Assembly (NCBI GenBank): GCA_041661765.1
Contig: JBAZTV010000003.1
Coordinates: forward strand, 143,914 to 207,913
DNA length: 64,000 nucleotides
Direction of reading: 5' to 3'
Source: Candidatus Shapirobacteria bacterium
Lineage (GTDB): Bacteria; Patescibacteriota; Microgenomatia; UBA12405
Shown here: positions 1 through 64,000 of the stretch, piece after piece
Position numbering within the stretch: the stretch's first letter is position 1
How the letters are laid out: each line of letters begins with the position of its first letter
Made by a program: the position numbers and the translations under genes
Notes under the pieces: model-generated
Told to the model about the DNA's origin: nothing
Seen by the model: the letters and a program-made list of their open reading frames with translations, nothing else
The model's database searches: none

Positions 1-640
1 CCAAAGAAATATTGAAATTAGTCAGACTCCATTCATCTAATTTCACCACTGCAAACCTCAATACATCAGGATGATCAATCGACAACATTCCCATATTCGC
101 TCCACGTCGCACTCCGCCTTGTTTAATCTGAGCCGTCACATCATTGTATGCCTGCATAAAACTAACCGGACCAACTGTTGTGCCACCACTTGATTTAATA
201 TAATCACCACTTGGCCTAAGTCTTGAAAAAGAAAAACCAGTTCCACCACCGCTCTTATGAATCAACGCCATATTTGACATGGTTTCTAAAATTGATTCCA
301 TTGAATCATCAATCGGCAACACAAAACAAGCCGATAATTGAGGGTGCAGTTTGCCTGCATTTATCAAACAAGGAGTATTTGGCAAAAATTTTTGCTCTGC
401 AAATAATTGATAAAAAATTCTAGCTTGGTTTTCTATTCCTTCATCATTAACTCCAAAAAATTTATCTCCCTTAGCCACATTAGTCGCCACTCTCCAAAAA
501 ATATCTTTAACCGTCTCAAGCGACTTGCCATCCTCGTCTTTTCTTGAGTACCTAGTTTCAGCAATATATGTCGCATTAGCTGAAAGCTTTGGTTCAATTA
601 ATTCACCACCATTAATATTTTGTCTTAATATATCTGTCAT
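1..640 (-). CDS. nrdJ: Ribonucleotide reductase, N-terminal part, truncated by the window edge. Likely class II B12-dependent, NrdJ-like. Start codon at 638-640, continues past position 1.
   Basis: Reverse-strand translation begins MTDILRQNINGGELIEPKLSANATYIAETRY and contains GGGTG.SFSRLRP and ...GGVRRGANMGML..DHPD, which are typical RNR catalytic-core motifs. It lies immediately downstream of nrdR with a 4-nt spacer. Confidence 0.6.
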   Translation of the reverse strand, partial: MTDILRQNINGGELIEPKLSANATYIAETRYSRKDEDGKSLETVKDIFWRVATNVAKGDKFFGVNDEGIENQARIFYQLFAEQKFLPNTPCLINAGKLHPQLSACFVLPIDDSMESILETMSNMALIHKSGGGTGFSFSRLRPSGDYIKSSGGTTVGPVSFMQAYNDVTAQIKQGGVRRGANMGMLSIDHPDVLRFAVVKLDEWSLTNFNISL

Positions 641-644
641 TTTT

Positions 645-1088
645 TTATTTTTTAAAATTACTAATTAAATTTTTAAAGTCATTTATATCGTTTATATCTA
701 AATAAACTGTAGCAAATCGAATATACGCCATCGGATCTACATTTTTCAATTTTTCCAAAATTAAAACTCCAATTTCTTTTGAAGGAATTTCCACACTTGG
801 CCAATTTAATAATTTCATTTCAATTTCATCAATTAATTTATTTTTCTCTTCCTCACTCATCTTCCAACAAGCTTTATCTATACATTTTTCCAATTTTTCT
901 CTCGAATAATCTTCTCTTTTTCCTGATTTTTTAATTACTTTAAGATCAATACTTCCAACTCTTTCATAAGTAGTGAATCTTTTTTTACACTTCAAACACT
1001 CCCTTCTTCTTCTTGTCACTTTTCCTTCTCCTGCCTCTCTACTTTCCAATACATTGGATTCATCAAAACCACAATATGGACACAACAT
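645..1088 (-). CDS. nrdR: Transcriptional repressor NrdR (zinc ribbon plus ATP-cone)
   Basis: MLCPYCG...RRRECLKCKKRFTTYERV is the N-terminal Zn-ribbon. The ATP-cone-like remainder fits the 147-aa size and the gene is adjacent to an RNR gene. Confidence 0.9.
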   Translation of the reverse strand: MLCPYCGFDESNVLESREAGEGKVTRRRRECLKCKKRFTTYERVGSIDLKVIKKSGKREDYSREKLEKCIDKACWKMSEEEKNKLIDEIEMKLLNWPSVEIPSKEIGVLILEKLKNVDPMAYIRFATVYLDINDINDFKNLISNFKK

Positions 1089-1336
1089 TTTTGTTATTTT
1101 TATTATAATTGATAAAACACTATTTCTAGTGGCTGTTCACCATCATATCCACTACCACTGGTATCAGTCAATATATTAAAATATATCAAAAATGTAAATT
1201 GCAATTATTCCGCGGAAAACTATTCGTTTTAAACATGAGTTGTTTTTTTTAAAACCATTTAAAAAAAAACATATTTTTAGGTTAAAAGTGATGTAACTAA
1301 CTGTCTCGTTGATTTGAAAGAAAGGAAAGATGCACA

Positions 1337-1702
1337 TTGAAAATGTTATTTAAAGTTATTATCGTATCTATAGTATTAATTTCTGTTACAAGTACCCTTA
1401 CACCACCAGCCTATGCCCTCAATAATCAATGCAATACCAGATATTGTGTCAACACTCCATCTCCTTGCGATTTAGGCGGAGGAAAATGGGATGATCAAAA
1501 TTATGTACTTCTAGCATCTGATTATCTCAACCTCAAAGATCCTAGTCCTTATGTAACGAAAATTTATTACAAAGGGGAAAGATTGTATCTCAATTTTCAT
1601 GCCAAAAAAGATGGTAATTACATTTGGGGTATTTCAACAAAATGGGCATATATACATCCAGGGTGGAAAAACAACGATAATTGGGAAATCCGCTTCAAAT
1701 AA
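1337..1702 (+). CDS. Hypothetical secreted protein with an N-terminal signal peptide and Cys-containing mature part
   Basis: Hydrophobic N-terminus VIIVSIVLISVTSTLTPPAYA, then a polar Cys-containing domain. No recognisable family. Confidence 0.45.
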   Translation: MKMLFKVIIVSIVLISVTSTLTPPAYALNNQCNTRYCVNTPSPCDLGGGKWDDQNYVLLASDYLNLKDPSPYVTKIYYKGERLYLNFHAKKDGNYIWGISTKWAYIHPGWKNNDNWEIRFK

Positions 1703-1785
1703 CACACTAAATCAAATCAACGACCAAAACCGAGAGGGATATTATATATAATTATAATACTAATATCCCTCTCAACATTTATAAA

Positions 1786-2175
1786 ATGAAAAAAATAATA
1801 ATAAAAGTTAGCATTATTGCTATATTATTTATAGTCTTATTAAGACTTAGTTTTTTTATTAAAGATAAGCCTGAACAATTTTTTGATTTATCAGATTCTT
1901 CTGCAACTTACATAATTACTGCTGATGAAAATTATTATCAGTTACAACCCACAGATAAAAACAATAAATCAATGGTTATAATTGCTTCGTCACCAAAAAA
2001 CTTAAATGATTTTTTAAATAAAGAAGTTCATATTACTGGAAAATTTATTTTTGCCGATCCAAAAGATGTTTTATGTCCTCAAATTAATTGTCAAAGATTG
2101 AAAAGAATAGATTTTAATTTAAAAAAGATGTCTGCAATAAAAATGGAGGCTATTGAAATAACTGACATAAACTAA
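1786..2175 (+). CDS. Hypothetical membrane-anchored or secreted protein
   Basis: N-terminal hydrophobic segment IIAILFIVLLRLSFF. ORF with AT-rich codon usage matching neighbouring genes. Confidence 0.4.
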   Translation: MKKIIIKVSIIAILFIVLLRLSFFIKDKPEQFFDLSDSSATYIITADENYYQLQPTDKNNKSMVIIASSPKNLNDFLNKEVHITGKFIFADPKDVLCPQINCQRLKRIDFNLKKMSAIKMEAIEITDIN

Positions 2176-2200
2176 AACCCAGCTTTGATATAATACACAC

Positions 2201-2473
2201 ATGCAAAAAATCATTAATTTTTTAAAAGAAGTGATGGTGATTTTTAAAACTATCACTTGGCCCAAAAAAGAGGCTTTAATTCAGATGACAATTGTGGTAA
2301 TATCAATCTCAATTGTAATCTCCCTAATTTTGGGAGGTTTTGATTATTTGTTTACTAAATCGATTGGTCTTTTAGGTAATTCAAAAACTACCACAAAAAC
2401 AACCGAACAATCGATTACACCAACAATGAATCCGCTTCCGACAGTCGCTTCTACTTCGGAAACATTCAAATAA
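2201..2473 (+). CDS. secE: Preprotein translocase subunit SecE
   Basis: KEVMVIFKTITWPKKEALIQMTIVVISISIVISLILGGFDYLF matches the SecE signature (K-V-TWP...single TM). It occupies the conserved secE-nusG-rplK-rplA position. Confidence 0.7.
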   Translation: MQKIINFLKEVMVIFKTITWPKKEALIQMTIVVISISIVISLILGGFDYLFTKSIGLLGNSKTTTKTTEQSITPTMNPLPTVASTSETFK

Positions 2474-2477
2474 AAAT

Positions 2478-3074
2478 ATGCCAAAAACTTCTGCAAAAAC
2501 TAACAAAAAAGAGTTTCTTTTCAAACTCTCTTCTCTCGAACCAAGCTTCGATGCCGCTTGGTATGTTGTCAATACCTATTCTGGTCATGAATACAAAGCC
2601 ATTGAGGCTCTAAAAATTAGAATTAAAACTATGGGATTGGAAGACCAAATTTTCCAAGCCATCGTCCCAATTCAAAGTAAAATGGTTATTCGTCGTGGTC
2701 AAAAAGTTAAAACTCAAGAAAAAACCTTTCCTGGTTATGTTTTAATTCAAATGGTTTTAAATGACGATTCTTGGATCACTGTCCGCACTACCCAAGGTGT
2801 TACTGGATTTATCGGCATTGAAAACACTCCATCTCCAATTTCTCAAAAAGAGGTAGACCAAATTCTTCAAACTACCGAAGAAGACAAACCAAAATATCAA
2901 GCTCCATTCGCTATTGGTGATGTTGTAAAAATTACTAATGGTCCATTCACTGACTTTATTGGTACCATTGAATCAATTGATCAAGAAAAAGGTAAAATTA
3001 GAGTTTTAATCTCTATTTTTGAGCGCGAAACACCAGTCGAACTCGACTTTTTACAAGTTAGTAAAGAATTATAA
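2478..3074 (+). CDS. nusG: Transcription termination/antitermination factor NusG
   Basis: WYVVNTYSGHEYKA... is the NGN domain. The C-terminal KOW motif is FAIGDVVKITNGPFTDFIGTIESID. Conserved operon context. Confidence 0.9.
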   Translation: MPKTSAKTNKKEFLFKLSSLEPSFDAAWYVVNTYSGHEYKAIEALKIRIKTMGLEDQIFQAIVPIQSKMVIRRGQKVKTQEKTFPGYVLIQMVLNDDSWITVRTTQGVTGFIGIENTPSPISQKEVDQILQTTEEDKPKYQAPFAIGDVVKITNGPFTDFIGTIESIDQEKGKIRVLISIFERETPVELDFLQVSKEL

Positions 3075-3078
3075 AATT

Positions 3079-3504
3079 ATGGCTAAAAAAATAAAAACAA
3101 TTGTTAAACTTACTCTTCCTGCCGGCGGTGCTAATCCAGCCCCTCCAGTCGGTACCGCTCTTGGTCCTCACGGTATCAAGATTATGGATTTCTGTAACGA
3201 ATTTAATGAAAAAACCAAAGAAATGCGTGGCAGTGTCATCCCTTCAGTTATCACCATTTTTGAAGATCGTTCTTTCGAATTTATCATCAAAAAACCACCT
3301 GTTTCTGATATGATCAAAAAAATGACCGGTGTCGCTAAAGGTGCCGTCACTCCTGGTCGCGAAAAAGTCGCTAAATTAACCATGGCCCAAGTCGAAGAAA
3401 TCGCTAAAAATAAAATTGAAGATTTAAATACCAAAGATTTAGAAGCCGCCAAAAGATCAGTTATGGGCACCGCTAAATCCATGGGTGTCGAAATCATTCA
3501 ATAA
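3079..3504 (+). CDS. rplK: 50S ribosomal protein L11. The internal ATG at 3079 was chosen over the longer ORF start at 3019.
   Basis: MAKKIKTIVKLTLPAGGANPAPPVGTALGPHGIKIMDFCNEFNEKT is a canonical L11 N-terminus. Confidence 0.95.
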   Translation: MAKKIKTIVKLTLPAGGANPAPPVGTALGPHGIKIMDFCNEFNEKTKEMRGSVIPSVITIFEDRSFEFIIKKPPVSDMIKKMTGVAKGAVTPGREKVAKLTMAQVEEIAKNKIEDLNTKDLEAAKRSVMGTAKSMGVEIIQ

Positions 3505-3512
3505 AATAAATT

Positions 3513-3560
3513 GCCCTGTCAAGGGAAATGTCACGAAGTGACAAAGGGTTTATTCCTTAA
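3513..3560 (+). repeat. Twin-hairpin element (CCCTGTCAAGGG ... GTCACGAAGTGAC ... AAAGGGTTT) between rplK and rplA. Member of a 3-copy family; the other copies are at 44150-44195 and 61958-62005.
   Basis: Direct reading: gccctgtcaagggaaatgtcacgaagtgacaaagggttta. The other copies read gtgccctgtcaagggaaaggtggtacgaagtaccaaagggttta and cccctgtcaaggggaaggtggtacgaagtaccaaggggtttt. Confidence 0.6.
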
Positions 3561-3584
3561 AAATTAATAATTAAATCAAACAAT

Positions 3585-4328
3585 ATGAGCAAAACCACTC
3601 AAGAAAACAAGGCTAAAAAAGCCAAAGAACAAATCAAAGTGGAAGAGATTGTCAAAACTGACGATACTCAAAACGCCGCTGAAGAAGTTGAAACTTCAGA
3701 AACTCCACAAGAAGTCGCCGCAACCGTTAAAGTTGCTAAAAAGCGATCTAAAAAATATTTAACCGCCAAGGCTAAAGTTGATATTAATAAATATTATGCT
3801 CTTGCCGAAGCTATCAAATTAGTCAAAGCCACTTCTCTTTCCAAATTTGAAGGTAAAATTGAAGCCCATGTCACTATTTTTGACATTGGTAATATTGGTG
3901 AAATTAATTTTCCCCATCTCGAAACCGCCAGTAAAAAAGTGGTTATTTTAAATGACACTATTTTAGCTGAAATTAAAGATGGCAAAATTAATTTTGACAT
4001 TTTAATCGCCACTCCAGCCACCATGCCAAAATTATTACCTTTAGCGAGGACTCTTGGTCCAAAAGGTTTAATGCCTAATCCCAAAAATGGCACTTTAACC
4101 GACAAACCAGAAGAATCTCTTAAAAAACTTTCCGTTGCTAAAACAACTTTAAAAACTGAAAAGAAAGCTCCTGTTCTTCACACCATTGTCGGTAAAATTT
4201 CTCAAAAAGATGAAGAAATTATTGCCAATGTTCAAGAACTCATTAAAGTTCTTAAGATCAATAAAATCAAAAAGTTTTCACTTTGTGCCACCATGGGCCC
4301 ATCGGTCAAAATCCTCATTGAAAAATAA
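3585..4328 (+). CDS. rplA: 50S ribosomal protein L1 with a Lys/Glu-rich N-terminal extension
   Basis: ...LGPKGLMPNPKNGT... and FEGKIEAHV are L1 signatures. Follows rplK. Confidence 0.9.
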   Translation: MSKTTQENKAKKAKEQIKVEEIVKTDDTQNAAEEVETSETPQEVAATVKVAKKRSKKYLTAKAKVDINKYYALAEAIKLVKATSLSKFEGKIEAHVTIFDIGNIGEINFPHLETASKKVVILNDTILAEIKDGKINFDILIATPATMPKLLPLARTLGPKGLMPNPKNGTLTDKPEESLKKLSVAKTTLKTEKKAPVLHTIVGKISQKDEEIIANVQELIKVLKINKIKKFSLCATMGPSVKILIEK

Positions 4329-4330
4329 GC

Positions 4331-4375
4331 TGTATTTTTTGTAAGGGCAGACCGCGTGTCTGCCCTTCTTTTTTT
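4331..4375 (+). terminator. Rho-independent terminator after rplA
   Basis: aagggcagaccgcgtgtctgcccttctttttttg: GC stem followed by a T-run. Confidence 0.7.
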
Positions 4376-4390
4376 GATAGAATCATATAA

Positions 4391-5074
4391 ATGACATTTC
4401 TAAATATTTTTTATTTTTTTGTTCTCTACTCTTTTTTAGGTTGGATAGCTGAAACTACATTTGTTTCTATCAATCGTAAACAATTTGTTAATATGGGCTT
4501 TTTAGATGGACCTTTCAGTCCTATCTATGGAAGCGGAGCATTAGCCGTTATTTTATTCATCTTTCCTTTCCATCATAATTTTTTTATTTTTTTTATTATG
4601 TCCACAGTCATCGCTTCGATTATAGAATATATCACCAGTCTTTTTTTTGAAAAAGGTTTTAATATCGTTTGGTGGGATTATTCAGACAAACCATTTAATC
4701 TCAATGGTCGAATCTGTCTCCAATATTCTTTTTACTGGGGAATTTTATCAGCTCTAGTTTTAACCTTCGTCCACCCCCACATAGTCCCTTTCGTTAATCT
4801 TCTTTCCAACCATATTGGTTTAACTGGTGTTATTGTTTTTATGATTTATTTCATTATCGATGCCACCGACACTTTTAATGATCTTGTTCAATTTAAACAA
4901 ATTATTTCTCAAAAAATCAGCCAAAGTATCAAATTAAATAAAAAAATCACTCGTCTCATTAATTCTTTTCCTGACTTTAAATCCAAAATTAATAATGATT
5001 TTATTGTTCAACTAAAATTAAAAATAAAATCAAATTACCATCGACCTGATAAAATTCAACCCAAAGCCGACTGA
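4391..5074 (+). CDS. Polytopic membrane protein of unknown function. Possibly a putative ABC-transporter type IV / CmpB-like family member (low confidence).
   Basis: Multiple hydrophobic helices. The N-terminal motif YSFLGWIAETTFVSI...GFLDGPFSPIYGSGAL is reminiscent of that family. Confidence 0.4.
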   Translation: MTFLNIFYFFVLYSFLGWIAETTFVSINRKQFVNMGFLDGPFSPIYGSGALAVILFIFPFHHNFFIFFIMSTVIASIIEYITSLFFEKGFNIVWWDYSDKPFNLNGRICLQYSFYWGILSALVLTFVHPHIVPFVNLLSNHIGLTGVIVFMIYFIIDATDTFNDLVQFKQIISQKISQSIKLNKKITRLINSFPDFKSKINNDFIVQLKLKIKSNYHRPDKIQPKAD

Positions 5075-5985
5075 ATTATTTTATCTAAAAGTTCAGAATA
5101 ATTTATTCCTGCTACTTTAGCCGCTTTTGGTAACAATGACTGTGCTGTCATTCCCGGAATAATATTAATTTCCAAAACATAAGCTTCGTCATTTTTAATA
5201 ATAAAATCTAACCTAGCCATTCCCTTACATTTTAATAATTTAAAAACCTTTTTTGATATTTCAAAAATTTTCTGGCTCAATTCGTCTGACACTCTTGCTG
5301 GCACAATTTCTTGACACAATTTCTCATTATATTTCGATTTATAATCAAAAAATTCATTTTTTGGACAAATCTCCACCAAAGGCAACGCTAATAATTCTCC
5401 ATTATCCTCAATTAAACTACAAGATACTTCTATTCCTTTTATGTATTCTTCAATTAAAATCTCTTGATCATACTTAAAGGCTAAATTTATGGCCTTCGTC
5501 AAATTTTCTTTCGATCTAACTATTGAAATTCCGATACTTGATCCTCCTAAAACCGGTTTAATCACCACTGGCCACCCTAATTTTTCCAAATCTTTTCCCC
5601 TCCTTTCGTCAAAGGAGGGGTTAGGGGTAGATTTCAAAAAAATTGCTTTAGGATTTTTTATCTCTTCTTTATTTACTAAAAATTTAAAAAACATTTTATT
5701 CATTCCTAAAATTGATGCCGCCGCTCCCGAACAAGTATATTTCTGCCCCATTGATTCCAATAAACTCTGAATCGTTCCATCTTCACCATATTTACCATGC
5801 AAAGCAATAAAAATTAAATCCGGTTTTATTTCATCTACCCAAGTGCAATCCCCATTAAAATCAACTGGAATTATTTCATATTTTTTCTTATCCAAATTCT
5901 TAACCACTTCATTTCCCGATATTAAAGACACTTCCCTCTCACTACTAATTCCACCCATTAACACCACCACTTTTAATTTTTTCAT
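5056..5985 (-). CDS. ddl: D-alanine--D-alanine ligase
   Basis: KVVVLMGGISSEREVSLISG...HGKYGEDGTIQSLLE...ARLDF...EINIIPGMT is the ATP-grasp Ddl pattern. Its 3' end overlaps the upstream ORF by a few codons. Confidence 0.9.
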   Translation of the reverse strand: MKKLKVVVLMGGISSEREVSLISGNEVVKNLDKKKYEIIPVDFNGDCTWVDEIKPDLIFIALHGKYGEDGTIQSLLESMGQKYTCSGAAASILGMNKMFFKFLVNKEEIKNPKAIFLKSTPNPSFDERRGKDLEKLGWPVVIKPVLGGSSIGISIVRSKENLTKAINLAFKYDQEILIEEYIKGIEVSCSLIEDNGELLALPLVEICPKNEFFDYKSKYNEKLCQEIVPARVSDELSQKIFEISKKVFKLLKCKGMARLDFIIKNDEAYVLEINIIPGMTAQSLLPKAAKVAGINYSELLDKIIQSALG

Positions 5986-6040
5986 ACCAAATTATATCAA
6001 ATACTAATTAAGTTGTAAACTCAAATATTATATCTAAATA

Positions 6041-7204
6041 TTGACTTGTAAACTAAACATGCTAAAATTAATCATGTCTGACTATCAAACCCTAAACGAA
6101 ATCGATATCGATTCATCTTATCTAATTAATAATTATAATTATTTCCAAAAAATTAATCCCAATTGTCACATTTGTCCTGTTTTAAAATCCAATGCTTATG
6201 GCCATGGACTACTTCAAGTCGCTCAAATTATTGATAAGCAATTAAAAAACACTCCATACATTATGGTCGACTCACTTTACGAAGCTTACGAACTCCACAA
6301 ACAAAATATAAAAACGCCAATTATGATAATGGGCTACACCGATCCTCAAAACTATCAAATTTGGAAAAAACTTCCTTTTACTTTTACTGTTTATGATATT
6401 GCCTCTCTCCAAGCCTTAGATAAATATCAAACTAACGCCAAAATTCATATTAAATTAGACACTGGTATGTGTCGCCTCGGTATTCAAAAAAAAGATGTTG
6501 CTGAATTTATTACTACTCTTAAAAAATATCCTCACCTTAAAATTGAAGGCATTTATTCTCATCTCTCTCAAGCCAATGATCCTAAAAAAATAACTTTCAC
6601 CAATCATCAAATAAAACTTTTTAAGGAAATGGTTTCTCTTTTTGAAAAAGCCGGTTTCCATTTTAAATACAAACACATTTCTGCCACTGCCGGCGCTTCT
6701 ATCATCCAAGATCCTTATTTTAATCTAATTCGTTTAGGATTAGGGTTTTATGGGTATTCCCCTTTTGGCACTCACACAAAAGAAGCCAGAACTCAAAAAT
6801 TATTTTTAAAACCGGCTCTAAATTTTACTTCCCGTTTAGCCCTTATCAAACAAATTGGAAGCGGCTCTCAAGTTAGTTACGGAGACAATTACACCGCCAA
6901 ACAAGACGAACTCATTGGTATTATCACTGCTGGCTATTACGAAGGTATCCCTTATGGTCTAAGCAATCGCGCCTCTTTTCTACTTCAAAACACCAAATGC
7001 TCTATTATTGGCAATATCAACATGAATATGACCATTATTAAAATTCCGAGAACTATAAATGCTAAAATTGGTGACAAAATTACTATTATTTCATCAAATA
7101 TTGAAGATTCCTGCTCTGCTTACAAATTATGCTCTACACTAAATATCCCCATTTATGTTCTTATTTGTTCACTACATTCATCAATTAGACGAAAAATTAT
7201 ATGA
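6041..7204 (+). CDS. alr: Alanine racemase
   Basis: CPVLKSNAYGHG contains the PLP-lysine motif (K in V.K.NAYGHG). Size is ~387 aa. Adjacent to murF and ddl. Confidence 0.85.
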   Translation: MTCKLNMLKLIMSDYQTLNEIDIDSSYLINNYNYFQKINPNCHICPVLKSNAYGHGLLQVAQIIDKQLKNTPYIMVDSLYEAYELHKQNIKTPIMIMGYTDPQNYQIWKKLPFTFTVYDIASLQALDKYQTNAKIHIKLDTGMCRLGIQKKDVAEFITTLKKYPHLKIEGIYSHLSQANDPKKITFTNHQIKLFKEMVSLFEKAGFHFKYKHISATAGASIIQDPYFNLIRLGLGFYGYSPFGTHTKEARTQKLFLKPALNFTSRLALIKQIGSGSQVSYGDNYTAKQDELIGIITAGYYEGIPYGLSNRASFLLQNTKCSIIGNINMNMTIIKIPRTINAKIGDKITIISSNIEDSCSAYKLCSTLNIPIYVLICSLHSSIRRKII

Positions 7205-8415
7205 AAAAAAATATTTCCAATCTCGTTTTAAATTATCTTAAATTTTTTGCCCGACTTCAACTTTCCAAAGTTAGATTTATCCAAAAATTAAAAAGAAAAC
7301 AGTTGGATATTGTCGGCATCACTGGCTCTGCTGGTAAAAGTTCTACTCTTTTTGCCTGTCAAACTATTCTTTCTTCTCACTTCAAAGTGAAAACAAACGA
7401 TGGCTATAATTCTGAATCTGGATTACCTTTAAGTATTATTGGTCTTAAAATCACTGATTATAATCTTCTTTCCTGGTTAAAAATAATTATTCTTTGCCCA
7501 ATTAAATTATTAATTAATTGGCAATCTTACGATATCTTAATTCTGGAAATGGGTGTTGACTCCCCCACTTGGCCCAAAAACATGGATTATCTTTTATCTA
7601 TAGTTCAACCCAACATCGCAATTTTTCTTAATGTCAGTTCTGTCCATATGATGAATTTCAAAAATCTTGATCAAATTGCCCAAGAAAAAGCAAAATTGGT
7701 CAATTCCGCCAAAACAGCCATCATTAATAACCAAGACAAATTAGTCAAAAAATACACTCAAAATAAAAATATTATTAATCTTGTTCCCACTAAAATTAAA
7801 TTTGACCAATTTTATCTTCCCGATATTTATCAAATCAGTTTTGGTGCCGCCCTCAGCCTAACCAGAATTTTTAACATCAACTACAACCAAGCTGTCAAAA
7901 ATCTTCAAACAAATTTTGTTCTGCCCCCATCCCGTTCTTCAATTTTAGACGGCATTAAAAATACAACTATTATCGACAGTTCTTACAATTCCTCCCCTAT
8001 TGCTTGTATTGAACTTTTAAAATTTTTAACCACTTTCAAAACCAAAAAAATTGCTGTTCTTGGCGATATGAGAGAACTCGGTAATTCTAGTAAGGAAGAA
8101 CATCAAAAAATTTACGATTTAGCCACTAAATCGGCTGATTTAATTATCAGTGTCGGACCAGAAACAAAAAAATATTTTATTAGTAGAGACGTTGCGCGCA
8201 ACGTCTCTACATTTAATTTTGATAATTGGTGGACAGCTGCCGAATTTTTAAAAGAACAAATTAAAGGTGATGAAACCATTTTAGTCAAAGGCTCTCAAAA
8301 CACCATTTTTCTTGAAGAATTAGTCAAATCAATTTTAAAAAATCCATCCGATTCTAAAAAACTCTGCCGCCAATCTCCCTATTGGCTAAAAGTCAAAGCC
8401 AAATTTAAGCTCTAA
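7201..8415 (+). CDS. murF: UDP-N-acetylmuramoyl-tripeptide--D-alanyl-D-alanine ligase (Mur ligase family, MurF-like)
   Basis: DIVGITGSAGKSST is the Mur ligase P-loop. DSSYNSSP and LGDMRELG are C-terminal-domain motifs. The start overlaps the alr stop. Confidence 0.8.
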   Translation: MKKNISNLVLNYLKFFARLQLSKVRFIQKLKRKQLDIVGITGSAGKSSTLFACQTILSSHFKVKTNDGYNSESGLPLSIIGLKITDYNLLSWLKIIILCPIKLLINWQSYDILILEMGVDSPTWPKNMDYLLSIVQPNIAIFLNVSSVHMMNFKNLDQIAQEKAKLVNSAKTAIINNQDKLVKKYTQNKNIINLVPTKIKFDQFYLPDIYQISFGAALSLTRIFNINYNQAVKNLQTNFVLPPSRSSILDGIKNTTIIDSSYNSSPIACIELLKFLTTFKTKKIAVLGDMRELGNSSKEEHQKIYDLATKSADLIISVGPETKKYFISRDVARNVSTFNFDNWWTAAEFLKEQIKGDETILVKGSQNTIFLEELVKSILKNPSDSKKLCRQSPYWLKVKAKFKL

Positions 8416-9001
8416 ATTCCTTATCCTTTTTCATCTCATGCTCAATCAAGTTTCTCAAAAACACCGACCTTGGTTGCATTCTTTTTTGAGCCACCCAATC
8501 TAAATAATTCAATATTTTTGGATTAACAAAAAAATTAAATCTCACATCAATCAAACTATCTGCCTTTTTTAAAGCTCCTTCTATTATTTGTTCTACATTT
8601 TCACCATCATATTCCGACATTATCAATTTTGGATCATCAATACCCTTAATAAATACCGGCATATGCTCCTTTTTATACAATGCAATTACTGGTTTATTCA
8701 TTTCCAAAGCTTTACTTATTAGATATCCCATCGACATACTATGTCCCGAAACTTCCATTATCACAATATCTGCCTTTTTAACTGAATCAAGCGATTGAAT
8801 ATAATTTTCCCTTTTTATTTTTTGCGGTACTCCGCGCATATCCTTCACCCCTGTTTTTATCCACTTCATCACCTTGTCACTAAGCATCTTTCCTTCAGCC
8901 GACAAACAAGCATACATTTTTGAATACAATTTTGGATCAATATCCACCAATCTAGCAGATGCTACAAAATATAATTTCATAAATTTATCCAAGTATATCA
9001 A
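8405..9001 (-). CDS. Hypothetical protein. Possibly nucleoside 2-deoxyribosyltransferase-like fold with a C-terminal extension.
   Basis: KLYFVASAR...ADIVIMEVSG...GYLISKALEMNKPVIAL weakly resembles NDT-like Rossmann proteins. Not diagnostic. Confidence 0.35.
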   Translation of the reverse strand: MIYLDKFMKLYFVASARLVDIDPKLYSKMYACLSAEGKMLSDKVMKWIKTGVKDMRGVPQKIKRENYIQSLDSVKKADIVIMEVSGHSMSMGYLISKALEMNKPVIALYKKEHMPVFIKGIDDPKLIMSEYDGENVEQIIEGALKKADSLIDVRFNFFVNPKILNYLDWVAQKRMQPRSVFLRNLIEHEMKKDKEFRA

Positions 9002-10097
9002 ATTTTTCTTTAAAAAATCTTACATCTTGTTCCATTGTTTTATCCCAATCTTGTTTAAAATTATGATCATTTTTCTCTTTAATATCCAAAATCACATTCT
9101 TTCCTAATTCTTTTAATTTAATTTGCAGTTCCTGTTGCCATTCAACTTTACACCACACATCCGCTGTTCCCTGATGAATCAAAATCGGCGCTCCAACCCA
9201 ATTATAAAAATTATCAATTGAATAAAGTTTACTGTCATATTCTTTTTCAAATTCATCAATCCTATTTTTTACAATTTTCCCCGATTCACTATTTTCATCC
9301 ATTGTATCCAAAACACTGTTCGGAAATGGATTGGTCATCGGCGCCCACAACACCGTCGGATAATTTTGTCCAGTAATTTCCAAAATTGAAATTGCAATCT
9401 GCCCACCATTACTATGTGCCCAAATTCCAATTTTAGTCGGATCCACAAAATCTAATTTTTTAACTGACTCAATTAAATCCAAAACACTCACCGGTTTTTC
9501 AAATCTTGCTTCTAAAATATCCTTCGACTCTCCATCAGATAAACCAAATCCCAAAAAATCCAAACTGACTGTTACAAAACCATTTCTGGCCAATTCATCC
9601 GCCGCCCGCCAACTTCCCGAACCAATATAATATCCATCACTATCAGCAAAACCTCTAATCATAATAATCACTGACGGTTTTTTACACGGTTTGTCCAACT
9701 GGCAGACCTGCCTGCCGGCAGGCAGGTTCATCATTCCACTTATTTTTTTTCCATTACTTTCAAAACTAATTGCCCTGCTTTCAAAATCAAAAATTTTTCC
9801 TTTCAAGTCACCTCTCTTTACTAATTCTTTTCTTGCTTCAACTACTGTCAAAACCTGACCTATTGTTTTAATCTCTGATGCTTTATTTATCCTTGTTTTT
9901 AAATTTTCAAAATTATATTGTGCCAAATAACCAGTGTTTTTTGGTTTTTCTTCTTGTAGAGACGCCCCACGGGGCGTCTCTACAGCTTCCGTTTTTAATT
10001 TCTGTTTTGTAAAATCTACCAAAAACCATCCATCCGCCCAACCCCAAAAAACTAAAACTATTACCACCCAAAAAATAATAATTAAACTTTTTTTCAT
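8985..10097 (-). CDS. Membrane-anchored alpha/beta-hydrolase-fold serine hydrolase
   Basis: N-terminal TM IIIFWVVIVLVFWGW. Nucleophile elbow GIWAHSNGGQIA (G-x-S-x-G). Contains two in-frame palindromic elements (9705-9729 and 9956-9983). Confidence 0.6.
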   Translation of the reverse strand: MKKSLIIIFWVVIVLVFWGWADGWFLVDFTKQKLKTEAVETPRGASLQEEKPKNTGYLAQYNFENLKTRINKASEIKTIGQVLTVVEARKELVKRGDLKGKIFDFESRAISFESNGKKISGMMNLPAGRQVCQLDKPCKKPSVIIMIRGFADSDGYYIGSGSWRAADELARNGFVTVSLDFLGFGLSDGESKDILEARFEKPVSVLDLIESVKKLDFVDPTKIGIWAHSNGGQIAISILEITGQNYPTVLWAPMTNPFPNSVLDTMDENSESGKIVKNRIDEFEKEYDSKLYSIDNFYNWVGAPILIHQGTADVWCKVEWQQELQIKLKELGKNVILDIKEKNDHNFKQDWDKTMEQDVRFFKEKFDILG

Positions 10098-10309
10098 CTT
10101 ATTATTCTTATATTATAACCAACCAATATTTAAAATTGACAAACTCAAAAATCTGACTAAAATACCTCTTATCTAAATGTAACGAAACATTCGCGTTCCG
10201 TTTATGTACTTTTAAAACCAAAATCAGTAGAGCAAATGCTCAGCTTGGACATAAAAATTGTGTCTAAACCGAGCATTTGCTCAAATAAATATAAGAGGGG
10301 TTTTGACAA

Positions 10310-10645
10310 ATGACAAAAAAAACACTTTCTTTTTCAGAAAAAGTAGTAAAAGGATGGAGTCTGATTACCATCGCCACCAAACTCAATAGTAGTTGTCCCA
10401 ACCAATCAGAAGAAAGACGTAATCTCCTAAATGAAATCAAAAGGAGACCTGTGTCCGACATCATGGAGTGGACAAAAGCTTTTATCATAGGCCTCAAAGA
10501 AGGAAAAAATCCAGAGCTCAAAGATCATCAAGCCATCATTCTGCAGCGTTTAGCTGAAACAAAATTAAACGAAAATGATCTTCGCCACATCAATCACCGA
10601 CTCGGCCATATAACCTACTTCCACCCCTTAATATTTACTGACTGA
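10310..10645 (+). CDS. Hypothetical protein in a higher-GC islet
   Basis: 111-aa ORF. Local GC is visibly higher than the flanks. The overlapping opposite-strand ORF 10264-10521 is judged less likely. Confidence 0.35.
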   Translation: MTKKTLSFSEKVVKGWSLITIATKLNSSCPNQSEERRNLLNEIKRRPVSDIMEWTKAFIIGLKEGKNPELKDHQAIILQRLAETKLNENDLRHINHRLGHITYFHPLIFTD

Positions 10646-10808
10646 TTTTGATTCCCCACGCCCGAAACGTTTTTGAATTTTTATATTCAACAACACTTCG
10701 GGCTTTAATTTGCCCAAAAACTATCCTATAACTTGTTATTAGGCCTATAATTTGTTACAATTCCTCGTTCTTTAAAAAACCAAAAATTAATGAAAGAAAG
10801 AAGGTCTT

Positions 10809-11780
10809 TTGGTAATGAAAAAGTATTTATTTGTTTCCGACATTCACGGCAGAAACACCAAATTGGAAGCTGAATTGTCTCAAATTGCCAAAGAAAATCC
10901 ACCAGAAATTGTCTTTTTCCTCGGTGACACTGTTGGTACAGAATTATTAGATCAATTGCAAAAATTGTTTTACAACAGTATTTACAACCATATCAAAAAA
11001 CTTATGACCACAAACAATCGCCCTACAAAAAAAGAGGTTCTCTCTTTTCCAACAGAAAATGGAAAAACTTTGGCCGACGGCATCACTGAACTGCAAGTCT
11101 TTCTAAAAAATATTTGCCCTTCAATAACTACCCCTACTAATACAGTCAATTACATCTTTGAAATAAGTCGGTATCTTCATTTTGGACACTTTGTTTCCAA
11201 CCTTCCTAAAAAAATCCGCAATATACTAAGACAGGATCTCGAAAAAAATGCCGAAATTTGGGCTGATATTATGACTCAATTCACAAATCAAGGTAGTCTG
11301 GTTGTTATTGTGGAAGGGAATTGGGACGCTCGGACTCCACTGGATTTTTGTCGAAGCAAAAACCGTTGTGCTCCAATACCTGTCGAAAAAAGAATTTTTT
11401 ATTTTAAAGATTTTTTAAAATCTTTAAATGACAAAATCCTCTATTTTGACGAACCAAGCACAATTGAAACTCAGAATGAGATGTTCGTTATTTTACCTTT
11501 TGATAGTTGTATTAATCTTAACCTTCCTGAAAAAATCGAAACCAATAAAAAAATAATTCTAGTTTCCCATGCTCAAATTGATTGGCACGCCATTAAAGGT
11601 GACACACCGATGACCAGCGAGGGACAAAAAATTCAGAAAAATATGAAAAAAATTATTGAAGATTTACACCCAAATTATGCCATTCACGGCCACCTTCACG
11701 ACCAAGGTCTAGATTACTTTTTCAACAACACCGATGTTAAATATCTCCCCATTGGCTCCTGTCGTTTCATTGATTTTTGA
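10809..11780 (+). CDS. Calcineurin-like metallophosphoesterase
   Basis: LFVSDIHGR, FFLGDTVG and a C-terminal HGHLH are the canonical MPP metal-binding motifs (D-x-H, GD, GNH.., GH.H). Confidence 0.7.
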   Translation: MVMKKYLFVSDIHGRNTKLEAELSQIAKENPPEIVFFLGDTVGTELLDQLQKLFYNSIYNHIKKLMTTNNRPTKKEVLSFPTENGKTLADGITELQVFLKNICPSITTPTNTVNYIFEISRYLHFGHFVSNLPKKIRNILRQDLEKNAEIWADIMTQFTNQGSLVVIVEGNWDARTPLDFCRSKNRCAPIPVEKRIFYFKDFLKSLNDKILYFDEPSTIETQNEMFVILPFDSCINLNLPEKIETNKKIILVSHAQIDWHAIKGDTPMTSEGQKIQKNMKKIIEDLHPNYAIHGHLHDQGLDYFFNNTDVKYLPIGSCRFIDF

Positions 11781-11794
11781 TCAAATGGCTCCGG

Positions 11795-11850
11795 GTTGCA
11801 TTTATGCAACAAATTCTTAAATGAATAACCGGGGTCTTTTTTTTTGTGAT
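11795..11850 (+). terminator. Rho-independent terminator
   Basis: ccgggttgcatttatgcaac...accggggtcttttttttt. Confidence 0.55.
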
Positions 11851-11900
11851 AAAATCCTTTGTTCTTTAAAAAAAATAAATTTAGAAAGGATTGAAAAAAA

Positions 11901-12470
11901 ATGAGTATCAATGAATCTAGTCTAATTTTCAATAATTTAATTATCACATGTGAATATTCTCCCGAAGTAATCAATGAATTATTGAAAAAAGAAATCAGTA
12001 TTGCTGAATTAATAATCATTTTTGTATATGGAAATTCAGAACAAAAAGAAATTGCAGATACTAAACTAAAGCAGGAAAAAGGGACATTAAAAGAATGGGC
12101 TGATGCATACAAAATTTATAAACAGACCAAGATCACAAAGTTGATTACCCAAAAAATTATTGAACTTATTTCAGACAAAAATGAACTTCATCAATTAATA
12201 ACAATACATCTAGAGTTTAATAGCACAAAGATTATTAAAGAAATAGTTTTACCCAAAATCAAAAAAGGACCTTTTCCATTAACAGATTTATTAGATGTTT
12301 ATTTTCATGACACCAAATCAGTATCAACGATTAAAAAACATCTAAAAAAACAAATTACCGAACAAATCAATGCCATCAATGACATAGTAGTTCTAAGAAA
12401 TCTACAAAATACAAATGATATTTCTTTTGTTAAAATATTGATTTCCAATAGATTAGAAAAACTATCCTAA
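11901..12470 (+). CDS. Hypothetical protein
   Basis: 189-aa ORF, Lys/Glu/Ile-rich. No recognisable motifs. Confidence 0.4.
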   Translation: MSINESSLIFNNLIITCEYSPEVINELLKKEISIAELIIIFVYGNSEQKEIADTKLKQEKGTLKEWADAYKIYKQTKITKLITQKIIELISDKNELHQLITIHLEFNSTKIIKEIVLPKIKKGPFPLTDLLDVYFHDTKSVSTIKKHLKKQITEQINAINDIVVLRNLQNTNDISFVKILISNRLEKLS

Positions 12471-12489
12471 ATTTATTTACCCAAGGCTT

Positions 12490-12655
12490 CGAAAGTTTTT
12501 GATAATTATTATCAATTATATTCGGAGCCATTTTTTATGATATAATACCCCATTAACCGAAGACAGTAGGCACACAAATAAGTCCCACCGAGGCAAAACA
12601 ATTTATTTGTTTTAATTGCGCCTCGATCTTCGAGGCTTTTTTTATTAAAAAATAC
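12490..12655 (+). promoter_or_regulatory. Probable L10 (rplJ) leader / autoregulatory 5'-UTR with a terminator-like hairpin
   Basis: Long untranslated region immediately upstream of rplJ. It has paired segments ggcttcgaaag ... gcctcgatcttcgaggcttttttt. rplJ-rplL operons are classically regulated by an L10(L12)4-binding leader. Confidence 0.4.
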
Positions 12656-12662
12656 AAAACAC

Positions 12663-13175
12663 ATGCCAACTACACAAAAAATCAACCAAGTTGAAGAAGT
12701 CGCTAAAAAAATTAGCGAATCTAAATCTACTGCTTTAATTCAGTACCAAGGATTAAACGCCGCTGATACTACTGATCTCAGAGCTAATATTAAAAATGTT
12801 GGCGGTTCAATTGAAGTCGTAAAAAACTCTCTTATTGTTAGAGCTCTTGAAAAATTAGGCATCAAATTACCAGAGGAATTAACTGGTCCAACCGCAATAG
12901 CCTACTGCAACGAAGATGAAATTGCTCCTCTAAAAGAAATTGACAAAGTCAACAGTGCAAAAGACAAAACTAGTTTCAAGTATGGCATCTACAATAAAAA
13001 ACTTTTATCTCTCGATGAATTAAAAACTTTTTTAAGTTTACCTTCAAAAAGCACTCTTATTTCTCAGTTCGTTGGTGGCCTTGCTAATCCCCTTCAAAGA
13101 TTGGCCTATGCTCTTCGTTTCAACCAAACTCAATTGGTTTTAACCCTTAAAGCCCTATCCGAAAAGCAAAAATAA
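12663..13175 (+). CDS. rplJ: 50S ribosomal protein L10
   Basis: KINQVEEVAKKISESKSTALIQYQGLNAADTTDLRANIKNVGGSIEVVKNSL is the L10 pattern. Followed by rplL. Confidence 0.9.
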   Translation: MPTTQKINQVEEVAKKISESKSTALIQYQGLNAADTTDLRANIKNVGGSIEVVKNSLIVRALEKLGIKLPEELTGPTAIAYCNEDEIAPLKEIDKVNSAKDKTSFKYGIYNKKLLSLDELKTFLSLPSKSTLISQFVGGLANPLQRLAYALRFNQTQLVLTLKALSEKQK

Positions 13176-13216
13176 ATTAACAAATTATTAATTATTAATT
13201 ATTAATTAAAAAAATT

Positions 13217-13612
13217 ATGTCAGAAGAAAAAAAAGTAAGCGCAAAAATTGAAAAAATAATCGATTCTGTTGCTGAATTAACCGTTCTTGAGCTTTCAGAA
13301 TTAGTTAAAGCTCTTGAAGAAAAATTTGATGTCAAAGCTGTTGCTGCTGCTCCTGCCGCTGCTGCTGGCGCTCCTGCCGCTGCTGCTGTAGTTGAAGAAA
13401 AAACTGAATTTGATGTCATTATCACTTCTGCTGGCGCAAATAAAATTGCCGTCATCAAAGCTGTTAGAGAATTCAAACCAGAACTCGGTCTTAAAGAAGC
13501 TAAGGATATGGTCGATGCTTGTCCTGCTGATCTTGGTACCATGAAAAAAGATGCTGCCAATGAAGCTAAAACTAAACTTGAAGCCGCTGGTGCACAAGTC
13601 GAATTAAAATAA
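13217..13612 (+). CDS. rplL: 50S ribosomal protein L7/L12
   Basis: Ala/Pro-rich hinge [15 protein letters not shown], then [36 protein letters not shown]...[11 protein letters not shown]. Confidence 0.95.
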
Positions 13613-13624
13613 TTTTTTTATTTT

Positions 13625-13662
13625 AAACATTAAAATCCCTCTATTTTAGGGGGATTTTTTTT
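13625..13662 (+). terminator. Terminator-like hairpin after rplL
   Basis: aaatccctctattttagggggattttttttacc. Confidence 0.5.
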
Positions 13663-14127
13663 ACCATAATTCACCGGATTATCCTTAATATATTTTTTAT
13701 AAATCAAATATTCTTTTTCGTTTCGAATCCCTCTATCAAAAAATGATTTTTGCCATTCAAAACAAAATATTTTATTAATATTTTTTGAAATTGCTGATTT
13801 AAATGATCCAACAATAATTGGAATTATTTGATTTTGCCTTCTGTTTACTTGGGGACAGGCATGCCTGTCCCCTACAATAAATACAATTGCATGAATATGA
13901 TCTGGCATTATTACATAATCATCTAAAATAACATTTGGATAATGTTTTGGTATTTCATTCCATAATTCATTTGCCAAAATTCCAAAATCAGTCAAATAAA
14001 TTTGACCATTCTCAATGGTTCCAAAAAAATTTCTTCTATTTTTCATACAAATCGTTAAAAAATAAAAACCACCACTATCGTAATTAAAATTTAAACATCT
14101 ATTATTTTTTCTTTGACACGATCGCAT
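13630..14127 (-). mobile_element. IS200/IS605-family Y1 (HUH) tyrosine transposase, REP-associated type (RAYT-like), 165 aa. A palindromic repeat (13851-13872) is embedded in-frame.
   Basis: YFLTICMKNRRNFFG is the N-terminal beta-strand region. MPDHIHAIV is the HUH motif. The C-terminal catalytic-Tyr region is EKEYLIYKKYIKDNPV (YI..NP). Flanked upstream by two further copies of the same palindrome. Confidence 0.8.
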
Positions 14128-14150
14128 ATTTTAATATTTGTATTTTTTTG

Positions 14151-14316
14151 TTGTAGGGTACAGGCATGCCTGTACCCTGTTATTCACAATTATTATTAAT
14201 ATAATATGTAATATTAAATACATGATAATTAAATTGCAATAAAACATATAAAAAATCCCTCAATATTTTATACAAATGTGTGTAAAACAAAGTACAGGCA
14301 TGCCTGTCCCCTACAA
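14151..14316. repeat. Two inverted or nested copies of the 32-nt perfect palindrome TTGTAGGGGACAGGCATGCCTGTCCCCTACAA (family 2), separated by an AT-rich spacer, upstream of the RAYT gene
   Basis: ttgtagggtacaggcatgcctgtaccctgtt at 14151-14181. agtacaggcatgcctgtcccctacaac at 14290-14316. Further copies lie inside the RAYT ORF (13846-13877) and at 23721-23750. Confidence 0.8.
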
Positions 14317-14333
14317 CAAAAACAAAATTTTTT

Positions 14334-14813
14334 TTATTTTTTCTCCAAAAAATCACCCCAACCAATCTTTGTATAAGTTTCCTTACATTTCTCTTCCAAA
14401 ACTCCACAAACCACTTCTGGTTCATCACTAAAAAATGGCTTAATTTGAGAAAGACCTTTGTCTTGCAAAATATTCCACATGGTGTAACCACCCATATTAG
14501 GTGATCTAACCCCAAAAACAACTTTCTTGAAATGCAACTCTCTCATCATAAAAGAACACATTGGACAAGGCTCACAGTTTGAATAGATTTCACAATCACT
14601 CAAGTCTTTACTCTTAAGTTTTTTTTGGGCTTTTCTCATTGCCACTATTTCAGCATGGCAAGTTATATCTTTATTTTTTTCATTAGCATTAGTCGCTTTA
14701 ACAATTATCTTTCCGTTTTTAACAATCAAACTTCCAAAGGGAGATTCACCTTTTTTAATAGACAATTCAGCTAAAGATATACATTTTTTAATATAAAAAT
14801 CGTTATTTTTCAT
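14334..14813 (-). CDS. CMP/dCMP-type zinc-dependent nucleoside/nucleotide deaminase family protein
   Basis: CHAEIVAMRKA (H-A-E zinc ligand and catalytic Glu) and CEPCPMC (PC..C) are diagnostic of the cytidine/deoxycytidylate deaminase fold. Confidence 0.75.
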   Translation of the reverse strand: MKNNDFYIKKCISLAELSIKKGESPFGSLIVKNGKIIVKATNANEKNKDITCHAEIVAMRKAQKKLKSKDLSDCEIYSNCEPCPMCSFMMRELHFKKVVFGVRSPNMGGYTMWNILQDKGLSQIKPFFSDEPEVVCGVLEEKCKETYTKIGWGDFLEKK

Positions 14814-14881
14814 TTACTATATTTTACTCCCAATACCATTAAAAAACCCTCCGAAAGGAGGGCTTTTTCGTCCTTAACTTT

Positions 14882-14956
14882 TTACTTGCAACCGCATCCA
14901 CAACTACTTTTCTTAACAACTTTTTTAACTGGTTTTTTTACAACTTTCTTTGGCAT
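14882..14956 (-). CDS. Possible small ORF encoding a 24-aa Lys-rich peptide MPKKVVKKPVKKVVKKSSCGCGCK, followed by a strong terminator
   Basis: ATG at 14954-14956 on the minus strand, stop at 14882-14884. The hairpin gccctcctttcggagggc plus T-run lies just downstream (14846-14870). No RBS assessment is possible, so this is speculative. Confidence 0.2.
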   Translation of the reverse strand: MPKKVVKKPVKKVVKKSSCGCGCK

Positions 14957-15035
14957 AGTTTTTTTGAATTATTAATCTAATTTAATCAAACCACCAAAAC
15001 TACTTTTAGTCAATAGTGTTATTTTTAACAATTAA

Positions 15036-16019
15036 TTATTGTTTAACCACCTGTTCAATATAATTTCTCAAAGCTGGAACCAAATTATCTTTTTTTAAAC
15101 TTACCAAATCTTTTTCAGATATCAAAACAGTATCTCTTAAAAACACTTCACCATCCATAACCTTAGATAAAATACTATCCATTGGCAATTTAATATTTAC
15201 TACTTCTCGAACTTCAAGTGTATTATTTTTTTCATCCATATAGGCAATTCCTTTAACCTTATCTATTTCCACACCATCAATTGTCATTGTAATTTCATCT
15301 AATTGTTGTTCGTTATCTTCAAATTCACCCATTTTTAAAAGTTCAATATCATTTTCACCCCTAACATTATTTACTAAATAATCCGCATCTTCTTTAGATT
15401 TTTCATCACCATTCTTTTCATGTTTATCCATCAAAGCTTTATAGACTTCTCCCACTTGTCTTAATTTTTGTTGAACTACCTCTTCTTGATCATCATCATT
15501 TCTATAAAAAGCTAATAACTTGGTCTGTTCTCCATTGTTTTGTTGTATAAAAATAAATTCTTGATTAGTTTCATCAATCGAAGTTTTAGATAATTTTTCA
15601 CCACACCTTCCAGCTGGACCAGTCAAACAACCAGCATCCACTGGAGCTCCCCCATCTCTTCTCATCAAAGCCAAACTTCTATTACCACTCCCATTTTCTA
15701 TCCAAACCCAAGTACCACCAGAAACTAATTTTTTTTCACTATTAATATTTCGAAGATCAGCCACAATTACTGAATTTTCTAATCTCAAATTTTGTCTCCA
15801 CTTGTCATCCAAAATTACAGTTGAATCTTTTGAATTTATATTAATTTGCCATTTATTTCCATTCTTTTCTATTCCATCAGCTTGAATAAATACTTTATCT
15901 GCTCCAATTTCACCATCCCTAATGGGATTTTTAAGTAAAGCCGCCGAATTTTCCATTCGGCTTTTTTGTTCAACACTTTTTAAAATTTCTGGATTAAAAT
16001 TTGATTCTGTTTCTGACAT
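15036..16019 (-). CDS. Hypothetical protein (327 aa), acidic C-terminal half
   Basis: Long ORF. No motif recognised with confidence. Confidence 0.45.
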   Translation of the reverse strand: MSETESNFNPEILKSVEQKSRMENSAALLKNPIRDGEIGADKVFIQADGIEKNGNKWQININSKDSTVILDDKWRQNLRLENSVIVADLRNINSEKKLVSGGTWVWIENGSGNRSLALMRRDGGAPVDAGCLTGPAGRCGEKLSKTSIDETNQEFIFIQQNNGEQTKLLAFYRNDDDQEEVVQQKLRQVGEVYKALMDKHEKNGDEKSKEDADYLVNNVRGENDIELLKMGEFEDNEQQLDEITMTIDGVEIDKVKGIAYMDEKNNTLEVREVVNIKLPMDSILSKVMDGEVFLRDTVLISEKDLVSLKKDNLVPALRNYIEQVVKQ

Positions 16020-16038
16020 TTTTTATTTAAATTTATAA

Positions 16039-16461
16039 TTAAATATGCCAACCTCGGCCTCTCTTTCTTCTTAGTGTTGGAGTTTCATCCAACCTATTGT
16101 AATCATCCTGATATCTAACTGTAGTTCCAATCTCAGCAGTCGATCCTTCAATAATAATTGCATCATTTTCACCAGCTGTAATCCGATGAATAGTTTTAAT
16201 AGTAATTGTATAACCCCGAAAAGTTTCCATTTTAATAGTTCTCAAACTTTTTAACGACCTTCCAGTAGTCAAAAAAGCATCCCCCGAAACTAAAACGAAT
16301 GTTTCTCTTTTTTTATCATGGGATTGCAATGATATTCGACAACCTTTTTTAATCGTCAACATTTTAAATGTATATTTTAAATTTCTTGGAATAAAAATAG
16401 TTTCCTGTCCCCAAGGTTTTAAAACAACTTTGTCCTTACTAGTATCACTTACTCCTTTCAT
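16039..16461 (-). CDS. Cupin-domain protein (mannose-6-phosphate isomerase type II C-terminal-like)
   Basis: KPWGQE...SLQSHDKKRETFVLVSG is the cupin motif 1 pattern (G(X)5HXH..E..G). Lies next to an NDP-mannose pyrophosphorylase gene. Confidence 0.55.
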   Translation of the reverse strand: MKGVSDTSKDKVVLKPWGQETIFIPRNLKYTFKMLTIKKGCRISLQSHDKKRETFVLVSGDAFLTTGRSLKSLRTIKMETFRGYTITIKTIHRITAGENDAIIIEGSTAEIGTTVRYQDDYNRLDETPTLRRKRGRGWHI

Positions 16462-16495
16462 ATTAGATTATTTTATCATGTTAAAATTACCTAAT

Positions 16496-17566
16496 ATGAA
16501 CTACGCTGTAATTATGGCCGGTGGATCCGGCACTCGTCTTTGGCCGTTAAGTCGTAAAAACAAACCAAAGCAGTTTCAACCATTAATCTCAGAAAAAACT
16601 TTACTCCAGGAAACTTATGATCGTGTCAAAAAATTCCTTCCTGATAAACAAATTTTCATTTCCGCTACTCCTGAATATGAAGAAGAAATTTTAAAACAAT
16701 TACCAAATCTTCCCAAAGAGAATTGTATTCTCGAACCAAGTGCTAGAAATACTACCGCTGCTCATGGTTTTATCGCTTTTAACCTCCTTAATCGCGATCC
16801 AGATGCAATCTTTACTACCCTTCCATCAGATCATGCTATTCAAAATCTTGACGCTTTTATCAGTGCTAACCTAGCCGCTTTTGATGCCGTCAAAAAATAT
16901 CCAGAAAAATTAATTACTCTCGGTATAACCCCAACCGCCCCTGAAACTGGTCTTGGTTATATCAAAATGGGTGAAGATTTTGACACTATCAATGACGAAA
17001 AAATTTATAAAATAGATGCTTTTATTGAAAAACCAGATTTAGAAACCGCTAAAAAATATATCTCTGAATGGGGTTACTTATGGAATAGTGCTAATTATTT
17101 TTTTCGAGCTGATACTCTCATAAATTGGATTAAAAAATATCGACCCGCTAGTTTCAAAATTCTTAATGACATTAACGAATTAATCAAAAAAAATCCCAAC
17201 GATCCAAAAGTTACTAAACTTTACAACACTATCGACAAAGAACAATTAGCCGATGCTATTTGTGAACAAAAAGATTTAGAACCGTTAGTTATTCCTACTA
17301 ACCTTGGTTGGAGTGATATTGGAAACTGGGGTGCTCTTTATGAATTAATCTCCAAGTCGAACAACATTAATTTTATTTCAAAAGGTAATCATGTCGACCA
17401 TCATAGCCAAGACTGTTTAGTCTATGCAAATAAAAAATTAATTGCCACTATGGGACTAAAAAACATTATTATCATTGATTCCCCCGACGCCATTCTTATT
17501 ACCACTCGTCAAGAAGCCCAACACATCAAAGATCTTATTTCCAAAATCGACGAAAAGTATCTATAA
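16496..17566 (+). CDS. manC: Mannose-1-phosphate guanylyltransferase / NDP-sugar pyrophosphorylase. Start taken at the internal ATG 16496.
   Basis: MNYAVIMAGGSGTRLWPLSRKNKPKQF is the nucleotidyltransferase G-rich loop typical of ManC/GMP. ~357 aa. Confidence 0.75.
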   Translation: MNYAVIMAGGSGTRLWPLSRKNKPKQFQPLISEKTLLQETYDRVKKFLPDKQIFISATPEYEEEILKQLPNLPKENCILEPSARNTTAAHGFIAFNLLNRDPDAIFTTLPSDHAIQNLDAFISANLAAFDAVKKYPEKLITLGITPTAPETGLGYIKMGEDFDTINDEKIYKIDAFIEKPDLETAKKYISEWGYLWNSANYFFRADTLINWIKKYRPASFKILNDINELIKKNPNDPKVTKLYNTIDKEQLADAICEQKDLEPLVIPTNLGWSDIGNWGALYELISKSNNINFISKGNHVDHHSQDCLVYANKKLIATMGLKNIIIIDSPDAILITTRQEAQHIKDLISKIDEKYL

Positions 17567-17574
17567 AAAATAAA

Positions 17575-17612
17575 ACCACAAAAAAACCCGCCAACCGGCG
17601 GGTTTTTAAATA
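17575..17612. terminator. Bidirectional rho-independent terminator between convergent genes
   Basis: aaaaaaacccgccaaccggcgggtttttaaa. Confidence 0.7.
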
Positions 17613-17620
17613 TCAACAAA

Positions 17621-18571
17621 TTAATCTTGCATCAAAGGAATTCTGGCTGGATCTAAATTATCCACGATTTCTTTAATTCCCTCTTCTAGAGTAACTGATG
17701 GAACATATCCTAATTCAGTTGAAATCTTTTCAATTCCAGCTAATTGAGTTTTAATATATCCCGATTTTACTGGATTATCAATAAACTGTGGAGCAATATT
17801 TTTACCCATCACTTTATTAATTACTGCAACTAAATCAATCAAATTGATTGCCATTGCTGTCCCAATATTAAAAATATTAAAACCATATCTTTTTTCACTA
17901 TTCATTGCCAATTCAATTCCCTGACAAATATCTTTTACATTTGTAAAATCTCTTTCTTGTTTACCATCACCATACAAAACAGCAGATTTACCTTTGGTCA
18001 TTCCCCAAATAAATTGAGATAAAACATTAGCAAAGACCTTTTTATGACCTTCGTTTAAACCATAAACACTCATAAACCTGAAGGCAATAATTTCTAAATC
18101 ATAAACTTTTGAATATACTCTTGAAATACTTTCTCGAGTATGTTTACTAACTGAATAAAAATTTGGTGGTAAAACAAATTGATCCTCTGTTAAAGGAGTA
18201 GGATTATTTCCATAAATTGAACTAGTTGATGCAAATAAAACTTTTTTAACTTTAATGTCTTTAGCAAAAGTCAACACATCTAAATAACCCATTATATTAT
18301 TATCCATAGCATCCCTTAGATTATCGATAAACATCGGAGCTGAAGATGTAGCCGCTAAGTGAACAATATAATCAAAATCCATTCCAGTACTTTCCAAATC
18401 AGACCTGTTTCTAACATCACCCTTCACAAATTTAACTTCTGGAACTAAATTTTCTTGAACACCTAATGATAAATTATCAAAAGCCGTAACATCATGACCT
18501 TTTTTAGCCATCAAGTTACAAAAATTACTACCAATAAAACCACAACCTCCAGTAACTAAAATTTTTGACAT
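17621..18571 (-). CDS. NAD-dependent sugar epimerase/dehydratase (SDR extended family)
   Basis: MSKILVTGGCGFIGSNF is the Rossmann GxxGxxG. A YxxxK region is present. 316 aa. Confidence 0.8.
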   Translation of the reverse strand: MSKILVTGGCGFIGSNFCNLMAKKGHDVTAFDNLSLGVQENLVPEVKFVKGDVRNRSDLESTGMDFDYIVHLAATSSAPMFIDNLRDAMDNNIMGYLDVLTFAKDIKVKKVLFASTSSIYGNNPTPLTEDQFVLPPNFYSVSKHTRESISRVYSKVYDLEIIAFRFMSVYGLNEGHKKVFANVLSQFIWGMTKGKSAVLYGDGKQERDFTNVKDICQGIELAMNSEKRYGFNIFNIGTAMAINLIDLVAVINKVMGKNIAPQFIDNPVKSGYIKTQLAGIEKISTELGYVPSVTLEEGIKEIVDNLDPARIPLMQD

Positions 18572-18649
18572 AATTTTCCCTTTATTAAACTTTTAAAAAT
18601 AACTATTAACCATTTTAACGCGTATAATATTTATTTCAACCACTCCATT

Positions 18650-19576
18650 TCAATAAAAAATTCTTTGTTGTTTTAAATAAGAATTTAAAAAATCTTGAGC
18701 ATATAATTGAGTATCGTTTGATTTTGACCCAAAAAAATCATGTTTAGCTAAATAAATTACTCCCTGAAAAATTCCACCTTCTGGACCTGGCAATGTAGTT
18801 ACATAACCTTTATATCCTCCTTTACTAATAACTGCCGACTTCACATTCGGATCTCCATTTTGAAATGTTACAGCAAAAACATCTGACGCCAACATTGCTG
18901 GGATATCATTTTCACCATCACCAAAGAATGAAAGATTTAATTTCCCTTCAAATATCTGTTGACACAATAAAGCAAAATTACTTTTATCAATTGGTTTACC
19001 GTACTTGTCTAATCTTATAATATCCACTGCACCATCACCATGAGGTTTCATAACCATTAATTTCAAATTATTTTCTTTTATAATTTCTCTTATATTATCA
19101 GCAATTTGAAACCTGGTAAATTTCTCATTAAAATTTACTTTGTGTGCTATTGGACCAACTTCAGGAAAAATAGTTAAAACACCCAGTTTTGATTCTTCAA
19201 TAAAAACCTCTCCAATTTCTTTACCTAAATGAATTTTACTAATACCTTCTTGTTTTTTCGTAAGTCCAAGTTGTTGACGCAACTCTACTACTGATTGTAA
19301 ATTTTCACCGATTATAACAGGAGCTTTACCATTTTGTTGTAGAACTCCATTATTTTCTGCAAACCAATACTCAATATCACAAGGTTTTGCTTGCTTAGCT
19401 AAGTATGAAGCACTTTTTCCAGAGCTAAAAATACCACAAAAACCAAACTCTTTCATTCCCTTTAAAAAATCTTGATTAAAAGGTGGTATCTCTCGATTTG
19501 GAGGAGCTAAAGTTCCATCCACATCTAAACCCACAACTGCTTTAATTTCATCTGTTAAACCTGATCTTTTCTCCAT
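18650..19576 (-). CDS. HAD-superfamily hydrolase (Cof / HAD-IIB-like)
   Basis: LDVDGTL is HAD motif I. GDGENDIPM is motif III. Within a sugar-nucleotide cluster. Confidence 0.6.
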   Translation of the reverse strand: MEKRSGLTDEIKAVVGLDVDGTLAPPNREIPPFNQDFLKGMKEFGFCGIFSSGKSASYLAKQAKPCDIEYWFAENNGVLQQNGKAPVIIGENLQSVVELRQQLGLTKKQEGISKIHLGKEIGEVFIEESKLGVLTIFPEVGPIAHKVNFNEKFTRFQIADNIREIIKENNLKLMVMKPHGDGAVDIIRLDKYGKPIDKSNFALLCQQIFEGKLNLSFFGDGENDIPAMLASDVFAVTFQNGDPNVKSAVISKGGYKGYVTTLPGPEGGIFQGVIYLAKHDFFGSKSNDTQLYAQDFLNSYLKQQRIFY

Positions 19577-19580
19577 TTAT

Positions 19581-20588
19581 TTATTTATTTTCAACAAATA
19601 ACCTTATATTCTCCACCGTTGTCCCCACAATTCTCCCGATTGCCTCTTTTGTATTAAAGGCATTATGTGGTGTAAAAATCACATCGTCACGATCACGAAG
19701 CAAATGAAAGCTCAAAATATCCTGTAACTCATCTTTGGTAATTTTTTTACTCATCACTACACTCATACTTTCCAGCATACTTTCATCCTCTGTCACATCC
19801 AATGCTGCCCCAACCAAAGTTTTATTATTCAACGCCCACACAATCGCTTCCGTTTCCACAACCGGCCCCCGCGAAGTATTTACTAAATAACTCCCCTTCT
19901 TTATCAACTTTATATTTTTTTTATTAATCAAATGGAAAGTTTCTGGAATCGATGGCACATGTAAAGTCAATATATCCGCTTCTTTCAAACAAGTTTCTAA
20001 ATCTACTATTTTACAACCGATTTTTTTGGCCACTTCGAGTGGTAATTTACCATCCACTCCCAAAACTTTCATTCCAAAGGCTCTGGCGATTCGCACCACA
20101 TTTTGCCCTATGTTTCCAACTCCAATCACTCCTAATGTTTTTCCGTCCAAATCTACTCCTGTCAAACCCTCTGGGTTAAACTCACCATTTTCCACTGATT
20201 GATGAGCTTCAACTATTTTTCGCGTAATTGCCAACATTAAAGCAAATGTATATTCGGCTACTGTTTTTGACCCATAAGTAGGAACATTTACCACCTCTAT
20301 TTTTCTTTTATTACATTCACCCACATCCACATTATCAATTCCAGTTGATCTGACCGCAATCATTTTTAAATTCGGCAGTTTATCTAAAACTCCTTTATTC
20401 ATTGTTGAATAAATAAAAGGTGAAATAATATCATATTTTACCGCCAATTCTAAATTATCCTGAACCTCCCCCTCAAAAATTCCAATTCCAAAACTATCCA
20501 ATTTACCAATTTCTTTTTCAATAATTTCCCTCTCCCAACTTTTAACTCCAAAAAATGCAATTTTATAATCCATAGATAATTTTATCAA
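19581..20588 (-). CDS. D-isomer-specific 2-hydroxyacid dehydrogenase family protein
   Basis: LGVIGVGNIGQNVVRIARAFGMKVLGVD is the NAD-binding GxGxxG plus downstream D. 335 aa. Confidence 0.8.
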   Translation of the reverse strand: MIKLSMDYKIAFFGVKSWEREIIEKEIGKLDSFGIGIFEGEVQDNLELAVKYDIISPFIYSTMNKGVLDKLPNLKMIAVRSTGIDNVDVGECNKRKIEVVNVPTYGSKTVAEYTFALMLAITRKIVEAHQSVENGEFNPEGLTGVDLDGKTLGVIGVGNIGQNVVRIARAFGMKVLGVDGKLPLEVAKKIGCKIVDLETCLKEADILTLHVPSIPETFHLINKKNIKLIKKGSYLVNTSRGPVVETEAIVWALNNKTLVGAALDVTEDESMLESMSVVMSKKITKDELQDILSFHLLRDRDDVIFTPHNAFNTKEAIGRIVGTTVENIRLFVENK

Positions 20589-20773
20589 ATTTTTTTTATT
20601 AAAAATTTCGGAGTCGTGTATTTTTACGTGCTTTGAACACGCAAGTATTCACGCAAAGAAAAAATATATGACGAGAAATTTAATAAAAAAAATTTTGATT
20701 ATTGACACACTAATATCCAATATGTTTTACTGATATTAATTAATCATTATTTCGATACAAAAGGACACACCTA

Positions 20774-21034
20774 ATGGACTATCAAACAGAATCACAAGAC
20801 CAACTTGTGAAACAATCATCCGCCGCCCCAAAAAAAATAAATGGGGTTTCCATCGATAACCTTCCCGATCTTCTAACCGTCGCTGAAGTCGCTGATTTAC
20901 TCCGCGTTAGTAAATTAACCATCAAAAGATGGGGTAAACGAGGTAAGTTACCAGCCATCCGCATCAACGCCCGTGGTGATCGACGCTATCGAAAAGAAGC
21001 TGTTCTTTGGTTGCTTGGAATCCAAGCCGAATAA
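20774..21034 (+). CDS. Excisionase / AlpA-family helix-turn-helix DNA-binding protein, in a local GC-rich islet
   Basis: LLTVAEVADLLRVSKLTIKRWGKRGKLPAIRI..GDRRYRKEAV is the excisionase-family HTH (PF12728-like) pattern. GC is visibly higher than the flanks. Confidence 0.6.
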   Translation: MDYQTESQDQLVKQSSAAPKKINGVSIDNLPDLLTVAEVADLLRVSKLTIKRWGKRGKLPAIRINARGDRRYRKEAVLWLLGIQAE

Positions 21035-21081
21035 AAGTATTCCGTAGCTTTAGCAAAAGATACCCTGCCCACAAATAAACT

Positions 21082-21498
21082 ATGAACCACGAAATACCAA
21101 AAGATTATTGTATAGATGGCATGCTTATTGCCCATGATTATTTAAAAAATAGATTTCAAAAAACAGATAATCTTCAAACATTAGGACGAGAAGACGGCAG
21201 TACTATTGATATTAAATTAGTTGCCGACAATATTTATTACCATGGAAGAGATTTTGTTGTTGTAACTCCTCCTTTAGAAAAAAGTGGCGTTTTTGGTGCT
21301 CCTACTTATATTGTGCTTCAGGTCGACAAAAAAGATAAAAATATTTCATATCTTCCAGTAGAAAACGACAAAACTGTTATTGCTGTTAGCAAATTACTAT
21401 TCAAAAAATTAGATCAACAAGCAGAAGAAAAATTATCAAAAGTTTTTGAAAGATTAAAAAAAACTGATTTTGAATTTAATCCTCGTAATTTACCTTAG
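21082..21498 (+). CDS. Hypothetical protein
   Basis: 138-aa ORF after the HTH gene. No motifs. Confidence 0.4.
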   Translation: MNHEIPKDYCIDGMLIAHDYLKNRFQKTDNLQTLGREDGSTIDIKLVADNIYYHGRDFVVVTPPLEKSGVFGAPTYIVLQVDKKDKNISYLPVENDKTVIAVSKLLFKKLDQQAEEKLSKVFERLKKTDFEFNPRNLP

Positions 21499-22453
21499 TC
21501 AACACCCTGCCCTTTGGTGTCCGTTTAATCAATCCTTTTTTCATCAAAAACGGTTCATAAACTTCTGTAATTGTTCCCACATCTTCTGTCAAAGCCGCTG
21601 CAATATTTTCTACCCCCACCGGCCCACCACCATATTGTTTTCTAACTACCTCCAAATATTTTCGATCTGCATCTGACAAACCATCCTCATCCACCCCCAG
21701 CATTTTCAAAGCCTCCTCAACTTCATTTAAAGTAATTAAGCCATCATTTTTTACTTGGGCATAGTCTCGCACTCGTCGCAACAATCGATTGGCAATTCTT
21801 GGTGTCCCTCGTGATCTTTTAGCAATCGACTTGGCCGCCTCCGTTTCAATTTTACATTTTAAAACTTCTCCCGTTCTTTCAATAATTTCCCTCAAATCAG
21901 TATCTTCATAAAAATCCAACTGTTGCACATAACCAAACCTGTCTCTCATTGGCCCTGAAATTAATCCAATTCTCGTTGTTGCCCCAACTAAGGTAAATTT
22001 TTGCAAATTAAGCCTGACAGTTTTTGCTGATGGCCCCTTACCCAACACAATATCCAACGCAAAATCTTCCATAGCCGAATAAAGCATTTCTTCCACCAAT
22101 TTATTCAACCGATGAATTTCGTCAATAAATAAAAAATCTCCTTTTTTTAATCCTGTCAAAATCGAGGCCAAATCTCCCGCCCGAGTCAATGCCGGACCAG
22201 AAGTCATCTTAATATTACTCCCCATTTCTCTGGCCATTAAACAAGCCAAAGTCGTTTTCCCTAATCCCGGCGGACCATAAAATAAAATATGGTCTAATGC
22301 TTCATCTCGATTTTTAGCTGCCTCCAAAAAAATTTGCAACTGCTGTTTTAATTTTTCCTGACCAATAAACTCCACTAGCCTTTGTGGCCTTAAACTTTTC
22401 TCCACCACCTTTTCATTCGTCTCTGCTTTAGGATTTAAATTTTTATCCGTCAT
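21476..22453 (-). CDS. ruvB: Holliday junction branch migration helicase RuvB
   Basis: LRPQRLVEFIGQEKLKQQLQIFLEAAKNRDEALDHILFYGPPGLGKTTLA is the RuvB N-terminus with Walker A. Confidence 0.95.
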   Translation of the reverse strand: MTDKNLNPKAETNEKVVEKSLRPQRLVEFIGQEKLKQQLQIFLEAAKNRDEALDHILFYGPPGLGKTTLACLMAREMGSNIKMTSGPALTRAGDLASILTGLKKGDFLFIDEIHRLNKLVEEMLYSAMEDFALDIVLGKGPSAKTVRLNLQKFTLVGATTRIGLISGPMRDRFGYVQQLDFYEDTDLREIIERTGEVLKCKIETEAAKSIAKRSRGTPRIANRLLRRVRDYAQVKNDGLITLNEVEEALKMLGVDEDGLSDADRKYLEVVRKQYGGGPVGVENIAAALTEDVGTITEVYEPFLMKKGLIKRTPKGRVLTKVNYED

Positions 22454-23049
22454 ATTTTATTCAAACACCATTCTAATTTTTCTTCAATTGTCTCTAATTC
22501 ATCCGGCAATTTTGCCACTACTTTTTCAATCTCTTTCCTGTCAAATCCCAATTGTTTTAAACTCAAACTCAAATCATCATCCTCGGCCGCCATAGCTTTA
22601 GCGTCGGCGGCTAAGTCCAATTCCCCTAACCCACCCACTTTTGATTTTAAATCAACAATTATTCTTTGTGCTCCTTTTTTTCCAATTCCTTTAACTTTTT
22701 CAAAAAATTTAACATCAGCTTCCCCAATCGCTTTAATAATACTTTCTGACCCTCGTCCTTCCGAAGCTTCAGCGGCGGAGGACATTATTTGGGCCGCTGT
22801 TTTTGGACCAATTCCCGAAACTGAAATTAACATTTTAAATAAATTAACATCATCGATAGTTTCAAATCCAAACAAACTAATATCTGTTTCTGAAACTGAC
22901 TGATAAGTATAAATTTTTAATTCTTCATCCACATTTCGACGCTTCAAAAAATTTTGACCACACCACACTAAATAACCAACATCATGAACCTCAATCTCCA
23001 CAAAATTATTACCAATTCTGGAAATTTTTCCTTTTAAACTCGAAATCAT
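22450..23049 (-). CDS. ruvA: Holliday junction DNA helicase RuvA
   Basis: MISSLKGKISRIGNNFVEIEVHDVGYLV is the OB domain. The HhH region is LISVSGIGPKTAAQI. Confidence 0.9.
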   Translation of the reverse strand: MISSLKGKISRIGNNFVEIEVHDVGYLVWCGQNFLKRRNVDEELKIYTYQSVSETDISLFGFETIDDVNLFKMLISVSGIGPKTAAQIMSSAAEASEGRGSESIIKAIGEADVKFFEKVKGIGKKGAQRIIVDLKSKVGGLGELDLAADAKAMAAEDDDLSLSLKQLGFDRKEIEKVVAKLPDELETIEEKLEWCLNKI

Positions 23050-23105
23050 AAACTCATTTTACACTAAACCAAACAAAACCCAAAGACTATCTAACACCCC
23101 TCAAA

Positions 23106-23597
23106 CTACATCAAACCAATTAAATCTTTATTAGTAAACAGATAAGTCAACGCTACCGCTACTGCATCAGAAGCATGAGAAGGATTAATATTTTTTTCCA
23201 AACCCAAAAAATTCCTGACCATAATTTCCACCTGCTCTTTTTCTGCTCGACCATAACCCACCAATGTCATTTTTACCTGAAGAGGCGTAAATCCTGTCAC
23301 TTCGATTCCATTTCTCTGTCCACAAACTTTAATCACTCCAATTGCCTCGGCCACTTTTATCGCCGACTTAGCATTTTTTGCAAAAAATAAAGTTTCAATC
23401 GCCATCGCTTCCACTTTATATTTTTTAATTAATATTTCTAACTCACAATAAATTTGATCTAATCGCAATGCCGAACTGTCGCTAATTTTAGTTTTAAGGC
23501 ATCCACACTCCACCAATGTCTTTTCATCACTTAACACCGCCCATCCTGTGTTAGCCAAACCTGGATCAATTCCTAAAATCATAATTAATAATAACAA
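23106..23597 (-). CDS. ruvC: Crossover junction endodeoxyribonuclease RuvC. True start probably at the internal Met, MILGIDPG, near 23582.
   Basis: ILGIDPGLANTGWAV is the RuvC catalytic N-terminus. ruvC-ruvA-ruvB order. Confidence 0.9.
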   Translation of the reverse strand: MLLLIMILGIDPGLANTGWAVLSDEKTLVECGCLKTKISDSSALRLDQIYCELEILIKKYKVEAMAIETLFFAKNAKSAIKVAEAIGVIKVCGQRNGIEVTGFTPLQVKMTLVGYGRAEKEQVEIMVRNFLGLEKNINPSHASDAVAVALTYLFTNKDLIGLM

Positions 23598-23714
23598 ATC
23601 AAAGCTGAAATAACCCTGTTTAATTTATAGGACATCTTCCAATTTACCCACTTATCCACATCAACAACCCATATTTTTTTATTATTCCAAATTATTTATT
23701 TTATAAGATAAAAA

Positions 23715-23885
23715 TCGTGCCTGTAGGGGACAGGCATGCCTGTCCCCTCCCTTAATACAAAACCTCTCTGTCTCCCCGCGACCGCGGGGAGACATCTCCC
23801 CTTAACAAGGGGAGAAGTCAAATTAAAATTAAAGATTTCCGCCCTCTTTGAGGGAGGATGTCCGCAGGACAGGAGGGATTTGAGT
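23715..23885. repeat. Cluster of at least four different hairpin elements (family 2 palindrome, gggga-gacatctccccttaacaaggggag, and others) between ruvC and murB
   Basis: ctgtaggggacaggcatgcctgtcccctcc. ctccccgcgaccgcggggagacatctccccttaacaaggggagaagtc. gccctctttgagggaggatgtccgcaggacaggaggg. Confidence 0.75.
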
Positions 23886-23897
23886 TATAATTAGGCT

Positions 23898-24773
23898 ATG
23901 GATATAGAAAAAGTCTATTCAGATCTTAAAACCAAATTCCCCAATCTGGAGATTTATAAAAATCATCCCCTTGCTCCCTACACCACCGTAAAAATCGGCG
24001 GCCCCGCCGATATCTTTATTCAAACCCAATCTTCCGAAGAATTTCTAAAATTATTAAAATATTTAAATAATTCTCCCCTGTTAAGGGGAGATATGGCAAA
24101 GCCGAGAGAGGTTTTGACTCCCATTACCATTCTCGGTAACGGCTCCAACATTTTAATTTCCGACTCCGGCCTTCGCGGCATCATTATTAAAAACGATTCT
24201 GAAGAAATCGAAATTTTACCTGACAATAAAATCAAAGTTTCCTCTGGTACCCAACTTTCTTCTTTAATCACTTACAGCCTTGATCATAACCTTTTAGGCT
24301 TAGAAGAATTTGCTTACATTCCTTCAACTGTTGGTGGTGCCATCGCCGGCAACATCCATGGAAATAAAAAAAATAATTTTTCTAAATTTGTTTTTTCTGT
24401 CGAAAAATACGAGGATTTTATAATTTCTGCTTTTATAAAACTAACTCCCGGCGATTCCACTCAAGCTAAAATTGAAGTTCAAGAAATTATCCAAAAAAAA
24501 TCTCAAATTCAATCCATGCTTTCTCTCGGTTCAGTTTTTAAGAATTCACCAGGCAAAGATCCAGCTGGAATGATTATTGATCAACAGTTAAATCTTAAAG
24601 GTTATTCCATTGGTGGTGCTCAAATTAGCCCAACCCATGGCAATTTTATTATAAACACTGGTTCCGCCACCGCCAAAGATTATTTGGCCCTCATCAATCT
24701 AATTCAATCTCAAATGCAAACTAAATTTGGTTTTCAGTTTGAGCTTGAGATTAAACTCCTTGGAGAATTTTAA
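23898..24773 (+). CDS. murB: UDP-N-acetylenolpyruvoylglucosamine reductase
   Basis: APYTTVKIGGPADIFI is the FAD-binding N-terminus. ILGNGSNIL is present. C-terminal ...KNSPG...GGAQIS. An in-frame hairpin element sits at 24073-24092. Confidence 0.85.
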   Translation: MDIEKVYSDLKTKFPNLEIYKNHPLAPYTTVKIGGPADIFIQTQSSEEFLKLLKYLNNSPLLRGDMAKPREVLTPITILGNGSNILISDSGLRGIIIKNDSEEIEILPDNKIKVSSGTQLSSLITYSLDHNLLGLEEFAYIPSTVGGAIAGNIHGNKKNNFSKFVFSVEKYEDFIISAFIKLTPGDSTQAKIEVQEIIQKKSQIQSMLSLGSVFKNSPGKDPAGMIIDQQLNLKGYSIGGAQISPTHGNFIINTGSATAKDYLALINLIQSQMQTKFGFQFELEIKLLGEF

Positions 24774-24842
24774 TCAAAAAAAAGACGGCCAATTATTGTT
24801 GTATTTCTACAAACAGATAATGGTCGCCCGTTTTAAAAGTGT

Positions 24843-25586
24843 TCAGATAATATTCAATATAGATGCGAGAGTTGGGTGTAATTTCATGCTTACGTTAGCT
24901 GCCGGAATTTTGATCAAACCCTGACGGCCTGAATAGATTCCAACAATCCTGCCGAGATAATCCACCATCATTGGTGTAATTCCCGACATGCCGCCCTTAA
25001 ACCAGTCCTCATTATGAAAAATTTTTAATTCTCCTTCGACCGTCCATTGGACAACAATTTCAAGAGCCCGATTGGCGTCATTGAAAAAATGATTCACAAT
25101 TTCAATTTCACCGATTTCTTGAAGCTGTTCTGCCGAAAAACCCCAGCCTGTGATGTTCAAAGAAACTCCATCGATTCCTTTCGGAACAAACCTTGTTTTT
25201 TCATCTTTCGACAGGACTGCTAGTTCTTCAACCACCGCTTCACGAATAGCCGTCTTAGTTAAATCATCACCCTCATCAAAACGAGCAATACCTCCAATCA
25301 AGCGCAACCAACCAAAGCGTTCATCAGGAATAACAACTTGACCATAATCTGTCATCAAGGAAAGCAATGCTCCACCCCGATACAAACCAGCCGGTGCTGT
25401 CTTTTCGAATGTTTTATTATCATGTAGAATATAATCCTCAATAAAATAAACATTCTCTCCGTCACGATAATAAACAGGGATCATTGTTTTAATTGATTGA
25501 TCAACCGTTGTTGCTTTGTAAAGATCCGTTAAATATTGTTGCAATTCTTCCGGTAGTTCACCTAGTGTTACTTTTCCAATTTCCAT
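24843..25586 (-). CDS. Hypothetical protein (247 aa) in a GC-rich islet
   Basis: ORF on the minus strand. The region 24.8-25.6 kb is visibly GC-richer than the surrounding DNA. No motif identified. Confidence 0.45.
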   Translation of the reverse strand: MEIGKVTLGELPEELQQYLTDLYKATTVDQSIKTMIPVYYRDGENVYFIEDYILHDNKTFEKTAPAGLYRGGALLSLMTDYGQVVIPDERFGWLRLIGGIARFDEGDDLTKTAIREAVVEELAVLSKDEKTRFVPKGIDGVSLNITGWGFSAEQLQEIGEIEIVNHFFNDANRALEIVVQWTVEGELKIFHNEDWFKGGMSGITPMMVDYLGRIVGIYSGRQGLIKIPAANVSMKLHPTLASILNII

Positions 25587-25909
25587 TTTATTTACCTCTT
25601 TCCATTTTTAGTACTCATTATTGAGCCTAAACTAATAATTAAAAATAATTACCAATTTGGGCTCAATAATTCTGAACAATTTTTTAAAGTTCTGTTTATT
25701 TTCAATTTTCACCGTTTTTGGCAAAATTATTTGTAAACATAGGCATTATATTCCAAAAACCATCAAAAGTCAACATTATAGGTTATTAAAAAGAAAAAAG
25801 GCGGCTATTAAATGATTTGTACAAAGTACAAATTCAGATAACAGTCGCCCATTAAATTAAGGATGAAATGTCCTTCGAAAAATCGAAAAAATCCATCCCT
25901 AGAGAGGAG

Positions 25910-26542
25910 CTAAATTAAAGATGTCGATGTTGGTGTCAATGAAAAAATAAAATTTGTTAAACTATCTATTTTAATATTTTGCATATTAGAAACTTTGCGA
26001 TAGAGCTTCGAGTTAAACAAATACGCTGGCGATTCTTTATTTATCTTCACTATGTAAACCGGAAAACCATCTCTACAAGTCAAACCAATTGATTCATAAA
26101 AATCACTTTCGGCCCCAAGCGATACAAAAAGAACATCTTCTATCCAAACCGTTTTTTTCTCTTCATCAAGATATAGGTTTTTTTGTTTAATTAAACTACC
26201 TGTTATTTTGGTTAAAATCTGTTCATAATTTTCGTCTATTGGAAAACCATACACACCCTGTCCTGGCATCAAAATTGTGTGTCCATCGATTCCCTCAACT
26301 CTTAAAAAATGTTTTTCAACAAAAAAACCTTTTGGCATATTTTTTTCAGGTCTATAATTTGAAGCGTGAAACCCATTAATACAACTAACACCGTCACCAT
26401 TCTTCATCCAAATTCTATTATCTCCAAAAGGTAAAGTTTGAACAAAACCATAACTTTCTCGAGAATTAAAATTAACCATACCAAAATCTCTAACTTGCAC
26501 GATTAAGGTTTCCGCTGGATTAACTTCTTTTGTCAACATCAT
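25910..26542 (-). CDS. Hypothetical protein (210 aa)
   Basis: ORF with typical local codon usage. No motif identified. Confidence 0.4.
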   Translation of the reverse strand: MMLTKEVNPAETLIVQVRDFGMVNFNSRESYGFVQTLPFGDNRIWMKNGDGVSCINGFHASNYRPEKNMPKGFFVEKHFLRVEGIDGHTILMPGQGVYGFPIDENYEQILTKITGSLIKQKNLYLDEEKKTVWIEDVLFVSLGAESDFYESIGLTCRDGFPVYIVKINKESPAYLFNSKLYRKVSNMQNIKIDSLTNFIFSLTPTSTSLI

Positions 26543-26622
26543 TCAAAAAACCCCTTGTTTTCAAAGTACTTATCACCGCCTTTGGCAATAGCACCAGTAT
26601 TATATTCAAATTAAACTAAAAG

Positions 26623-27453
26623 TCAATTTTGAGTCAACACTTTCCACACAAACTTCGGCAATTCCAATTGTCTTTTAAATCTTTTTGGTTCTTTAATTAA
26701 AGAATATAACCACTCCATTCCCATTTTTCTCCAAACACTTGATGCTCTCTTTAAATCTCCACTATAATAATCAAAACTTCTCCCCACTCCAATTGCCACC
26801 CCAATATCGAGCTTGTCGAGATATTTATCAATCCATTCTTCCTGTTTTTTCATTCCATAAGCCACAAATAAAATATCTGGTTTAAATTCATTAATCTTTT
26901 CCAAAACCTTTTCATTGTTAAACCTCGGTTCTCCACTACAATAATCCATTTCTATTTTATATTTTTCAAAATATTTCATTGTTCTTTTAGCCCTATCACC
27001 AAACCCACCCAAGAAAAAAACTTTATATTTTTTCTTTGCCGCCAATAAACATAGCTCCGACATCAAATCAACTCCAGTAATCAACTCTTCTTTGTGCCCA
27101 CCTTTCAAAATTTCTCCTCCAATTTTTATTCCACTTAACATTCTCCCCATAAAACTTTTACCACTCAATCTTTTAGCCCAAATTAAACCTATTCCATCAA
27201 CCACATTCAAATCCGTTTTTTCTAATAAACTTTTAAAGTTATCATCCTTTGTGCTTTTCATTACAAACTCTGGATTAACCGTAGCAATCCATTTTCTTTT
27301 AGCTTTAAAAACAATCCAACTATCAATTATTTTTAGCACTTGATTCATATCACTGCCAAACAGACGAATATTAAATATTTCCCAATCACTTAGGCCAAAA
27401 ACACTATCGATTTTTTTATTTTTTTGATCTCTAAAACCTTTTTTTAATTCCAT
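26623..27453 (-). CDS. WecB/TagA/CpsF-family (GT26) glycosyltransferase
   Basis: ATVNPEFVMKS...DGIGLIWA...FFLGG...EPRFNN...PDILFVAYGMKKQE follows the TagA/WecG N-acetylmannosaminyltransferase family layout. Confidence 0.7.
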   Translation of the reverse strand: MELKKGFRDQKNKKIDSVFGLSDWEIFNIRLFGSDMNQVLKIIDSWIVFKAKRKWIATVNPEFVMKSTKDDNFKSLLEKTDLNVVDGIGLIWAKRLSGKSFMGRMLSGIKIGGEILKGGHKEELITGVDLMSELCLLAAKKKYKVFFLGGFGDRAKRTMKYFEKYKIEMDYCSGEPRFNNEKVLEKINEFKPDILFVAYGMKKQEEWIDKYLDKLDIGVAIGVGRSFDYYSGDLKRASSVWRKMGMEWLYSLIKEPKRFKRQLELPKFVWKVLTQN

Positions 27454-27843
27454 TTTCTATTTTATAAGCCTTAATTTTTATTTAAAAACCTTATTGTCTA
27501 ATTTTACCATCAAAAAAAATTAAAAAGTCCTAAAAATTGTTTAAAAATGATTTAAAAAATATCCTATAGTTATTTTTTAAACGATAACTAACATAACTAT
27601 ATCACCTTCTTATCGTTTTTATATTACAAGATTAAATTATTAAAAATTATCTTTCCGCCAATATTCATTATTTAGAATAAATAATTTACTCATAGATTGT
27701 CAAATAAAACAGGCAAAATATCTAAAAACGACAATTCATAGACTAAAAAACAAAACTATCACTTATATTGATTGATTTTAAAACACATATTTACAATTTC
27801 CAATTATAAATATATATATTACAAGATTAAAAATTCAACTGCA

Positions 27844-28845
27844 TCATCTAATCGCCCTCTCATATACATCCAAGTTCTCCACTGCAATTCCAGTTCCTTT
27901 TATTACACAAAACTGTGGTTCTAGTGCCACATGAGCTGACACTCCAATTTCTCTTGTTACCAATGTACTCAAATTTCTTAACTGCGCCGACCCACCACTT
28001 AAAACTATTCCTCTATCAATAATATCTGCCACCAATTCTGGTGGAGTAATTTCCAAAGTATTTTTAATCGCTGTCAATATTAAATCTAACACTGGTCTTA
28101 TTGCTTCGTAAACATCATCTGTATTAATTACAACATTTTTAGGTAAACCATAAACTGAGTCTCTCCCGTTTATTTCCATTGTCTCCAATTTCTTTGGTTT
28201 AATTGCACTCCCCAATTGAATTTTAATTATCTCTGCAGTTTGATCACCTATAACCAAGCTATATTTTTTCTTTAAAAATTCCATTATCACTTTATCTAAT
28301 TTATTTCCACCTACTCTCACACTTTTATGAGTTACCACTCCACCTAAAGCAATCACCGCCGCTTCCGCCGCACCACCTCCAATATCTACAATCATATTTC
28401 CAAAAGCTTCCGCTACCGGAATCTTAGATCCAATCGCCGCCGCCAATGGTTCATCAATTAAATGAGCCTTTCTCGCTCCAGCTGATAACATCGCATCTAT
28501 CACCGCTCTTTGCTCAACTTGTGTCACTCCAGCCGGAACACATATCATAACCTCTGGACCAATAAACCAATTATTACCCATTACCTGCTTCATAAAATAT
28601 CGAAGCATTGCCTCTGTTACCTCATAATCAGCAATTACTCCGTCTTCTAATGGTTGAATTACTTCAATATACTCTGGTGTCTTACCCAACATCTTTTTTG
28701 CCTCGTTTCCAACAGCTAAAACTTTTCTATCTTCAATTCCCACTGCCACAATTGTTGGTTCATTTAATACAATTCCTTTTCCCGCTTCCCACACCACTGA
28801 ATTAGCTGTTCCCAAATCTATTGCCAATTTTTTAAACAAACTCAT
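27844..28845 (-). CDS. mreB: Rod-shape-determining actin homolog MreB
   Basis: LAIDLGTANSVVW..GIVLNEPT..AVG..AKKMLGKTP...DGVIADYEVTEAMLRYFMKQV...CVPAGVTQVEQRAV...DIGGG..E.AVI.LGGVV...VRVGGNKLD is near-collinear with canonical MreB. Confidence 0.95.
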   Translation of the reverse strand: MSLFKKLAIDLGTANSVVWEAGKGIVLNEPTIVAVGIEDRKVLAVGNEAKKMLGKTPEYIEVIQPLEDGVIADYEVTEAMLRYFMKQVMGNNWFIGPEVMICVPAGVTQVEQRAVIDAMLSAGARKAHLIDEPLAAAIGSKIPVAEAFGNMIVDIGGGAAEAAVIALGGVVTHKSVRVGGNKLDKVIMEFLKKKYSLVIGDQTAEIIKIQLGSAIKPKKLETMEINGRDSVYGLPKNVVINTDDVYEAIRPVLDLILTAIKNTLEITPPELVADIIDRGIVLSGGSAQLRNLSTLVTREIGVSAHVALEPQFCVIKGTGIAVENLDVYERAIR

Positions 28846-28881
28846 ACATTAATTTTATCCTAATTACGCTATAATATAACC

Positions 28882-30081
28882 ATGTCAAAACCAAACAAAA
28901 AAAGTCTTTTGATTATGTTTTTTGTTTTTACTTTTATCGTTATAACCACCGTTGGTATTACTTTATTTGCTAAAGGTTATCAAATTTCCACTAAGGGCAG
29001 AATTAGCTTTCTTGCTACCGGTATCATTTCTGCCACCTCTAAACCAAAAGGTGCTTCGGTTTATATTGATGACCGTTTAATCACTGCTACTGATGACACC
29101 ATTAATCTTCCACCCAACAACTATACTATTAAGATAGTGAAAGATGGATATCTTCCTTGGCAAAAAAATATTCAAGTTAAAAAAGAAATTGTTTATCAAA
29201 CCACTACCCAACTTTTTCGTTCTTCCCCTGATCTTAGACCAATTACTGTAGCTGGAGCCATTAATCCAACAATCAGCCCAAATAATAGTCTTGTCGTTTT
29301 CTCTGTCGCCTCTGCTTCTGCCACCAAAGATAAAGGTCTCTATCTTCTCGAACTTAGCGATACTGCTTCATTTTTATCTAAAAATTCAGCCAAGCAATTA
29401 AGCTCGAATCTTCAAAATCTAGATTGGTCAAAATTTACTTTCATTTTTTCTCCCAACTCAAAACAAATTTTAGCTTCCAACCCAACTAAAAGCGTTAATT
29501 TTTTAATTGATCTCTCCACCACTACTGATTATAAAAACCTGTACGACGTTACCGCTAAATTATCTTTAATAAAAGAAGATTGGGATCTTCAAGAGCAAGA
29601 AATTATTAAAACCAAGACTGCCATTCTCCCAGTTGAGCTTCAACCATTTATATCAACCACTTCCGCTAAAACCATTGTTTTTAATGAAGATGAAACTAAA
29701 GTCTTGTATTTAGCTCAAACCGATGGTGATCTTAAGAAAAATATTATTACTCCTCCTCCAGCTCAAAGTACTCAAACTCAAACTCGAGATATTAAAAAAG
29801 ATAATTACTACGTTTACGATTTTAAAGATGACACCAATTTTTGGATTGGATCAAAAGATCTTTACAACCCAAACTGGATCGCTAATTCCAATAATCTTAT
29901 CTACATAGAAGATCAAAAAATCCAAACTATTGAATATGATAATACTAATAAACAAACTCTCTTTGCCGGTAACTTCAACAAAGACGCTGTTTATCCCTGG
30001 TTAGACGGTAGTAAAATCATTACCCTAATAGCACCATACAACAACGCTCAAGAAAACTTATACTCCATCACCATTAAATAA
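28882..30081 (+). CDS. Membrane-anchored PEGA-domain protein with a C-terminal beta-rich domain
   Basis: N-terminal TM. PKGASVYIDDRLITATDDTINLPPNNYTIKIVKDGYLPWQKNIQV matches the PEGA domain pattern. Confidence 0.55.
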   Translation: MSKPNKKSLLIMFFVFTFIVITTVGITLFAKGYQISTKGRISFLATGIISATSKPKGASVYIDDRLITATDDTINLPPNNYTIKIVKDGYLPWQKNIQVKKEIVYQTTTQLFRSSPDLRPITVAGAINPTISPNNSLVVFSVASASATKDKGLYLLELSDTASFLSKNSAKQLSSNLQNLDWSKFTFIFSPNSKQILASNPTKSVNFLIDLSTTTDYKNLYDVTAKLSLIKEDWDLQEQEIIKTKTAILPVELQPFISTTSAKTIVFNEDETKVLYLAQTDGDLKKNIITPPPAQSTQTQTRDIKKDNYYVYDFKDDTNFWIGSKDLYNPNWIANSNNLIYIEDQKIQTIEYDNTNKQTLFAGNFNKDAVYPWLDGSKIITLIAPYNNAQENLYSITIK

Positions 30082-30101
30082 AGAGGGGTAAAAAAACAAG
30101 A

Positions 30102-30317
30102 TTAACGACCAATATAGTTAGCTCTCAACACTTCCTGTTCTACATTCGCATTTGGCAAAACTACTTTCTCTTTCTGTATCGTTTCACCTAAAACCTGACT
30201 TCTAGAAGCAACTGTTACACTCTGTCCTATCTCCACAAATCTTAAAATTGTCAAAGACAACACTGCTAAAACAAAACAAGTAATCAAAGTTCTTGCATTT
30301 CTATTATTATCAGTCAT
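30102..30317 (-). CDS. Small hypothetical membrane protein (71 aa)
   Basis: Single TM helix LITCFVLAVLSLTIL. Weak support. Confidence 0.3.
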   Translation of the reverse strand: MTDNNRNARTLITCFVLAVLSLTILRFVEIGQSVTVASRSQVLGETIQKEKVVLPNANVEQEVLRANYIGR

Positions 30318-30670
30318 ACCAAACAGTTTAAATACTTTTTATATCAGTGTCAAGATACAATAATAATTGTATCTGTTTGACCATTTATTCTATCTATTTT
30401 TTAAATTAATTTACCAATTTAAAATTTAATAAATTTTTAATCTTTCAAAAAATTGTTTATAACCATAAACTTCGCCAAACCAAAATATTTTAACCTTTAG
30501 CAAACACCACTTAGACTGCTAAATATTAAAATTATATTAAAAATGATTAAAACCACTAAAACATCATTCTAAATAAAAAGTAATCCTTATATATCATTTT
30601 TGATTTAAAAATTTTATTTGAGATATAATATAGTTTACTAAGCAGAGATATCTACCATAACTCTTTATGG

Positions 30671-30743
30671 CAGGGATTAGCGCAATTGGTAGCGTGCAGC
30701 GTTCGGGACGCTGAGGTTGCAGGTTCGACTCCTGTATCCCTGA
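30671..30743 (+). tRNA. tRNA-Pro (anticodon CGG), no encoded CCA
   Basis: Manual fold: acceptor CAGGGAT/ATCCCTG. D-arm GCGC-AATTGGTA-GCGT. Anticodon arm CAGCG-TTCGGGA-CGCTG (anticodon CGG). T-arm GCAGG-TTCGACT-CCTGT. Discriminator A. The C1-G72 start is typical of bacterial tRNA-Pro. Confidence 0.8.
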
Positions 30744-30817
30744 CTAAAATTTCAATATCCTTCTTTTTTTTAAAAATGGATTTTAGATATTAGAAATTTT
30801 AAAAAATTTTAAAACCA

Positions 30818-30889
30818 GTCCTCATAGTTCAATGGATAGAACGACCACCTCCTAAGTGGTAAATCCAAGTTCGATTCTTGGTGGGGATA
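30818..30889 (+). tRNA. tRNA-Arg (anticodon CCT), no encoded CCA
   Basis: Manual fold: acceptor GTCCTCA/TGGGGAT with two G-U pairs. D-arm GTTC-AATGGATA-GAAC. Anticodon arm ACCAC-CTCCTAA-GTGGT (anticodon CCT). T-arm CCAAG-TTCGATT-CTTGG. Discriminator A. Confidence 0.7.
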
Positions 30890-31346
30890 CAAATTTAAAA
30901 AATACCCTCTTTTTCTCCCCTTTCACAGCGATTTACCGCATATTTCAAATATAAAAACTATATTTCTCCGCATTATTTTTTTTGATTACCGCACTTTCTT
31001 TTGATATTTTTCATTATTTTTTTCTCCGCAAAATAATTTAGAAAAACACCTACTTAAATATAACATTCTCTACTTATACTAATCATATTCTCCGAATTTA
31101 AGTATATTACAAGACTTAAATTGTTTCTTTTATTACAAATAATAATTCCTATCAAAAAACACCCTCAAAAATCAAAAAATAATATATCAATTAAAATCAA
31201 TCTTAATTTTCCAAAAATATTACAATTTTTCCACTTAATCCCTTTTTAAAAAAAATAAAAAACATCACTTATTCCCAAAAATCCAGTAAATATATTAAGA
31301 AAAAACCATTAGCAGACAAAAAATCAAATGCTAAATGTCATAACAA

Positions 31347-32576
31347 TCACCTGTTATGACACACCAAAGTCCTAATTTCTTCGCTTTTAAAGATATCTTT
31401 TGCTAAATCTTTCACCTCTTTAAAAGTAATCTTTTTATACTTCTTCAATTCCTCTTCTATTGTCTCTTCACTATTTTCCAATAAAATCTTTTGCCCCACA
31501 AAACTAGCAATAAAACTCGTTCTATCCATTGCTAGTTTTGTCTTACCTAAAAAATAATCTTTAGCTCTTATTAATTCCTCTTCTTTAATGGATTCCGCAA
31601 TTTTATTAATTTCTTCTCTCACTATTCCAATTGCCTCAGTCATTTTATCTAAATTAACCCCAGACTGAATCGCCCAATAACCACCTTCTTTAAACAATTC
31701 ACCAATAGATGACACATAGTAAGCCAAAGCTCTCTCCTCTCTTATCCTACTGTAGAGCCTAGAAGAGCTATTTCCACCCATTATTATATCTAACAACCTC
31801 AGGGCGTATTTTCGATCATCAGACCACCCTAAAGCTGGTAAACCCATACAAAAATGACCTTGTTCAAGTTCTTTTTTAATTGTCTTATTTTTTTCTTTAT
31901 TTAAAATCAATTCAACCTCTGGTAACGTAAATTCGTTTTTAAAAACATCACTAAAACTATCTTTTATGGTTATTTCCAATTCTTCACTAACATCTCCACA
32001 GACCACCACTACTATTTCATTAGGGTTAAAAAATTTATTTTTATAATCAACAATTGTCTTTCTATTAACATTTTTTATATCATCAACTTCACCTGCTATA
32101 TTCCAGCAACCAATTTTTGAATTTCCATATAAAAATTTAGTAAACTCACCCCCCAATCCCATCATTGGGTTGTCTTGATACATTTTGATCTCTTCAATTA
32201 TTACTCCTCTCTCTTTTTTTGTTTCCTTTTCATCATAAATTGAATTTAAAAGTATATCTGAAAGTAGTTCAACTGCCCATTTCGCATTTTCTTTTACTGT
32301 TGTCACATAATACGAAGTCATCTCGTGTCCTGTCCCCGCATTATAACCAGCACCTTTTGCATCAATTTCCATATTAATTTGCTTTGCTGATGGTCGTTTA
32401 ATTGTTCCCTTAAAAGCCATATGCTCCAAAAAATGACTCAGTCCAAATTCATGTTTATTTTCATACTTCGAACCTATTTTCAAAAAAACCTCGACTGTTA
32501 CCGATTTTAAACCAGGCAAAGGTACAATTATCCCTCTAATTCCATTATTTAATTTAAAGCTTTTTGTTTTATTCAT
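31347..32576 (-). CDS. M16-family zinc metallopeptidase (insulinase-like)
   Basis: GLSHFLEHMAFKGT is the inverted zinc-binding motif HxxEH of M16 peptidases. 409 aa. Confidence 0.85.
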   Translation of the reverse strand: MNKTKSFKLNNGIRGIIVPLPGLKSVTVEVFLKIGSKYENKHEFGLSHFLEHMAFKGTIKRPSAKQINMEIDAKGAGYNAGTGHEMTSYYVTTVKENAKWAVELLSDILLNSIYDEKETKKERGVIIEEIKMYQDNPMMGLGGEFTKFLYGNSKIGCWNIAGEVDDIKNVNRKTIVDYKNKFFNPNEIVVVVCGDVSEELEITIKDSFSDVFKNEFTLPEVELILNKEKNKTIKKELEQGHFCMGLPALGWSDDRKYALRLLDIIMGGNSSSRLYSRIREERALAYYVSSIGELFKEGGYWAIQSGVNLDKMTEAIGIVREEINKIAESIKEEELIRAKDYFLGKTKLAMDRTSFIASFVGQKILLENSEETIEEELKKYKKITFKEVKDLAKDIFKSEEIRTLVCHNR

Positions 32577-32662
32577 AACTTTCCACTGCTAATCATTTTA
32601 GTCTTGTTTAGCAATCTAAACTAATTATTGCTTGATATATTTAAGCAAAAATTAATAATTTT

Positions 32663-35131
32663 TTAATCTTTTATAACAAAATTAATCATTTTACCCTCAA
32701 TATATATCTCTTTAACTATCACTTTACCATTAATCCATTTTTTAATCTTCTCCTGTCCTTTTGCTCTTTCAACAATTTCGTCTTTATCATTCTGCTTTGC
32801 AAAATTAATTTCTAGCTGATCTCTAACTTTACCATTAATAGCTATCGCCACTATTATTTTATCTTCAATTAAATATTGAGAGTCAGCCTTGGGCCACTCA
32901 GCAATATGAACTGATGCGTATTCGTGTAGATACGCACGATCGTGCGTCTCTACCATAAAATATAATTCTTCGGCCGTATACGGCGCAAATGGCGCCAATA
33001 ACTTAATTAAAGTTTTTATATCTTCATCTACCATCGACAATCTAAGATCTGTCAATTTATTTAGCGCTTCCATCATCTGAGCAATAGCAGTATTGTACTT
33101 GAATTGCTCATTCATATCGGTAATGTTTTTAATTGTTTTATTTAATATCACTTTAACTTCTCTATTTTTAGCAGTCTCACTACCAACTTGATTAATTTGT
33201 AGTTTGATAAACTGCTCAAATCTATCCAAAAATCTTTTTACCCCCATTAAAGTGTTTTCATTCCAAGCCATAGTCGAATCAAATGGACCCATAAACATCA
33301 TATACATTCTCACCACATCAACCCCGTATTTATCAGCTACTACTTCCGGCACAATTACATTACCTTTAGATTTACTCATTCTTTGATTATCTGGACCCAA
33401 AATAACTCCATGTGACAATCTTTTATAATAAGGCTCTGGCTGTTCTTTTGGTACTACTCCCAAATCCCATAAAAATTTATAAATAAACCGTGAATACAAT
33501 AAGTGTAGAACGTTATGTTCATCTCCTCCAACATAAACATCAACCGGACACCAATACTTCATCAATTCTTGACTAGCTAGAACTGTATCATTATCTGGAT
33601 CAATATATCTCAAAAAGTACCAATCACTACCTGCCCAATTCGGCATGGTGTCTGTTTCCCTTTCTGCCTTTCCACCACACTTTGGACATTTAGTTTTTAC
33701 AAAACTTTCAATTTTTGACAACGGACTTTTACCATCATCGGTCGGCTCATATACTTCCACTTCTGGCAGCACAATTGGCAGATCACTTTCAGCAACCGGC
33801 ACCCAACCGCATTTTGGACAATTGATCATTGGAATTGGTTCGCCCCAATAATGCTGTCTTGAAAATATCCAATCTCTTAAATGATACGACGCCGTCCTTT
33901 CCCCAATGCCTTTTTCTGATAACCACTTAATCACTTTTTTAATTGCCTCTTCTTTGTTTAAACCATTTAAAAAATCTGAATTTATTACTTTATTACTTTT
34001 TTCGTCATAGACTTTAATCATTTCTAAACCAAATTTCTTAGCAAATTCTTCATCTCTTTCATCGTGGGCTGGCACTGACATAATTGCTCCAGTTCCATAA
34101 CTAGCCAAAACAAAATCCGAAATCCAAATTGGGATTTCTTTATTATTAACCGGATTAATCGCATATAATCCTGAGAACACTCCCGTTTTATCTTTGGAAA
34201 GTTCCGTTCTTTCTAGGTCAGATTTTTTCTTCGATTGTTTAATATATGTCTCGATATTTTTTTGTAGAGACGCATCATGATGCGTCTCTAACAATTGCGA
34301 AACAAGTTGATGTTCTGGTGCTATCACCATAAATGTGGCTCCAAAAAGTGTATCTGGTCTGGTTGTAAACACCTCAAGATAATCTGTAGAGACGTAGCGC
34401 GCTACGTCTCTACTACTTGACGAACTTTTAACTTTAAACTTTATTTTTGCCCCTTCTGATTTTCCAATCCAATTAATCTGCGCCTGTTTTACTTTTTCAA
34501 TAAAATTAGTTTCTTCTAATCCTTCAATTAATTTATCAGCATACTCTGTTATTTTCACCACCCATTGAGAAATATTCCTTCGACTCACCTCTGATCCACA
34601 TCTCTCACATTTCCCATCCACCACTTCCTCATTTGCCAAACCAATTTTGCAAGATGGACACCAATTAATCGGCATCTCTTTCTTATATGCCAACCCCTTA
34701 TTAAATAGTTGAATAAAAATCCACTGAGTCCATTTATAATAGTGTGGATCAGTAGTGTTGACTTCCCGACTCCAATCAAATGAAAAAGCTAAATCCTTCA
34801 TTTGTTTTCTGAACATATCAGTATTTTCTTTAGTTACATCCTGCGGTTTTCTTTTCATCTTAATTGCATAATTTTCTGTTGGTAATCCAAACGCATCCCA
34901 ACCCATCGGAAATAAAACATTCTCTCCCTGCATTCTTTTAAACCGAGCATAAACATCACCTCCAGTAAAGCTAAAAGCATGTCCCACATGAAGCCCACTA
35001 CCACTTGGATATGGAAATTCAACAAGAATATATTTTTTATTTTTTTTTGAATTATTATCTGCTTGATAAAGTCCAGGATGTTCTTCCCAAAATTTCCTCC
35101 ATTTATTTTCTATTTCCTTGAAATTTTCCAT
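32663..35131 (-). CDS. leuS: Leucyl-tRNA synthetase
   Basis: PYPSGSGLHVGHAFSFTGGDVYARFKRMQGENVLFPMGWDAFGLP contains the HIGH region. KMSKSKGN is present. 822 aa. Carries three in-frame family-1 palindromes (32926-32953, 34264-34291, 34386-34413). Confidence 0.95.
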   Translation of the reverse strand: MENFKEIENKWRKFWEEHPGLYQADNNSKKNKKYILVEFPYPSGSGLHVGHAFSFTGGDVYARFKRMQGENVLFPMGWDAFGLPTENYAIKMKRKPQDVTKENTDMFRKQMKDLAFSFDWSREVNTTDPHYYKWTQWIFIQLFNKGLAYKKEMPINWCPSCKIGLANEEVVDGKCERCGSEVSRRNISQWVVKITEYADKLIEGLEETNFIEKVKQAQINWIGKSEGAKIKFKVKSSSSSRDVARYVSTDYLEVFTTRPDTLFGATFMVIAPEHQLVSQLLETHHDASLQKNIETYIKQSKKKSDLERTELSKDKTGVFSGLYAINPVNNKEIPIWISDFVLASYGTGAIMSVPAHDERDEEFAKKFGLEMIKVYDEKSNKVINSDFLNGLNKEEAIKKVIKWLSEKGIGERTASYHLRDWIFSRQHYWGEPIPMINCPKCGWVPVAESDLPIVLPEVEVYEPTDDGKSPLSKIESFVKTKCPKCGGKAERETDTMPNWAGSDWYFLRYIDPDNDTVLASQELMKYWCPVDVYVGGDEHNVLHLLYSRFIYKFLWDLGVVPKEQPEPYYKRLSHGVILGPDNQRMSKSKGNVIVPEVVADKYGVDVVRMYMMFMGPFDSTMAWNENTLMGVKRFLDRFEQFIKLQINQVGSETAKNREVKVILNKTIKNITDMNEQFKYNTAIAQMMEALNKLTDLRLSMVDEDIKTLIKLLAPFAPYTAEELYFMVETHDRAYLHEYASVHIAEWPKADSQYLIEDKIIVAIAINGKVRDQLEINFAKQNDKDEIVERAKGQEKIKKWINGKVIVKEIYIEGKMINFVIKD

Positions 35132-35183
35132 AGGTTATTTTACTACAAAAAAAAATTTTTAATGCTATTATTACACTAATACA

Positions 35184-36182
35184 ATGTCTCTACCAACTAA
35201 AAAAATAATTATCACTTCTTCTGTCATTTTGGCCAGTTTTATTACAGGCATTATTATTTCACCTTATATTCTTACTTCAACTCCATCACTAAACAAAGAA
35301 ATTCGTAAAAATTTCAACTATCAATTTATAAACCCCCTATTAGAATGCGAAAATTCCATCATTAGTCAAGATTCAAACTTAACCTCATTAAAAAATTCTA
35401 TTCAATTTATTATTAACCAAGAAACTGATAATAATAAAATAACATTTGCCTCAATTTATTATCGTGATTTAAACAATGGTCCTTGGTTTAGCATCAACGC
35501 TGGCGAATATTTTTCCCCCGCCAGTCTTATTAAAGTTCCTGTTATGATTGCCTATTTTAAAGCTGCCGAAGATGACCCTTCAATTCTAGCCAAAAAAATT
35601 ACCAATAGTAAAACTTTTGATTATAGCCAGCAAAATATTACCCCAACTCAAGTATTAGAAATAGATAAAGAATATACCATTGAAGATTTAATTAACCGTA
35701 TGATTATTTATTCCGACAATGCTGCCTATGAACTACTTTTAAGTAATATTGATAATATAAAAATTTATAATGTATACCAAGATCTCGATGTTGATATTTC
35801 CAAGGCTCAAAATGATCCTAATGGTAATATTATTACTGTTAAGGACTATGCTTCTTTCTTTCGTATTTTATTCAATGCTTCTTATTTAAATCAAGATATG
35901 TCTGAAAAAGCTTTAGGTCTCTTAAGTAAAAGCCAATATTATAAAGGATTAGTCGCTGGTGTTCCTGAAAATATTACTATTGCTCATAAATTTGGTGAAC
36001 GTCAATTTTTGCCCAGTCGCGAAAAACAACTTCATGATTGTGGTATTATTTATCTTCCAGGAAAACCATATCTTCTTTGTGTTATGAGTCGCGCTAACGA
36101 TTTTAACCAAGCCGCTGGTTTTATTAAGCAAGTTTCAAAAGTTGTCTACGATGAAGTTTCTAAAAATGCAAATCCGCAGTAG
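35184..36182 (+). CDS. Membrane-anchored serine hydrolase, class A beta-lactamase / PBP-like fold
   Basis: N-terminal TM. S-x-x-K motif in PASLIKV. SDN motif YSDNAAYELL. K(T/S)G-like motif HKFGE. Confidence 0.55.
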   Translation: MSLPTKKIIITSSVILASFITGIIISPYILTSTPSLNKEIRKNFNYQFINPLLECENSIISQDSNLTSLKNSIQFIINQETDNNKITFASIYYRDLNNGPWFSINAGEYFSPASLIKVPVMIAYFKAAEDDPSILAKKITNSKTFDYSQQNITPTQVLEIDKEYTIEDLINRMIIYSDNAAYELLLSNIDNIKIYNVYQDLDVDISKAQNDPNGNIITVKDYASFFRILFNASYLNQDMSEKALGLLSKSQYYKGLVAGVPENITIAHKFGERQFLPSREKQLHDCGIIYLPGKPYLLCVMSRANDFNQAAGFIKQVSKVVYDEVSKNANPQ

Positions 36183-36939
36183 AAATTTCTCCACTCAAAT
36201 CAGTTCTACAAATTTCAATTCCTTTTTCCTTTAATCTGGTCAACACTTCTTTTGTTGGATGACCAAATTTATTTTTTACCCCCACACTAATCACTGCCAT
36301 ATTCGGTTTCAATATTTTTAATAATTCCTCACTTGTCCCATTTTTCGATCCATGGTGACTCACCCTTAAGACATCCACTTTCTCTTTTAATATTTGTTGC
36401 CAAACCAATCTATGTTCTGTTTCCAAATCAATATCCGCCGCCATAAAAATTTTAATTTCCCGCCCTTCCGGAGCCTCCGGCGAAGGAGGGCTCCAAAATC
36501 TTAAAATTCCCGCAATTGAATTTTGATTATTATCTTCATCACTTTTAGTCTTTTTTTTAGGATTGACCACCTCAAACTCCATCCAATTAGTTTTAACTAA
36601 ATCAAATTGACTCACTTTTTTTGAATCAATTATTTGTTCAATTTGATAAAATTTAGACACATCTATTAATCCTCCACTATGATCGTTGTCTCCGTGAGTT
36701 ATTATTACTACCTCAATTTTTTTATCCCAAAATGGTATATTTTTTTCCAAACAAGTTAACACTTTTTTATTATTTGGACCTGTATCAATCAACATTTGCC
36801 AATTTTTATAAGTCATTAAAGTCGCATCCCCTTGCCCCACATCACAAAATATTACATTCACTTTTTGCGACGGCAAAGTCAGCCAAAATAAAATTACTAA
36901 AACCATTAATGATAAAAATAAAATAATTCTAGTTTTCAT
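36160..36939 (-). CDS. MBL-fold metallo-hydrolase, ComEC C-terminal-domain-like (separate ORF)
   Basis: VVIITHGDNDHSGG is the HxHxDH-type metal motif. An in-frame hairpin element lies at 36455-36500 (ILRFWSPPSPEAPEGREIKIF). Adjacent to the ComEC membrane-domain ORF. Confidence 0.7.
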   Translation of the reverse strand: MKTRIILFLSLMVLVILFWLTLPSQKVNVIFCDVGQGDATLMTYKNWQMLIDTGPNNKKVLTCLEKNIPFWDKKIEVVIITHGDNDHSGGLIDVSKFYQIEQIIDSKKVSQFDLVKTNWMEFEVVNPKKKTKSDEDNNQNSIAGILRFWSPPSPEAPEGREIKIFMAADIDLETEHRLVWQQILKEKVDVLRVSHHGSKNGTSEELLKILKPNMAVISVGVKNKFGHPTKEVLTRLKEKGIEICRTDLSGEISTADLHF

Positions 36940-36949
36940 TTAAAACCCG

Positions 36950-37010
36950 CCCGCCCTCCTGCCTGCCGGCAGGCAAGGTCGGACATCTCCCCTTAACAAA
37001 GGGAGAAATC
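36950..37010. repeat. Composite hairpin element (GCCGGC-centred family 3 palindrome plus ctccccttaacaaagggag hairpin). An inverted copy lies at 45175-45230.
   Basis: cgccctcctgcctgccggcaggcaaggtcggacatctccccttaacaaagggag is nearly identical to the reverse complement of 45175-45227. Confidence 0.75.
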
Positions 37011-37038
37011 TTTTAATTAAATCCGAAGTCGCAATTTT

Positions 37039-38037
37039 TTATGGCCTTGAACGTGGGCGACCACATTCACCAGACATAAAAAATTCGTGACGAGAATTTT
37101 TAAATAAAAAATAAATTAATAACAAATACCAACCAATCAACCAGATCCAGTTAAATTTTATTTCCACACTCGCCCAAGACAAACTCCCCAATCCCTCTAC
37201 TATTAATAGTATGTACTTCAACAAAGGAAAACTCAGCCACAAAATTATCTTTCCCAAAACCGGCACTATCAATCCCAACACACCTCCCAATATCCCCAAT
37301 ATTGTGATTATCTCTATCAAAAATAAAATGAAAAAATTAGTTATTGGCGCCACTAAACTCATTTTTCCAAATAGCATTACTAAAATTGGCAACAGCCATA
37401 AGCTCACCCAAAATGAATTCCATAAATCACTCCACCACTTTCTTTCTTTTTGAAAATTTAAAACCACCGCTCCAAACGCCACAAAACTCAAATAAAAACT
37501 GGCACTAAACAACACCCGATAATCAGCCAAAACCATAATTAAAATTATTAAAATTATGGCCCGCCCTAAATCAAATTTTCTTCCCAATAGTTGAGCCCAA
37601 TAAAATAAACTCATTAATAAAAAAGCTCTTACCGCTGGTATTTCAAATCCCACCCAATTCATATAAATCAAAATCATTCCAAACCCAAAAATAATCGCTT
37701 TCTTTCTACCCACCCAACTCGCCAATCTCTCCACTAGTCCTCGAAAAACTAAAATAATATTAGTTCCACTCACCACCATAATATGAATCACACCACTATC
37801 CCTAAAACTTGAAATCATATTTTTATCAAAATTATTCTGATCACCAAACACCATCCCCGCCATTAACGCCGCCTCTCTCGGCGGCAAATTTTTAAAAATC
37901 ACCCCAATCAAACTATCCTTATCTATAAACTTATAAATCAAAAAACATATCAAAAATATTAAAATCCAGATGACAAACCCACCCGGTCTTCGACCACCCT
38001 CCCTTGACAGGGAGGGCTTTTCACAACTGAATGTCAT
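37039..38037 (-). CDS. comEC: ComEC/Rec2 DNA-uptake channel, membrane (Competence) domain. The first ~25 codons read through a repeat, so the true start is probably internal.
   Basis: Polytopic membrane protein. ISSFRDSGVIHIMVVSGTNIILV matches the ComEC Competence-domain core. Lies downstream of comEA. Confidence 0.7.
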   Translation of the reverse strand: MTFSCEKPSLSREGGRRPGGFVIWILIFLICFLIYKFIDKDSLIGVIFKNLPPREAALMAGMVFGDQNNFDKNMISSFRDSGVIHIMVVSGTNIILVFRGLVERLASWVGRKKAIIFGFGMILIYMNWVGFEIPAVRAFLLMSLFYWAQLLGRKFDLGRAIILIILIMVLADYRVLFSASFYLSFVAFGAVVLNFQKERKWWSDLWNSFWVSLWLLPILVMLFGKMSLVAPITNFFILFLIEIITILGILGGVLGLIVPVLGKIILWLSFPLLKYILLIVEGLGSLSWASVEIKFNWIWLIGWYLLLIYFLFKNSRHEFFMSGECGRPRSRP

Positions 38038-38629
38038 TCTTTATTTTTTCAAACATCTTGTCCCCAATTCCCGGCACCAATTTAATTTCTTCAATACTTT
38101 TAAATCCGCCCACTTCAGTCCGATAATCAATAATTCTTTGAGCAATCGATGGACCCACTCCGTTCAATAAATCTAAATCTTCCAAACTTGCCGTGTTAAT
38201 TCTAATTATGTTTTTTGTCGTACTCACCCCCAAAACTACCGTTCCATCCTCCACCACATTTGGAATATAAATTTTTTGGCCATCATAAAGTTTTTCCGCT
38301 CTATTTAAATTTTTATCTATCCAGCTTAAATTGGCATTATCTCCTAAACCTCCCGCCATCACTATTGCATCATCCAGTATTGCTCCCTTCTCTAACTTAT
38401 AAACCCCCGGTTTTATCACCTCACCCGATATATCAATCATTACCTCATTGTTAACTTGTGTATCATTTTTCTCCGTTGACCCAATATTATTGGACACTAT
38501 TTCAGTTTTCCCCTTCTCCATAAATTGATCCCTAAAATTTATCCCGATTCCTAAAATAACCAACAAAAAACCCAATACCAATAGTCCATCAACTATTTTT
38601 AAACTCTGTATTTTCTTTAACAAATCCAC
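38021..38629 (-). CDS. comEA: Competence protein ComEA (membrane-anchored, SLBB plus helix-hairpin-helix DNA-binding)
   Basis: N-terminal TM. The C-terminal tandem HhH is INTASLEDLDLLNGVGPSIAQRIIDYR...GFKSIEEIKLVPGIGDKMFEKIK. Confidence 0.75.
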   Translation of the reverse strand: MDLLKKIQSLKIVDGLLVLGFLLVILGIGINFRDQFMEKGKTEIVSNNIGSTEKNDTQVNNEVMIDISGEVIKPGVYKLEKGAILDDAIVMAGGLGDNANLSWIDKNLNRAEKLYDGQKIYIPNVVEDGTVVLGVSTTKNIIRINTASLEDLDLLNGVGPSIAQRIIDYRTEVGGFKSIEEIKLVPGIGDKMFEKIKNDIQL

Positions 38630-38705
38630 TAACCAACAATAAAACTTCTTTATTAAAAATTATTAAAACTTGATACTCGTCTTCAAATGATTAATACTAT
38701 TAATA

Positions 38706-39347
38706 ATGCCTCAAATAATTAGTATTATTTTATTCTTTTTGGTTTCTGTTCTTTCCTTTCTTTTTTCCATCTCCAATTACCTTTATTTCACCCCTCAATT
38801 AATTGCCATTACTTCTGTCGCCATTTTAATTCTTTACTTTACTAAAAAAACTTTCTCTCTCCATTTAGTTGCTCTTTTAATCAATATCATTATTTTTTCT
38901 ACTAATGGTCTCAACTCTCCTTTTTTCTTTCTTATTTATTTCTTTCTTTTTATTATTGCTTTTCAAAATCCTTCATCTTCAACTTTAACTTATTCCCTTT
39001 TTCTAGTTCTAATCCTATCACAATCACTTAATTCCTTTACTTCTGTTATTACCCTTTCTTCCCTTTTACTCATTACTCCACTGGCCTGGTTCATGGGTAA
39101 ACAATTTTCTGAAAAAACAAAAAATGAAGAAATTATTACCGACGATGAAACTGATGTTTTACTCTGGCATTCCCTTAAATTAAAAACTGGCCTTTATCAA
39201 ATTATAGATTCCAGCTCTGAAATATTATCAACCCCTCTTACTCCCACTCAAAAAGAAAAAATTCATAAAATTAAAGAATCAGCTAAATCACTTTTACATT
39301 CTTCTGAAAAATTAACTGCATCAATTGACAATGAATCAGATAACTAA
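38706..39347 (+). CDS. Hypothetical polytopic membrane protein
   Basis: Five or more hydrophobic helices, acidic C-terminal tail. Confidence 0.4.
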   Translation: MPQIISIILFFLVSVLSFLFSISNYLYFTPQLIAITSVAILILYFTKKTFSLHLVALLINIIIFSTNGLNSPFFFLIYFFLFIIAFQNPSSSTLTYSLFLVLILSQSLNSFTSVITLSSLLLITPLAWFMGKQFSEKTKNEEIITDDETDVLLWHSLKLKTGLYQIIDSSSEILSTPLTPTQKEKIHKIKESAKSLLHSSEKLTASIDNESDN

Positions 39348-40065
39348 AAAACTTTTTATTTTTTTAACCGTCTTATCTATAACCTATATTCTACGACCTA
39401 ACATCTCATTTGCTCAAACTTTTGATTCCAATAGTTACCACATTGATTTTGGTAATTTCAACATGACTTCCGGTAAAAAATCTTCCACCAATTACAGTCT
39501 CACTGACACTGTCGGCCAAAATGCTCCCGGCCGATACGAAACCTCTGGTTATATTCTTAAAGCCGGTTTTCAATACCTTTATGAAAGTGGTATTCCTCTG
39601 TCTTTTGAAATCAGTAATACTAATTTAAATTTTAATTCCCTTACTCCAAATATTGGTTCAACTGTTACCAATACTTTAACCATCAGCACCCCAACCGGAC
39701 ACGGATACGACATTCTTGCTATTGCTAATCATCCCCTAAAATCTCTTGGTAATACCATTCCCGACACTAAATGTGACTCTGGTTCTTGTTCTGAGTCTGT
39801 TTCTGGTGTCTGGACTAGTAATTCCACATACGGTTTTGGTTTTAATGCCAACGGTGATGGCACTTCCAGTTATTTCACCAATTCCACTTACTTCCGTCAA
39901 TTTGCCGACAACTCTTCTGGAGAAACCGCTAAAGTCTTGATGTCCGAACCAACTCGAGTCAAAGATCACTCCGCTCTCATCACTTATAAAATAAATATTT
40001 CTCCTCTCCAAGCCGCCGGCACTTACGAAAACTCTATTAATTTTATTGCCGTCCCTAAATATTAA
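39325..40065 (+). CDS. Hypothetical secreted cell-surface protein (signal peptide, beta-rich)
   Basis: Signal peptide LFIFLTVLSITYILRPNISFA. Shares the C-terminal motif AGTYENSINFIAV with the 41577 protein (PAGEYENSVSYIA). Confidence 0.45.
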   Translation: MTMNQITKKLFIFLTVLSITYILRPNISFAQTFDSNSYHIDFGNFNMTSGKKSSTNYSLTDTVGQNAPGRYETSGYILKAGFQYLYESGIPLSFEISNTNLNFNSLTPNIGSTVTNTLTISTPTGHGYDILAIANHPLKSLGNTIPDTKCDSGSCSESVSGVWTSNSTYGFGFNANGDGTSSYFTNSTYFRQFADNSSGETAKVLMSEPTRVKDHSALITYKINISPLQAAGTYENSINFIAVPKY

Positions 40066-40936
40066 AACCTCTATGCCCAACTTTAACCTCACTCTCTCTC
40101 CAGCTCAAATCGAATTTGTTTTAAAACCAGGAATCACTATTATCCAAGCCTACGATATTACCAATAATTCTGATTCATCGATTATCCTTAACACTGAGGT
40201 ATTGCCTTGGATTCCCAGTGGCACCAACGGCTCTGTTAATTATAATCAAGCCGTCAGCAACCCCAACATTGAATTTTCCCTTAATAATTCCAACCTTCAG
40301 TTAGGTCAACCTTTTACTTTAGCCGCCAATTCTAAACAACAATTAGTTTTAAAAATCAAAACTAATTCAGATATCAACCTCTCCGACAATTATTACACTT
40401 TTTTCGTTCTTCAAGACCAAAACACCACTACTACTTCAAAAGATAATTTTAGCCAAGCCAGCGGCAAAATCGGTTCCCACCTTTTATTAACTATCTCCGA
40501 CACTGAAAATCCAAAAGTAACATCTGAAATTCAGTCTTTTTCCATTTCTCCAAAAATCAAAGATATTTTTTTTCAATCCATCACTTTTGAAGGAAAAATA
40601 AAAAATAATTCCGATTTTTTCTTCAAAACCAACGGTAAAATCACCATCACTAAAAACAACCAAATTATTAAAGAATTAGAACTAAATTCCGACAATGTTT
40701 TAAATCATCACAGTCGAGATATCTTTTGTACTGATCAAACCACTTGTAAAATAAATCCACCTTTTTGGCCCGGCCACTATAAAGTCACTGTTATTCTCGA
40801 TTCCTCTCTCAACGCTAAATCATATGAAACTTCATTTTACGTCTGGCCAATTTCCCCACTACTATTTATAGTGTTAGTTATTGGAATTATTTTCGGAGTC
40901 AGGAAATTTAAATCAAAACCAATTCCTAAAGTTTAA
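40046..40936 (+). CDS. Hypothetical surface protein with a C-terminal TM anchor and basic tail
   Basis: C-terminus WPISPLLFIVLVIGIIFGVRKFKSKPIPKV. Beta-rich Asn/Ser/Thr-rich ectodomain. Confidence 0.45.
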   Translation: MPSLNIKTSMPNFNLTLSPAQIEFVLKPGITIIQAYDITNNSDSSIILNTEVLPWIPSGTNGSVNYNQAVSNPNIEFSLNNSNLQLGQPFTLAANSKQQLVLKIKTNSDINLSDNYYTFFVLQDQNTTTTSKDNFSQASGKIGSHLLLTISDTENPKVTSEIQSFSISPKIKDIFFQSITFEGKIKNNSDFFFKTNGKITITKNNQIIKELELNSDNVLNHHSRDIFCTDQTTCKINPPFWPGHYKVTVILDSSLNAKSYETSFYVWPISPLLFIVLVIGIIFGVRKFKSKPIPKV

Positions 40937-41051
40937 AACCCACCCTGCTAAAAGACTATTCCTTTTTTTTCAAAATCCACCCCTACCCCTCCTTTGACTT
41001 AAAGGAGGGGTTTATTATTTATAATGTAATTTAAATTACTTATAATAAATA

Positions 41052-41462
41052 ATGAGACATATTAGTCCTATTGAGGCAATGACAAAAAGAGGTAATTTTA
41101 AATATCTGAAAGAGTTAAGATTACTTGCTAGACAAAACAGAAAAAACCCAACAAAATCGGAATTGTTAATTTGGAATATTATTTTAAAAAATAAACAAAC
41201 GGGTTATTTATTTTTAAGACAAAAGCCAATTGGAAGATTTATTTTAGATTTTTATTGTTCCAAATTATTATTAGCTATTGAAATAGATGGTGATTCACAT
41301 GATAAAAAACAATTTTTAGATAAAAGCAGAGATTTATATTTAGAGCAAAGAAAAATTAAAACAATCAGATTTAAAAATGAGGAAGCGTTGAATAATATTA
41401 AAGAAGTTAAACAAGATTTATCTGAAATAATTTCCAACAGAAAACAAGAATTAAAGTTTTAA
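41052..41462 (+). CDS. DUF559 (Vsr-like / PD-(D/E)xK-type) endonuclease-domain protein
   Basis: KSELLIWNIILKNKQTGYLFLRQKPIGRFILDFYCSKLLLAIEIDGDSH...DKSRDLYLEQRKIKTIRFKNEEA follows the DUF559 layout (R..P...E..LW...L......F.RQ..IG.YI.DF.C...L.IE.DG..H). Confidence 0.8.
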   Translation: MRHISPIEAMTKRGNFKYLKELRLLARQNRKNPTKSELLIWNIILKNKQTGYLFLRQKPIGRFILDFYCSKLLLAIEIDGDSHDKKQFLDKSRDLYLEQRKIKTIRFKNEEALNNIKEVKQDLSEIISNRKQELKF

Positions 41463-41576
41463 TCCCTCCCTTTTCAATACTTATAGTCAAATTATTAATT
41501 TCTTATTAAAATCAACTTCTTGACAAGAATATACCAAAAAGAATATTCTTAACACATCTAATACCAACTTAAAAAA

Positions 41577-42992
41577 ATGAAAAAATCCGCTTTTAGTGTC
41601 ATAGCCCTAATTATTCTAGTTTTACCAATCTATTTAACTTTCTTTGCCAACAAAAATAAAATTATTGCCGTTTCTTCCCTAAAAGATCAGGTCAGTAATG
41701 CTCAATTATCTTTTTTTGCTCGTTTATCTAGCTACTCTGGGTCTACATTAAAAGTTCTCAACTCCCCCGCTGGTGTTGCCCCAAATCTTTTTACCACCAA
41801 TCTTGGTATCGGTGATACTGTTGCTATTGCAGCCGGTGTCGGTTCTTCCATTTTTACCGTCAAAGATATTGGCGACACTAACAGTATTAGTTTAAGCGCC
41901 GCGATTGGTATCACTGTTCCCAATGGTTATATTATCGCTACTCGTTCTGGAACCCACACTGTATCTTTCACCCCAGTATCTTTTGGTGGCACAACTGAAA
42001 AATGGCAATTTTTAATTAGAGCCAGTGTCGGTAGTTCTACCCCATTTAAAGATGGCATGCCTGATCAAGATGGTTTTGATATAGGTGGAAGCAATTGTGC
42101 TACTGCTGGCTGTTTACTCAAAAGTACTGATGTCACTTGTCCTTATTCCACCGGCACCGCCAGTATTGGTAATACTATCGCTTTCACAGTAGCAGATATC
42201 GGTGATTCTGCTTTTGTCGGAACTTACAATGTAATTGAATGTGCTTATACTGGTGCCACCTCTAAAATCGGGGTTGGAGGCAGTATGATTGTTGGCACTG
42301 CTAATGGCACTAAATTAATTAATCCCGCTTCATCAGCTAGTCGCGCTTTTGGTGTTTCTGATGTCTATTTTTACGGTTTTAGACAATTAGATGTCAATGG
42401 GAATGTTGTTGATTTAAGTTTTGGAAAAATAGCCGTTAACGACAGTGTTCGAGTTACCGCTATTGTCGACCCTATTTTAAGTTTCACTATTGCCGGTAAT
42501 AGTAACATCAAATGTGGCGCCCCCGTTGCTGTTGCCCCTGCTTTTAGCACCCCCACCTCACTTAGTTTCAGTTCATTAGTTTTAGAATCAACCGTCAACA
42601 ATCTTTCACAACTTATAACCGCCACTACTAATTCTTCTAGTGGTTATGTTGTTCAAGTCTTTGAAAATAACCCCCTCACTATTATTGGTACCACTACCAC
42701 TCTTCCTAATACCACCGCCAATGATACAGCTTGGCCATCAGTAACCGCTGCTTCAGGATTTGGTTATTCCATGGAAGTTGGTGTCACTAGAGCTGGTGCT
42801 GTTTTAGGAATTGGTAACACCGCTAATTATAAAGCTTTCGGAGTCGGCTATGGCGCCGCCGCTACAGTATTAAGCCACGCCGCGCCCAGTATCGACAGTG
42901 CATACATGTGTTACCGAATAAGTGCTACCCTACAGCAACCAGCTGGTGAATATGAAAATTCTGTTAGTTATATTGCCACTGCAACCTTCTAA
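41577..42992 (+). CDS. Hypothetical secreted cell-surface protein (471 aa), Gly/Thr/Ser-rich beta-rich
   Basis: Signal/anchor VIALIILVLPIYLTFFA. C-terminal motif related to the 39325 protein. Confidence 0.5.
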   Translation: MKKSAFSVIALIILVLPIYLTFFANKNKIIAVSSLKDQVSNAQLSFFARLSSYSGSTLKVLNSPAGVAPNLFTTNLGIGDTVAIAAGVGSSIFTVKDIGDTNSISLSAAIGITVPNGYIIATRSGTHTVSFTPVSFGGTTEKWQFLIRASVGSSTPFKDGMPDQDGFDIGGSNCATAGCLLKSTDVTCPYSTGTASIGNTIAFTVADIGDSAFVGTYNVIECAYTGATSKIGVGGSMIVGTANGTKLINPASSASRAFGVSDVYFYGFRQLDVNGNVVDLSFGKIAVNDSVRVTAIVDPILSFTIAGNSNIKCGAPVAVAPAFSTPTSLSFSSLVLESTVNNLSQLITATTNSSSGYVVQVFENNPLTIIGTTTTLPNTTANDTAWPSVTAASGFGYSMEVGVTRAGAVLGIGNTANYKAFGVGYGAAATVLSHAAPSIDSAYMCYRISATLQQPAGEYENSVSYIATATF

Positions 42993-43007
42993 AAATTAAA
43001 AAATAAA

Positions 43008-44006
43008 ATGAAACCTGCCACCCAAACAACCTTCAAAATCAGCGCCTTTCTTTTATTATTAGCCACCAATTATTCTCTCTTTACTCCTTCAGTTAAAGCT
43101 CAAAGTATTGAAGGATTATCAGCAATTCCTCCTCGATTAGAAATTACTGTTAATCCTGATGGAGCCATCACTAAAACCATCAAAGTTAGAAATGAATCTG
43201 ATAGTGATAAAACCGTTACTATTTCAATTGAAGATTTTGTTGTAAATGACAACAACGGCACCCCTACTATCGTTACTGCTTCTAAAGAAGATAATCGTTG
43301 GGCTGCCAGTTCTTGGATCCAAGTTTCCCCTTCTTCCGTCAAATTAAAAGCTGGCGAAACCAAATCATTAAATCTTACCGTTTTACCTCCCAAAAATGCC
43401 CTTCCTGGAGGTCATTACGCCATGGTTATTCAAAGCCCAGACAATAACGTCACTCTTAATACTACTGGTTCATCTATTCAACCCAGAGTCGGTACTTTAG
43501 TCTATATCACCATTCCTGGTGATATCAATCAAAATGCTGTTATTAAAAATTTCAGTGCTGGTAAATTCTTTGAATTTGGCCCAATCGATTTTGCCACCAC
43601 CATCCAAAATCTTTCCGATATTCATATCAAACCAGCCGGTAATATCACTATTACTAACATGATTGGCATGAAATCTTTCGTTCAATTCAATAAAGACGGT
43701 AATAATATCTTCCCTGGAAAAACCAGAGATTTTGAAAATCAACTCAATAAAAAATGGCTCTTTGGTCGCTATAAGGCTGAATTAAATGCTGCCTATGGCA
43801 GTGCTGGTGGTGTTGCCACTGCTGTTGTTTTTTTCTGGGTCATTCCTTGGAGATTCATGATCCTCGTCGCCGCTGCCATCGCTGTTCTCATTGCCGTTAT
43901 TATAATCATCAGAAATAAAAGTGGTGGCGACAAAGAAACTGAAGAAAAAGTCGACGAACTCGAAAAAGAATTAGAGGCTTTAAAGAAAAAATACAAAGAT
44001 AGATAA
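43008..44006 (+). CDS. Hypothetical surface protein with an N-terminal signal peptide, a C-terminal TM anchor and a charged coiled tail. Architecture resembles DUF916/DUF3324-type cell-surface proteins.
   Basis: Signal ISAFLLLLATNYSLFTPSVKAQS. C-terminus VVFFWVIPWRFMILVAAAIAVLIAVIIIIRNKSGGDKETEEKVDELEKELEALKKKYKDR. Confidence 0.45.
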   Translation: MKPATQTTFKISAFLLLLATNYSLFTPSVKAQSIEGLSAIPPRLEITVNPDGAITKTIKVRNESDSDKTVTISIEDFVVNDNNGTPTIVTASKEDNRWAASSWIQVSPSSVKLKAGETKSLNLTVLPPKNALPGGHYAMVIQSPDNNVTLNTTGSSIQPRVGTLVYITIPGDINQNAVIKNFSAGKFFEFGPIDFATTIQNLSDIHIKPAGNITITNMIGMKSFVQFNKDGNNIFPGKTRDFENQLNKKWLFGRYKAELNAAYGSAGGVATAVVFFWVIPWRFMILVAAAIAVLIAVIIIIRNKSGGDKETEEKVDELEKELEALKKKYKDR

Positions 44007-44138
44007 AACTTAAAATTAAAACCCACCCGCCCTGCGGGCACCCTCCCTTAAAAAAGGAGGGTTTTTGTTTATCCGTAGAGACGTTCTGCAGAACGTCTCT
44101 ACATAAAAAACATTATCCTGGGCACCCCGCATTGCGGG

Positions 44139-45116
44139 GTGCCCATATTAAAACAAAGTGCCCTGTCAAGGGAAAGGTGGTACGAAGTACCAAAGGGTTT
44201 AAAACAATTTGTGTATAATAATTTAATGCCACTTTTTTTATTATTATTTTTATCCCTGCTTTCCCCTTTTCAAGTCCAAGCTCAAACTTTTACTGATTCT
44301 CCATCCGTTTCTGTTTCCGCCGCCATCGGCGAAAACGAAGTCACTATCTTTGGTTACACCTCTCCCAATTCAAAAGTTGAATTAACTGGTATTAATATTT
44401 ATTCCCTCGATTACAGTGATGACACTGGTTATTTTAGATTTAATAGTTTAGTTTTACCTAGAAATTCTTCCGAGCTTTGTCTTCAGTCTAAAGATGATTC
44501 CAATCGTTCTTCATCTCTAATTTGCACTCCTCCACCACCCTCCACCAATTACCACACCGACATCGGTCCAATTATTCTCCCTCCTACCGTCTCCTTAGAA
44601 CAAGACAATATTAATCCCAATTCTACTGTTATCTCATCTGGCCAAAGTATTCCCAAATCAACTGTCACTGTTTATTTTTACAAAGTCGACGATTCCGCTC
44701 AATCTTTTCCTCGCTCCGTCGAAGCTTATTCACTACCAAAAATTGAAACCACCACCGATGAAAAAGGCAATTATAATATCAATCTTCCCACTGCCTATTC
44801 CAGTAATTACCGTCTCTACACATCAGTTACATACGATAATAATTTTTCCCCAAAATCTAATACCCTCTTATATACCATGCCTTCTCTTTTCTGGCTCTTC
44901 CTTCAACAACACGCTTATCTTACAGTTCTTCTACCCATCTTTATTTTTTCTCTTATCTTATTTTTTATTCTTATATTCATACAGACAGGGCATCGCCCCA
45001 TCTCTATCGTTCATTTTTTCCCAGCTCTCCGCACCTCATATCCCGCCATCAAAACCCAACATTTCCCCATTCTTTATCCCGATCATTTGCCTCGCAATTT
45101 TAAAATAGCAAAATAA
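44139..45116 (+). CDS. Hypothetical surface protein with a C-terminal hydrophobic anchor. The 5' end reads through a repeat, so the real start is probably near 44229.
   Basis: Internal signal-like MPLFLLLFLSLLSPFQVQAQT. C-terminal LPIFIFSLILFFILIFIQTG. Confidence 0.4.
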   Translation: MPILKQSALSRERWYEVPKGLKQFVYNNLMPLFLLLFLSLLSPFQVQAQTFTDSPSVSVSAAIGENEVTIFGYTSPNSKVELTGINIYSLDYSDDTGYFRFNSLVLPRNSSELCLQSKDDSNRSSSLICTPPPPSTNYHTDIGPIILPPTVSLEQDNINPNSTVISSGQSIPKSTVTVYFYKVDDSAQSFPRSVEAYSLPKIETTTDEKGNYNINLPTAYSSNYRLYTSVTYDNNFSPKSNTLLYTMPSLFWLFLQQHAYLTVLLPIFIFSLILFFILIFIQTGHRPISIVHFFPALRTSYPAIKTQHFPILYPDHLPRNFKIAK

Positions 45117-45335
45117 AATTAATTAAACCCTAACCCTACCCTTTCCCTTGACAGGGCAAGGGTTAAAAAAAATGCTCCCTTGTCAAGGGGAGATGTCCGA
45201 CCTTGCCTGCCGGCAGGCAGGAGGGCTGAGGGGTTTTAAATAAAGAGAGAAGGTGGGTTTTAATTTCTTTTTATAATAAATATTACAATTACTTGATATA
45301 TTTTATTAATATTATTCTCATTTATACTTTAAATT

Positions 45336-45725
45336 ATGCTTAGTCAAAATGATTTAATTCAAATTAAAACAGTTGTTGAAAATGTTTTTGATGACAAATT
45401 TAAAAAAGAACTTCAACCTATTAATAATAGATTAGACAAAATGGATGAAAGGTTCGATAAAATCGATAATAAATTAATTGAACATGATACTAAGTTCGAT
45501 AAAATGGATGCCAGATTTGACCAAGTCGACGAAAGGTTTAAACAAATTGATATTAAATTTGACAAGATTAATTCTAAGTTTAAAAAAGTAGACAAACAAC
45601 TCAAAAAAATTCAAAAAGATCTCACCACCACTATAAAATACTTCGACAATAATTGTCTTGCACACAAAAAACATCTCGACAGAATAGAACAGCATCTCGG
45701 TTTACCTCAATTTCCAATTGTTTAA
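45336..45725 (+). CDS. Small heptad-repeat coiled-coil protein (129 aa). Paralog of 62074-62343.
   Basis: Tandem 7-aa repeats of the form (I/M/V)D.(R/K)FDK (RLDKMDERFDKIDNKL...FDKMDARFDQVDERFKQIDIKFDKINSKFKKVDKQLKK). Conserved C-terminus TTIKYFDNNCLAHKKHLDRIEQHLGLPQFPI. Confidence 0.5.
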   Translation: MLSQNDLIQIKTVVENVFDDKFKKELQPINNRLDKMDERFDKIDNKLIEHDTKFDKMDARFDQVDERFKQIDIKFDKINSKFKKVDKQLKKIQKDLTTTIKYFDNNCLAHKKHLDRIEQHLGLPQFPIV

Positions 45726-45939
45726 ATCCCTTTTTATTTTAAAACCCTCCGTGACCAAAACCCCTCTGTTCCCCGCGTCAGCGGGGAACAACAATTCTTT
45801 TTTATTCAAAACCTCTCAGTCTCGCTTCGCTCGCCAGCTCCCCTTAACAAAGGGAGCAGCCTAAAAAATAAAGACTTTCTCCCTTGATAAGGGAGAATCC
45901 CGGTTTATCCGGAAGAGGGATTTGTTGTATACTTAATTA

Positions 45940-46353
45940 GTGAAAAACAAATATCTATTTATCATCGCCTTTTTATCCCTCGCCTTAATTGCTTCTTTAT
46001 ATTTAGTTCTTCGAACCACTATTTTTGTTAAAAAAGCCGCTACCGACAATCAATCCACTGTTGCTCTAGAAAATTCATATCTTTTTGTTTCCCCTCTCCA
46101 AGCCAAAGCCGACGGCAAAGAAAAAATGCGTCTCACCATTTTTATTCTCGATGGCCGAGGCATGGGAATCGCCAATCAAGTTGTCAGCCTCTCAACTTCT
46201 TCCAAAATTAATATCACCAGTATTCAAAATCAAACCGACGAATCAGGCAAAGCCGTTTTCGATTTAACATCCAGTTCTGCCGGTAAATTCAATGTCTCTG
46301 CCCAAACTGGCGACGCCACCATTCCCCAACAAGTTAAGGTGGTGTTTTATTAA
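45940..46353 (+). CDS. Small membrane-anchored protein with a bacterial Ig-like (Big-like) domain. Paralog of 63034-63486.
   Basis: N-terminal TM. AKADGKEKMRLTIFILDGRGMGIANQVVSLS...DESGKAVFDLTSSSAGKFNVSAQTGDA matches the Big_1 / invasin-type Ig-like domain pattern. Confidence 0.45.
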   Translation: MKNKYLFIIAFLSLALIASLYLVLRTTIFVKKAATDNQSTVALENSYLFVSPLQAKADGKEKMRLTIFILDGRGMGIANQVVSLSTSSKINITSIQNQTDESGKAVFDLTSSSAGKFNVSAQTGDATIPQQVKVVFY

Positions 46354-46654
46354 ACAAAACCCCCTCCAGCTACTGCGGGAAGGGATTTTTTAGTCTCACC
46401 AAATCGTTTTTTACACGAATCGAATTTGCCAAACAACTAAACATAACAATTAACAACACCATTGTCAATTAGATATTGTTATTTAATTCACAAAAACCAT
46501 CGTGGATCTAGGGAGAATTGAACCCCCGAGACCAAATTTGGCAAATTCGATTCCCAACCTGGTAGGCCCACGACAACTTATATTAACACAATATTGTAAT
46601 TATTATTACAGAATATATTTAATTAAATAAAAATTATTTTGTTTTGGGCGATTC

Positions 46655-46814
46655 ATGAATCGCCCCTACATGTTATCCTTTTTATATATAATGCCTCGTA
46701 AAAAACCCTTTCAAAATCCCTCTAAATCTCCCTTTGACTTAAAGGGAGACTTTAAAAACAAAATTTTATTATCCCCTCCTTTAAGTCAAAGGAGGGGTAG
46801 GGGTGGATTTTGAC
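46655..46814 (+). promoter_or_regulatory. Conserved ~155-bp upstream cassette of the giant-protein genes. Contains a putative -10 (tatatataat) and two hairpins. Copies at 56474-56632 (near-identical) and 51820-51925 (partial).
   Basis: ...catgttatcctttttatatataatgcctcgtaaaaaaccctttcaaaatccctctaaatctccctttgacttaaagggagactttaaaaacaaaattttattatcccctcctttaagtcaaaggaggggtaggggtggattttgacATG. Confidence 0.6.
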
Positions 46815-49800
46815 ATGAAATCAAAAAAATTAGATATTAATAATTGGTCATATAAATCCTTATTAATAATTTTATTTTTTCTATTAATTGGTGTTGTTGT
46901 TTTATGGAAATTTGTTTTACCAAATCATAAAGTAGAGGCTAGTTGGTGGAATGATGGTTGGAATTATAGAAAAGCGGTTAGTATTAGTAATACATCAGGA
47001 TCTGATTTAACTGATTTTCAAGTTTCTTTATCTATAGGTACCAGTGCTTTAATTGCTTCCGGTAAAATGCAAAGTGATTGTGATGATATTAGAGTTACAG
47101 ATATTAATGGTAATTTGTTGCCGTATTGGATAGAAGAAAACAATCCTGGTTGTAATCAATTAACCGATACCAAAATTTGGATAAAGGCTAATTCCCTCCC
47201 CGTTTCCGATGCTACTATCTATATTTATTATGGCAACACTTCCGCTCCCTCATCTCAAAGTGGTACTAATACTTTTGAGTTTTTTGATGATTTTAATGAC
47301 GCCAGTAAAACAAACACCAACTGGACCGCAACCGGAACCGGATATACCATTACTGGCGGCAATCTTTACCATTCTACTACATTAGAACCAACCAATAATT
47401 TTACCTCTTATACTATTAATAATAGTTCTGGATTTACTAACGGAATAATTGAATCAAGAATGAAACCAGCTAGTTGTGGAAATTCTTACGGTAAAAGTAT
47501 TATCGCCAGATATACTGATGACAATAATCAATACATAGCTGGATTAGAAGCTTGGACTGGTGGTTACACTCACATCGGTAGAAGAGTAAGCAGTACCTGG
47601 ACAAACATCGATCAAGATATATTAGCCTGCAGTACCAGTACTTGGTATCAATTAAAATGGACTCTCAACGGATCTAATCAGTACTTAACAATTAATGGAG
47701 TTGCTTCCAGTGGTGTTGACACTAATCTTTCTTCTGGAAAAGTTGGCGTTTCTGTTGATAACCGAGAAACAGCAACAGGTGCTTATTGGGATTATATTTT
47801 TACTCATAAATACTCATCAGTTGAACCCACCGCCTCTCTCCAATCAGAAGAAGCCGGCGGCGGACCAATTGCTTATTGGAAATTTGACGAAGGCACCGGA
47901 AACAATGCTTACGATTCATCTAGTCAAAATAATACAGGATCAATGTTAAGTGCCCCTATTTGGAAAAATGAAAGTGAATGTGTTTCTGGAAAATGCTTAG
48001 CTTTTGATAATGTTGATGACGGCGTCAGTATTAATAAAAATTTTGTTGGTTTAACCGACTACACTATGTCAGCTTGGGTTAATATCAAAGGCACACACCA
48101 ACACTACACTGGCGCTATTATGTCTTCTGGTGATTGGAATACCCAATATTGGGTATTCGGTATTAGTCAAGCCAATGATGCCATAAACATGTGTGCCGGC
48201 AGTTGTTCTATAAATTATGCCTTTCAGTTAAATAAATGGACCCATGTAACTGTCACTAGAAGTGGTAGTCAATATACACTTTATATTAATGGAAAAAATA
48301 GTGGTACTTATTCTGGCAGTTCATCTGCTTTGGTCAGTAGTGCCACCAACACCACTATTGGTCGGGAAACTTATGGCGGTGGTTATTTTGCCTTTAATGG
48401 CTGGATCGACGAACCAAAAATTTATCCTTACGCCCGCACCGCCGACCAAATCAAACTCGATTATAATTCTCGCGGATCTTCCAAAGGCACTTCCGCTAAT
48501 TTAGGTGGCGCCGGAACTGATAACAATTTATCTAACGGTTTGGTTGGTTATTGGAAAATGGACGAAGGCACTATGGGAAGCGGAACCACTTTTACAGACT
48601 CATCAGGAAATGGAAATACCGGCACTGGCGTTAGTAGCGTTGCCGTATCAACAGGAGAATTTGGTAATGGTGTTGATATTCCAGGTCCTGGAGGCAGTGG
48701 TTTAGGATCAGTAATTAATGTTAATGATTCTGATTCTTTAGATATTGGTTATACCACACCAATGACAATTTCATTTTGGCTAAATGCCGATTCAACTGCC
48801 TGTGGTGCCATTATAAAAAAATCCGGTCTTTGGGAAATATATCGTTGTTCAGCTAATTTAACTATCCGTTTTGATGGTTATGATCAAGGTAGTTCATTTA
48901 ATTTAAATAACGGTCAATGGTATTTAGTTACAATGACACGTGATCCTTCTACTAACACCACAAAAGTCTATATAAACGGACAACAAACAGATAGTTGGAC
49001 ATATACTATTGGTACCCCAAATTATTCCGGAGGCATGGGAATAGGTGCTTACAATGGCGGATCTTATGCCATCGATGGCAAACTTGACGAAGTCCGCGTC
49101 TACAACCGCGCCCTTTCCCCTTCCGAAGTTTCTCAACTTTATGAATTCGCCCCCGGGCCAATCGGTTATTGGGATTTTAATGAAGCTTCTGGCACCGTCG
49201 CCAATGATAAAAGTGGAAATGGAAAAAATTTAACCACATACAATTCTCCAATTTGGAATCAAGGAAAAATTGGGTCTGCTTTAGATTTTAATGGTTCGAC
49301 TCAATATGCCAGAAGAACTAGTGAAACTAGTTTTCAAAGAGTAAATGGACAAGAAATATCCGTTTCTGTTTGGATATACCCCAAACGCTTAGGCGGACAA
49401 TATCAAGATATTGTCGCCAACAGATCTAGTTCTGGACTTAATTGGCTAATTTATCAACACACTACTGATGGATCAATACAATTCCATGGTTCTGCTCAAA
49501 ATAAATCTACCTATATTCCACCACTTAATCAATGGACTCATATCGAAACAACAATAGATGCAGTAGGAAATTATAAACTTTATGCTAATGGACAGATAGT
49601 TCAAAGTCTAACAGGATACACCTTTGGTACTAGCGGTATCACTGAATTAACTGTCGGCAATTTTAGTGCAAACGAATATTATTTAGGCAAAATAGACGAA
49701 GTCAAAATCTACAACTACGCCCGCACCCAAAAACAAATTATTGAAGATATGAACGCCAACCACCCCGCCGTCTCAGCCAATTCTGCCATCGCTTATTACA

Positions 49801-51809
49801 AATTCGACGAAGGCTACGGCACCACCACCTCAAATTGGGGCAACGGTGGTTCTGCTTTAAATGGAACATTAACTAATATGGCTTCACCTGCTATTACAAC
49901 TTCCGGATGGAATAATTCTGGAAAATTTGGAAAAGCACTTTCATTTGATGCGTCGGATGATTATGTAGATGCAGGTAATGCAGCGAGTTTGACTTTTGGT
50001 TCAGGTCAAAGTTTTACTTATGGAGCTTGGATATATAGTAAAAACCCTCTTGGACGTTGGCAAGGAGTTGTTTATCATGGAGATGTTGGTCAATCTCAAG
50101 GACATTTAGGACTTAATCCCTCAGGCCAACTCTCAGGTGGGACAGGAGATGGCAGCAGTTGGCAAACTCATGAAACAAGCTATTTAATTCCACAAAATAG
50201 GTGGACATATGTTGCTATTGTTTTAAATAGAAACTCAAACATATTAAAATTTTATGCAAATGGTGTTGAGGTAGGAAGCTATTCACATAGTTATGTTCCT
50301 TCGGCGCCAACCATTGGTTTAAGAATAGGAGATGGTAATACGGGTGGTTCAGAACATTTTGATGGTCTCGTTGACGAAGTCAAAATCTACAATTATGCTC
50401 TCACCGCCGATGAAATCAAACAAGATTATAACCAAAGTTCTGCCCTACAAATGGGACAAACTTCTCAAACCATCAGCGGCACCACCACCTCTCTCGATTA
50501 TTGCATCCCCGGCGATACTTCAGCCTGCGCCTCCCCCGTCGCCGAATATAAAATGGATGAAGGCATCGGCACCACCGCTTACGACACCAGTGGTAATAAT
50601 ATAAACGCTGGATTTAATAGTACTCCAACATGGACCCAAGGAAAAATCGGAAAATCATTAAATTTCAATGGCACAACAAATTATTTAACCAACACCAGAA
50701 AAGTTATCACTGGAGGTTTAACCTTTGGGGTTTGGATTAAAACCACCAGCACCGATTCTACTACTACTTATGATGGAAACGCAGCCCAAAATATAATTGG
50801 TGATTCTACTGGCGGTGTCGCTCTTGGTTTTGGAGTTCATGGAGGAAAAGTACGATATCAACACTATACCAGTGCTTGGTATAGTGTTTTAGGTTCAACC
50901 TCAGTCAATGATGGTCTATGGCACTACATCAGCGTCACTCACAATTCATCAACTGGAGCTATTGTTATTTATGTTGATGGCAAACAAGATGGCAGCGGAA
51001 CTCTTGCATATAACGGATCAAGTGCTTATGATATCATCGCTCGTGGTTATGGCGGAGATTATTTTACTGGACAATTAGACCAAATTCGCATCTACAACTA
51101 CGTTCGCACCCCCGCCCAAATCGCCTACGATTACAATAAAGGCGGACCAGTTGGTTGGTGGAAATTTGACGAATGCCAAGGCAATGTTGCCTACGATTGG
51201 AGCGGAGTCGGCAACACCGGCACCATTATTATTGGCGCCTCGGGCACCCAAAATTCCCTTGGTACTTGTGCTGTCGGCACTTCCGCCGCCTGGACCAACG
51301 GCACCAGTGGAAAAATTAATTCTAGTTTAAATTTTGATGGAGTGGATGATGTCGTAGATATTGCAGACAATGCGACCTTAAATGGAACCTCTTTTACTTT
51401 TTCGGCTTGGATATACAGTAATAATTTTAATCAAGAACAAGTATTATTCTCTAATACAAACGCTAGTATTGGATGGCACATTGAAGTTTATCAAGGTAAA
51501 ACAGTAATGCAAGTTTGGCCCGGAGGTGGTTACACAACCTCAATAAAAACCATGTCAAATAATACTTGGTACCACATCGTAATAACTTACAATAATGGTT
51601 CAATTATTTACTATCTCAATGGAGCTCCAAATGGTACTGCTACTCAAACATTTTCTGTCCCTACTGGTCTTACTAAAAGAATAGGACTTTTCTACAATGG
51701 TACTTATCCTTTTGTTGGCAAAATTGATGATGTTCGCATCTACAATTACACTCTAACCTCAGAACAAATAAAAACTCTTTATAACGGCGGAGCGGTTTCG
51801 TTTAACTAA
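46815..51809 (+). CDS. Giant membrane-anchored surface protein 1 (about 1664 aa from ATG 46815; the ORF opens at GTG 46803). N-terminal TM, DUF2341-like domain, then about 6 LamG/Concanavalin-A-like modules.
   Basis: TM LLIILFFLLIGVVVLWKFVL. WWNDGWNYRKAVSI...DFQV...DCDDIRVTDINGNLLPYWIE...IWIKANSLP...IYIYYGN matches the DUF2341 pattern. Repeated modules GPI(A/G)YWKFDEG.G..A.D.S...N.G..... W..GK.G.AL.FDG.DD... with conserved linkers (K/R)IYNYARTPAQIAYDYNKG and KIYPYARTADQIKLDYNSRGSS. Confidence 0.85.
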   Translation: MKSKKLDINNWSYKSLLIILFFLLIGVVVLWKFVLPNHKVEASWWNDGWNYRKAVSISNTSGSDLTDFQVSLSIGTSALIASGKMQSDCDDIRVTDINGNLLPYWIEENNPGCNQLTDTKIWIKANSLPVSDATIYIYYGNTSAPSSQSGTNTFEFFDDFNDASKTNTNWTATGTGYTITGGNLYHSTTLEPTNNFTSYTINNSSGFTNGIIESRMKPASCGNSYGKSIIARYTDDNNQYIAGLEAWTGGYTHIGRRVSSTWTNIDQDILACSTSTWYQLKWTLNGSNQYLTINGVASSGVDTNLSSGKVGVSVDNRETATGAYWDYIFTHKYSSVEPTASLQSEEAGGGPIAYWKFDEGTGNNAYDSSSQNNTGSMLSAPIWKNESECVSGKCLAFDNVDDGVSINKNFVGLTDYTMSAWVNIKGTHQHYTGAIMSSGDWNTQYWVFGISQANDAINMCAGSCSINYAFQLNKWTHVTVTRSGSQYTLYINGKNSGTYSGSSSALVSSATNTTIGRETYGGGYFAFNGWIDEPKIYPYARTADQIKLDYNSRGSSKGTSANLGGAGTDNNLSNGLVGYWKMDEGTMGSGTTFTDSSGNGNTGTGVSSVAVSTGEFGNGVDIPGPGGSGLGSVINVNDSDSLDIGYTTPMTISFWLNADSTACGAIIKKSGLWEIYRCSANLTIRFDGYDQGSSFNLNNGQWYLVTMTRDPSTNTTKVYINGQQTDSWTYTIGTPNYSGGMGIGAYNGGSYAIDGKLDEVRVYNRALSPSEVSQLYEFAPGPIGYWDFNEASGTVANDKSGNGKNLTTYNSPIWNQGKIGSALDFNGSTQYARRTSETSFQRVNGQEISVSVWIYPKRLGGQYQDIVANRSSSGLNWLIYQHTTDGSIQFHGSAQNKSTYIPPLNQWTHIETTIDAVGNYKLYANGQIVQSLTGYTFGTSGITELTVGNFSANEYYLGKIDEVKIYNYARTQKQIIEDMNANHPAVSANSAIAYYKFDEGYGTTTSNWGNGGSALNGTLTNMASPAITTSGWNNSGKFGKALSFDASDDYVDAGNAASLTFGSGQSFTYGAWIYSKNPLGRWQGVVYHGDVGQSQGHLGLNPSGQLSGGTGDGSSWQTHETSYLIPQNRWTYVAIVLNRNSNILKFYANGVEVGSYSHSYVPSAPTIGLRIGDGNTGGSEHFDGLVDEVKIYNYALTADEIKQDYNQSSALQMGQTSQTISGTTTSLDYCIPGDTSACASPVAEYKMDEGIGTTAYDTSGNNINAGFNSTPTWTQGKIGKSLNFNGTTNYLTNTRKVITGGLTFGVWIKTTSTDSTTTYDGNAAQNIIGDSTGGVALGFGVHGGKVRYQHYTSAWYSVLGSTSVNDGLWHYISVTHNSSTGAIVIYVDGKQDGSGTLAYNGSSAYDIIARGYGGDYFTGQLDQIRIYNYVRTPAQIAYDYNKGGPVGWWKFDECQGNVAYDWSGVGNTGTIIIGASGTQNSLGTCAVGTSAAWTNGTSGKINSSLNFDGVDDVVDIADNATLNGTSFTFSAWIYSNNFNQEQVLFSNTNASIGWHIEVYQGKTVMQVWPGGGYTTSIKTMSNNTWYHIVITYNNGSIIYYLNGAPNGTATQTFSVPTGLTKRIGLFYNGTYPFVGKIDDVRIYNYTLTSEQIKTLYNGGAVSFN

Positions 51810-51978
51810 TTTTCCCCTCCTTGTCAAAATCCCTCTAAATCTCCCTTTGACTTAAAGGGAGACTTTAAAAAAAATTATTATCCCCTCCTTTAAGTCAAAG
51901 GAGGGGTAGGGGTGGATTTTGAAGAAAGGGAGGATACCGGTTTATCCGGAGGAAGGATTCAAATGTTAAACTAAATTA

Positions 51979-54900
51979 GTGTCCAAACTTTCTTACAAAA
52001 CCCTTTTAATAATTCTCTTTTTTCTATTAATTGGTGTTATTGTTTTATGGAAATTTGTATTACCCAATCATAAAGTAGAAGCTAGTTGGTGGAATGATGG
52101 TTGGAATTATCGAGTCGCTGTTAATATCGGTAACACTGGCAGTTCACTCACTAATTTTCAAATCCCCATCAGCGTTGGAACATCTGCTCTAATTAATTCC
52201 AGTAAAATGCAATCCGATTGCGATGATATTCGTGTCGTTGATCAAAATGGTAATTTATTAACTTACTGGGTATCTGGCTGTGGTACCACTTCCACTCAAA
52301 TATGGCCTAAAATACCATCAATTCCCAATGGCGGCGCCACCGTTTATGTTTATTATGGCAATCCTTCAGCCACCTCAGTCAAATCCACCGTTGGCACCAG
52401 TGATTATCCTGGATTAAGTTGTAAATCAATTTTAGATGCCGGCAATTCCACTGGTAATAATACTTATTGGATTGATCCAACCAACGGTAACATTTCCGAT
52501 AAATTTCAAGCCTATTGCGATATGACCAATGATTCTGGCGGTTGGATGTTAGTCACCCAAAGTATGATTAGTAGTGAAGTTGGAACTTCCGTCACCACTA
52601 CAAAAACAACTAATATAAATGGCGGAGTCGATATTTCTAATTCAATCACTCATTCAGGATGTGGAGCCAGTATTTATCATCGAGTTTTATTTACAGATAT
52701 TATTCCCTGGACTAAAATTAAAGCCGACTATGAATTTTTGGGTGGTAATTCTTGTTGGAGTATCTTTGGAAATACTAGCTATACAGGTGGTAGCACTAAT
52801 TTAATTGCTTTTAGTTCAGGCACTGATACCATCCATAATCAAGTAAAAATGGGTGGATCAAATGGTGATAATTATGATGGTATTAACTCTCGTTGCGATA
52901 ACGAAACTTTTAATTTTTGGCATTCCAATCAAGGTGTTGGCACCACCAGAAGTGCTCAAGTTATCTTAAGAAGAAACAGTATGTCTTCTCTGGCTGGTCT
53001 TGGAACCGGAGCTGCTTGTAGTACTGCTGGTTATCCTTGGAAATATAAAAATATTTATGTTCGTGAAGATGTCATGACTTTTGCCGCCACTGCCGGAACC
53101 CCAGCCACTGAAGAAGTCGGCGGTGGCCCAATTGCTTATTGGAAATTCGACGAAGGCACCGGCACCACCGCTTACGATTCAACCACTAATCAAAATAACG
53201 GCATATTCAGCACCGGATCCTCTGCCCCCACTTGGCAAATCGAAGATCAATGTATTTCTGGAAAATGCCTATCCTTTAATAATGTAATGGGTAATAAAAT
53301 AAGCAGTAATTTTCGATATGACAATAATCAATATTTCACCATATCAGCCTTTATTAAACCAACCAGCACCAGTTCTTTCAAAATTATTGCTGGTACTGCC
53401 ATTGGAAATAATATTAACAGTGGATTAACCTTAAACGTTAACAATCTCTGTTTTCATGATTATTCTACTTTCAGCGGCGACAGAGAAATTTGTTCGTCCA
53501 ATAATCCTATTCAACTTAACACATGGCAACACATCGCCCTCATTTACAGTAATGGATCACTCGAATTATTTGTTAATGGAAAAAGTGTTAAAACCGGTTC
53601 ATTTACCATTACCAGTTCTGGCAACACTACTTTAATAGGAGGTTCATCAGCTTTCGATTATAGTGGTGGTCGATTTTTTAGTGGTTTCATTGATGATATT
53701 AAAATCTATCCCTACGCCCGCACTGCAGATCAAATCAAATTAGACTACAACTCTCGCGGATCTTCTAATGGTTCCTCCGTTAATCTCGGAGTCCAATCTT
53801 CCACCGCTCCTGATCTAAATTCTAAACTAATCGGTTATTATAAATTCGACGAAGGCAACGGAAACAATATTAATAACACTAAGTCAACATCTTATGATGG
53901 AACCAAATACAACACCACCAATTGGGATAATAATGGTAAATATAATAAAGCTTTATGGTTTGATGGCACTACCGCTCAATTAATTATTAATAATACTAGT
54001 GGATGGAGAAACAATGGTAACGACATGTCTTTATCAATTTGGATAAAACCCGATTCTTCTGATGATGGTGGTTATATTTTTTCAAAACCCTGGAATGGTA
54101 GTGGCGGTTACAATTATGGATTAACATCAAGTGGTGGAGCTAATCCATCATTTTCTTTTACTCTTACCGGCGCTTCTAGTTTTAGCTTAGGATCAAATAA
54201 AACTGTATCCAGTAATCAATGGCATCAAATAATTATAACTGTCAACAATACCACCAAATTAGTCAAATTTTACATCGATGGAAAAATTACAAATAGTAAT
54301 ACTCACACCATCACCGATTGGACACCTAGTGGTGGAGATGTTAGTGTTAATTTCGTTTTAGGTTGTATCTATCCATATGCAAGCAATTCTTGTGCCGGAG
54401 CTACCACCTATGACTTTAAAGGTTATATGGATGAATTTAAATATTACAATACAGTTTTAACCGACGAAGAAGTTAAACAAGATTATAACCAAGGATCGGC
54501 AATTTCTTTTGGTTCTACCAATCAAACCATCGGCGGCACCACCACTTCACTAGAATATTGCATTCCCGGCGATACGTCAACATGTTTAGCACCAGTCGCC
54601 GAATGGAAAATGGACGAAAAAACTGGCATCACCGTCAAAGACACCAGCGGCAATAATAATAACGGAACTATTACTGGCGCCACTTGGACCACTGGCCAAA
54701 TTGGCGCTGGTTTAAAATTTTCCGGCTCAGGCCAAGCTGTATCTGTTGTAGACAATTCCACGTTAAAACCAACCGCCGCCATCACCACTGAGGCTTGGTT
54801 TAATACTATCGATAAAACTGTTACCAGCCAAAGAATATTATCCAAAACCGAAGGTAGCGGCTATCAACTTAGTATTAATGAAAACAGTGCTTGTCCATCC

Positions 54901-55908
54901 AGTACTTTATGTTTTTTAATCAATATTAATGGTACCTATTATTCCGCTACTTACGCCAGTAGTAATTTATCTAATAACACTTGGTATCATATTGCCGGAT
55001 CTTATGATGGTACAACAGTTAAATTATTTCTAAATGGTTCCAATATTGGCACCACTGCCACAATTAGTAATACTATTACTCAAGCCGCTTACAATTTATG
55101 CATTGGTAGTGAAACCGATGCTGGATCTTGCACTTCTGGATTTTTTAATGGCAAAATTGATCATGTCAAAATCTACGACTATGCCCGCACCCCCGCCCAA
55201 ATCGCCTACGACTACAATAAAGGTGCCCCAGTTGGATGGTGGAAACTCGACGATTGCCAGGGTTTGACCGCGTTTGACTCATCTGGATTAGGAAATAATG
55301 GTGCCATTTCCATCGGCCCCAGTGGAACTCAAAACTCTGCCGGCACTTGTCAAATCGGCACTTCCGCCGCCTGGACCAATGGCGCCACTGGAAAAATTAA
55401 TTCTAGTTTAAATTTTGATGGCAATGATGATTATATTTCAACTTCATATATATCAGGTATTCAATCATTTATTACCATTAGTGCATGGATCAAACCAAAC
55501 GCATTAACCAGTACATACGAAATTTCAAATCAAGGCCAATGGGACGGAGGACCTTGGACAGGTTGGCGATTCAGACAAATAAATAATTATATTAACTTTA
55601 AACTTGGCGATAACACTTCTAATGCATATGAAGCATCAGGTGGAACACTTATACAAAATAGTTGGCAACATGTAGTTGGAATTTGGGATGGCAGCTATAT
55701 TCGTTTATATATAAATGGTAAAGAAGTAGTTAAAACTGCTAAATCATTCACTTATGTTGGAAATACTGGTTCTCATTCAATAGGTAAATATGGCGGATCT
55801 GCATATTTTTTTAAAGGCCAAATTGACGATCTTCGCATCTACAACTACGCTCTCACTCCAGAACAAGTCAAAACTGTTTTTAATAATGGAGCGGTGAATT
55901 TTCAATAA
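51979..55908 (+). CDS. Giant surface protein 2 (1309 aa). Same architecture, with a unique ~230-aa insert carrying a fibrinogen-related-like motif. The N-terminus is degenerate: no ATG, first possible start GTG.
   Basis: Shares TM plus DUF2341-like N-terminus and the C-terminal ...IDDLRIYNYALTPEQVKTVFNNGAVNF. Insert: GLSCKSILDAGNSTGNNTYWIDPTNGNISDKFQAYCDMTNDSGGWMLVTQ. Upstream ATG 51963 is out of frame and followed by a stop. Confidence 0.8.
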   Translation: MSKLSYKTLLIILFFLLIGVIVLWKFVLPNHKVEASWWNDGWNYRVAVNIGNTGSSLTNFQIPISVGTSALINSSKMQSDCDDIRVVDQNGNLLTYWVSGCGTTSTQIWPKIPSIPNGGATVYVYYGNPSATSVKSTVGTSDYPGLSCKSILDAGNSTGNNTYWIDPTNGNISDKFQAYCDMTNDSGGWMLVTQSMISSEVGTSVTTTKTTNINGGVDISNSITHSGCGASIYHRVLFTDIIPWTKIKADYEFLGGNSCWSIFGNTSYTGGSTNLIAFSSGTDTIHNQVKMGGSNGDNYDGINSRCDNETFNFWHSNQGVGTTRSAQVILRRNSMSSLAGLGTGAACSTAGYPWKYKNIYVREDVMTFAATAGTPATEEVGGGPIAYWKFDEGTGTTAYDSTTNQNNGIFSTGSSAPTWQIEDQCISGKCLSFNNVMGNKISSNFRYDNNQYFTISAFIKPTSTSSFKIIAGTAIGNNINSGLTLNVNNLCFHDYSTFSGDREICSSNNPIQLNTWQHIALIYSNGSLELFVNGKSVKTGSFTITSSGNTTLIGGSSAFDYSGGRFFSGFIDDIKIYPYARTADQIKLDYNSRGSSNGSSVNLGVQSSTAPDLNSKLIGYYKFDEGNGNNINNTKSTSYDGTKYNTTNWDNNGKYNKALWFDGTTAQLIINNTSGWRNNGNDMSLSIWIKPDSSDDGGYIFSKPWNGSGGYNYGLTSSGGANPSFSFTLTGASSFSLGSNKTVSSNQWHQIIITVNNTTKLVKFYIDGKITNSNTHTITDWTPSGGDVSVNFVLGCIYPYASNSCAGATTYDFKGYMDEFKYYNTVLTDEEVKQDYNQGSAISFGSTNQTIGGTTTSLEYCIPGDTSTCLAPVAEWKMDEKTGITVKDTSGNNNNGTITGATWTTGQIGAGLKFSGSGQAVSVVDNSTLKPTAAITTEAWFNTIDKTVTSQRILSKTEGSGYQLSINENSACPSSTLCFLININGTYYSATYASSNLSNNTWYHIAGSYDGTTVKLFLNGSNIGTTATISNTITQAAYNLCIGSETDAGSCTSGFFNGKIDHVKIYDYARTPAQIAYDYNKGAPVGWWKLDDCQGLTAFDSSGLGNNGAISIGPSGTQNSAGTCQIGTSAAWTNGATGKINSSLNFDGNDDYISTSYISGIQSFITISAWIKPNALTSTYEISNQGQWDGGPWTGWRFRQINNYINFKLGDNTSNAYEASGGTLIQNSWQHVVGIWDGSYIRLYINGKEVVKTAKSFTYVGNTGSHSIGKYGGSAYFFKGQIDDLRIYNYALTPEQVKTVFNNGAVNFQ

Positions 55909-55948
55909 TTTATAAACTCACCCTACCCTCCTTTAAAATAGGGAACAA

Positions 55949-56395
55949 TTATTTATTGTTTAAAACCCTCCGCCCTTTGGGCACCTCCCTTGACAGGGAG
56001 GCTTTTCTTTCTTGAATATTTTTTATTATTTCATTTTTAACTTTTTCCAATTCATTTAATATTTCTTTGTTTTTAAATCTTATGGTTTTAATATTTAAAC
56101 AATTTAAAAATTTATCTCTCTTTGAGTCTTGTTCTTGTTTTTTAAGATGATATCCACCATCAATTTCGATCACTAATAATAATTCAGAACAATAAAAATC
56201 TAAAATAAATCTGTCTAATGGTTTTTGTCTGGTAAATTTATAATTCATTGGTCTATTTTTCAAGAATTCATACCAAATTTTTGATTCAGCTTTAGTCATT
56301 TTATGTCTATTTATTTTGGCTGCCCATCTTAATTGTTCCAAATATTTTAAATTTCCCTTTTGAGTCATTATTTCAACACATGTAATATCTCTCAC
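55949..56395 (-). CDS. DUF559 endonuclease-domain protein. Paralog of 41052-41462. The 3' end reads into a flanking hairpin repeat.
   Basis: KAESKIWYEFLKNRPMNYKFTRQKPLDRFILDFYCSELLLVIEIDGGYH...DSKRDKFLNCLNIKTIRFKN. Flanked by inverted copies of aaaaccctccg..cacctcccttgacagggaggctt at 55961-56005 and 56408-56462. Confidence 0.8.
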   Translation of the reverse strand: MRDITCVEIMTQKGNLKYLEQLRWAAKINRHKMTKAESKIWYEFLKNRPMNYKFTRQKPLDRFILDFYCSELLLVIEIDGGYHLKKQEQDSKRDKFLNCLNIKTIRFKNKEILNELEKVKNEIIKNIQERKASLSREVPKGRRVLNNK

Positions 56396-56632
56396 AAATA
56401 ATTATTAGGATTTAAAGCCTCCCTGTCAAGGGAGGTGGCGAGTGAAACGAGACGGAGGGTTTTGAATTAAAAATGAATCCCCTCCCCATGTTATCCTTTT
56501 TATATATAATGCCTCGTAAAAAACCCTTTCAAAATCCCTCTAAGTCTCCCTTTGACTTAAAGGGAGACTTTAAAAACAAAATTTTATTATCCCCTCCTTT
56601 AAGTCAAAGGAGGGGTAGGGGTGGATTTTGAC

Positions 56633-59600
56633 ATGAAATCAAAAAAATTAGATATTAATAATTGGTCAGTAAAGAGTTTATTAATTATTTTATTTTTCTT
56701 ATTAATTAGTATTGTTATTCTTTGGAAATTTGTCTTACCAAATCATAAAGTAGAGGCTAGTTGGTGGAATGATGGTTGGAATTATAGGAAAGCGGTTAGT
56801 ATTAGTAATACTGGTGCTGCTCAAACCAACACCCAAATTAAAATCCTTAATAATTATGATCTAAGTGCTCTAGTTACTGCTGGAAAAATTCAAGCCGATT
56901 TAGACGATTTAAGATTTACTGACATCAATGGAAATTTACTAAATTATTGGATTGAAGATTCCACTAATAATAGTGTTGATATTTGGGGTGTTGTTTCTTC
57001 ACTTCCAACATCAGGTACTACTATTTATATGTATTATGGAAATCCTTCAGCAACCAGTGTCAGTAGCACTTCAAATATAACCATCGGTGGCACAATGACA
57101 TCTATCGGTGGCTATCGTATTCACACATTTACTAGTAATGGAACCTTAACAAACGCCAATAATACCAATGCCGAAGTTTTAGTTGTCGCCGGTGGCGGCG
57201 GCGGCGGATCTTCATCTGGTGTTGGTGATGGTGGTAGTGGCGGCGGAGGCGCTGGAGGTCTAACCTATAATTCATCTTATGCCCTAACTCAAGGACAAAT
57301 TATTAATATCACTGTTGGTGTCGGTGGAACCAATGGTGCCACTTCTTCACATCAATCAGGGACAGATGGTGGCAATTCTATTTTTGGAGCTATTACTACA
57401 AACGGTGGTGGAGGCGGTGGAACCACTGGTGTAAATGGTCGACCTGGGGGTTCCGGTGGTGGCGGTGGTTACAATGGTTATACTACCATTCGCTATGGTG
57501 GAAGTGGTGTTGTTGGAATTGGAAATTCAGGTGGAGCTACTACTGATTTAGCTTCAGCATCAGGAGCTGGTGGAGGTGGAGCCGGAGGAGTTGGTGGAAA
57601 TAATATAACAGGTCATGTTGGAGGAAATGGTGGTTTAGGAATTAATTATTCTATAACTGGAATCGGGGTAACCTATGCCAGTGGTGGTCGTGGCGGCGGC
57701 GGCGCCGCCCCTGTTAACAAAACAGCCAATACTGGTAATGGCGGTGATGGAGCTTATTCTACCAGTATACCCACCAGTGGTGCTTCCGGCATTGTTGTCG
57801 TCAGATTTTTATCTGGAACCGCCAGCACCCCTTCCACCGAAGAAGCCGGCGGTGGCCCAATTGCTTATTGGAAATTCGACGAAGGCACCGGCACTTCTGC
57901 TTATAATTCAACTACAAGCAACCATAATGGTGCTCTTCAAAACGGAACTTCTTGGGCCTCTGAAGATCAATGTGTTTCAGGAAAATGTTTAAAATTTGAT
58001 GGAGTAAATGATTATGTTAGTGCTGGGGTTGGAACCGATTATCTCCCCATGAATACTTTTTCTATATGTGCTTGGGCAAAATCTCCAGGCCTTGCCTCTG
58101 GTATGAGTTTAAATGGAATAATAAGTTACACCTATGGTTTAACAATGTCCATTGACGGATCTGGACATTTTCTTAGTAGAGTAGATGATGGATCAAATAT
58201 AGTTGGTGTAACTGAATCATCTCAAAATCTTTATGATAATAAATTTCATCATCTATGTTTTACATTTGATGGTACTAATCGTTATATGTATATTGACGGT
58301 AAATTAAAAGTAACAACCGCAACTACATGGAACAATAGATATTCAAGTAATTCAGTAAATATCGGACACGAAAACAATAATTCACCTATTTATAAATTTA
58401 ATGGTTTCATTGATGAACCAAAAATTTATCCCTACGCCCGCACCGCCGCTCAAATCAAACTCGACTACAATTCCCGCGGTTCTTCCAAAGGCACTTCCGC
58501 CAATCTCGGATCCGCCGCTAGTGATAATAATTTATCTGATGGATTAGTCGGTTATTGGAAAATGGACGAAAATACAGGCATAAGTATTACTGATAGTTCA
58601 GGATTAGGTTACACCGGAATTTTTGGAACTGGAGATTCTGCTCCTTCTTGGTCAAGTGGAAAATTCGGGGTTGGCACCAGTTTTGACGGTAGTAATGATT
58701 ATATTGACGCCGGAAATGTTTTAAATATGGGCACTAATGATATGACCATATCAACGTGGATAAAAACCACCAATTCTAGTTCCACTGCTCAATATATAGT
58801 AAGTAAATCTTTAGCCGCTGCTCAAAATTATCGCTATGGTATTTTTACTAGAAATGGTACTGCTGGAATTTTTATGCAAGGTGACGGTGGAGCTGATGTT
58901 GTGGTTTATGGTACTAAAAATATAGCCGATGGAAATTGGCATAATATTACATATATTTTTAACAGAGATGATAAAGCCGATATTTATGTTGATGGAATTT
59001 ACGATGTGGGGCAAACAATATCTCAATGGAACGGAAAAAATATGGTTTCTATTAATCCTTTTAGGATCGGTGCCTACACTGCAGCTGACAACACAGGTAT
59101 TACTTCCTCATTTAGTGGTTTTATAGATGAAACTCGAGTTTACAACCGCGCCCTTTCCCCCACTGAAGTTTCTCAACTTTACGAATTCGCCCCCGGACCA
59201 ATTTTTTATTGGGATTTTAACGAAGGAATCGGTACCACTGCTTTTGACAAACAAAACCACACAAATTTACCTATTTCAAATGCCACCTATACATCGGGTA
59301 AATATGGCGGTGGATTAAATTTCAATGGAAATGCTTGGTTAGAAAAATCAATTTCTCCATCAATTGCCGCCGCTCAAGATTATACCCAATGTCTTTGGTT
59401 TAACACTTCAACCAATGCCACTAGACAAATATTAATTGATGATTCTAATCAATGGGAACATTGGATCGCTATTAACACCAATAAAACAATTTCTGGTTGT
59501 TATTATAATGCTTCTCAAATGTGTGCCACTTCTACTAACATCATTAATTTAAACACCTGGAATTATGTTTGTTTAGCCGTTCAATCTGGACAAAAAATGA

Positions 59601-61783
59601 GCTTATTTTTAAATGGATCACTTTGGGCTGAAAACACTAATATTGGCAGCACTTTACCTAAAATTTATGATGATGTTTGTATTGGTAAAGCTGGAGGAGG
59701 TTCCAATGAAAAATTTACTGGAAAAATTGACGATGTCAAAATCTACAATTACGCCCGCACCCAAAAACAAATCACTGAAGATATGAATGCTAACCACCCT
59801 GCCGTTTCTTCTAATTCTATGATTGGTTATTGGAAATTTGACGAAGGCAGTGGCACCACCGCCAACAATTCCGGCAACGGCGGTTCTGCTTTAAACGGAA
59901 CATTAACTGGTACAACCATCCCAACCTGGACCAACGACAGTAAATCTGGTAAAGCCATCAATTTAAATGGCATCAATAGTTTTGCTCGAACTGGCATTAT
60001 CCCTGCCTCCGATGCTTTTTCTCTTTCTGTTTGGTTCAAAGCCAATCAAGTTAGAGATCAAAATCGAATTTATTGGGGCACTGGTACAGACAAAGCAATA
60101 CTAGCTTTTTCCGGTACATCAGGATATTTAACTTGGTATATGTCTGCCTCTGGTGGTAATACAGGTTATAAAACTACATCAAAAAAAATTAATATTAATG
60201 ACTGGAATCACGTTGTTTTAGTTTACAACGGCAGTATTGTTAAATGTTTTATTAATGGAGTCGAAGATAATATCATAGGTACTTTAACTGGTACTAGTGT
60301 TGCTTCTGCTATTAATTTAGGTACTAATTATAATAATACTGGAAATTGGTTTGACGGAAAAATAGATGAGGTTAAAGCTTATAACTACGCTCTCACCTCC
60401 GACGAAATCAAACTCGACTACAATCAAGGTTCTGCCCTACAAATGGGACAAACTTCTCAAACCATCAGTGGCACCACCACTTCTCTAGAATATTGCATTC
60501 CTGGCGATACTTCGGCCTGCGCCTCCCCTGTTGCCGAATGGAACTTCGAAGAAAACACCGGCACCACCACCAAAGATTCTAGTGGCAATAATAACACCGG
60601 CACTTTTGGCACCGGATCTTCCGCCCCCACCTGGACAATTGGCAAAAAAAATACCGGCGCCGGATTAAGATTTGATGGAGTTAATGATTATTTAACATTC
60701 CCTAATTATTTTAATTTAAGTCCCGCCACCCTAGAATTTTGGTTTAAAGCCAATAGTTGGTCCAACTCCCCATTAATTATCGGTAAAGATAGTGCTGGCG
60801 CCACTAACGGATATGTTCAATATGTTAGTAGTCAATTAAGATTTTATGCACCTGGAAACACAGTAACTGTTAATTGGGGTAATCCATCATTAAACACCTG
60901 GCACCATGCCACTTTAGTTATCACCGGAACTCAACATTTAGCTTATTTAGATGGTGCATTAGTTGGCTCTCCAGTTTCTTCCGCACTGGCTTTATTCACT
61001 GGCAACTATAATTTTAAAGTTGGCTGTTACGATAATGGCGCTTTAGCATTCAATGGTTCCATTGATCAAATGAAGATTTACAATTACGCCCGCACCCCCG
61101 CCCAAGTCGCCTACGACTATAACAAAGGGGGTCCAATTGGTTGGTGGAAGCTTGACGAATGCCAAGGTTCCGTGGCTAACGACTCATCCGGAATAGGTAA
61201 TACTGGATCAATTAATATCAGTGCTAGCGGCACCCAAACCTCTGTCGGTACTTGCACCACTTCTGGCACTGCCTGGGGCAACGGTGCTAGCGGTAAAATC
61301 AACTCTTCGCTAAACTTCGATGGAACAGATGATGAAATTAGTATAGGATCATTTGGTATTCTAAATAATTACACTATATCATTTTGGGCAAAACATAATG
61401 TTTCAAGTAAGATGCCTATTGGTTCTAGGTCTGGCACTACTTATTATTGGTATGGAGACAGTAGTTGGAAATATACTCATGGAGGAACTTCCGGTGAATT
61501 TTATTATCCAAAGTCAGTAAATATTCCCAATGGGACCTGGGGACATTTCACTGTTACTTATGATGGAATTAATGTCCGCATTTACAGAAACGGAAAGTTT
61601 GAAGGTTCTCAAGGTTCTACTGGTACAGCAGATTTTTCTAATGGATTTTATTTAGGATGGGGATATCCAGATAGTAGTTATCATTTTAATGGTCAAATAG
61701 ATGACGTTCGCATCTACAACTACGCCTTAACTCCGGAACAAGTCAAGACACTTTACAATGGTGGAGCGGTCAGCTTTAATTAA
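56633..61783 (+). CDS. Giant surface protein 3 (about 1716 aa from ATG 56633; the ORF opens at GTG 56621). TM, DUF2341-like domain, a ~250-aa glycine-rich segment, then about 7 LamG/ConA-like modules.
   Basis: N-terminal 45 aa nearly identical to protein 1. Gly-rich region ...YRIHTFTSNGTLTNANNTNAEVLVVAGGGGGGSSSGVGDGGSGGGGAGGL...GGGGGGTTGVNGRPGGSGGGGGYNG...ASGIVVVRF. C-terminal IDDVRIYNYALTPEQVKTLYNGGAVSFN is identical in style to proteins 1 and 2. Confidence 0.85.
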   Translation: MKSKKLDINNWSVKSLLIILFFLLISIVILWKFVLPNHKVEASWWNDGWNYRKAVSISNTGAAQTNTQIKILNNYDLSALVTAGKIQADLDDLRFTDINGNLLNYWIEDSTNNSVDIWGVVSSLPTSGTTIYMYYGNPSATSVSSTSNITIGGTMTSIGGYRIHTFTSNGTLTNANNTNAEVLVVAGGGGGGSSSGVGDGGSGGGGAGGLTYNSSYALTQGQIINITVGVGGTNGATSSHQSGTDGGNSIFGAITTNGGGGGGTTGVNGRPGGSGGGGGYNGYTTIRYGGSGVVGIGNSGGATTDLASASGAGGGGAGGVGGNNITGHVGGNGGLGINYSITGIGVTYASGGRGGGGAAPVNKTANTGNGGDGAYSTSIPTSGASGIVVVRFLSGTASTPSTEEAGGGPIAYWKFDEGTGTSAYNSTTSNHNGALQNGTSWASEDQCVSGKCLKFDGVNDYVSAGVGTDYLPMNTFSICAWAKSPGLASGMSLNGIISYTYGLTMSIDGSGHFLSRVDDGSNIVGVTESSQNLYDNKFHHLCFTFDGTNRYMYIDGKLKVTTATTWNNRYSSNSVNIGHENNNSPIYKFNGFIDEPKIYPYARTAAQIKLDYNSRGSSKGTSANLGSAASDNNLSDGLVGYWKMDENTGISITDSSGLGYTGIFGTGDSAPSWSSGKFGVGTSFDGSNDYIDAGNVLNMGTNDMTISTWIKTTNSSSTAQYIVSKSLAAAQNYRYGIFTRNGTAGIFMQGDGGADVVVYGTKNIADGNWHNITYIFNRDDKADIYVDGIYDVGQTISQWNGKNMVSINPFRIGAYTAADNTGITSSFSGFIDETRVYNRALSPTEVSQLYEFAPGPIFYWDFNEGIGTTAFDKQNHTNLPISNATYTSGKYGGGLNFNGNAWLEKSISPSIAAAQDYTQCLWFNTSTNATRQILIDDSNQWEHWIAINTNKTISGCYYNASQMCATSTNIINLNTWNYVCLAVQSGQKMSLFLNGSLWAENTNIGSTLPKIYDDVCIGKAGGGSNEKFTGKIDDVKIYNYARTQKQITEDMNANHPAVSSNSMIGYWKFDEGSGTTANNSGNGGSALNGTLTGTTIPTWTNDSKSGKAINLNGINSFARTGIIPASDAFSLSVWFKANQVRDQNRIYWGTGTDKAILAFSGTSGYLTWYMSASGGNTGYKTTSKKININDWNHVVLVYNGSIVKCFINGVEDNIIGTLTGTSVASAINLGTNYNNTGNWFDGKIDEVKAYNYALTSDEIKLDYNQGSALQMGQTSQTISGTTTSLEYCIPGDTSACASPVAEWNFEENTGTTTKDSSGNNNTGTFGTGSSAPTWTIGKKNTGAGLRFDGVNDYLTFPNYFNLSPATLEFWFKANSWSNSPLIIGKDSAGATNGYVQYVSSQLRFYAPGNTVTVNWGNPSLNTWHHATLVITGTQHLAYLDGALVGSPVSSALALFTGNYNFKVGCYDNGALAFNGSIDQMKIYNYARTPAQVAYDYNKGGPIGWWKLDECQGSVANDSSGIGNTGSINISASGTQTSVGTCTTSGTAWGNGASGKINSSLNFDGTDDEISIGSFGILNNYTISFWAKHNVSSKMPIGSRSGTTYYWYGDSSWKYTHGGTSGEFYYPKSVNIPNGTWGHFTVTYDGINVRIYRNGKFEGSQGSTGTADFSNGFYLGWGYPDSSYHFNGQIDDVRIYNYALTPEQVKTLYNGGAVSFN

Positions 61784-61795
61784 AATTTCTAGTCT

Positions 61796-61869
61796 GTAGA
61801 GACGTAGCGCGCTACGTCTCTACAAAAATAATATTCTCCCAGTAGAGACGCCACGCATGGCGTCTCTAC
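61796..61869. repeat. Two tandem family-1 REP-like palindromes (GTAGAGACG-N8-CGTCTCTAC) immediately after giant gene 3
   Basis: gtagagacgtagcgcgctacgtctctac at 61796-61823 and gtagagacgccacgcatggcgtctctac at 61842-61869. Identical or near-identical copies at 8184-8210, 9956-9983, 32926-32953, 34264-34291, 34386-34413, 44075-44102, 62594-62621 and 63520-63547. Confidence 0.9.
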
Positions 61870-62073
61870 CAAAAACCACTTTCTTTATTATTTAAAACCC
61901 TCCGTCTCTTCGAGCCACCTCCCTTGACAGGGAGGCTTCAGCTCACCAAATAAAGGTCCCCTGTCAAGGGGAAGGTGGTACGAAGTACCAAGGGGTTTTG
62001 TATTCTTTTTATGATAAATATTACAATTATTTGATGTATTTTATTAATATTATTCTCATTTATACTTTAAATT

Positions 62074-62343
62074 ATGCTTACCCAACAAGATTTATCTCAA
62101 TTTAAAAAAATACTCCAACCCATCAACGACAGATTAGATAAAATTAACGATAAGTTAATTGAACATGATAAAAAGTTTGACAAAATCGATGCTAAGTTTA
62201 AAAAAATAGACAAACAACTCAAAAAAATTCAAAAAGATCTCACCACCACTATAAAATATTTCGATAATAATTGTCTTACACACAAAAAACATCTCGACAG
62301 AATAGAACAGCATCTCGGTTTATCACAATTTCCAATCATCTAA
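62074..62343 (+). CDS. Small coiled-coil protein, short paralog (89 aa) of 45336-45725 with fewer heptad repeats
   Basis: MLTQQDLSQFKKILQPINDRLDKINDKLIEHDKKFDKIDAKFKKIDKQLKKIQKDLTTTIKYFDNNCLTHKKHLDRIEQHLGLSQFPII. The 5' flank (~90 bp) is ~95% identical to the 45245-45335 flank. Confidence 0.5.
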   Translation: MLTQQDLSQFKKILQPINDRLDKINDKLIEHDKKFDKIDAKFKKIDKQLKKIQKDLTTTIKYFDNNCLTHKKHLDRIEQHLGLSQFPII

Positions 62344-63033
62344 ATTTAAAACGCCCCCCCCATAATATTCATTTGTTCCATCCCTCACAAAATTTTCTCT
62401 ACGATATATCCCCTACGACCTAAATCCTAATTTTAACCATTCCTTAAACACCAAACCATTCTTTTATACCGATTAGCAAACAGACCAAAATTCTGCCACC
62501 AAAAATCCCTCTAGTACATCAAAAATAAACAAAACTAAAACTAACCCATCAAAAATTTAATTTTAAAAAGTATCTTATAAAAAGAAATAATCTGTAGAGA
62601 CGCCATGCATGGCGTCTCTACAATATTTAAATATGTCTCTACTAATTTAAATATGTCTCAGCAAAAATTATTTTCACACTTTACAAACACATCCTATAAT
62701 TATTTTTAGTTATATACATCACATCTCTTTATCTACAATCTATCACCTACGACCTAAGATTCATTTATACCCTTCTCTTAAACACAAAAACGCCCTCCAC
62801 TCCCCTTTAGCACCACCGTGTCCAATCTGCCAACAAAAATAAAATAAATACATCATAAACAAACATTTAAAAACATTGTGACTCAAAAATTAAATTGAAA
62901 AAAATAGCTTATATTTTAAAATCCCTCTCTAGTTTCAATCTTCCCCCTGACCCCCTTCTTTGACAAGACGGGGGAAATAATTGTCTTTTTTAAAGTCCCT
63001 CTTGTCAAAGAGGGATTTAGGGAGATTGAATCC

Positions 63034-63486
63034 CTATCTAAAAGTTACCGTCACCGTTCCATTCAACGAAACCCCACCCACACTAGCAGTTAATTCATAC
63101 TGTTGAGCTGTTGTCGATGTTAACTCAAAAGTTGCCTTACCCAAGCTATCCGTTGCCGCATCTAATTCTAAACCATTCTGCTTTGCAGAACCTAGCCCGC
63201 TCAATTGAACTGATTTACCAGCAATACCCTTTCCATCACTATCTAAAACAAAAACATTCACCACACACTTCTCCTGACCATCTGCCTTAGCCACCATTTT
63301 TTGACCAATTAACAAAGAGTTTTTAATCGAAACTTTTTGAACCGTACTCGCTTTAGTCAAAGTCACCAACGCCTTAGGAATCACAGACGTCCCCAAATAA
63401 ATCACTGCCGCTATAGCCACTAAAAAACCGATACCACTGTATAATATGTTCTTTTTATCAGCAATCATCTTAGTAAATAATAGCAC
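63034..63486 (-). CDS. Small membrane-anchored Big-like Ig-domain protein. Paralog of 45940-46353, in inverted orientation.
   Basis: N-terminal TM. AKADGQEKCVVNVFVLDSDGKGIAGKSVQLS...DSLGKATFELTSTTAQQYELTASVGG parallels the 45940 protein. Confidence 0.45.
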   Translation of the reverse strand: MLLFTKMIADKKNILYSGIGFLVAIAAVIYLGTSVIPKALVTLTKASTVQKVSIKNSLLIGQKMVAKADGQEKCVVNVFVLDSDGKGIAGKSVQLSGLGSAKQNGLELDAATDSLGKATFELTSTTAQQYELTASVGGVSLNGTVTVTFR

Positions 63487-64000
63487 AAAAAAATAATTGT
63501 TTAAAACCCACTTGACTCTGTAGAGACGTAGCGCGCTACGTCTCTACTTAATAAACCCGATGTCTCTATTAATCAAACCTGATTCCCTTCCTTTTAGCAC
63601 CAACTACCAACCACTGCTAATCTCTAATAAATTTAAAAACACACCTAAAAACAGGCATATTTAACCTAATTTTTAAACTTAAAAATCAAAAAATAATCCC
63701 AAAACTAATTTTTTCTCCCAAAAAGGATACAAATTATCACCCTCTAGCTACTTATATATCAATATAATTCATTATATCTTAAACAAAATTTATTAAAAAT
63801 TAACATTAATTTAATTTTTAATTTAAAAAAAATTTATTTTTTTACCAAAAAATTCACTTCCTAATTACCTTTTTTAAATCATCTTTGTACCCCTAAAGTA
63901 TATCATTTAATATCTTTTAGAGTAAACCGCATTTCTCCGCATTAACAAATTTTTACCGGCTCGTATTAGGTTATATTTTGATTTTATTTATACCACATTG

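Follow-up and report, generated by a model that had tools for sequence, protein, structure and literature searches.

The DNA analyzed here is a 64-kb stretch of a Candidatus Shapirobacteria genome (the window), ~32% G+C with an unusually strong negative GC skew. Its Ddl and MurB proteins have 100% identical counterparts among the database entries for this organism. Pfam assigned four of its genes to Ddl (N and C domains), MurB, an alpha/beta hydrolase (Peptidase_S9/Hydrolase_4), and Lactamase_B (the MBL gene, of the ComEC C-terminal type). A sequence-only reading of the window had reported a perfect palindrome within each of these genes, related copies of each between genes, and several MITE/REP-like families able to sit in coding DNA. 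All four segments were found, 0 to 4 nt from where that reading had placed them, each in frame in an uninterrupted ORF and translating into the peptide it had quoted.

5593-5635, minus strand: family A element, in frame in ddl (ORF 5056-5985, minus strand), encoding KSTPNPSFDERRGK
24070-24116, plus strand: family B compound element, in frame in murB (ORF 23898-24773), encoding NSPLLRGDMAKPREVL
9706-9727, minus strand: family C 22-nt perfect palindrome, in frame in the alpha/beta hydrolase gene (ORF 8985-10097), encoding NLPAGRQV
~36459-36492, minus strand: family D imperfect GC-rich palindrome, in frame in the MBL gene (ORF 36160-36939), encoding SPPSPEAPEGRE

The ddl element comprises a hairpin with a 10-bp stem (CCCCTCCTTTCGTCAAAGGAGGGG, 5597-5620) and a 5′ box at 5621-5634 that reads AAATCTACCCCTAA on the minus strand. 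In murB, a hairpin with an 8-bp stem (TCTCCCCTGTTAAGGGGAGA, 24072-24091) is accompanied by a small second hairpin and a GAGAGAGGTTTTG tail, while the hydrolase gene contains the 11-bp perfect palindrome ACCTGCCTGCCGGCAGGCAGGT. The MBL segment reads CCCGCCCTTCCGGAGCCTCCGGCGAAGGAGGGC, and its protein follows a separate ORF with a ComEC "Competence" domain. When each segment was folded as single-stranded DNA and compared with 200 shuffles of its own composition, no shuffle was as stable as the ddl, murB, or hydrolase segment (z = −5.3, −5.4, and −3.5, respectively). The description of the palindromes as perfect fails for MBL, whose palindrome is imperfect, requires bulges, and has no significant fold (z = +0.08, with 105 of 200 shuffles equally good).

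GC-rich hairpins are in large excess. The window contains 27 GC-rich perfect hairpins with stems of at least 7 bp, compared with 1.35 expected from first-order Markov randomizations (an ~20-fold enrichment; the maximum in any randomization was 4). The density of GC-rich hairpins is 5 per 10 kb. Intergenic regions are dense hairpin mosaics, and at least nine hairpin inserts lie in frame in the 64 kb, in Ddl, MurB, Mur ligase, LeuRS (two), the hydrolase (two), MBL, and a RAYT-like protein. An Rfam search of the window at gathering thresholds returned only two tRNAs and an L10 leader, which accounts for a hairpin at 12620; no element matched a known RNA family.

Ortholog alignments showed that the segment is absent from close orthologs at all four sites. 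Six Ddl orthologs that are 93 to 95% identical outside the site have 303 rather than 309 amino acids and lack exactly the insert (6 aa); in the DNA alignment, 43 nt stand in place of 25 nt, a net gain of 18 nt. The murB insert, common to the window and L058, adds 39 nt (~13 aa) relative to L057, and the hydrolase palindrome adds 21 nt (7 aa) relative to L002 and L059. In MBL, the net gain over six orthologs is 15 nt (5 aa); shorter orthologs lack the entire hairpin loop. As judged from these alignments, each segment has been gained with respect to its close orthologs. Placement in loops, which the sequence-only reading had proposed to examine, was borne out in both AlphaFold2 models considered. 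In Ddl, the insert forms the block of lowest pLDDT (55), between the strand at 114-118 and the helix at 127-136. In MurB, residues 63-72 (pLDDT <50) fall in the loop between the helix at 46-58 and the strand at 76-79. This murB loop is an insertion hotspot: minimal orthologs (261 to 262 aa) are empty there, in P0124 the spot is occupied by another palindrome (TGTAGAGACGCCATGCATGGCGTCTCTACA, translated as CRDAMHGVST and of the GTAGAGACG type described below), and further lineages have longer unrelated inserts.

A trivial explanation for in-frame palindromes would be chance occurrence within conserved coding segments, and murB itself offers one such case: the control palindrome ATCGGCGGCCCCGCCGAT at 23994-24011, which all orthologs share, encodes the conserved motif IGGPAD. 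The four segments do not behave this way. The outcome named beforehand as telling against insertion, a peptide that stays conserved in orthologs without the palindrome in their DNA, was seen at no site and the opposite was seen at all four, every segment being a length gain in a variable loop; moreover, three of the four have extended homologs elsewhere in the window. We regard chance palindromes in conserved codons as ruled out by the alignments for practical purposes and as a very improbable account of the segments.

The similarity to intergenic sequences extends, by direct comparison within the window, beyond the stems for three of the four segments. The intergenic elements concerned are as follows.

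40975-41011, plus strand: intergenic family A copy, 5′ box and hairpin followed by a T-rich tail
46773-46813, minus strand: intergenic family A copy upstream of a giant ORF
36940-37010, plus strand: intergenic compound of families C and B, with the C hairpin at 36957-36978 and the B hairpin at 36985-37006
45175-45240, minus strand: second copy of the family C and B compound, 93% identical to 36940-37010 over 60 nt
23722-23816, no strand assigned: mosaic cluster upstream of murB (family 1 REP, a hairpin, and a family B hairpin)

Family A has the consensus AAATC(C/T)ACCCCT, followed after 2 to 5 nt by the hairpin CCCTCCTTT-GAC(N1-2)-AAAGGAGGG. The box is a 12-nt unpaired sequence 2 to 5 nt upstream of the stem; in ddl it precedes the hairpin as AAATCYACCCCT, and it is common to the intergenic copies. 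The copies at 46773-46813, 51882-51922, and 56591-56631 are identical. Since the upstream regions of three paralogous giant genes are duplicated (repeats D3, D14, and D18), these three, out of five family A copies in all for the window, do not count as independent insertions.

The murB insert is homologous to the whole of a compound intergenic element at 23755-23816, which consists of hairpin B, a second variable hairpin, and a GAGAGGTTTTG tail. The surrounding cluster comprises a GTAG-headed family 1 REP (23722-23750), a TGTCTCCCCGCGACCGCGGGGAGACA hairpin (23769-23794), and a family B hairpin (23795-23815). L057 and L058 keep a family 1 REP at the 23722-23750 spot, and the remainder of the cluster is unique to the window. 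The hydrolase palindrome recurs as a module of the two compound elements at 36940-37010 and 45175-45240, and L028, another Shapirobacteria metagenome-assembled genome (MAG), has the identical 23-mer between tRNA genes. The compound at 36940-37010 fills the gap between two ComEC-derived ORFs.

Three of the intergenic relatives that had been proposed from the sequence alone (40975-41011, 23795-23815, and 36957-36978) are thus real. The fourth, 45175-45230, is not a relative of the MBL segment: that stretch consists of hydrolase-type and murB-type hairpins. No copy related to the MBL insert was found within the 64-kb window, and the relative found in another MAG, L046, is weak (86% over 29 nt, in frame in a short ORF, encoding NPPSPTATEGQ). 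The case for the MBL insert is weak, and its copies are few. The families are better described as modules that combine into mosaic elements.

Could the hairpins instead be functional cis-elements (terminators, mRNA stabilizers, attenuators, or sequesterers of Shine-Dalgarno [SD] sequences) selected in place, with the coding copies regulating from within the gene? Some features fit such a role. The intergenic stretches 40985-41011, 45767-45790, and 45192-45175 match the intrinsic-terminator pattern of a GC hairpin followed by a T run, and the family A copy at 40975-41011 is terminator-like by virtue of its T-rich tail. The arms of family A are CCUCCUUU (anti-SD-like) and AAGGAGG (SD-like), and compensatory changes have kept some palindromes perfect across diverged lineages, namely, the one inside the RAYT gene, in L019 and L020, and the one in LeuRS that is shared with L010. 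A secondary terminator role is therefore plausible for some intergenic copies. As an account of the coding copies, however, selection in place is hard to reconcile with the same element and its unpaired box appearing in unrelated genes in both orientations and several frames, with intact genes that lack these copies in the closest relatives, with the loss of stem pairs in the ddl copy of L003, or with the failure of any Rfam family to match the elements. We consider it quite unlikely.

The occurrence of family A in unrelated genes emerged from an exact-pattern scan of 185,579 species genomes (one per species), which returned 36 stretches. About 32 of these are from Shapirobacteria-type MAGs and have the box; the 4 from other phyla lack the box and resemble chance matches. 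Some of the Shapirobacteria-type MAGs with family A carry a Gammaproteobacteria label. Copies elsewhere lie in frame in genes for a thioredoxin-reductase-like protein, ribonucleotide reductase, a GT1 glycosyltransferase (two to three copies within one gene), and a RimK-like ATP-grasp protein, where the element sits just upstream of the ATP-grasp domain, the same region as in Ddl. Copies were found in both orientations and several reading frames. By this pattern-based scan, family A is restricted, near-exclusively, to the Shapirobacteria clade. A phage origin was also considered, and a search of IMG/VR gave no match to family A.

The window derives from a MAG, and palindromes could in principle be assembly or sequencing artifacts. 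The insert-bearing Ddl protein is, however, present in NCBI, JGI, and ENA records, on two contigs; the independent metagenomes L003 and L004 carry the same ddl insert, and L058 carries the murB insert; and the families recur across dozens of independent MAGs. We give the artifact explanation practically no credence.

Copies were counted in ~0.5 Mb of clade DNA, a sample that is biased because many loci were fetched through their family A matches.

Family A: 49 copies in the biased sample, 16 in long ORFs
Family B: 33 copies in the biased sample, 6 in long ORFs
Family C: 4 copies in the biased sample, 1 in a long ORF
Family D: 2 copies in the biased sample, 2 in long ORFs

Filled and empty alleles are both present among closely related lineages. 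The closest syntenic relatives (L002/L057 and L059) have none of the in-ORF inserts of positions 1 to 24 kb of the window and have far fewer hairpins. An identical ddl insert with identical boundaries is found in two clades, each nested among empty alleles; in L003, where stem pairs have already been lost, the insert has the same boundaries and the gene is nested among another clade's empty alleles. In the Mur ligase gene, the copy is a gain of 21 nt over L059 and L002 and is matched exactly by an insert in L060; the trees of this gene and of ddl conflict. From these distributions, the inserts appear to behave as alleles moved between lineages by recombination, or else the sites would have been hit repeatedly.

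No clean insertion junction was seen at any site compared. With each insert, ~16 to 25 nt of the local sequence are also replaced, which prevents element boundaries, target sites, and target duplications from being delimited. Comparison of filled and empty sites yielded no recognizable target duplication and no observed transposition event, among relatives whose DNA identity of only 80 to 91% blurs the junctions. Even the closest empty allele compared, that of L059 (91% DNA identity in ddl), differs around each insert. At the empty ddl site, L002 has AAATCTA, which resembles the 5′ box, and L059 and L060 have AAATATA; we draw no conclusion from this.

These observations raise the question of whether transposition is needed at all. 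Template switching and gene conversion between hairpins, followed by homologous recombination that spreads the resulting alleles, would fit the identical ddl inserts and boundaries in two clades nested among empty alleles, the Mur ligase insert shared by the window and L060 but not by L059 or L002, the conflicting gene trees, and the replacement of neighboring bases at every insert. Part of the spread could be explained in this way, given the identical inserts nested among empty alleles. Exchange between orthologs, however, cannot seed one 40-nt element in genes as different as those for ribonucleotide reductase, the TrxB-like protein, GT1, the RimK-like protein, and ddl; a copy-and-paste step to new sites is still required. 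The recombination model concerns how copies spread and not what they are, and as a full alternative to transposition we find it rather doubtful.

A candidate for the enzyme behind such a step is encoded in the window, together with REPs of the type that such enzymes are associated with.

13630-14127, minus strand: RAYT-like HUH/Y1 transposase gene, 165 aa, with the HUH motif HIH and a C-terminal Y..NP motif
14155-14178 and 14289-14312 (14152-14312), no strand assigned: two GTAG-headed palindromes of family 1, directly upstream of the transposase gene
8183-8210, plus strand: GTAGAGACG...CGTCTCTAC REP, in frame in the Mur ligase gene (ORF 7201-8415), encoding SRDVARNVST (repeat D6)
9956-9983 (hydrolase), 34264-34291 and 34386-34413 (LeuRS): other in-frame copies of the GTAGAGACG family
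44075, 61796, 61842, 62594, and 63520: intergenic copies of the GTAGAGACG family

Two GTAG-headed families, GTAGGGGACAGGCATGCC... and GTAGAGACG..., are present in the window. The GTAGAGACG...CGTCTCTAC family has nine copies whose inner stems covary; the GTAG-headed family besides it is GTAGGGGACAGGCATGCCTGTCCCCTAC. Assignment of the RAYT-like ORF draws on several similarities: a weak Pfam match to Y1_Tnp (E = 1.6e-3), a best PDB match to 4ER8 (E. coli TnpA_REP; E = 5.5e-5), and an NCBIfam match to REP_Tyr_transpos (E = 4e-15) that, at 56 bits, is under the 80-bit cutoff. Its homologs are named RayT by JGI, and the HUH and Tyr motifs are kept in the protein alignment. A family 1 palindrome lies in frame inside the gene (13848-13875, encoding VGDRHACP) and is conserved with compensatory changes in homologs down to ~50% identity.

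Families A to D are less directly connected to this gene. None has a GTAG or CGTC tag at the foot of the stem, and none flanks the RAYT-like gene, whose flanks and interior carry family 1 palindromes. The RAYT homologs of L019 and L020 sit in a compact syntenic slot that has no repeats on either side of the gene and only the internal palindrome, which gives no support for a REPtron. Among the few loci sampled, the presence of a RAYT did not correlate with hairpin density, L019 and L020 having the gene and few hairpins.

Taking these results together, we propose that the four segments are REP/RPE-type repeat elements inserted in frame, a reading to which, as a whole, we assign a probability of about 0.7. 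GC-rich hairpin repeats of ~20 to 50 nt would have spread through the AT-rich Candidatus Shapirobacteria genomes. Most copies would be intergenic, often stacked as mosaics, and some would probably double as terminators. Coding copies would survive only where the frame was kept and the site was a tolerant surface loop or linker, and the 5 to 13 extra residues of the host proteins (Ddl, MurB, the hydrolase, the MBL protein, a Mur ligase, and LeuRS) would be nothing more than the element in translation. The earlier suggestion of several repeat families in coding DNA is in this respect upheld by the length gains, the homology past the stems, and the recurrence of family A in frame.

For the copying step, we envisage that hairpins exposed as single strands at replication forks would be moved by a RAYT-type HUH tyrosine transposase. 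That the RAYT of the window mobilizes families A to D in trans, or that another enzyme elsewhere in the genome does so, is a tentative suggestion that we consider less likely than not, since these families have no GTAG head and do not flank the RAYT-like gene. A more speculative extension, which we think improbable, is that Shapirobacteria possess a hairpin system of their own, in which a domesticated RAYT with an in-frame cognate palindrome moves both the GTAG REPs and the untagged box-plus-hairpin families. The untagged families would then be mobilized with some site preference, and the reach of the RAYT would extend into coding DNA. If so, this would explain identical inserts at identical codons in separate lineages and would mean that the elements keep generating loop variation in essential cell wall and translation enzymes.

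Whatever the mechanism of spread, the inserts have practical consequences. Element-encoded peptides (for example, PSFDERRG, SRDVARNVST, and VGDRHACP) make unrelated proteins look falsely similar over short stretches, and the length variation that element inserts introduce into marker genes is a concern for annotation and phylogenomics. Because filled and empty alleles coexist among close lineages, the movement of untagged hairpin repeats can be tested with existing metagenomes. The finding is also tied to a candidate enzyme through the RAYT-like gene, whose phylum is one for which we found no REP-RAYT description: our literature search, with subscription journals mostly outside its reach, found no account of REP-RAYT systems or of coding palindromes in Candidate Phyla Radiation (CPR) bacteria.

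Among known bacterial repeats, the elements resemble REPs and REPINs in being GC-rich imperfect palindromes in the 20- to 40-nt range, dispersed and assembled into BIME-like mosaics (PMC3733652, PMC3479197, and PMC8266576). Some copies are likely terminators, and a RAYT-like gene and GTAG-headed palindromes lie in the same window. The short GC-rich stem-loop typical of REPs is present in the ddl, murB, and hydrolase segments (stems of 8 to 11 bp) but not in MBL. Families A to D differ from REPs in having no GTAG or CGTC tag, in not flanking the RAYT, in the 12-nt box of family A, and in the high fraction of copies within ORFs (about one-third for family A in the biased sample). In-frame intragenic REPs are known from Opitutus terrae, Rickettsia conorii, and other species, and CGTC REPs, to which families A to D are comparable, "apparently lack a dedicated transposase" (PMC3733652). 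Like MITEs, the elements are nonautonomous in appearance, repeated, structured, and occasionally in frame in genes. MITEs, however, measure 70 to 300 bp and have terminal inverted repeats of 15 to 30 bp and target-site duplications (PMC3733652), whereas the elements of the window are 20 to 50 nt long (compounds, ~70 nt) and consist of a single hairpin and a box, with no terminal inverted repeats or target duplications seen. Of the MITE/REP-like label originally proposed, the REP half therefore fits better and the MITE half does not.

A looser parallel is found outside bacteria, in the GC clusters of yeast mitochondrial DNA, which are short GC-rich palindromic mobile repeats of an AT-rich genome that occasionally lie in coding sequence. 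The likeness is one of analogy only, as these clusters are organellar and eukaryotic, their sequences are unrelated, and their mechanism is probably different.

A further precedent is provided by the Rickettsia palindromic elements (RPEs). Their hosts differ, since the bacterium here belongs to the CPR (Patescibacteria) and that of the RPEs is an alphaproteobacterium. Elements of the RPE-1 type are also much longer than the 20- to 50-nt elements of the window. Membership in an RPE family is implausible for the present elements, given that family A occurs almost only in Shapirobacteria-type MAGs. In-frame palindromic elements in genes are nonetheless established in Rickettsia (Ogata and colleagues, as summarized in PMC3733652), and the general phenomenon is for that reason already known. 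Compared by description, RPEs and the elements of the window share several features: both are palindromic repeats in the AT-rich reduced genome of a host-dependent bacterium, both comprise several families and lie in frame in intact, apparently functional housekeeping genes, and in both, one protein can be hit repeatedly. In-frame insertion at tolerant positions, a feature of RPEs, is what the ortholog alignments and the low-pLDDT loops of Ddl and MurB indicate here. What is new is the host lineage, the untagged box-plus-hairpin architecture, the modular mosaics, and the density in essential genes. In-gene hairpins contrast with the usual description of CPR/Patescibacteria genomes as small and streamlined, and the convergence with RPEs, whose hosts form an unrelated lineage with reduced genomes, suggests that elements of this kind persist in the genes of host-dependent bacteria because purifying selection there is weak.

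Two different ATP-grasp enzymes carry the same family A element (a 5' box with a GC-rich hairpin), namely Ddl, with the hairpin at window positions 5597-5620, and a RimK-like protein from a MAG labelled Woesebacteria (L048 4274-4295). In both proteins, the element encodes the peptide KSTPNPSFDERRG and is positioned immediately upstream of the ATP-grasp domain.

A GTAG-headed palindrome is accommodated within the RAYT-like transposase gene, directly past the HUH motif:

13630-14127, minus strand: RAYT-like gene
13848-13875: its in-frame GTAG-headed palindrome, encoding VGDRHACP
L019 10253-10280, L020 4049-4080 and L059 206-227: counterparts in other genomes

This segment is retained among homologs with as little as ~50% identity and is absent from more distant RAYT homologs. 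A perfect palindrome of 28 to 32 nt is still present in the gene of two relatives, one of which shows a compensatory change (GGGAAC...GTTCCC). In L059, the closest relative, the RAYT-like gene adjoins rplL at the same locus (L059 1-420), but gene calling splits it into two short ORFs, and ~21 nt present in the window copy are missing; the gene may be decaying in L059, or the assembly there may be in error.

ComEC is encoded by two ORFs (36160-38037), a "Competence"-domain ORF (37039-38037) and a metallo-beta-lactamase-fold (MBL) ORF (36160-36939), and a compound hairpin element occupies the 100-nt gap separating them. The same gap in relatives holds hairpins that differ from that of the window (L005 44-67 and L006 59-78).

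Across positions 1-42000, GC skew is extreme over minus-strand gene stretches (-0.3 to -0.47) and still ~-0.1 over plus-strand gene stretches, which implies a strong replication-strand bias added to coding-strand bias. Skew falls to ~0 across the giant genes at 46 to 62 kb, where G+C content is higher (~0.38 to 0.40). These genes have duplicated upstream regions and internal repeats, and are flanked by small Big_1-domain ORFs as well as by endonuclease-like ORFs:

46803-61783: three tandem paralogous giant ORFs (1668, 1309 and 1720 aa)
41052-41462 and 55949-56395: flanking DUF559 endonuclease-like ORFs

A further palindrome family conforms to the pattern GTAGAGACG...CGTCTCTAC, with an inner stem that varies with covariation:

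8183-8210, 9956-9983, 34386-34413, 44075-44102, 61796-61869, 62594-62621 and 63520-63547: GTAGAGACG...CGTCTCTAC palindromes
34264-34291: a further copy, the LeuRS editing-domain insert encoding LETHHDASLQ (also at L010 3506-3531)

The LeuRS insert is a 26-nt perfect palindrome that is identical between the window and L010, even though the MBL protein of the L010 lineage is only ~70% identical to that of the window, suggesting either hairpin conservation or recent transfer. At least 120 IMG/VR contigs (L061-L180) match the GTAGAGACG...CGTCTCTAC pattern, and the median G+C content among those listed is 48%. The family is not confined to CPR and seems to represent a REP class of very wide distribution.

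Follow-up and report, generated by a model that had tools for sequence, protein, structure and literature searches.

A short palindrome recurs along a stretch of DNA from Candidatus Shapirobacteria, a bacterium with a tiny genome, and the locus raises the question of what kind of element can settle in coding sequence again and again. An initial annotation of the 64-kb window (the whole stretch of DNA analysed here) had described a REP-like, apparently mobile palindrome that occupies coding sequence without breaking it. We followed up this proposal by comparing the window with orthologues, related contigs and known REP systems, and we found that the ten palindromes are probably 'double-foot' REPs, non-autonomous members of a REP/RAYT system.

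Sequence and structure of the palindrome family

A search of the window for GTAGAGACG-N10-CGTCTCTAC, a pattern of 28 nt referred to here as family 1, returned exactly 10 matches when up to three mismatches were allowed (Table 1). The initial annotation had also counted ten copies, three of them identical to the base (34386, 61796 and 63520), and on both points it was right; however, its N8 spacer gave 0 matches, and its first copy starts at 8183 rather than 8184. In 100 dinucleotide-preserving shuffles of the window the mean number of matches was 0.00 and the maximum 0. Each element ends in a 5' GTAG foot paired with its 3' complement CTAC, and 7 of the 10 copies are perfect palindromes. The 9-nt feet (GTAGAGACG, the outer nine base pairs) are invariant, while the inner decamer is free to vary and remains self-complementary, each inner pair showing 3-4 pair types with Watson-Crick pairing at 84-97%. 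Decamers of differing sequence occur at orthologous sites whose junctions are identical, and some cores are common to different genomes, even different phyla. When the eight distinct window copies were folded as single-stranded DNA, seven gave perfect hairpins and one contained an internal mismatch; the hairpins have 11-12 bp, a 4-nt loop and energies of -8.2 to -13.5 kcal/mol, and none of 200 shuffles was as stable as the real copies.

A direct reading of the arms shows the type IIS site CGTCTC/GAGACG. The presence of this hexamer is the one point in favour of regarding the palindromes as restriction-modification related sites, a reading to which we give next to no credence: the conserved unit is nine nucleotides plus a structured core rather than a mere hexamer, and re-ligation would need AC...GT flanks, which were not observed (our own derivation from the BsmBI cut positions).

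Table 1. Palindromic elements and the RAYT gene of the window.
Feature	Position	Strand	Sequence	Context
Family-1 REP	8183..8210		core TTGCGCGCAA	in frame in Mur ligase ORF 7201-8415(+), SRDVARNVST
Family-1 REP	9956..9983		core CCCCACGGGG	in frame in alpha/beta hydrolase ORF 8985-10097(-), VETPRGASL
Family-1 REP	32926..32953		core CACGATCGTG, one arm mismatch	LeuS site 3, aa 727-735, VETHDRAYL
Family-1 REP	34264..34291		core CATCATGATG, one end mismatch	LeuS site 2, aa ~281-289, LETHHDASL
Family-1 REP	34386..34413		core TAGCGCGCTA	LeuS site 1, aa ~240-249, SRDVARYVST
Family-1 REP	44075..44102		core TTCTGCAGAA	intergenic, between ORFs 43008-44006(+) and 44139-45116(+)
Family-1 REP	61796..61823		core TAGCGCGCTA	13 nt past stop codon of giant ORF 56621-61783(+)
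Family-1 REP	61842..61869		core CCACGCATGG (imperfect)	18 nt past the 61796 copy; terminator-like score on - strand
Family-1 REP	62594..62621		core CCATGCATGG	intergenic; terminator-like score on - strand
Family-1 REP	63520..63547		core TAGCGCGCTA	34 nt upstream of ORF 63034-63486(-) start
RAYT / TnpAREP homologue, 165 aa	13630..14127	-		HuH MPDHIHAIV, WQ, catalytic-Tyr YKKYIKDNP
Family-2 canonical long REP	13851..13875	-	GTAG-GGGACAGGCATGCCTGTCCCC	in frame in RAYT gene, HuH-to-Tyr stretch, VGDRHACPQ
Family-2 REP	14153..14179	+	GTAGGGTACAGGCATGCCTGTACCCTG	26 nt upstream of RAYT start codon
Family-2 REP	14292..14314	-	GTAGGGGACAGGCATGCCTGTAC (- strand), read directly	opposite orientation
Family-2 REP, dispersed	23723..23750		GTAGGGGACAGGCATGCCTGTCCCCTCC	intergenic
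Third GTAG-type palindrome	46643..46668	-	TAGGGGCGATTCATGAATCGCCC (- strand)	type embedded in RAYT of syntenic L128

Insertions within coding genes

Pfam assigned Mur ligase M and C domains to ORF 7201-8415(+), an alpha/beta hydrolase / S9 peptidase to ORF 8985-10097(-) and LeuS to ORF 32663-35131(-), and these genes translate five of the ten copies in frame (one, one and three, respectively). The initial annotation had placed half of the copies in essential genes; the fraction and all five peptides were confirmed, the hydrolase being at most a putative essential gene. Its remark that either orientation leaves the frame open is correct but trivial: the two strands of the palindrome read alike, and stop codons are missing from two of its three frames (GTA-GAG-ACG gives VET..SL and xGT-AGA-GAC gives xRD..VST; the third has TAG).

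In alignments, all five genic copies fall at gaps of orthologues or of Thermus thermophilus LeuRS, and the peptides, as had been suspected, are insertions in the Mur ligase and at the three LeuS sites. The Mur ligase palindrome is missing from the syntenic orthologue in L128 (89% amino acid identity), over which the window gene has 7 additional codons. At the corresponding position the hydrolase orthologue in L128 also has a family-1 copy, whose core is TCCCGCGGGG and whose peptide is VETSRGASL. Relative to T. thermophilus LeuRS (1h3n), the gaps measure 11 residues at site 1, which directly precedes the conserved VFTTRPDT of the editing domain, 4 at site 2 and 9 at site 3, where residues 731-735 form a low-confidence loop between confident helices in an AlphaFold model. 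Family-1 peptides occupy 16 of 120 LeuS homologues scattered over the tree, and close relatives differ in whether a given site is filled. Insertions specific to the window lineage are not found in relatives at 82-89% identity. These comparisons showed that the genic copies were inserted into loops that tolerate indels and that close orthologues differ in having them, and the absence of the peptides from many orthologues supports the proposal of a mobile palindrome tolerated by coding sequence.

Several lineages carry the same peptide at identical LeuS positions, as would be expected if SRDV..VST or VET..SL were a useful, selected module and the nucleotide palindrome incidental. We judge this highly improbable: the same DNA is read in two frames into unrelated peptides, family 1 also lies between genes and in unrelated proteins, the free variation of the inner residues mirrors the palindromic DNA and no property of the amino acids, and the peptide is absent from most orthologues and from T. 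thermophilus LeuRS. In the relatives examined the peptide is always accompanied by the palindrome, and orthologues with the peptide alone, which the initial annotation had named as contrary evidence, did not appear. Two-frame usage together with the intergenic copies effectively refutes a peptide module.

Selection could instead act on structure: the copies would serve in transcription termination, mRNA stabilisation or protein binding, and would have spread only secondarily. The terminator-like scores at 61842 and 62594, the position of the 61796 copy just past a stop codon and the reported influence of REPs elsewhere on termination and mRNA stability (PMC3733652) are consistent with such roles. 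Termination would however be harmful at the five copies inside essential-type ORFs, the hairpins of most copies are not followed by a T-run, a T-rich tail says little in an AT-rich genome, no Rfam family matches any copy, and patchy site occupancy among close relatives argues against a conserved local function, which makes this explanation improbable.

A RAYT gene in the window and its own REPs

The window also encodes a RAYT/TnpAREP homologue, missed in the initial annotation, whose residues H77, H79, W125, Q126 and Y146 are invariant in the alignment. It matched NCBIfam NF047646 REP_Tyr_transpos (E=4e-15; 56 bits, under the cut-off of 80) and Pfam Y1_Tnp (19 bits, under the cut-off of 23), its best PDB match was E. 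coli TnpArep (4er8, 5.5e-5), tblastn against the Bacteroidota RAYT in L013 gave E=1.6e-23, and an 87%-identical homologue carries the JGI name RayT. The REPs embedded in and flanking this gene represent a second GTAG palindrome, GTAGGGGACAGGCATGCCTGTCCCC (family 2), with GGG/CCC at the stem bottom as in a canonical long REP. The embedded insertion is shared by RAYT homologues P0121-P0125, P0129 and P0133 and by L130, L135 and L136, and the elements at 14292-14314 and 14153-14179 form an inverted REP pair adjoining the RAYT gene, a REPtron-like arrangement. The enzyme has only 41-44% identity to the clade in which family 1 is embedded elsewhere, and belongs to a different clade with a different REP; no RAYT of the family-1-carrying clade was found in the 64-kb window.

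Family 1 outside the window

Family 1 is not unique to the window, since it also occurs in related Shapirobacteria contigs and at no fewer than 120 loci (at least 120) of many phyla. These loci hold 128 exact-foot copies, against a chance expectation of about 9 by our own estimate (18 fixed bases in 596 Gb), and 88 of them have a perfectly palindromic inner decamer. The cross-phylum copies are mostly intergenic, 31 of 128 lying in long open stretches versus 78% of random positions. The gene cluster that most commonly adjoins family 1 is IS200-like/RAYT (6 loci, and a seventh, L001, with a fragment). In Bacteroidota and Ignavibacteria, copies lie on both sides of RAYT genes and in frame within them; the REPtrons of L140 and L143 are complete, family 1 being found inside the gene as well as beside it, and the peptide is present at aa ~91-97 in 79 of 119 homologues of this RAYT. 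The carrying clade is the 'WWYY' type of Ignavibacteria/Bacteroidota, and no CPR label was found among its top 120 homologues. Dyad symmetry runs through the would-be loop, with positions 13-16 complementary in 116 and positions 14-15 in 107 of the 128 copies.

This symmetry through the loop bases is unneeded by hairpin selection and expected from arm-on-arm templating, and it favours a reading in which the palindromes have no dedicated transposase now and are either relics of a past REP/RAYT invasion or sequences spread and homogenised by replication and repair, for example through template switching between hairpin arms or gene conversion between copies. Consistent with this, the window lacks a cognate-clade RAYT, orthologue DNA alignments yielded no clean filled/empty pair or target-site footprint (net length differences between occupied and orthologous sites were 18, 21, 24 and 42 nt, never 28), and genomes with REPs and without tnpAREP are on record (PMC6006769). 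However, the three identical copies, the many perfect palindromes and the insertions missing in close relatives speak for recent copying, and the cores common to several genomes and phyla, like the strong tie of the exact element to one RAYT clade elsewhere, also count against an orphan origin, which we therefore regard as unlikely. For a REP/RAYT system, the RAYT acting on family 1 here may be a second one outside the window, or the 13630-14127 enzyme may act across families.

Relation to known systems

Family 1 is a double-foot REP of TnpAREP subclass 2.4 (RAYT group 4 of Bertels et al.; Quentin et al. 2018, BMC Genomics 19:475, PMC6006769), and constitutes a new host and an unusually gene-invasive case of a known kind of element rather than a new kind. 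Subclass 2.4 shares the GT[AG]G foot 5' and C[TC]AC 3', the long perfect stem, and REPs that flank the RAYT gene and sit in frame inside it, between HuH and Y; it also pairs double-foot with 'canonical long' REPs, whose stem bottom has three G-C pairs. Its spread over Cyanobacteria, Bacteroidetes and scattered phyla (PMC6006769) is a further shared feature. As differences, the present host belongs to the CPR/Patescibacteria, half of the copies lie in housekeeping genes, and the window RAYT falls outside the clade carrying the family-1 REP elsewhere. The pattern GTAGAGACG-N10-CGTCTCTAC is absent from the text of PMC6006769.

The E. coli REP/BIME system with TnpAREP (PDB 4er8; PMC3479197, PMC8266576) shares the HuH/Tyr single-strand nuclease, the REPtron layout, GTAG at the hairpin foot and high-copy dispersed palindromes. 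Its REPs are imperfect and bulged, with a single unpaired GTAG foot, strand-specific recognition and almost exclusively extragenic positions, whereas in family 1 GTAG is paired with CTAC and the strands are equivalent. REPs are by definition mostly extragenic, and the genic half of the window copies counts against a REP/RAYT reading, as do the failure to find a RAYT of the family-1-carrying clade in the window, the divergence and sub-cut-off scores of the RAYT found there, and the failure to find a clean transposition footprint. The GTAG/CGTC REPs of Di Nocera et al. 2013 (PMC3733652) are likewise short and in frame in known genes, among them tRNA synthetases and DNA replication/repair genes, and orthologous recB genes carry different REPs at roughly one position. 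Proteobacteria, Opitutus, Rickettsia and others were included in that survey, CPR genomes were not, and neither its text nor its supplements contained the family-1 REP. The REPINs described by Bertels and Rainey 2011 (PMC3116915) are also non-autonomous and REP-built, and are replicated by a single-copy, vertically inherited RAYT; they consist of two inverted REPs and a spacer, and the double-foot element resembles such a dimer collapsed to one perfect dyad, an origin already suggested in PMC6006769.

The initial annotation had likened the palindromes to Rickettsia palindromic elements, which also lie in frame in essential genes and add surface peptides without inactivation. Elements of the RPE-1 type are about 100-150 bp long and are not known outside Rickettsia, nor are they known to be linked to a transposase (PMC3733652). 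Family 1 measures 28 nt, is GTAG-footed and RAYT-associated. The likeness holds for in-frame insertion, while the closest analogue is REP/RAYT, because of the window RAYT and the double-foot architecture known for subclass 2.4.

Proposed mechanism and significance

By analogy with the biochemistry of TnpAREP from E. coli, Stenotrophomonas and Marinomonas (PMC8266576, PMC3479197), family-1 elements would fold into hairpins in single-stranded DNA, for example at replication forks, and an HuH/Tyr nuclease would recognise foot and stem, cut adjacent to them and rejoin the strands, so that elements are copied or exchanged. Since family 1 is a perfect dyad, both strands would offer the same substrate. 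Genic copies would survive only with a stop-free frame, a length change that is a multiple of three and a permissive surface loop, and repeated survival at such sites may give rise to recurrent hot spots such as the three LeuS sites. Direct demonstration of transposition is lacking for any REP, model systems included (PMC8266576).

Intragenic REPs (PMC3733652) and double-foot REPs (PMC6006769) have already been published; the initial claim that such an element is not described for CPR-like genomes may still stand for CPR, as our literature search found no paper pairing RAYT or REPIN with CPR or Patescibacteria. The novel points are the CPR host, a genic share of 50%, the recurrence of hot spots in LeuS and the swapping of cores.

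Family 1 is a double-foot REP palindrome with dyad symmetry

The ten copies of the 28-nt family-1 palindrome reported by the initial annotation, named here by their start positions, are exactly the sites in the window matched by GTAGAGACG-N10-CGTCTCTAC when up to 3 mismatches are allowed. The title of that annotation gave the spacer as N8, a form with no match in the window; a spacer of ten bases is read from the sequence. No match to the pattern was found in 100 dinucleotide-preserving shuffles of the window. The arms are perfect in seven of the ten copies, three copies are identical, and eight begin with GTAG and end with CTAC, as double-foot REPs do, and have a 12-bp stem. Copy 34264 ends in CTAA at its 3' end, and the stem of copy 32926 is interrupted by an internal mismatch. 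Folded as single-stranded DNA, the copies form hairpins of 11-12 bp with a four-base loop and energies of -8 to -13.5 kcal/mol. Their density, measured in this one window, is ten copies per 64 kb, and five of the ten are intragenic, whereas REPs are typically dispersed at high copy number and predominantly extragenic.

Between the arms, eight different decamers occur among the ten copies, and Watson-Crick pairing accounts for 48 of the 50 inner pairs. Each inner pair also showed 3-4 pair types and 84-97% complementarity among the 128 copies listed from other phyla. This complementarity reaches the four central bases, the putative hairpin loop, both in the window and in the copies of loci L001-L120 from other genomes. 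Since positions in the loop are themselves complementary, the family-1 element is a true dyad and more than a stem-loop; dyad symmetry of the central bases is not predicted by selection on a hairpin alone. Among the 128 listed copies the central dinucleotide is AT in 64, GC in 36, TA in 7 and CG in none, giving a purine/pyrimidine centre in 100 of 107 symmetric copies, and the favoured flanks are T before (70/128) and A after (66/128). Half-sites also stand alone in the window (Table), one of them overlapping the start codon region of the ORF at 35184-36182. Their number (7 with at most 1 mismatch, full copies removed) was not clearly higher than the 3.5 expected by chance.

The initial annotation had further noted that the element leaves the reading frame open in either orientation. 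This holds true as a built-in property, the palindrome being identical on both strands: the stop-free frames are GTA-GAG-ACG (VET...SL) and xGT-AGA-GAC (xRD...VST), and TAG occurs in the third.

Other classes of palindrome were considered. Intrinsic terminators, GC-rich hairpins placed after a gene and directly followed by a T-run on the transcribed strand, were rejected as a class, a T-rich tail being present at only two of the five intergenic copies. These two copies resemble terminators on the - strand, with no upstream - strand gene end nearby, and genic copies cannot act as terminators. A scan of the window with Rfam 15 at the gathering threshold placed no family over any palindrome copy. 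An excision model based on the type IIS site CGTCTC was also rejected, as the flanks that it requires were not seen.

Genic copies lie in variable loops of housekeeping proteins

Pfam confirmed the assignment of the five genic copies to genes for a Mur ligase, an alpha/beta hydrolase and LeuS, and the peptides previously quoted for them were correct on translation. The nearest LeuS sequences (82-85% identity) carry the label Candidatus Shapirobacteria, a CPR/Patescibacteria lineage, and within this clade the protein ranges from 788 to >1000 residues. In an alignment of 27 LeuS sequences, the peptides at sites 1, 2 and 3 (copies 34386, 34264 and 32926) sit in indel-variable loops, where many orthologues are gapped and others carry a peptide of the same type with different inner residues. 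An AlphaFold model based on this alignment had a mean pLDDT of 51.8, with the editing domain below 50; sites 1 and 2 could not be placed, and the model added only a low-confidence loop at site 3. In lieu of this poor model, we located the sites by alignment to the sequence of the solved T. thermophilus LeuRS (1h3n), which has gaps of 11, 4 and 9 residues opposite the peptides of sites 1-3, respectively.

In every relative read as DNA (six orthologues for LeuS), the palindrome accompanies the peptide, and the peptide was never encountered without it. The syntenic relative L128 encodes a Mur ligase that is 89% identical and lacks family 1, the window gene being longer by 7 codons, and a hydrolase with a family-1 copy at the same place and a slightly different core. 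A related Shapirobacteria genome (L127, GCA_028689945.1) has a copy inside dnaX at 4863-4890, with the core CATCATGATG found at LeuS site 2 of the window. Tandem serine codons (tcaagt units) adjoin the 5' junction of LeuS site 1 in the window (~34414-34435, - strand), encoding SSSSS, and the same junction in locus L121 (10700-10727) encodes SSSSSS. When LeuS, the Mur ligase and the hydrolase were compared with relatives of 82-86% nucleotide identity, neither a clean empty site nor a target duplication could be read, because the loops are too diverged for an insertion footprint to be legible; net length differences at the genic sites were 18, 21, 24 and 42 nt.

Family 1 adjoins RAYT genes in other phyla

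The family-1 pattern with exact feet occurred at no fewer than 120 loci in a collection of species-representative genomes; by our own estimate, about 9 would be expected by chance for 18 fixed bases in 596 Gb. Among the loci listed were Bacteroidota, Cyanobacteria, Chloroflexota, Acidobacteriota, Planctomycetota, Spirochaetota, Zixibacteria and others, and 88 of the 128 copies listed have a perfectly palindromic core. In these genomes family 1 is mostly intergenic, compared with half of the copies in the window. We clustered the ORFs within 2.5 kb of the motif at all listed loci. The top recurrent neighbour family was an IS200-like Y1 protein with the HuH motif MPNHLH, located 0-4 nt from the motif at six Bacteroidota loci, and a seventh listed locus held a fragment of such a gene. 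At the Bacteroidota loci, palindromes flank the Y1 gene on both sides and also sit in frame inside it.

Family 1 adjoins genes for REP-associated tyrosine transposases (RAYTs) in L013, L035, L054, L071, L140 and L143. Downstream of the Paludibacteraceae RAYT in L071, seven degenerate family-1-like palindromes at ~52-62 nt spacing form a BIME-like cluster (5214-5585). A search with the L140 RAYT returned 2410 homologues, and the named ones among the best 120 belong to Ignavibacteria, Melioribacteraceae and Bacteroidota. In 79 of 119 of these best homologues a family-1 peptide, in either frame, is present at residues ~91-97; in the clade of L140 and L143, family 1 is embedded in the RAYT gene and also flanks it. 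These embedded copies, together with L140 and L143, mark family 1 as the REP characteristic of one RAYT clade in the FCB group.

The window RAYT belongs to another clade

The Bacteroidota Y1 proteins match the window at 13630-14127 (-) by tblastn (E=1.6e-23). The encoded protein has the motifs of RAYT-type Y1 enzymes, namely MPDHIH (HuH), WQ and YIKDNP (catalytic Tyr), and its residues H77, H79, W125, Q126 and Y146 are invariant in our RAYT alignment. Its best NCBIfam match, NF047646 REP_Tyr_transpos (E=4e-15), scores 56 bits, below the cut-off of 80, and its Pfam PF01797 score of 19 bits is under the cut-off of 23. Despite these sub-threshold scores, homology to RAYTs is clear at the sequence level from the E-values, and a protein with 87% identity, named RayT by JGI, agrees with this. 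The closest solved relative is E. coli TnpArep (4er8). The ORF at 63034-63486, which is flanked by copies, was considered as a candidate transposase and rejected, as it encodes a Big_1-domain membrane protein.

IS200/IS605 elements consist of tnpA with or without tnpB, have distinct left and right subterminal hairpins and form a multi-copy unit. The window RAYT was not assigned to this class, since it is a single RAYT-type gene with no adjacent tnpB-like ORF and with a syntenic position in L128. In both genomes the gene (13630-14127 in the window, 10001-10531 in L128) lies between a dCMP deaminase gene and rplL, and the flanking genes share 85-90% DNA identity. The N-terminal two thirds of the RAYTs share only ~41% protein identity, and the REPs embedded there at the same codon position differ; over the last ~35 codons, DNA identity is ~92%. 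The pattern resembles an allelic replacement in which the RAYT and its REP type were exchanged jointly at one fixed locus.

No family-1 copy flanks the window RAYT; the flanking REPs there belong to family 2, a second GTAG palindrome of the canonical long type (Table). Among metagenome relatives of the window RAYT, each RAYT clade has an embedded REP of its own that follows the HuH motif. That of the window clade (L130, L135 and L136) is GTAGGG(G/A)ACAGGCATGCCTGT(C/T)CCCTAC, and the window RAYT falls in a different clade from the family-1 RAYTs, with 41-44% identity. A cognate RAYT for family 1 was not found in CPR: tblastn detected only one RAYT in the window, family 2 or other REPs accompany its metagenome relatives, and the RAYT clade with family 1 embedded is that of Ignavibacteria and Bacteroidota. 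Family 1 may be served here by an enzyme encoded outside the window or by the window enzyme, if that acts across families, or its copies may be orphans.

Family-1 cores turn over at fixed LeuS positions

The cores of the window and L121 at LeuS site 1, TAGCGCGCTA and CCATGCATGG respectively, lie between identical junctions; they differ at all five half-site positions and are both perfect palindromes. L132 has TTGCGTGCAA there. The LeuS of L131 is only 68% identical to that of the window, yet it carries the same site 1 core. Family-1 peptides were found in 16 of 120 LeuS homologues, at the same three sites, with at least seven different cores at site 1. The occupied sequences are scattered on a neighbour-joining tree, mostly as singletons, and the pool of cores is common to different genomes and even different phyla. 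Point mutation cannot explain this pattern. The same junctions with different cores, along with the scattered occupancy, instead require repeated gain, loss or replacement at fixed LeuS positions.

Palindromic repeats of other families, which lack a GTAG foot, also occur in the window; examples are CCCTTGACAGGGAGG and CCCTCTTGTCAAAGAGGGA (Table). Several peptides of LeuS orthologues in the alignment (NPLSAGADISLEKG, SCAKASEG/FAKATEG, ARNEVTKQSQRDCHGLQPRN and SPLSKGDLEG) look derived from such families, and they occupy the same three hot spots as family 1.

Wider features of the window

GC skew is strongly negative across the first 47 kb (-0.17 to -0.43) and near zero at 48-60 kb, where the GC content rises from ~0.32 to 0.37-0.40. 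A strand-composition disparity is reported for a complete Microgenomates genome (PMC7143001). Three consecutive giant ORFs lie in the higher-GC block (Table). The last of them has numerous repeated modules, each with ...IDDVKIYNYA(L/R)T..Q(I/V)..(D/L)YN at its end, and a family-1 copy lies 13 nt past the stop codon of this ORF.

Positions of REPs, other repeats and neighbouring features in the window
Feature	Position	Remarks
Family-2 REP in frame in the window RAYT gene	13851-13875	between HuH and Tyr motifs; peptide VGDRHACPQ
Family-2 inverted pair preceding the window RAYT gene	14153-14179, 14292-14314	GTAGGG(G/T)ACAGGCATGCCTGT...
Further family-2 copy	23723	
Family-1 half-sites standing alone	35186-35193, 44812-44819, 62635-62642	GTCTCTAC
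Non-GTAG palindromic repeats	61917-61990, 62940-63020, 5597-5620, 23769-23794, 45767-45790	
Ribosomal protein L10 leader	12539-12651	upstream of rplJ; Rfam
Two tRNA genes	30671-30743, 30818-30889	Rfam
Three giant ORFs	46803-51809, 51979-55908, 56621-61783	1668, 1309 and 1720 aa

Discussion

Our analysis shows family 1 to be a set of hairpin-forming dyads with a conserved foot, associated with RAYTs and surviving in permissive loops. Such elements have a precedent in subclass 2.4 of the REP-associated transposases (TnpAREP), for which Quentin et al. 2018 (PMC6006769) described two REP types, a 'canonical long' form with three G-C pairs at the bottom of the stem and a 'double foot' form with 5' GT[AG]G and 3' C[TC]AC. 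REPs of this subclass sit in frame within the transposase gene, and the subclass is distributed over Cyanobacteria, Bacteroidetes and scattered phyla (PMC6006769). The arrangement described there matches exactly what is seen here, and the family-1 element belongs to this published class and is not categorically new. Intragenic REPs, some in tRNA synthetases, were already listed by Di Nocera et al. 2013 (PMC3733652), whose text and supplements do not contain the family-1 sequence or its peptides. A full-text literature search with the arm sequences gave only primer and cloning matches, and no paper in the literature searched linked RAYT or REPIN to CPR. The observation made in the initial annotation is confirmed, and its interpretation was right in kind. 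Like the Rickettsia palindromic elements named there, family 1 inserts in frame into functional genes at permissive sites. However, the Rickettsia elements are roughly 100-150 bp long and restricted to Rickettsia, whereas family 1 is 28 nt long and occurs in many phyla. What is new is the CPR host, the share of copies that fall within housekeeping genes, the hot spots that recur and whose cores turn over, and a resident RAYT clade mismatched to the commonest REP.

Extrapolating from published TnpAREP biochemistry, the nuclease would recognise the foot and stem on single-stranded DNA, cut at an adjacent dinucleotide and be able to rejoin strands. A double foot would then supply a cleavage site at each end and on both strands, and two-ended cleavage would permit copying and, speculatively, exchange of the core. 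A rather unlikely extension is that, in this CPR lineage, the feet serve as paired cleavage sites and the core between them is replaced as a cassette, with fixed in-frame 'landing pads' in essential proteins. Cassette exchange would explain why LeuS junctions stay constant around unrelated cores drawn from a common pool, why LeuS occupancy is scattered, and why the same hot spots host other palindrome families.

CPR/Patescibacteria genomes are about 1 Mb in size and densely coding, with little intergenic room for selfish DNA. A REP/RAYT system persisting there inside loops of LeuS, a Mur ligase and DnaX and in the transposase gene illustrates how mobile hairpins can survive in a streamlined genome, and it suggests a concrete, testable source of the many lineage-specific insertions in CPR housekeeping proteins. 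Fixed feet around a free core, with differing cores at the same junctions, constitute a natural experiment on RAYT recognition, and the variation of the core bears on whether REPs are copied, exchanged or converted, a question that is open even for the REPs of E. coli. In genomes of Bacteroidota, Ignavibacteria, Cyanobacteria and CPR, annotators should be prepared to meet the recurrent peptides xRD....VST and VET....SL, both in proteins and in 'hypothetical' ORFs; such peptides come from reading through a REP and do not represent protein motifs. If cassette exchange were general, REP-type elements would be a main source of the large length variation in CPR housekeeping proteins, such as that of LeuS from 788 to >1000 aa in this clade, and the RAYT serving them would itself be exchanged, along with its REP type, at one fixed position of the chromosome.

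Follow-up and report, generated by a model that had tools for sequence, protein, structure and literature searches.

The window analysed here, 64,000 nucleotides of a contig from Candidatus Shapirobacteria, contains a gene for a small transposase-like protein with a GC-rich palindrome inside its reading frame and related palindromes just upstream. Does this gene encode a REP-associated protein (RAYT, or TnpA-REP) accompanied by its own REPs, and why should one of these REPs lie within the coding sequence itself? As argued below, the locus is very probably a REPtron whose TnpA-REP/RAYT is of subclass 2.4, hosted by a CPR bacterium and with its own GTAG-tagged REP carried in frame in a permissive loop of the protein.

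We begin with the gene, which had been described previously as a 165-aa open reading frame with the motifs PDHIHAIV and YI..NP. Both motifs were confirmed, the second reading YIKDNP in full:

13630 to 14127, minus strand: RAYT (TnpA-REP) gene, 165 aa, with HUH histidines H77 and H79, W125-Q126, catalytic Tyr146 and the motif YIKDNP.

The HUH motif reads PDHIH, and the tyrosine motif is of the Y-x3-NP type, unlike the Y-x3-Q of IS200. In an alignment of 42 homologues, H77, H79, Y146 and N150 are invariant and I147 is nearly so. The AlphaFold model (mean pLDDT 83.8) is confident except for one loop and the termini; it places H77 and H79 on strand 77–84 and Y146 on helix 137–153, and in an alignment with the E. 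coli protein Y146 falls on the Tyr of DYIYINP. The Pfam profile Y1_Tnp (PF01797), which the preliminary description had singled out, does match over 112 of its 121 positions, but at 19 bits (E = 1.6e-3) the match stays below the gathering threshold of 23; several close homologues have precomputed PF01797 matches. The NCBIfam model REP_Tyr_transpos similarly scores 56 bits (E = 4e-15) against an equivalog cut-off of 80. This model is presumably built around the E. coli type.

The gap left by these sub-threshold scores is filled by fold and motif evidence. By sequence, the best match of solved structure is TnpA-REP of E. coli in complex with a REP hairpin (PDB 4ER8, E = 5.5e-5), with WQ...R and Y...NP aligned. 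A Foldseek search with the AlphaFold model also ranked 4ER8 first (E = 4.5e-8, TM-score 0.63), followed by the IS608 and ISDra2 TnpA proteins. All 30 Foldseek matches at E <= 0.001 are Y1 transposases, namely 4ER8, ISDra2, IS608, IS200, a Sulfolobus tokodaii transposase and the putative D. radiodurans transposase DR_0177. Moreover, the residues that contact GTAG in 4ER8 (W94, Q95, E100, H101 and R104, numbered as in PMC6006769) align with W125, Q126, D131, R132 and R135, and are retained or conservatively replaced. The E-to-D and H-to-R replacements at these positions have also been reported in other REP-associated subclasses (PMC6006769). The protein cluster is called RayT by JGI and labeled 'transposase' of Ca. 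Shapirobacteria by NCBI; it includes shorter gene calls.

The palindromes of this locus, which we refer to as family A, share a 22-nt core, GGGGACAGGCATGCCTGTCCCC, that is exact only at 13851-13872 and 23726-23747. They had been presented as four occurrences of a 32-nt perfect palindrome, TTGTAGGGGACAGGCATGCCTGTCCCCTACAA, which is exact nowhere, the four sites differing from it by 3, 5, 7 and 4 bases. Related copies do lie near all four places, but only two have the exact core and the two upstream of the gene are variants:

13851 to 13875, minus strand: in-gene REP; on the sense strand, 5'-GTAG followed by the hairpin GGGGACAGG-CATG-CCTGTCCCC, read in frame as V85-Q93; second foot lost (CCCCAAG).
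14153 to 14178, plus-strand foot: proximal upstream REP, ~25 nt from the start codon; compensated variant GTAGGGTACAGGCATGCCTGTACCCT (GGGTAC...GTACCC at 14156-14177).
14292 to 14314, minus-strand foot: distal upstream REP, with a degraded 3' arm and, over 14290-14311, a weak fold (-3.6 kcal/mol, z = -1.3).
14145 to 14322, no strand assigned: REPIN-like doublet formed by both upstream REPs, ~39-nt inverted repeats with feet pointing outward.
23723 to 23748, plus strand: dispersed REP copy with the exact 22-nt core and a plus-strand GTAG foot; intergenic, beside other GC-rich hairpins.

Four family-A copies in 64 kb compare with zero matches in 100 shuffles, and three of the four fold into strong DNA hairpins (z -3.9 to -5.9). 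The presence of a conserved 5' tetranucleotide, raised earlier as a point to check, is borne out by a GTAG/CTAC tag on all four copies. Each copy retains only one GTAG foot, on the minus strand in the copies at 13851 and 14290 and on the plus strand in those at 14156 and 23726. The arms of the upstream doublet are identical at 35 of 39 positions, each beginning with TTTTTGTTGTAGGG, and enclose an AT-rich spacer of ~100 nt with promoter-like hexamers. Enrichment of the palindromes near the gene is also evident: a stretch of 470 nt at and within the RAYT gene holds three of the four (P ~7e-4 by simulation), leaving a single dispersed copy in the window. We counted against our explanation that copies are so few and mostly at the gene, which makes dissemination of family A through this genome no more than putative. 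Together with the 4ER8 match by both sequence and fold, the invariant H77, H79 and Y146 and the GTAG-contact residues, these data support the earlier view of a RAYT with cognate REPs: 13630-14127 encodes a Y1/HUH protein of RAYT type, and the GTAG-tagged REPs cognate to it lie beside and inside its own gene.

Could the palindromes instead act chiefly at the level of RNA or transcription, as terminators, attenuators or mRNA stabilisers unlinked to the activity of the protein? The cdd stop codon is followed after 20 nt by the distal upstream copy, which has a terminator-like score (hairpin plus T-rich tail), and elsewhere REPs are known as 3' UTR elements (PMC3733652). Against this, the in-gene copy lacks a T-run behind the palindrome, relatives from different phyla keep, along with the gene, the GTAG tag and a constant 28-nt geometry, and each RAYT allele has its own REP type. 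We therefore regard a chiefly RNA-level role as improbable. In an Rfam search, no family matched at the RAYT locus, and the only matches in the window were an L10 leader and two tRNAs.

The neighborhood of the gene bears on a different alternative. The RAYT gene lies between rplL and cdd, with no tnpB, and at its 3' end it abuts and overlaps another hairpin:

13636 to 13662, plus strand: rplL intrinsic terminator, the complement of which encodes the final residues of the RAYT open reading frame, PPKIEGF.

The gene had been described as flanked by its palindromes. This holds for the 5' side, which carries all flanking REPs; the 3' side has no REP, only the rplL terminator. Six-frame motif scans of the 64-kb window found no second Y1 gene, so the RAYT gene is single-copy there. 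To place the locus among its relatives, we relied on exact-protein look-ups for gathering orthologue loci, in place of a search of a metagenome contig collection, which had returned 11 loci, few of them close. The orthologues occur in three different genomic contexts, and in one of them (L100) the upstream REP pair moves along with the gene. In sister genomes the rplL-cdd locus is occupied by another RAYT allele, and every allele has an in-gene REP type of its own.

The varied contexts and the co-moving REP pair of L100, together with the Y1 fold and the IS608 and ISDra2 TnpA proteins among the top structural matches, would also be expected of an autonomous IS200/IS605 insertion sequence whose left-end and right-end hairpins are the palindromes seen here. 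Such an element should look otherwise: the tyrosine motif is Y-x3-NP (class 2) and not Y-x3-Q, the neighbors are rplL and cdd without tnpB, there is one copy in 64 kb, the 3' side has no hairpin save the rplL terminator, and TnpA-REP is the best match in both structure and sequence. An autonomous insertion sequence is accordingly very improbable.

We then turned to the in-gene REP itself. As described previously, the palindrome encodes VGDRHACPQ in frame just after the HUH motif; these are residues V85-Q93, which start five residues past the second His. In the AlphaFold model, residues 85-100 are unstructured with low pLDDT and form a predicted surface loop that connects the HUH strand (beta3) to helix alphaC, which follows it. 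The homologue alignment has a hypervariable block at this beta3-alphaC position. The earlier suggestion that the element is tolerated in a loop is thereby supported.

The alternative suggestion, that the gene is a decaying pseudogene broken by its own element, was not supported. It could draw on the HMM scores below curated cut-offs, on the shorter gene calls within the protein cluster and on a frameshifted RAYT at the same locus in a sister genome (L104). Nevertheless, the identical intact open reading frame is present on contigs from three independent samples, the catalytic residues are kept and the GTAG-contact residues are kept or conservatively replaced. The structural model is confident outside the loop and termini. 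Among orthologues, codon positions 1+2 are 84% conserved versus 67.5% for position 3, and the insertion is in frame in every one of them. Decay of this gene is thus extremely unlikely.

The orthologues are equally informative about the palindrome. At 66-87% amino-acid identity, seven of seven carry the in-gene REP at the same codon. Some show the compensatory arm change GGGGAC/GTCCCC -> GGGAAC/GTTCCC, and two (L084 and L103) have the full double-foot form, GTAGGGGACAGGCATGCCTGTCCCCTAC; on the 20-kb contig of L084, the in-gene REP is the sole GTAG-footed palindrome. Pairwise third-position identity between orthologues is 96.8% in the REP versus 67.5% in the rest of the gene, and the third base is invariant in 8 of 9 REP codon columns versus 50 of 143 elsewhere (Fisher p = 0.002). 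The REP also differs in composition, GC3 being 5/9 within it versus 22/156 in the remaining gene. The copy is no recent accident: orthologues have inherited it at one shared codon, and its DNA is constant, palindromy included. The constancy of the DNA could, on the other hand, reflect repeated re-copying or gene conversion instead of purifying selection.

Next, we looked at how general in-gene REPs are in the wider family. A perfect stem of >=9 bp between HxH and WQ is present in 45 of 77 genes of distant relatives from many phyla, and at least 34 of these 45 stems have a GT[AG]G foot. The foot-detection script misses feet within longer palindromes (for example, in L027 and L028), so that in-gene foot counts, as well as the locus and density counts that follow, are lower bounds. 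Across relatives, the geometry of the in-gene REP is a constant 28-nt double-foot unit. The accompanying covariation count is partly circular, as the sequences had been picked as palindromes, and was therefore used only for geometry and diversity. In two pairs of genes (L013/L028 and L024/L090), identical REPs are found at only 57-59% protein identity, where synonymous sites are saturated (9/9 vs 0.37-0.39). One REP type is read in two frames among relatives, as VGARHAVPL and as RGTACRAPT, which indicates that the conserved entity is the DNA and not the peptide. Likewise, the related genes L013, L027 and L028 have the same REP type at differing offsets and frames; judged from these sequences, some REP turnover does appear to occur.

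Two readings of the in-gene REP have to be weighed here. In the first, which is that of the 2018 paper describing the subclass (PMC6006769), the palindrome is a passive, neutral insertion in a tolerant loop, with no role as DNA or RNA. The encoded peptide does lie in an unstructured loop, and offsets and frames vary among relatives. Three in-frame REPs of another family are found in leuS, and others in the genes for a Mur ligase and a peptidase, so coding insertions are broadly tolerated in this genome. Yet footed palindromes have a background of 0.6 per 10 kb (358 kb around relatives), whereas ~58% of the genes have one within a segment of ~170 nt, both values being lower bounds. Of 20 long loci, 9 contain no footed palindrome other than the in-gene REP, again by the conservative foot count. 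Furthermore, synonymous sites are far more conserved in the REP than elsewhere and arm changes are compensatory. Purely passive insertion thus seems possible, but on the doubtful side. On density grounds alone, random insertion into a tolerant loop looked insufficient.

In the second reading, the in-gene REP is a selectively maintained cis element, the enzyme's own substrate inside its reading frame, so that gene and REP are inseparable. In its favor, synonymous conservation within the REP lies far above that of the remaining gene in several independent pairs, the arms change in a compensatory manner, the unit is a constant 28 nt, identical REPs occur in proteins that are only ~57% identical, and many loci have no copy besides the in-gene one within 12-20 kb. 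A co-inherited unit of gene plus REP would also fit the exchange of whole RAYT alleles at one locus between sister Shapirobacteria, each with its own in-gene REP type. We put forward selective maintenance as a tentative but serious possibility.

If the analogy with E. coli TnpA-REP holds, the system might work as follows. The gene would encode a single-domain HUH/Y1 single-strand DNA endonuclease-ligase. The protein would bind a GC-rich hairpin with a 5' GTAG tag in single-stranded DNA, such as the lagging-strand template, and would then cut and rejoin the DNA beside the hairpin, so that a REP is copied or moved. Its putative cognate REP is the GGGGACAGG-CATG-CCTGTCCCC hairpin, found once in the gene, twice in the inverted upstream doublet and once 10 kb away. 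The in-gene copy, lying in the permissive beta3-alphaC loop, is tolerated by the protein. That the RAYT protein cleaves family-A REPs is an inference, as is the idea that the in-gene copy, beyond mere tolerance, may be kept as a substrate of the enzyme, be it a linked 'seed' moving with the gene or a site of autoregulation.

A second REP family in the window, family B (GTAGAGACG...CGTCTCTAC), is much more abundant than family A, and its cognate gene is absent from the 64-kb window. It is this family whose members lie in frame in leuS, the Mur ligase and the peptidase. Family B might be served by this RAYT or by another protein. We counted its abundance without a cognate gene in the window against our explanation. 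The family-B REP type and the REP of the relatives L024/L090 both appear under subclass 2.4 in Table S1 of PMC6006769, where GTAGAGACGCACGGCCGTGCGTCTCTAC and GTAGGGGCAATTCATGAATTGCCCCTAC are listed as subclass 2.4 REPs; these are 28-nt 'double-foot' types.

What is already known, then, is the in-frame in-gene type of REP, described for subclass 2.4 in 2018; what is added here is the CPR host and the DNA-level constraint on the in-gene REP. As it stands, the result is one of annotation: a CPR genome with a probable subclass 2.4 RAYT and its REPs, which explains the GC-rich palindromes across an AT-rich genome and the odd peptides encoded in essential genes, leuS among them. Patescibacteria are thereby added to the known hosts of subclass 2.4; a literature search for RAYT or REP in this group retrieved no relevant report. 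In the published view the in-gene REP is a harmless insertion, whereas the DNA-level constraint found here points to a possible cis role. If functional, the in-gene copy may found a new population of REPs after transfer, or may allow the protein to sense the gene that encodes it or regulate that gene, and would bear on the long-term joint persistence of REPs and domesticated transposases.

How does the locus compare with known systems? The closest is TnpA-Y1 subclass 2.4 (Quentin, Siguier, Chandler & Fichant 2018, PMC6006769), equivalent to RAYT Group 4 of Bertels et al. 2017 (PMC5581495). An in-frame REP insertion between HuH and Tyr is described there as the unique feature of this subclass, and the in-gene copy is therefore a published hallmark, not the unusual occurrence that it had been taken for. 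We had ourselves considered a conserved hairpin inside a RAYT gene to be novel, perhaps in the manner of the phiX174 gene A and pT181 repC origins, each within its own rep gene, but dropped the idea as PMC6006769 precedes it. Shared features are the WQ motif, Y-x3-NP, a variable insertion between beta3 (HuH) and alphaC, the in-frame in-gene REP, 'long' or 28-nt double-foot REPs of the form GT[AG]G...C[TC]AC with G-C pairs at the stem base, and relatives in Cyanobacteria, Bacteroidota, Chlorobi, Chloroflexota and other phyla. The present protein differs in having DHIH instead of NH[IFV]H and YIKDNP instead of YIxNNP, with WQ kept; relatives at 35-45% identity do carry NH[IFV]H and YIxNNP. It is also shorter (165 aa vs the subclass median of 194), resides in a CPR/Patescibacteria host and has flanking REPs on the 5' side only. 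These departures of DHIH and YIKDNP from the subclass consensus, like both missed HMM cut-offs, we counted against our explanation. The published Aggregatibacter subclass 2.4 REP, GTAGGGACAGAC, was searched for in the fetched loci as a way to tie in the Actinobacillus relative (L031), with no match. With single-stranded REP DNA as substrate, strand-specific cleavage and strand transfer are documented in vitro for no other enzymes than those of E. coli, S. maltophilia and Marinomonas, which cover groups 2 and 3 (PMC8266576), and in the literature searched there was no biochemical assay of any subclass 2.4 enzyme.

E. coli TnpA-REP (RayT, YafM; 4ER8; subclass 2.2, Group 2) has in common with our protein the catalytic HUH and Tyr and the 5' GTAG on its REPs; W94, Q95 and R104 are conserved here, with D and R replacing E100 and H101. 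Sequence identity is only ~21%, however, and the E. coli protein has WE where ours has WQ, as well as a C-terminal tail contacting GTAG. Its REPs are imperfect palindromes with a bulge, located on both sides of the gene and never inside it. The IS200/IS605 TnpA proteins of IS608 and ISDra2 share the Y1 HUH fold and the use of a single-stranded hairpin with a 5' guide tetranucleotide. In contrast, theirs are true insertion sequences, with Y-x3-Q, multiple copies, often tnpB and hairpins at both ends, none of which is seen here.

As to the palindromes, the pair at 14145-14322 consists of two inverted REPs, the arrangement proposed as the mobile unit in REPINs (Bertels & Rainey 2011, PMC3116915), although here the spacer of ~100 nt is long, one arm is degraded and a single doublet is seen. 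Finally, intragenic REPs and Rickettsia palindromic elements (Di Nocera et al. 2013, PMC3733652) likewise are short palindromes in frame within coding genes, including those of tRNA synthetases. The insertion in the RAYT gene, unlike these, is a family-wide feature with a fixed position, and its cognate protein is the very one that hosts it.

The ORF at 13630–14127 on the minus strand encodes a 165-aa protein with the motifs PDHIHAIV, EWQKSFFDRGIRN and YIKDNP. It is the only RAYT-type (REP-associated tyrosine transposase) gene in the 64-kb window, which has a G+C content of 34.5%. On its left lies the convergent rplJ–rplL pair, with the rplL terminator overlapping the final RAYT codons, and upstream on the same strand is a cytidine/dCMP deaminase gene (cdd). 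An exact look-up matched the protein to Candidatus Shapirobacteria MAGs; it is named 'transposase' by NCBI and 'REP element-mobilizing transposase RayT' by JGI.

RNA features detected with Rfam
12539–12651: ribosomal protein L10 leader, upstream of rplJ
30671–30743 and 30818–30889: two tRNA genes

The preliminary description had assigned this ORF to RAYT-type Y1 transposases and proposed a profile search as a check. The Pfam profile Y1_Tnp (PF01797) scored 19 bits, missing its cut-off of 23, and NCBIfam REP_Tyr_transpos was also below its curated threshold (56 bits vs 80, E = 4e-15). These scores aside, the remaining evidence is consistent with TnpA-REP. The sole significant relative of solved structure detected by sequence was E. 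coli TnpA-REP (4ER8), with the WQ...R and Y...NP blocks aligned. The same structure was the top Foldseek match (E = 4.5e-8, TM 0.63) of the AlphaFold model (mean pLDDT 83.8, pTM 0.80), followed by ISDra2, IS608 and IS200 transposases. H77, H79, K110, Y146 and N150 are shared by all 42 homologs in an alignment, in which W125 and Q126 are almost invariant. The E. coli residues reported to contact GTAG (W94, Q95, E100, H101 and R104; PMC6006769) correspond to W125, Q126, D131, R132 and R135. The RAYT-type assignment therefore stands.

A 32-nt perfect palindrome had also been described at four sites. What recurs at all four is a 22-nt core, GGGGACAGGCATGCCTGTCCCC, within three mismatches (no sites in 100 shuffles); the idealized 32-mer is exact at none, the copies differing from it by 3, 5, 7 and 4 bases. 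We refer to this candidate cognate REP as family A.

Family-A copies, with the strand of the GTAG-type foot
13851–13872: inside the ORF; foot on the sense (minus) strand; exact core
23726–23747: remote copy; foot on the plus strand; exact core
14156–14177: proximal upstream copy; foot on the plus strand; compensated variant GGGTAC...GTACCC
14290–14311: distal upstream copy; foot on the minus strand; one arm degraded

Each of the four copies retains one GTAG foot, the tetranucleotide suggested as a test of RAYT recognition, and folding yields a strong single-strand DNA hairpin in all except the distal copy. The proposed enrichment near the gene is likewise borne out, as three of the four copies fall within 470 nt (chance P ~7e-4); on the rplL side of the gene no REP was found. 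The upstream copies are ~39-nt inverted repeats (35/39 identical), each starting with TTTTTGTTGTAGGG, with outward-pointing feet and a spacer of ~100 nt, and constitute a REPIN-like doublet. The distal one lies 20 nt past the deaminase stop codon and has a terminator-like score. Beside the remote copy, further GC-rich hairpins crowd the intergenic stretch 23720–23870, among them TGTCTCCCCGCGACCGCGGGGAGACA and TCTCCCCTTAACAAGGGGAGA.

In the AlphaFold model, residues 85–100, including the REP-encoded V85–Q93, form an unstructured low-confidence loop between strand 77–84 and helix 101–117. Because the REP encodes loop in this model, the protein appears to tolerate it, one of two options offered by the preliminary description. 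The other option, that the gene is decaying, is not supported by the orthologs. DNA was retrieved for seven orthologs (66–87% amino-acid identity) and, from independent samples, for the window gene itself. The REP occupies the identical codon in all orthologs, immediately past the HUH strand (...F-I / GTA GGG...); the complete 28-nt form with a foot at both ends (double-foot), GTAGGGGACAGGCATGCCTGTCCCCTAC, is present in several, and three have a compensated form, GTAGGGAACAGGCATGCCTGTTCCCTAC, in which D→N and P→S change jointly. Gene-wide, codon positions 1 and 2 are better conserved than position 3, and therefore the RAYT protein is under purifying selection. Third-position pairwise identity is 96.8% over the nine REP codons vs 67.5% elsewhere; for columns whose amino acid never varies, the value is 74.6%. 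The third base is invariant in 8/9 REP codon columns vs 50/143 elsewhere (Fisher p = 0.002), and GC3 is 5/9 in the REP vs 22/156 in the remainder of the gene. The in-gene palindrome is inherited and is not a scar.

RAYT orthologs in two other gene neighborhoods
L084, 10001–10471
L085, 3799–4278
L100, 2160–2630

In one of these neighborhoods, RAYT overlaps an Exo_endo_phos gene with its start codon and is followed by a YgjP-like gene; in the other, it is flanked by a 659-aa ORF and an acetyltransferase. Within the group, therefore, either the gene moved or the genomes were rearranged. On contigs with differing neighborhoods, the family-A core is confined to the RAYT gene, and in L084 (20 kb) the in-gene REP is the sole footed palindrome. 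An upstream REP pair is present with the gene in L100 and in a further ortholog locus, L099; in L100 the two REPs move along with the gene.

Scanning one genome per species for relatives gave 490, and 80 loci were retained; the phyla include Bacteroidota, Chloroflexota, Cyanobacteria, Chlorobi, Nitrospirota and Patescibacteria. A perfect stem of at least 9 bp lies between HxH and WQ in 45/77 genes, 34 of them with a GT[AG]G/C[TC]AC foot, and in 15/76 N-terminal control segments, which can include upstream REPs. Centered palindromes have a constant 28-nt geometry (consensus GTAGGG-N-C-N3-GCATGC-N3-G-N-CCCTAC), and their inner pairs vary freely yet stay complementary, a test that is partly circular since the sequences were selected as palindromes. 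Identical REPs occur in genes with only 57–59% protein identity and saturated synonymous sites. Footed palindromes number 0.6 per 10 kb around the 20 long loci that carry an in-gene REP, and at nine of these loci the in-gene one stands alone. Taken together, stem frequency, geometry, shared REPs and low background density indicate that random insertion plus tolerance fails to explain the association.

By homology, the protein would bind the hairpin that carries the GTAG tag when the DNA is single-stranded, and would cut and rejoin the DNA alongside; this would spread REPs, singly or as doublets. What remains of interest is what the in-gene REP may do. It is constant at the DNA level, its changes are compensatory and it is often the sole local copy, which together suggest retention; we tentatively propose that it may serve as the enzyme's linked substrate or as a cis-regulatory site. 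The main alternative to such retention is passive tolerance with occasional re-copying. One REP is read in two frames among genes (VGARHAVPL and RGTACRAPT, never the TAG-giving frame). One REP type is found at different offsets and frames in related genes, so some turnover does occur.

Two sister Shapirobacteria genomes, L104 and L105, have rplJ, rplL and cdd 87–91% identical to the window in DNA; at the rplL–cdd locus they carry another RAYT allele (41% protein identity).

Different RAYT allele, syntenic with window 13613–14333
L104, 4949–5533
L105, 4944–5529

Only the last ~80 nt of the gene and the terminator are common to both alleles (~90% identity). The sister allele, frameshifted by 1 nt in L104, contains an in-gene inverted REP doublet, GTAGGGGCGAATCATGATTCGCCC ... 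GGGGCGATTCATGAATCGCCCCTAC. This allele type is absent from the window; a copy of its REP, GGGCGATTCATGAATCGCCCCTAC, is intergenic at 46646–46669.

A second family, B, outnumbers family A in the window. It has at least 10 copies, all perfect palindromes of 28–30 nt in double-foot form, (T)GTAGAGACG-N10-CGTCTCTAC(A). Between copies, the inner 5+5 nt vary but are complementary in every one.

Family-B copies
8183–8210
9955–9984
32926–32953
34264–34291
34386–34413
44075–44102
61795–61824
61842–61869
62593–62622
63520–63547

Genes with in-frame family-B REPs, and encoded peptides
32663–35131, minus strand: leuS (leucyl-tRNA synthetase), three REPs; SRDVARYVST, ETHHDASLQ, VETHDRAYL
7201–8415, plus strand: Mur ligase; SRDVARNVST
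8985–10097, minus strand: peptidase S9/hydrolase; VETPRGASLQ

The peptidase gene's copy is conserved in L105. The window has no cognate RAYT for family B, and REPs of this type lie inside the genes of the relatives L093, L096 and L032. Two further kinds of palindrome are without a GTAG foot. One is a conserved module of two hairpins, TCTCCCTTTGACTTAAAGGGAGA followed by CCCCTCCTTTAAGTCAAAGGAGGGG, which recurs at 46727–46797, 51840–51906 and 56542–56615, just 5′ of each of three very large ORFs of 1668, 1309 and 1720 aa (46803, 51979 and 56621); further sites are at 40985–41011 and 5597–5620. Palindromes with the core TGCCTGCCGGCAGGCA are located at 9706–9727, 36960–36975 and 45204–45219, one of them in frame within the peptidase gene, encoding LPAGRQV.

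Quentin, Siguier, Chandler and Fichant (2018; PMC6006769) sorted TnpA-Y1 proteins into subclasses, of which 2.4 is Bertels' Group 4. It has the motifs NH[IFV]H, WQ and YIxNNP, 'long' and 'double foot' REPs, and a variable insertion between β3 and αC; REP insertions in the gene are in frame between HuH and Y and modeled as a peripheral extension. In-frame REPs at this position are thus published, and the in-gene copy is not unusual for this family, contrary to the preliminary description. Subclass 2.4 entries in their Table S1 include GTAGAGACGCACGGCCGTGCGTCTCTAC, which is the window's family-B type, and GTAGGGGCAATTCATGAATTGCCCCTAC, a REP found in the relatives L024 and L090. According to Bertels et al. 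2017, Cyanobacteria, Chlorobia and Caldilineae commonly carry Group 4, whose flanking 16-mers are only modestly repeated. GTAG REPs and intragenic REPs, including those in tRNA synthetases, have been described (Di Nocera et al. 2013), and enzymology is limited to groups 2 and 3 (PMC8266576). Our literature search found no RAYT/REP reports for Patescibacteria. Compared with subclass 2.4, the window protein is shorter, has DHIH for NH[IFV]H and YIKDNP for YIxNNP, and comes from a CPR host. Overall, the preliminary observation is partly confirmed and its interpretation supported, except for 'unusual' and 'decaying'. Given its match to subclass 2.4, the locus belongs to a kind already described, and its novelty is low.
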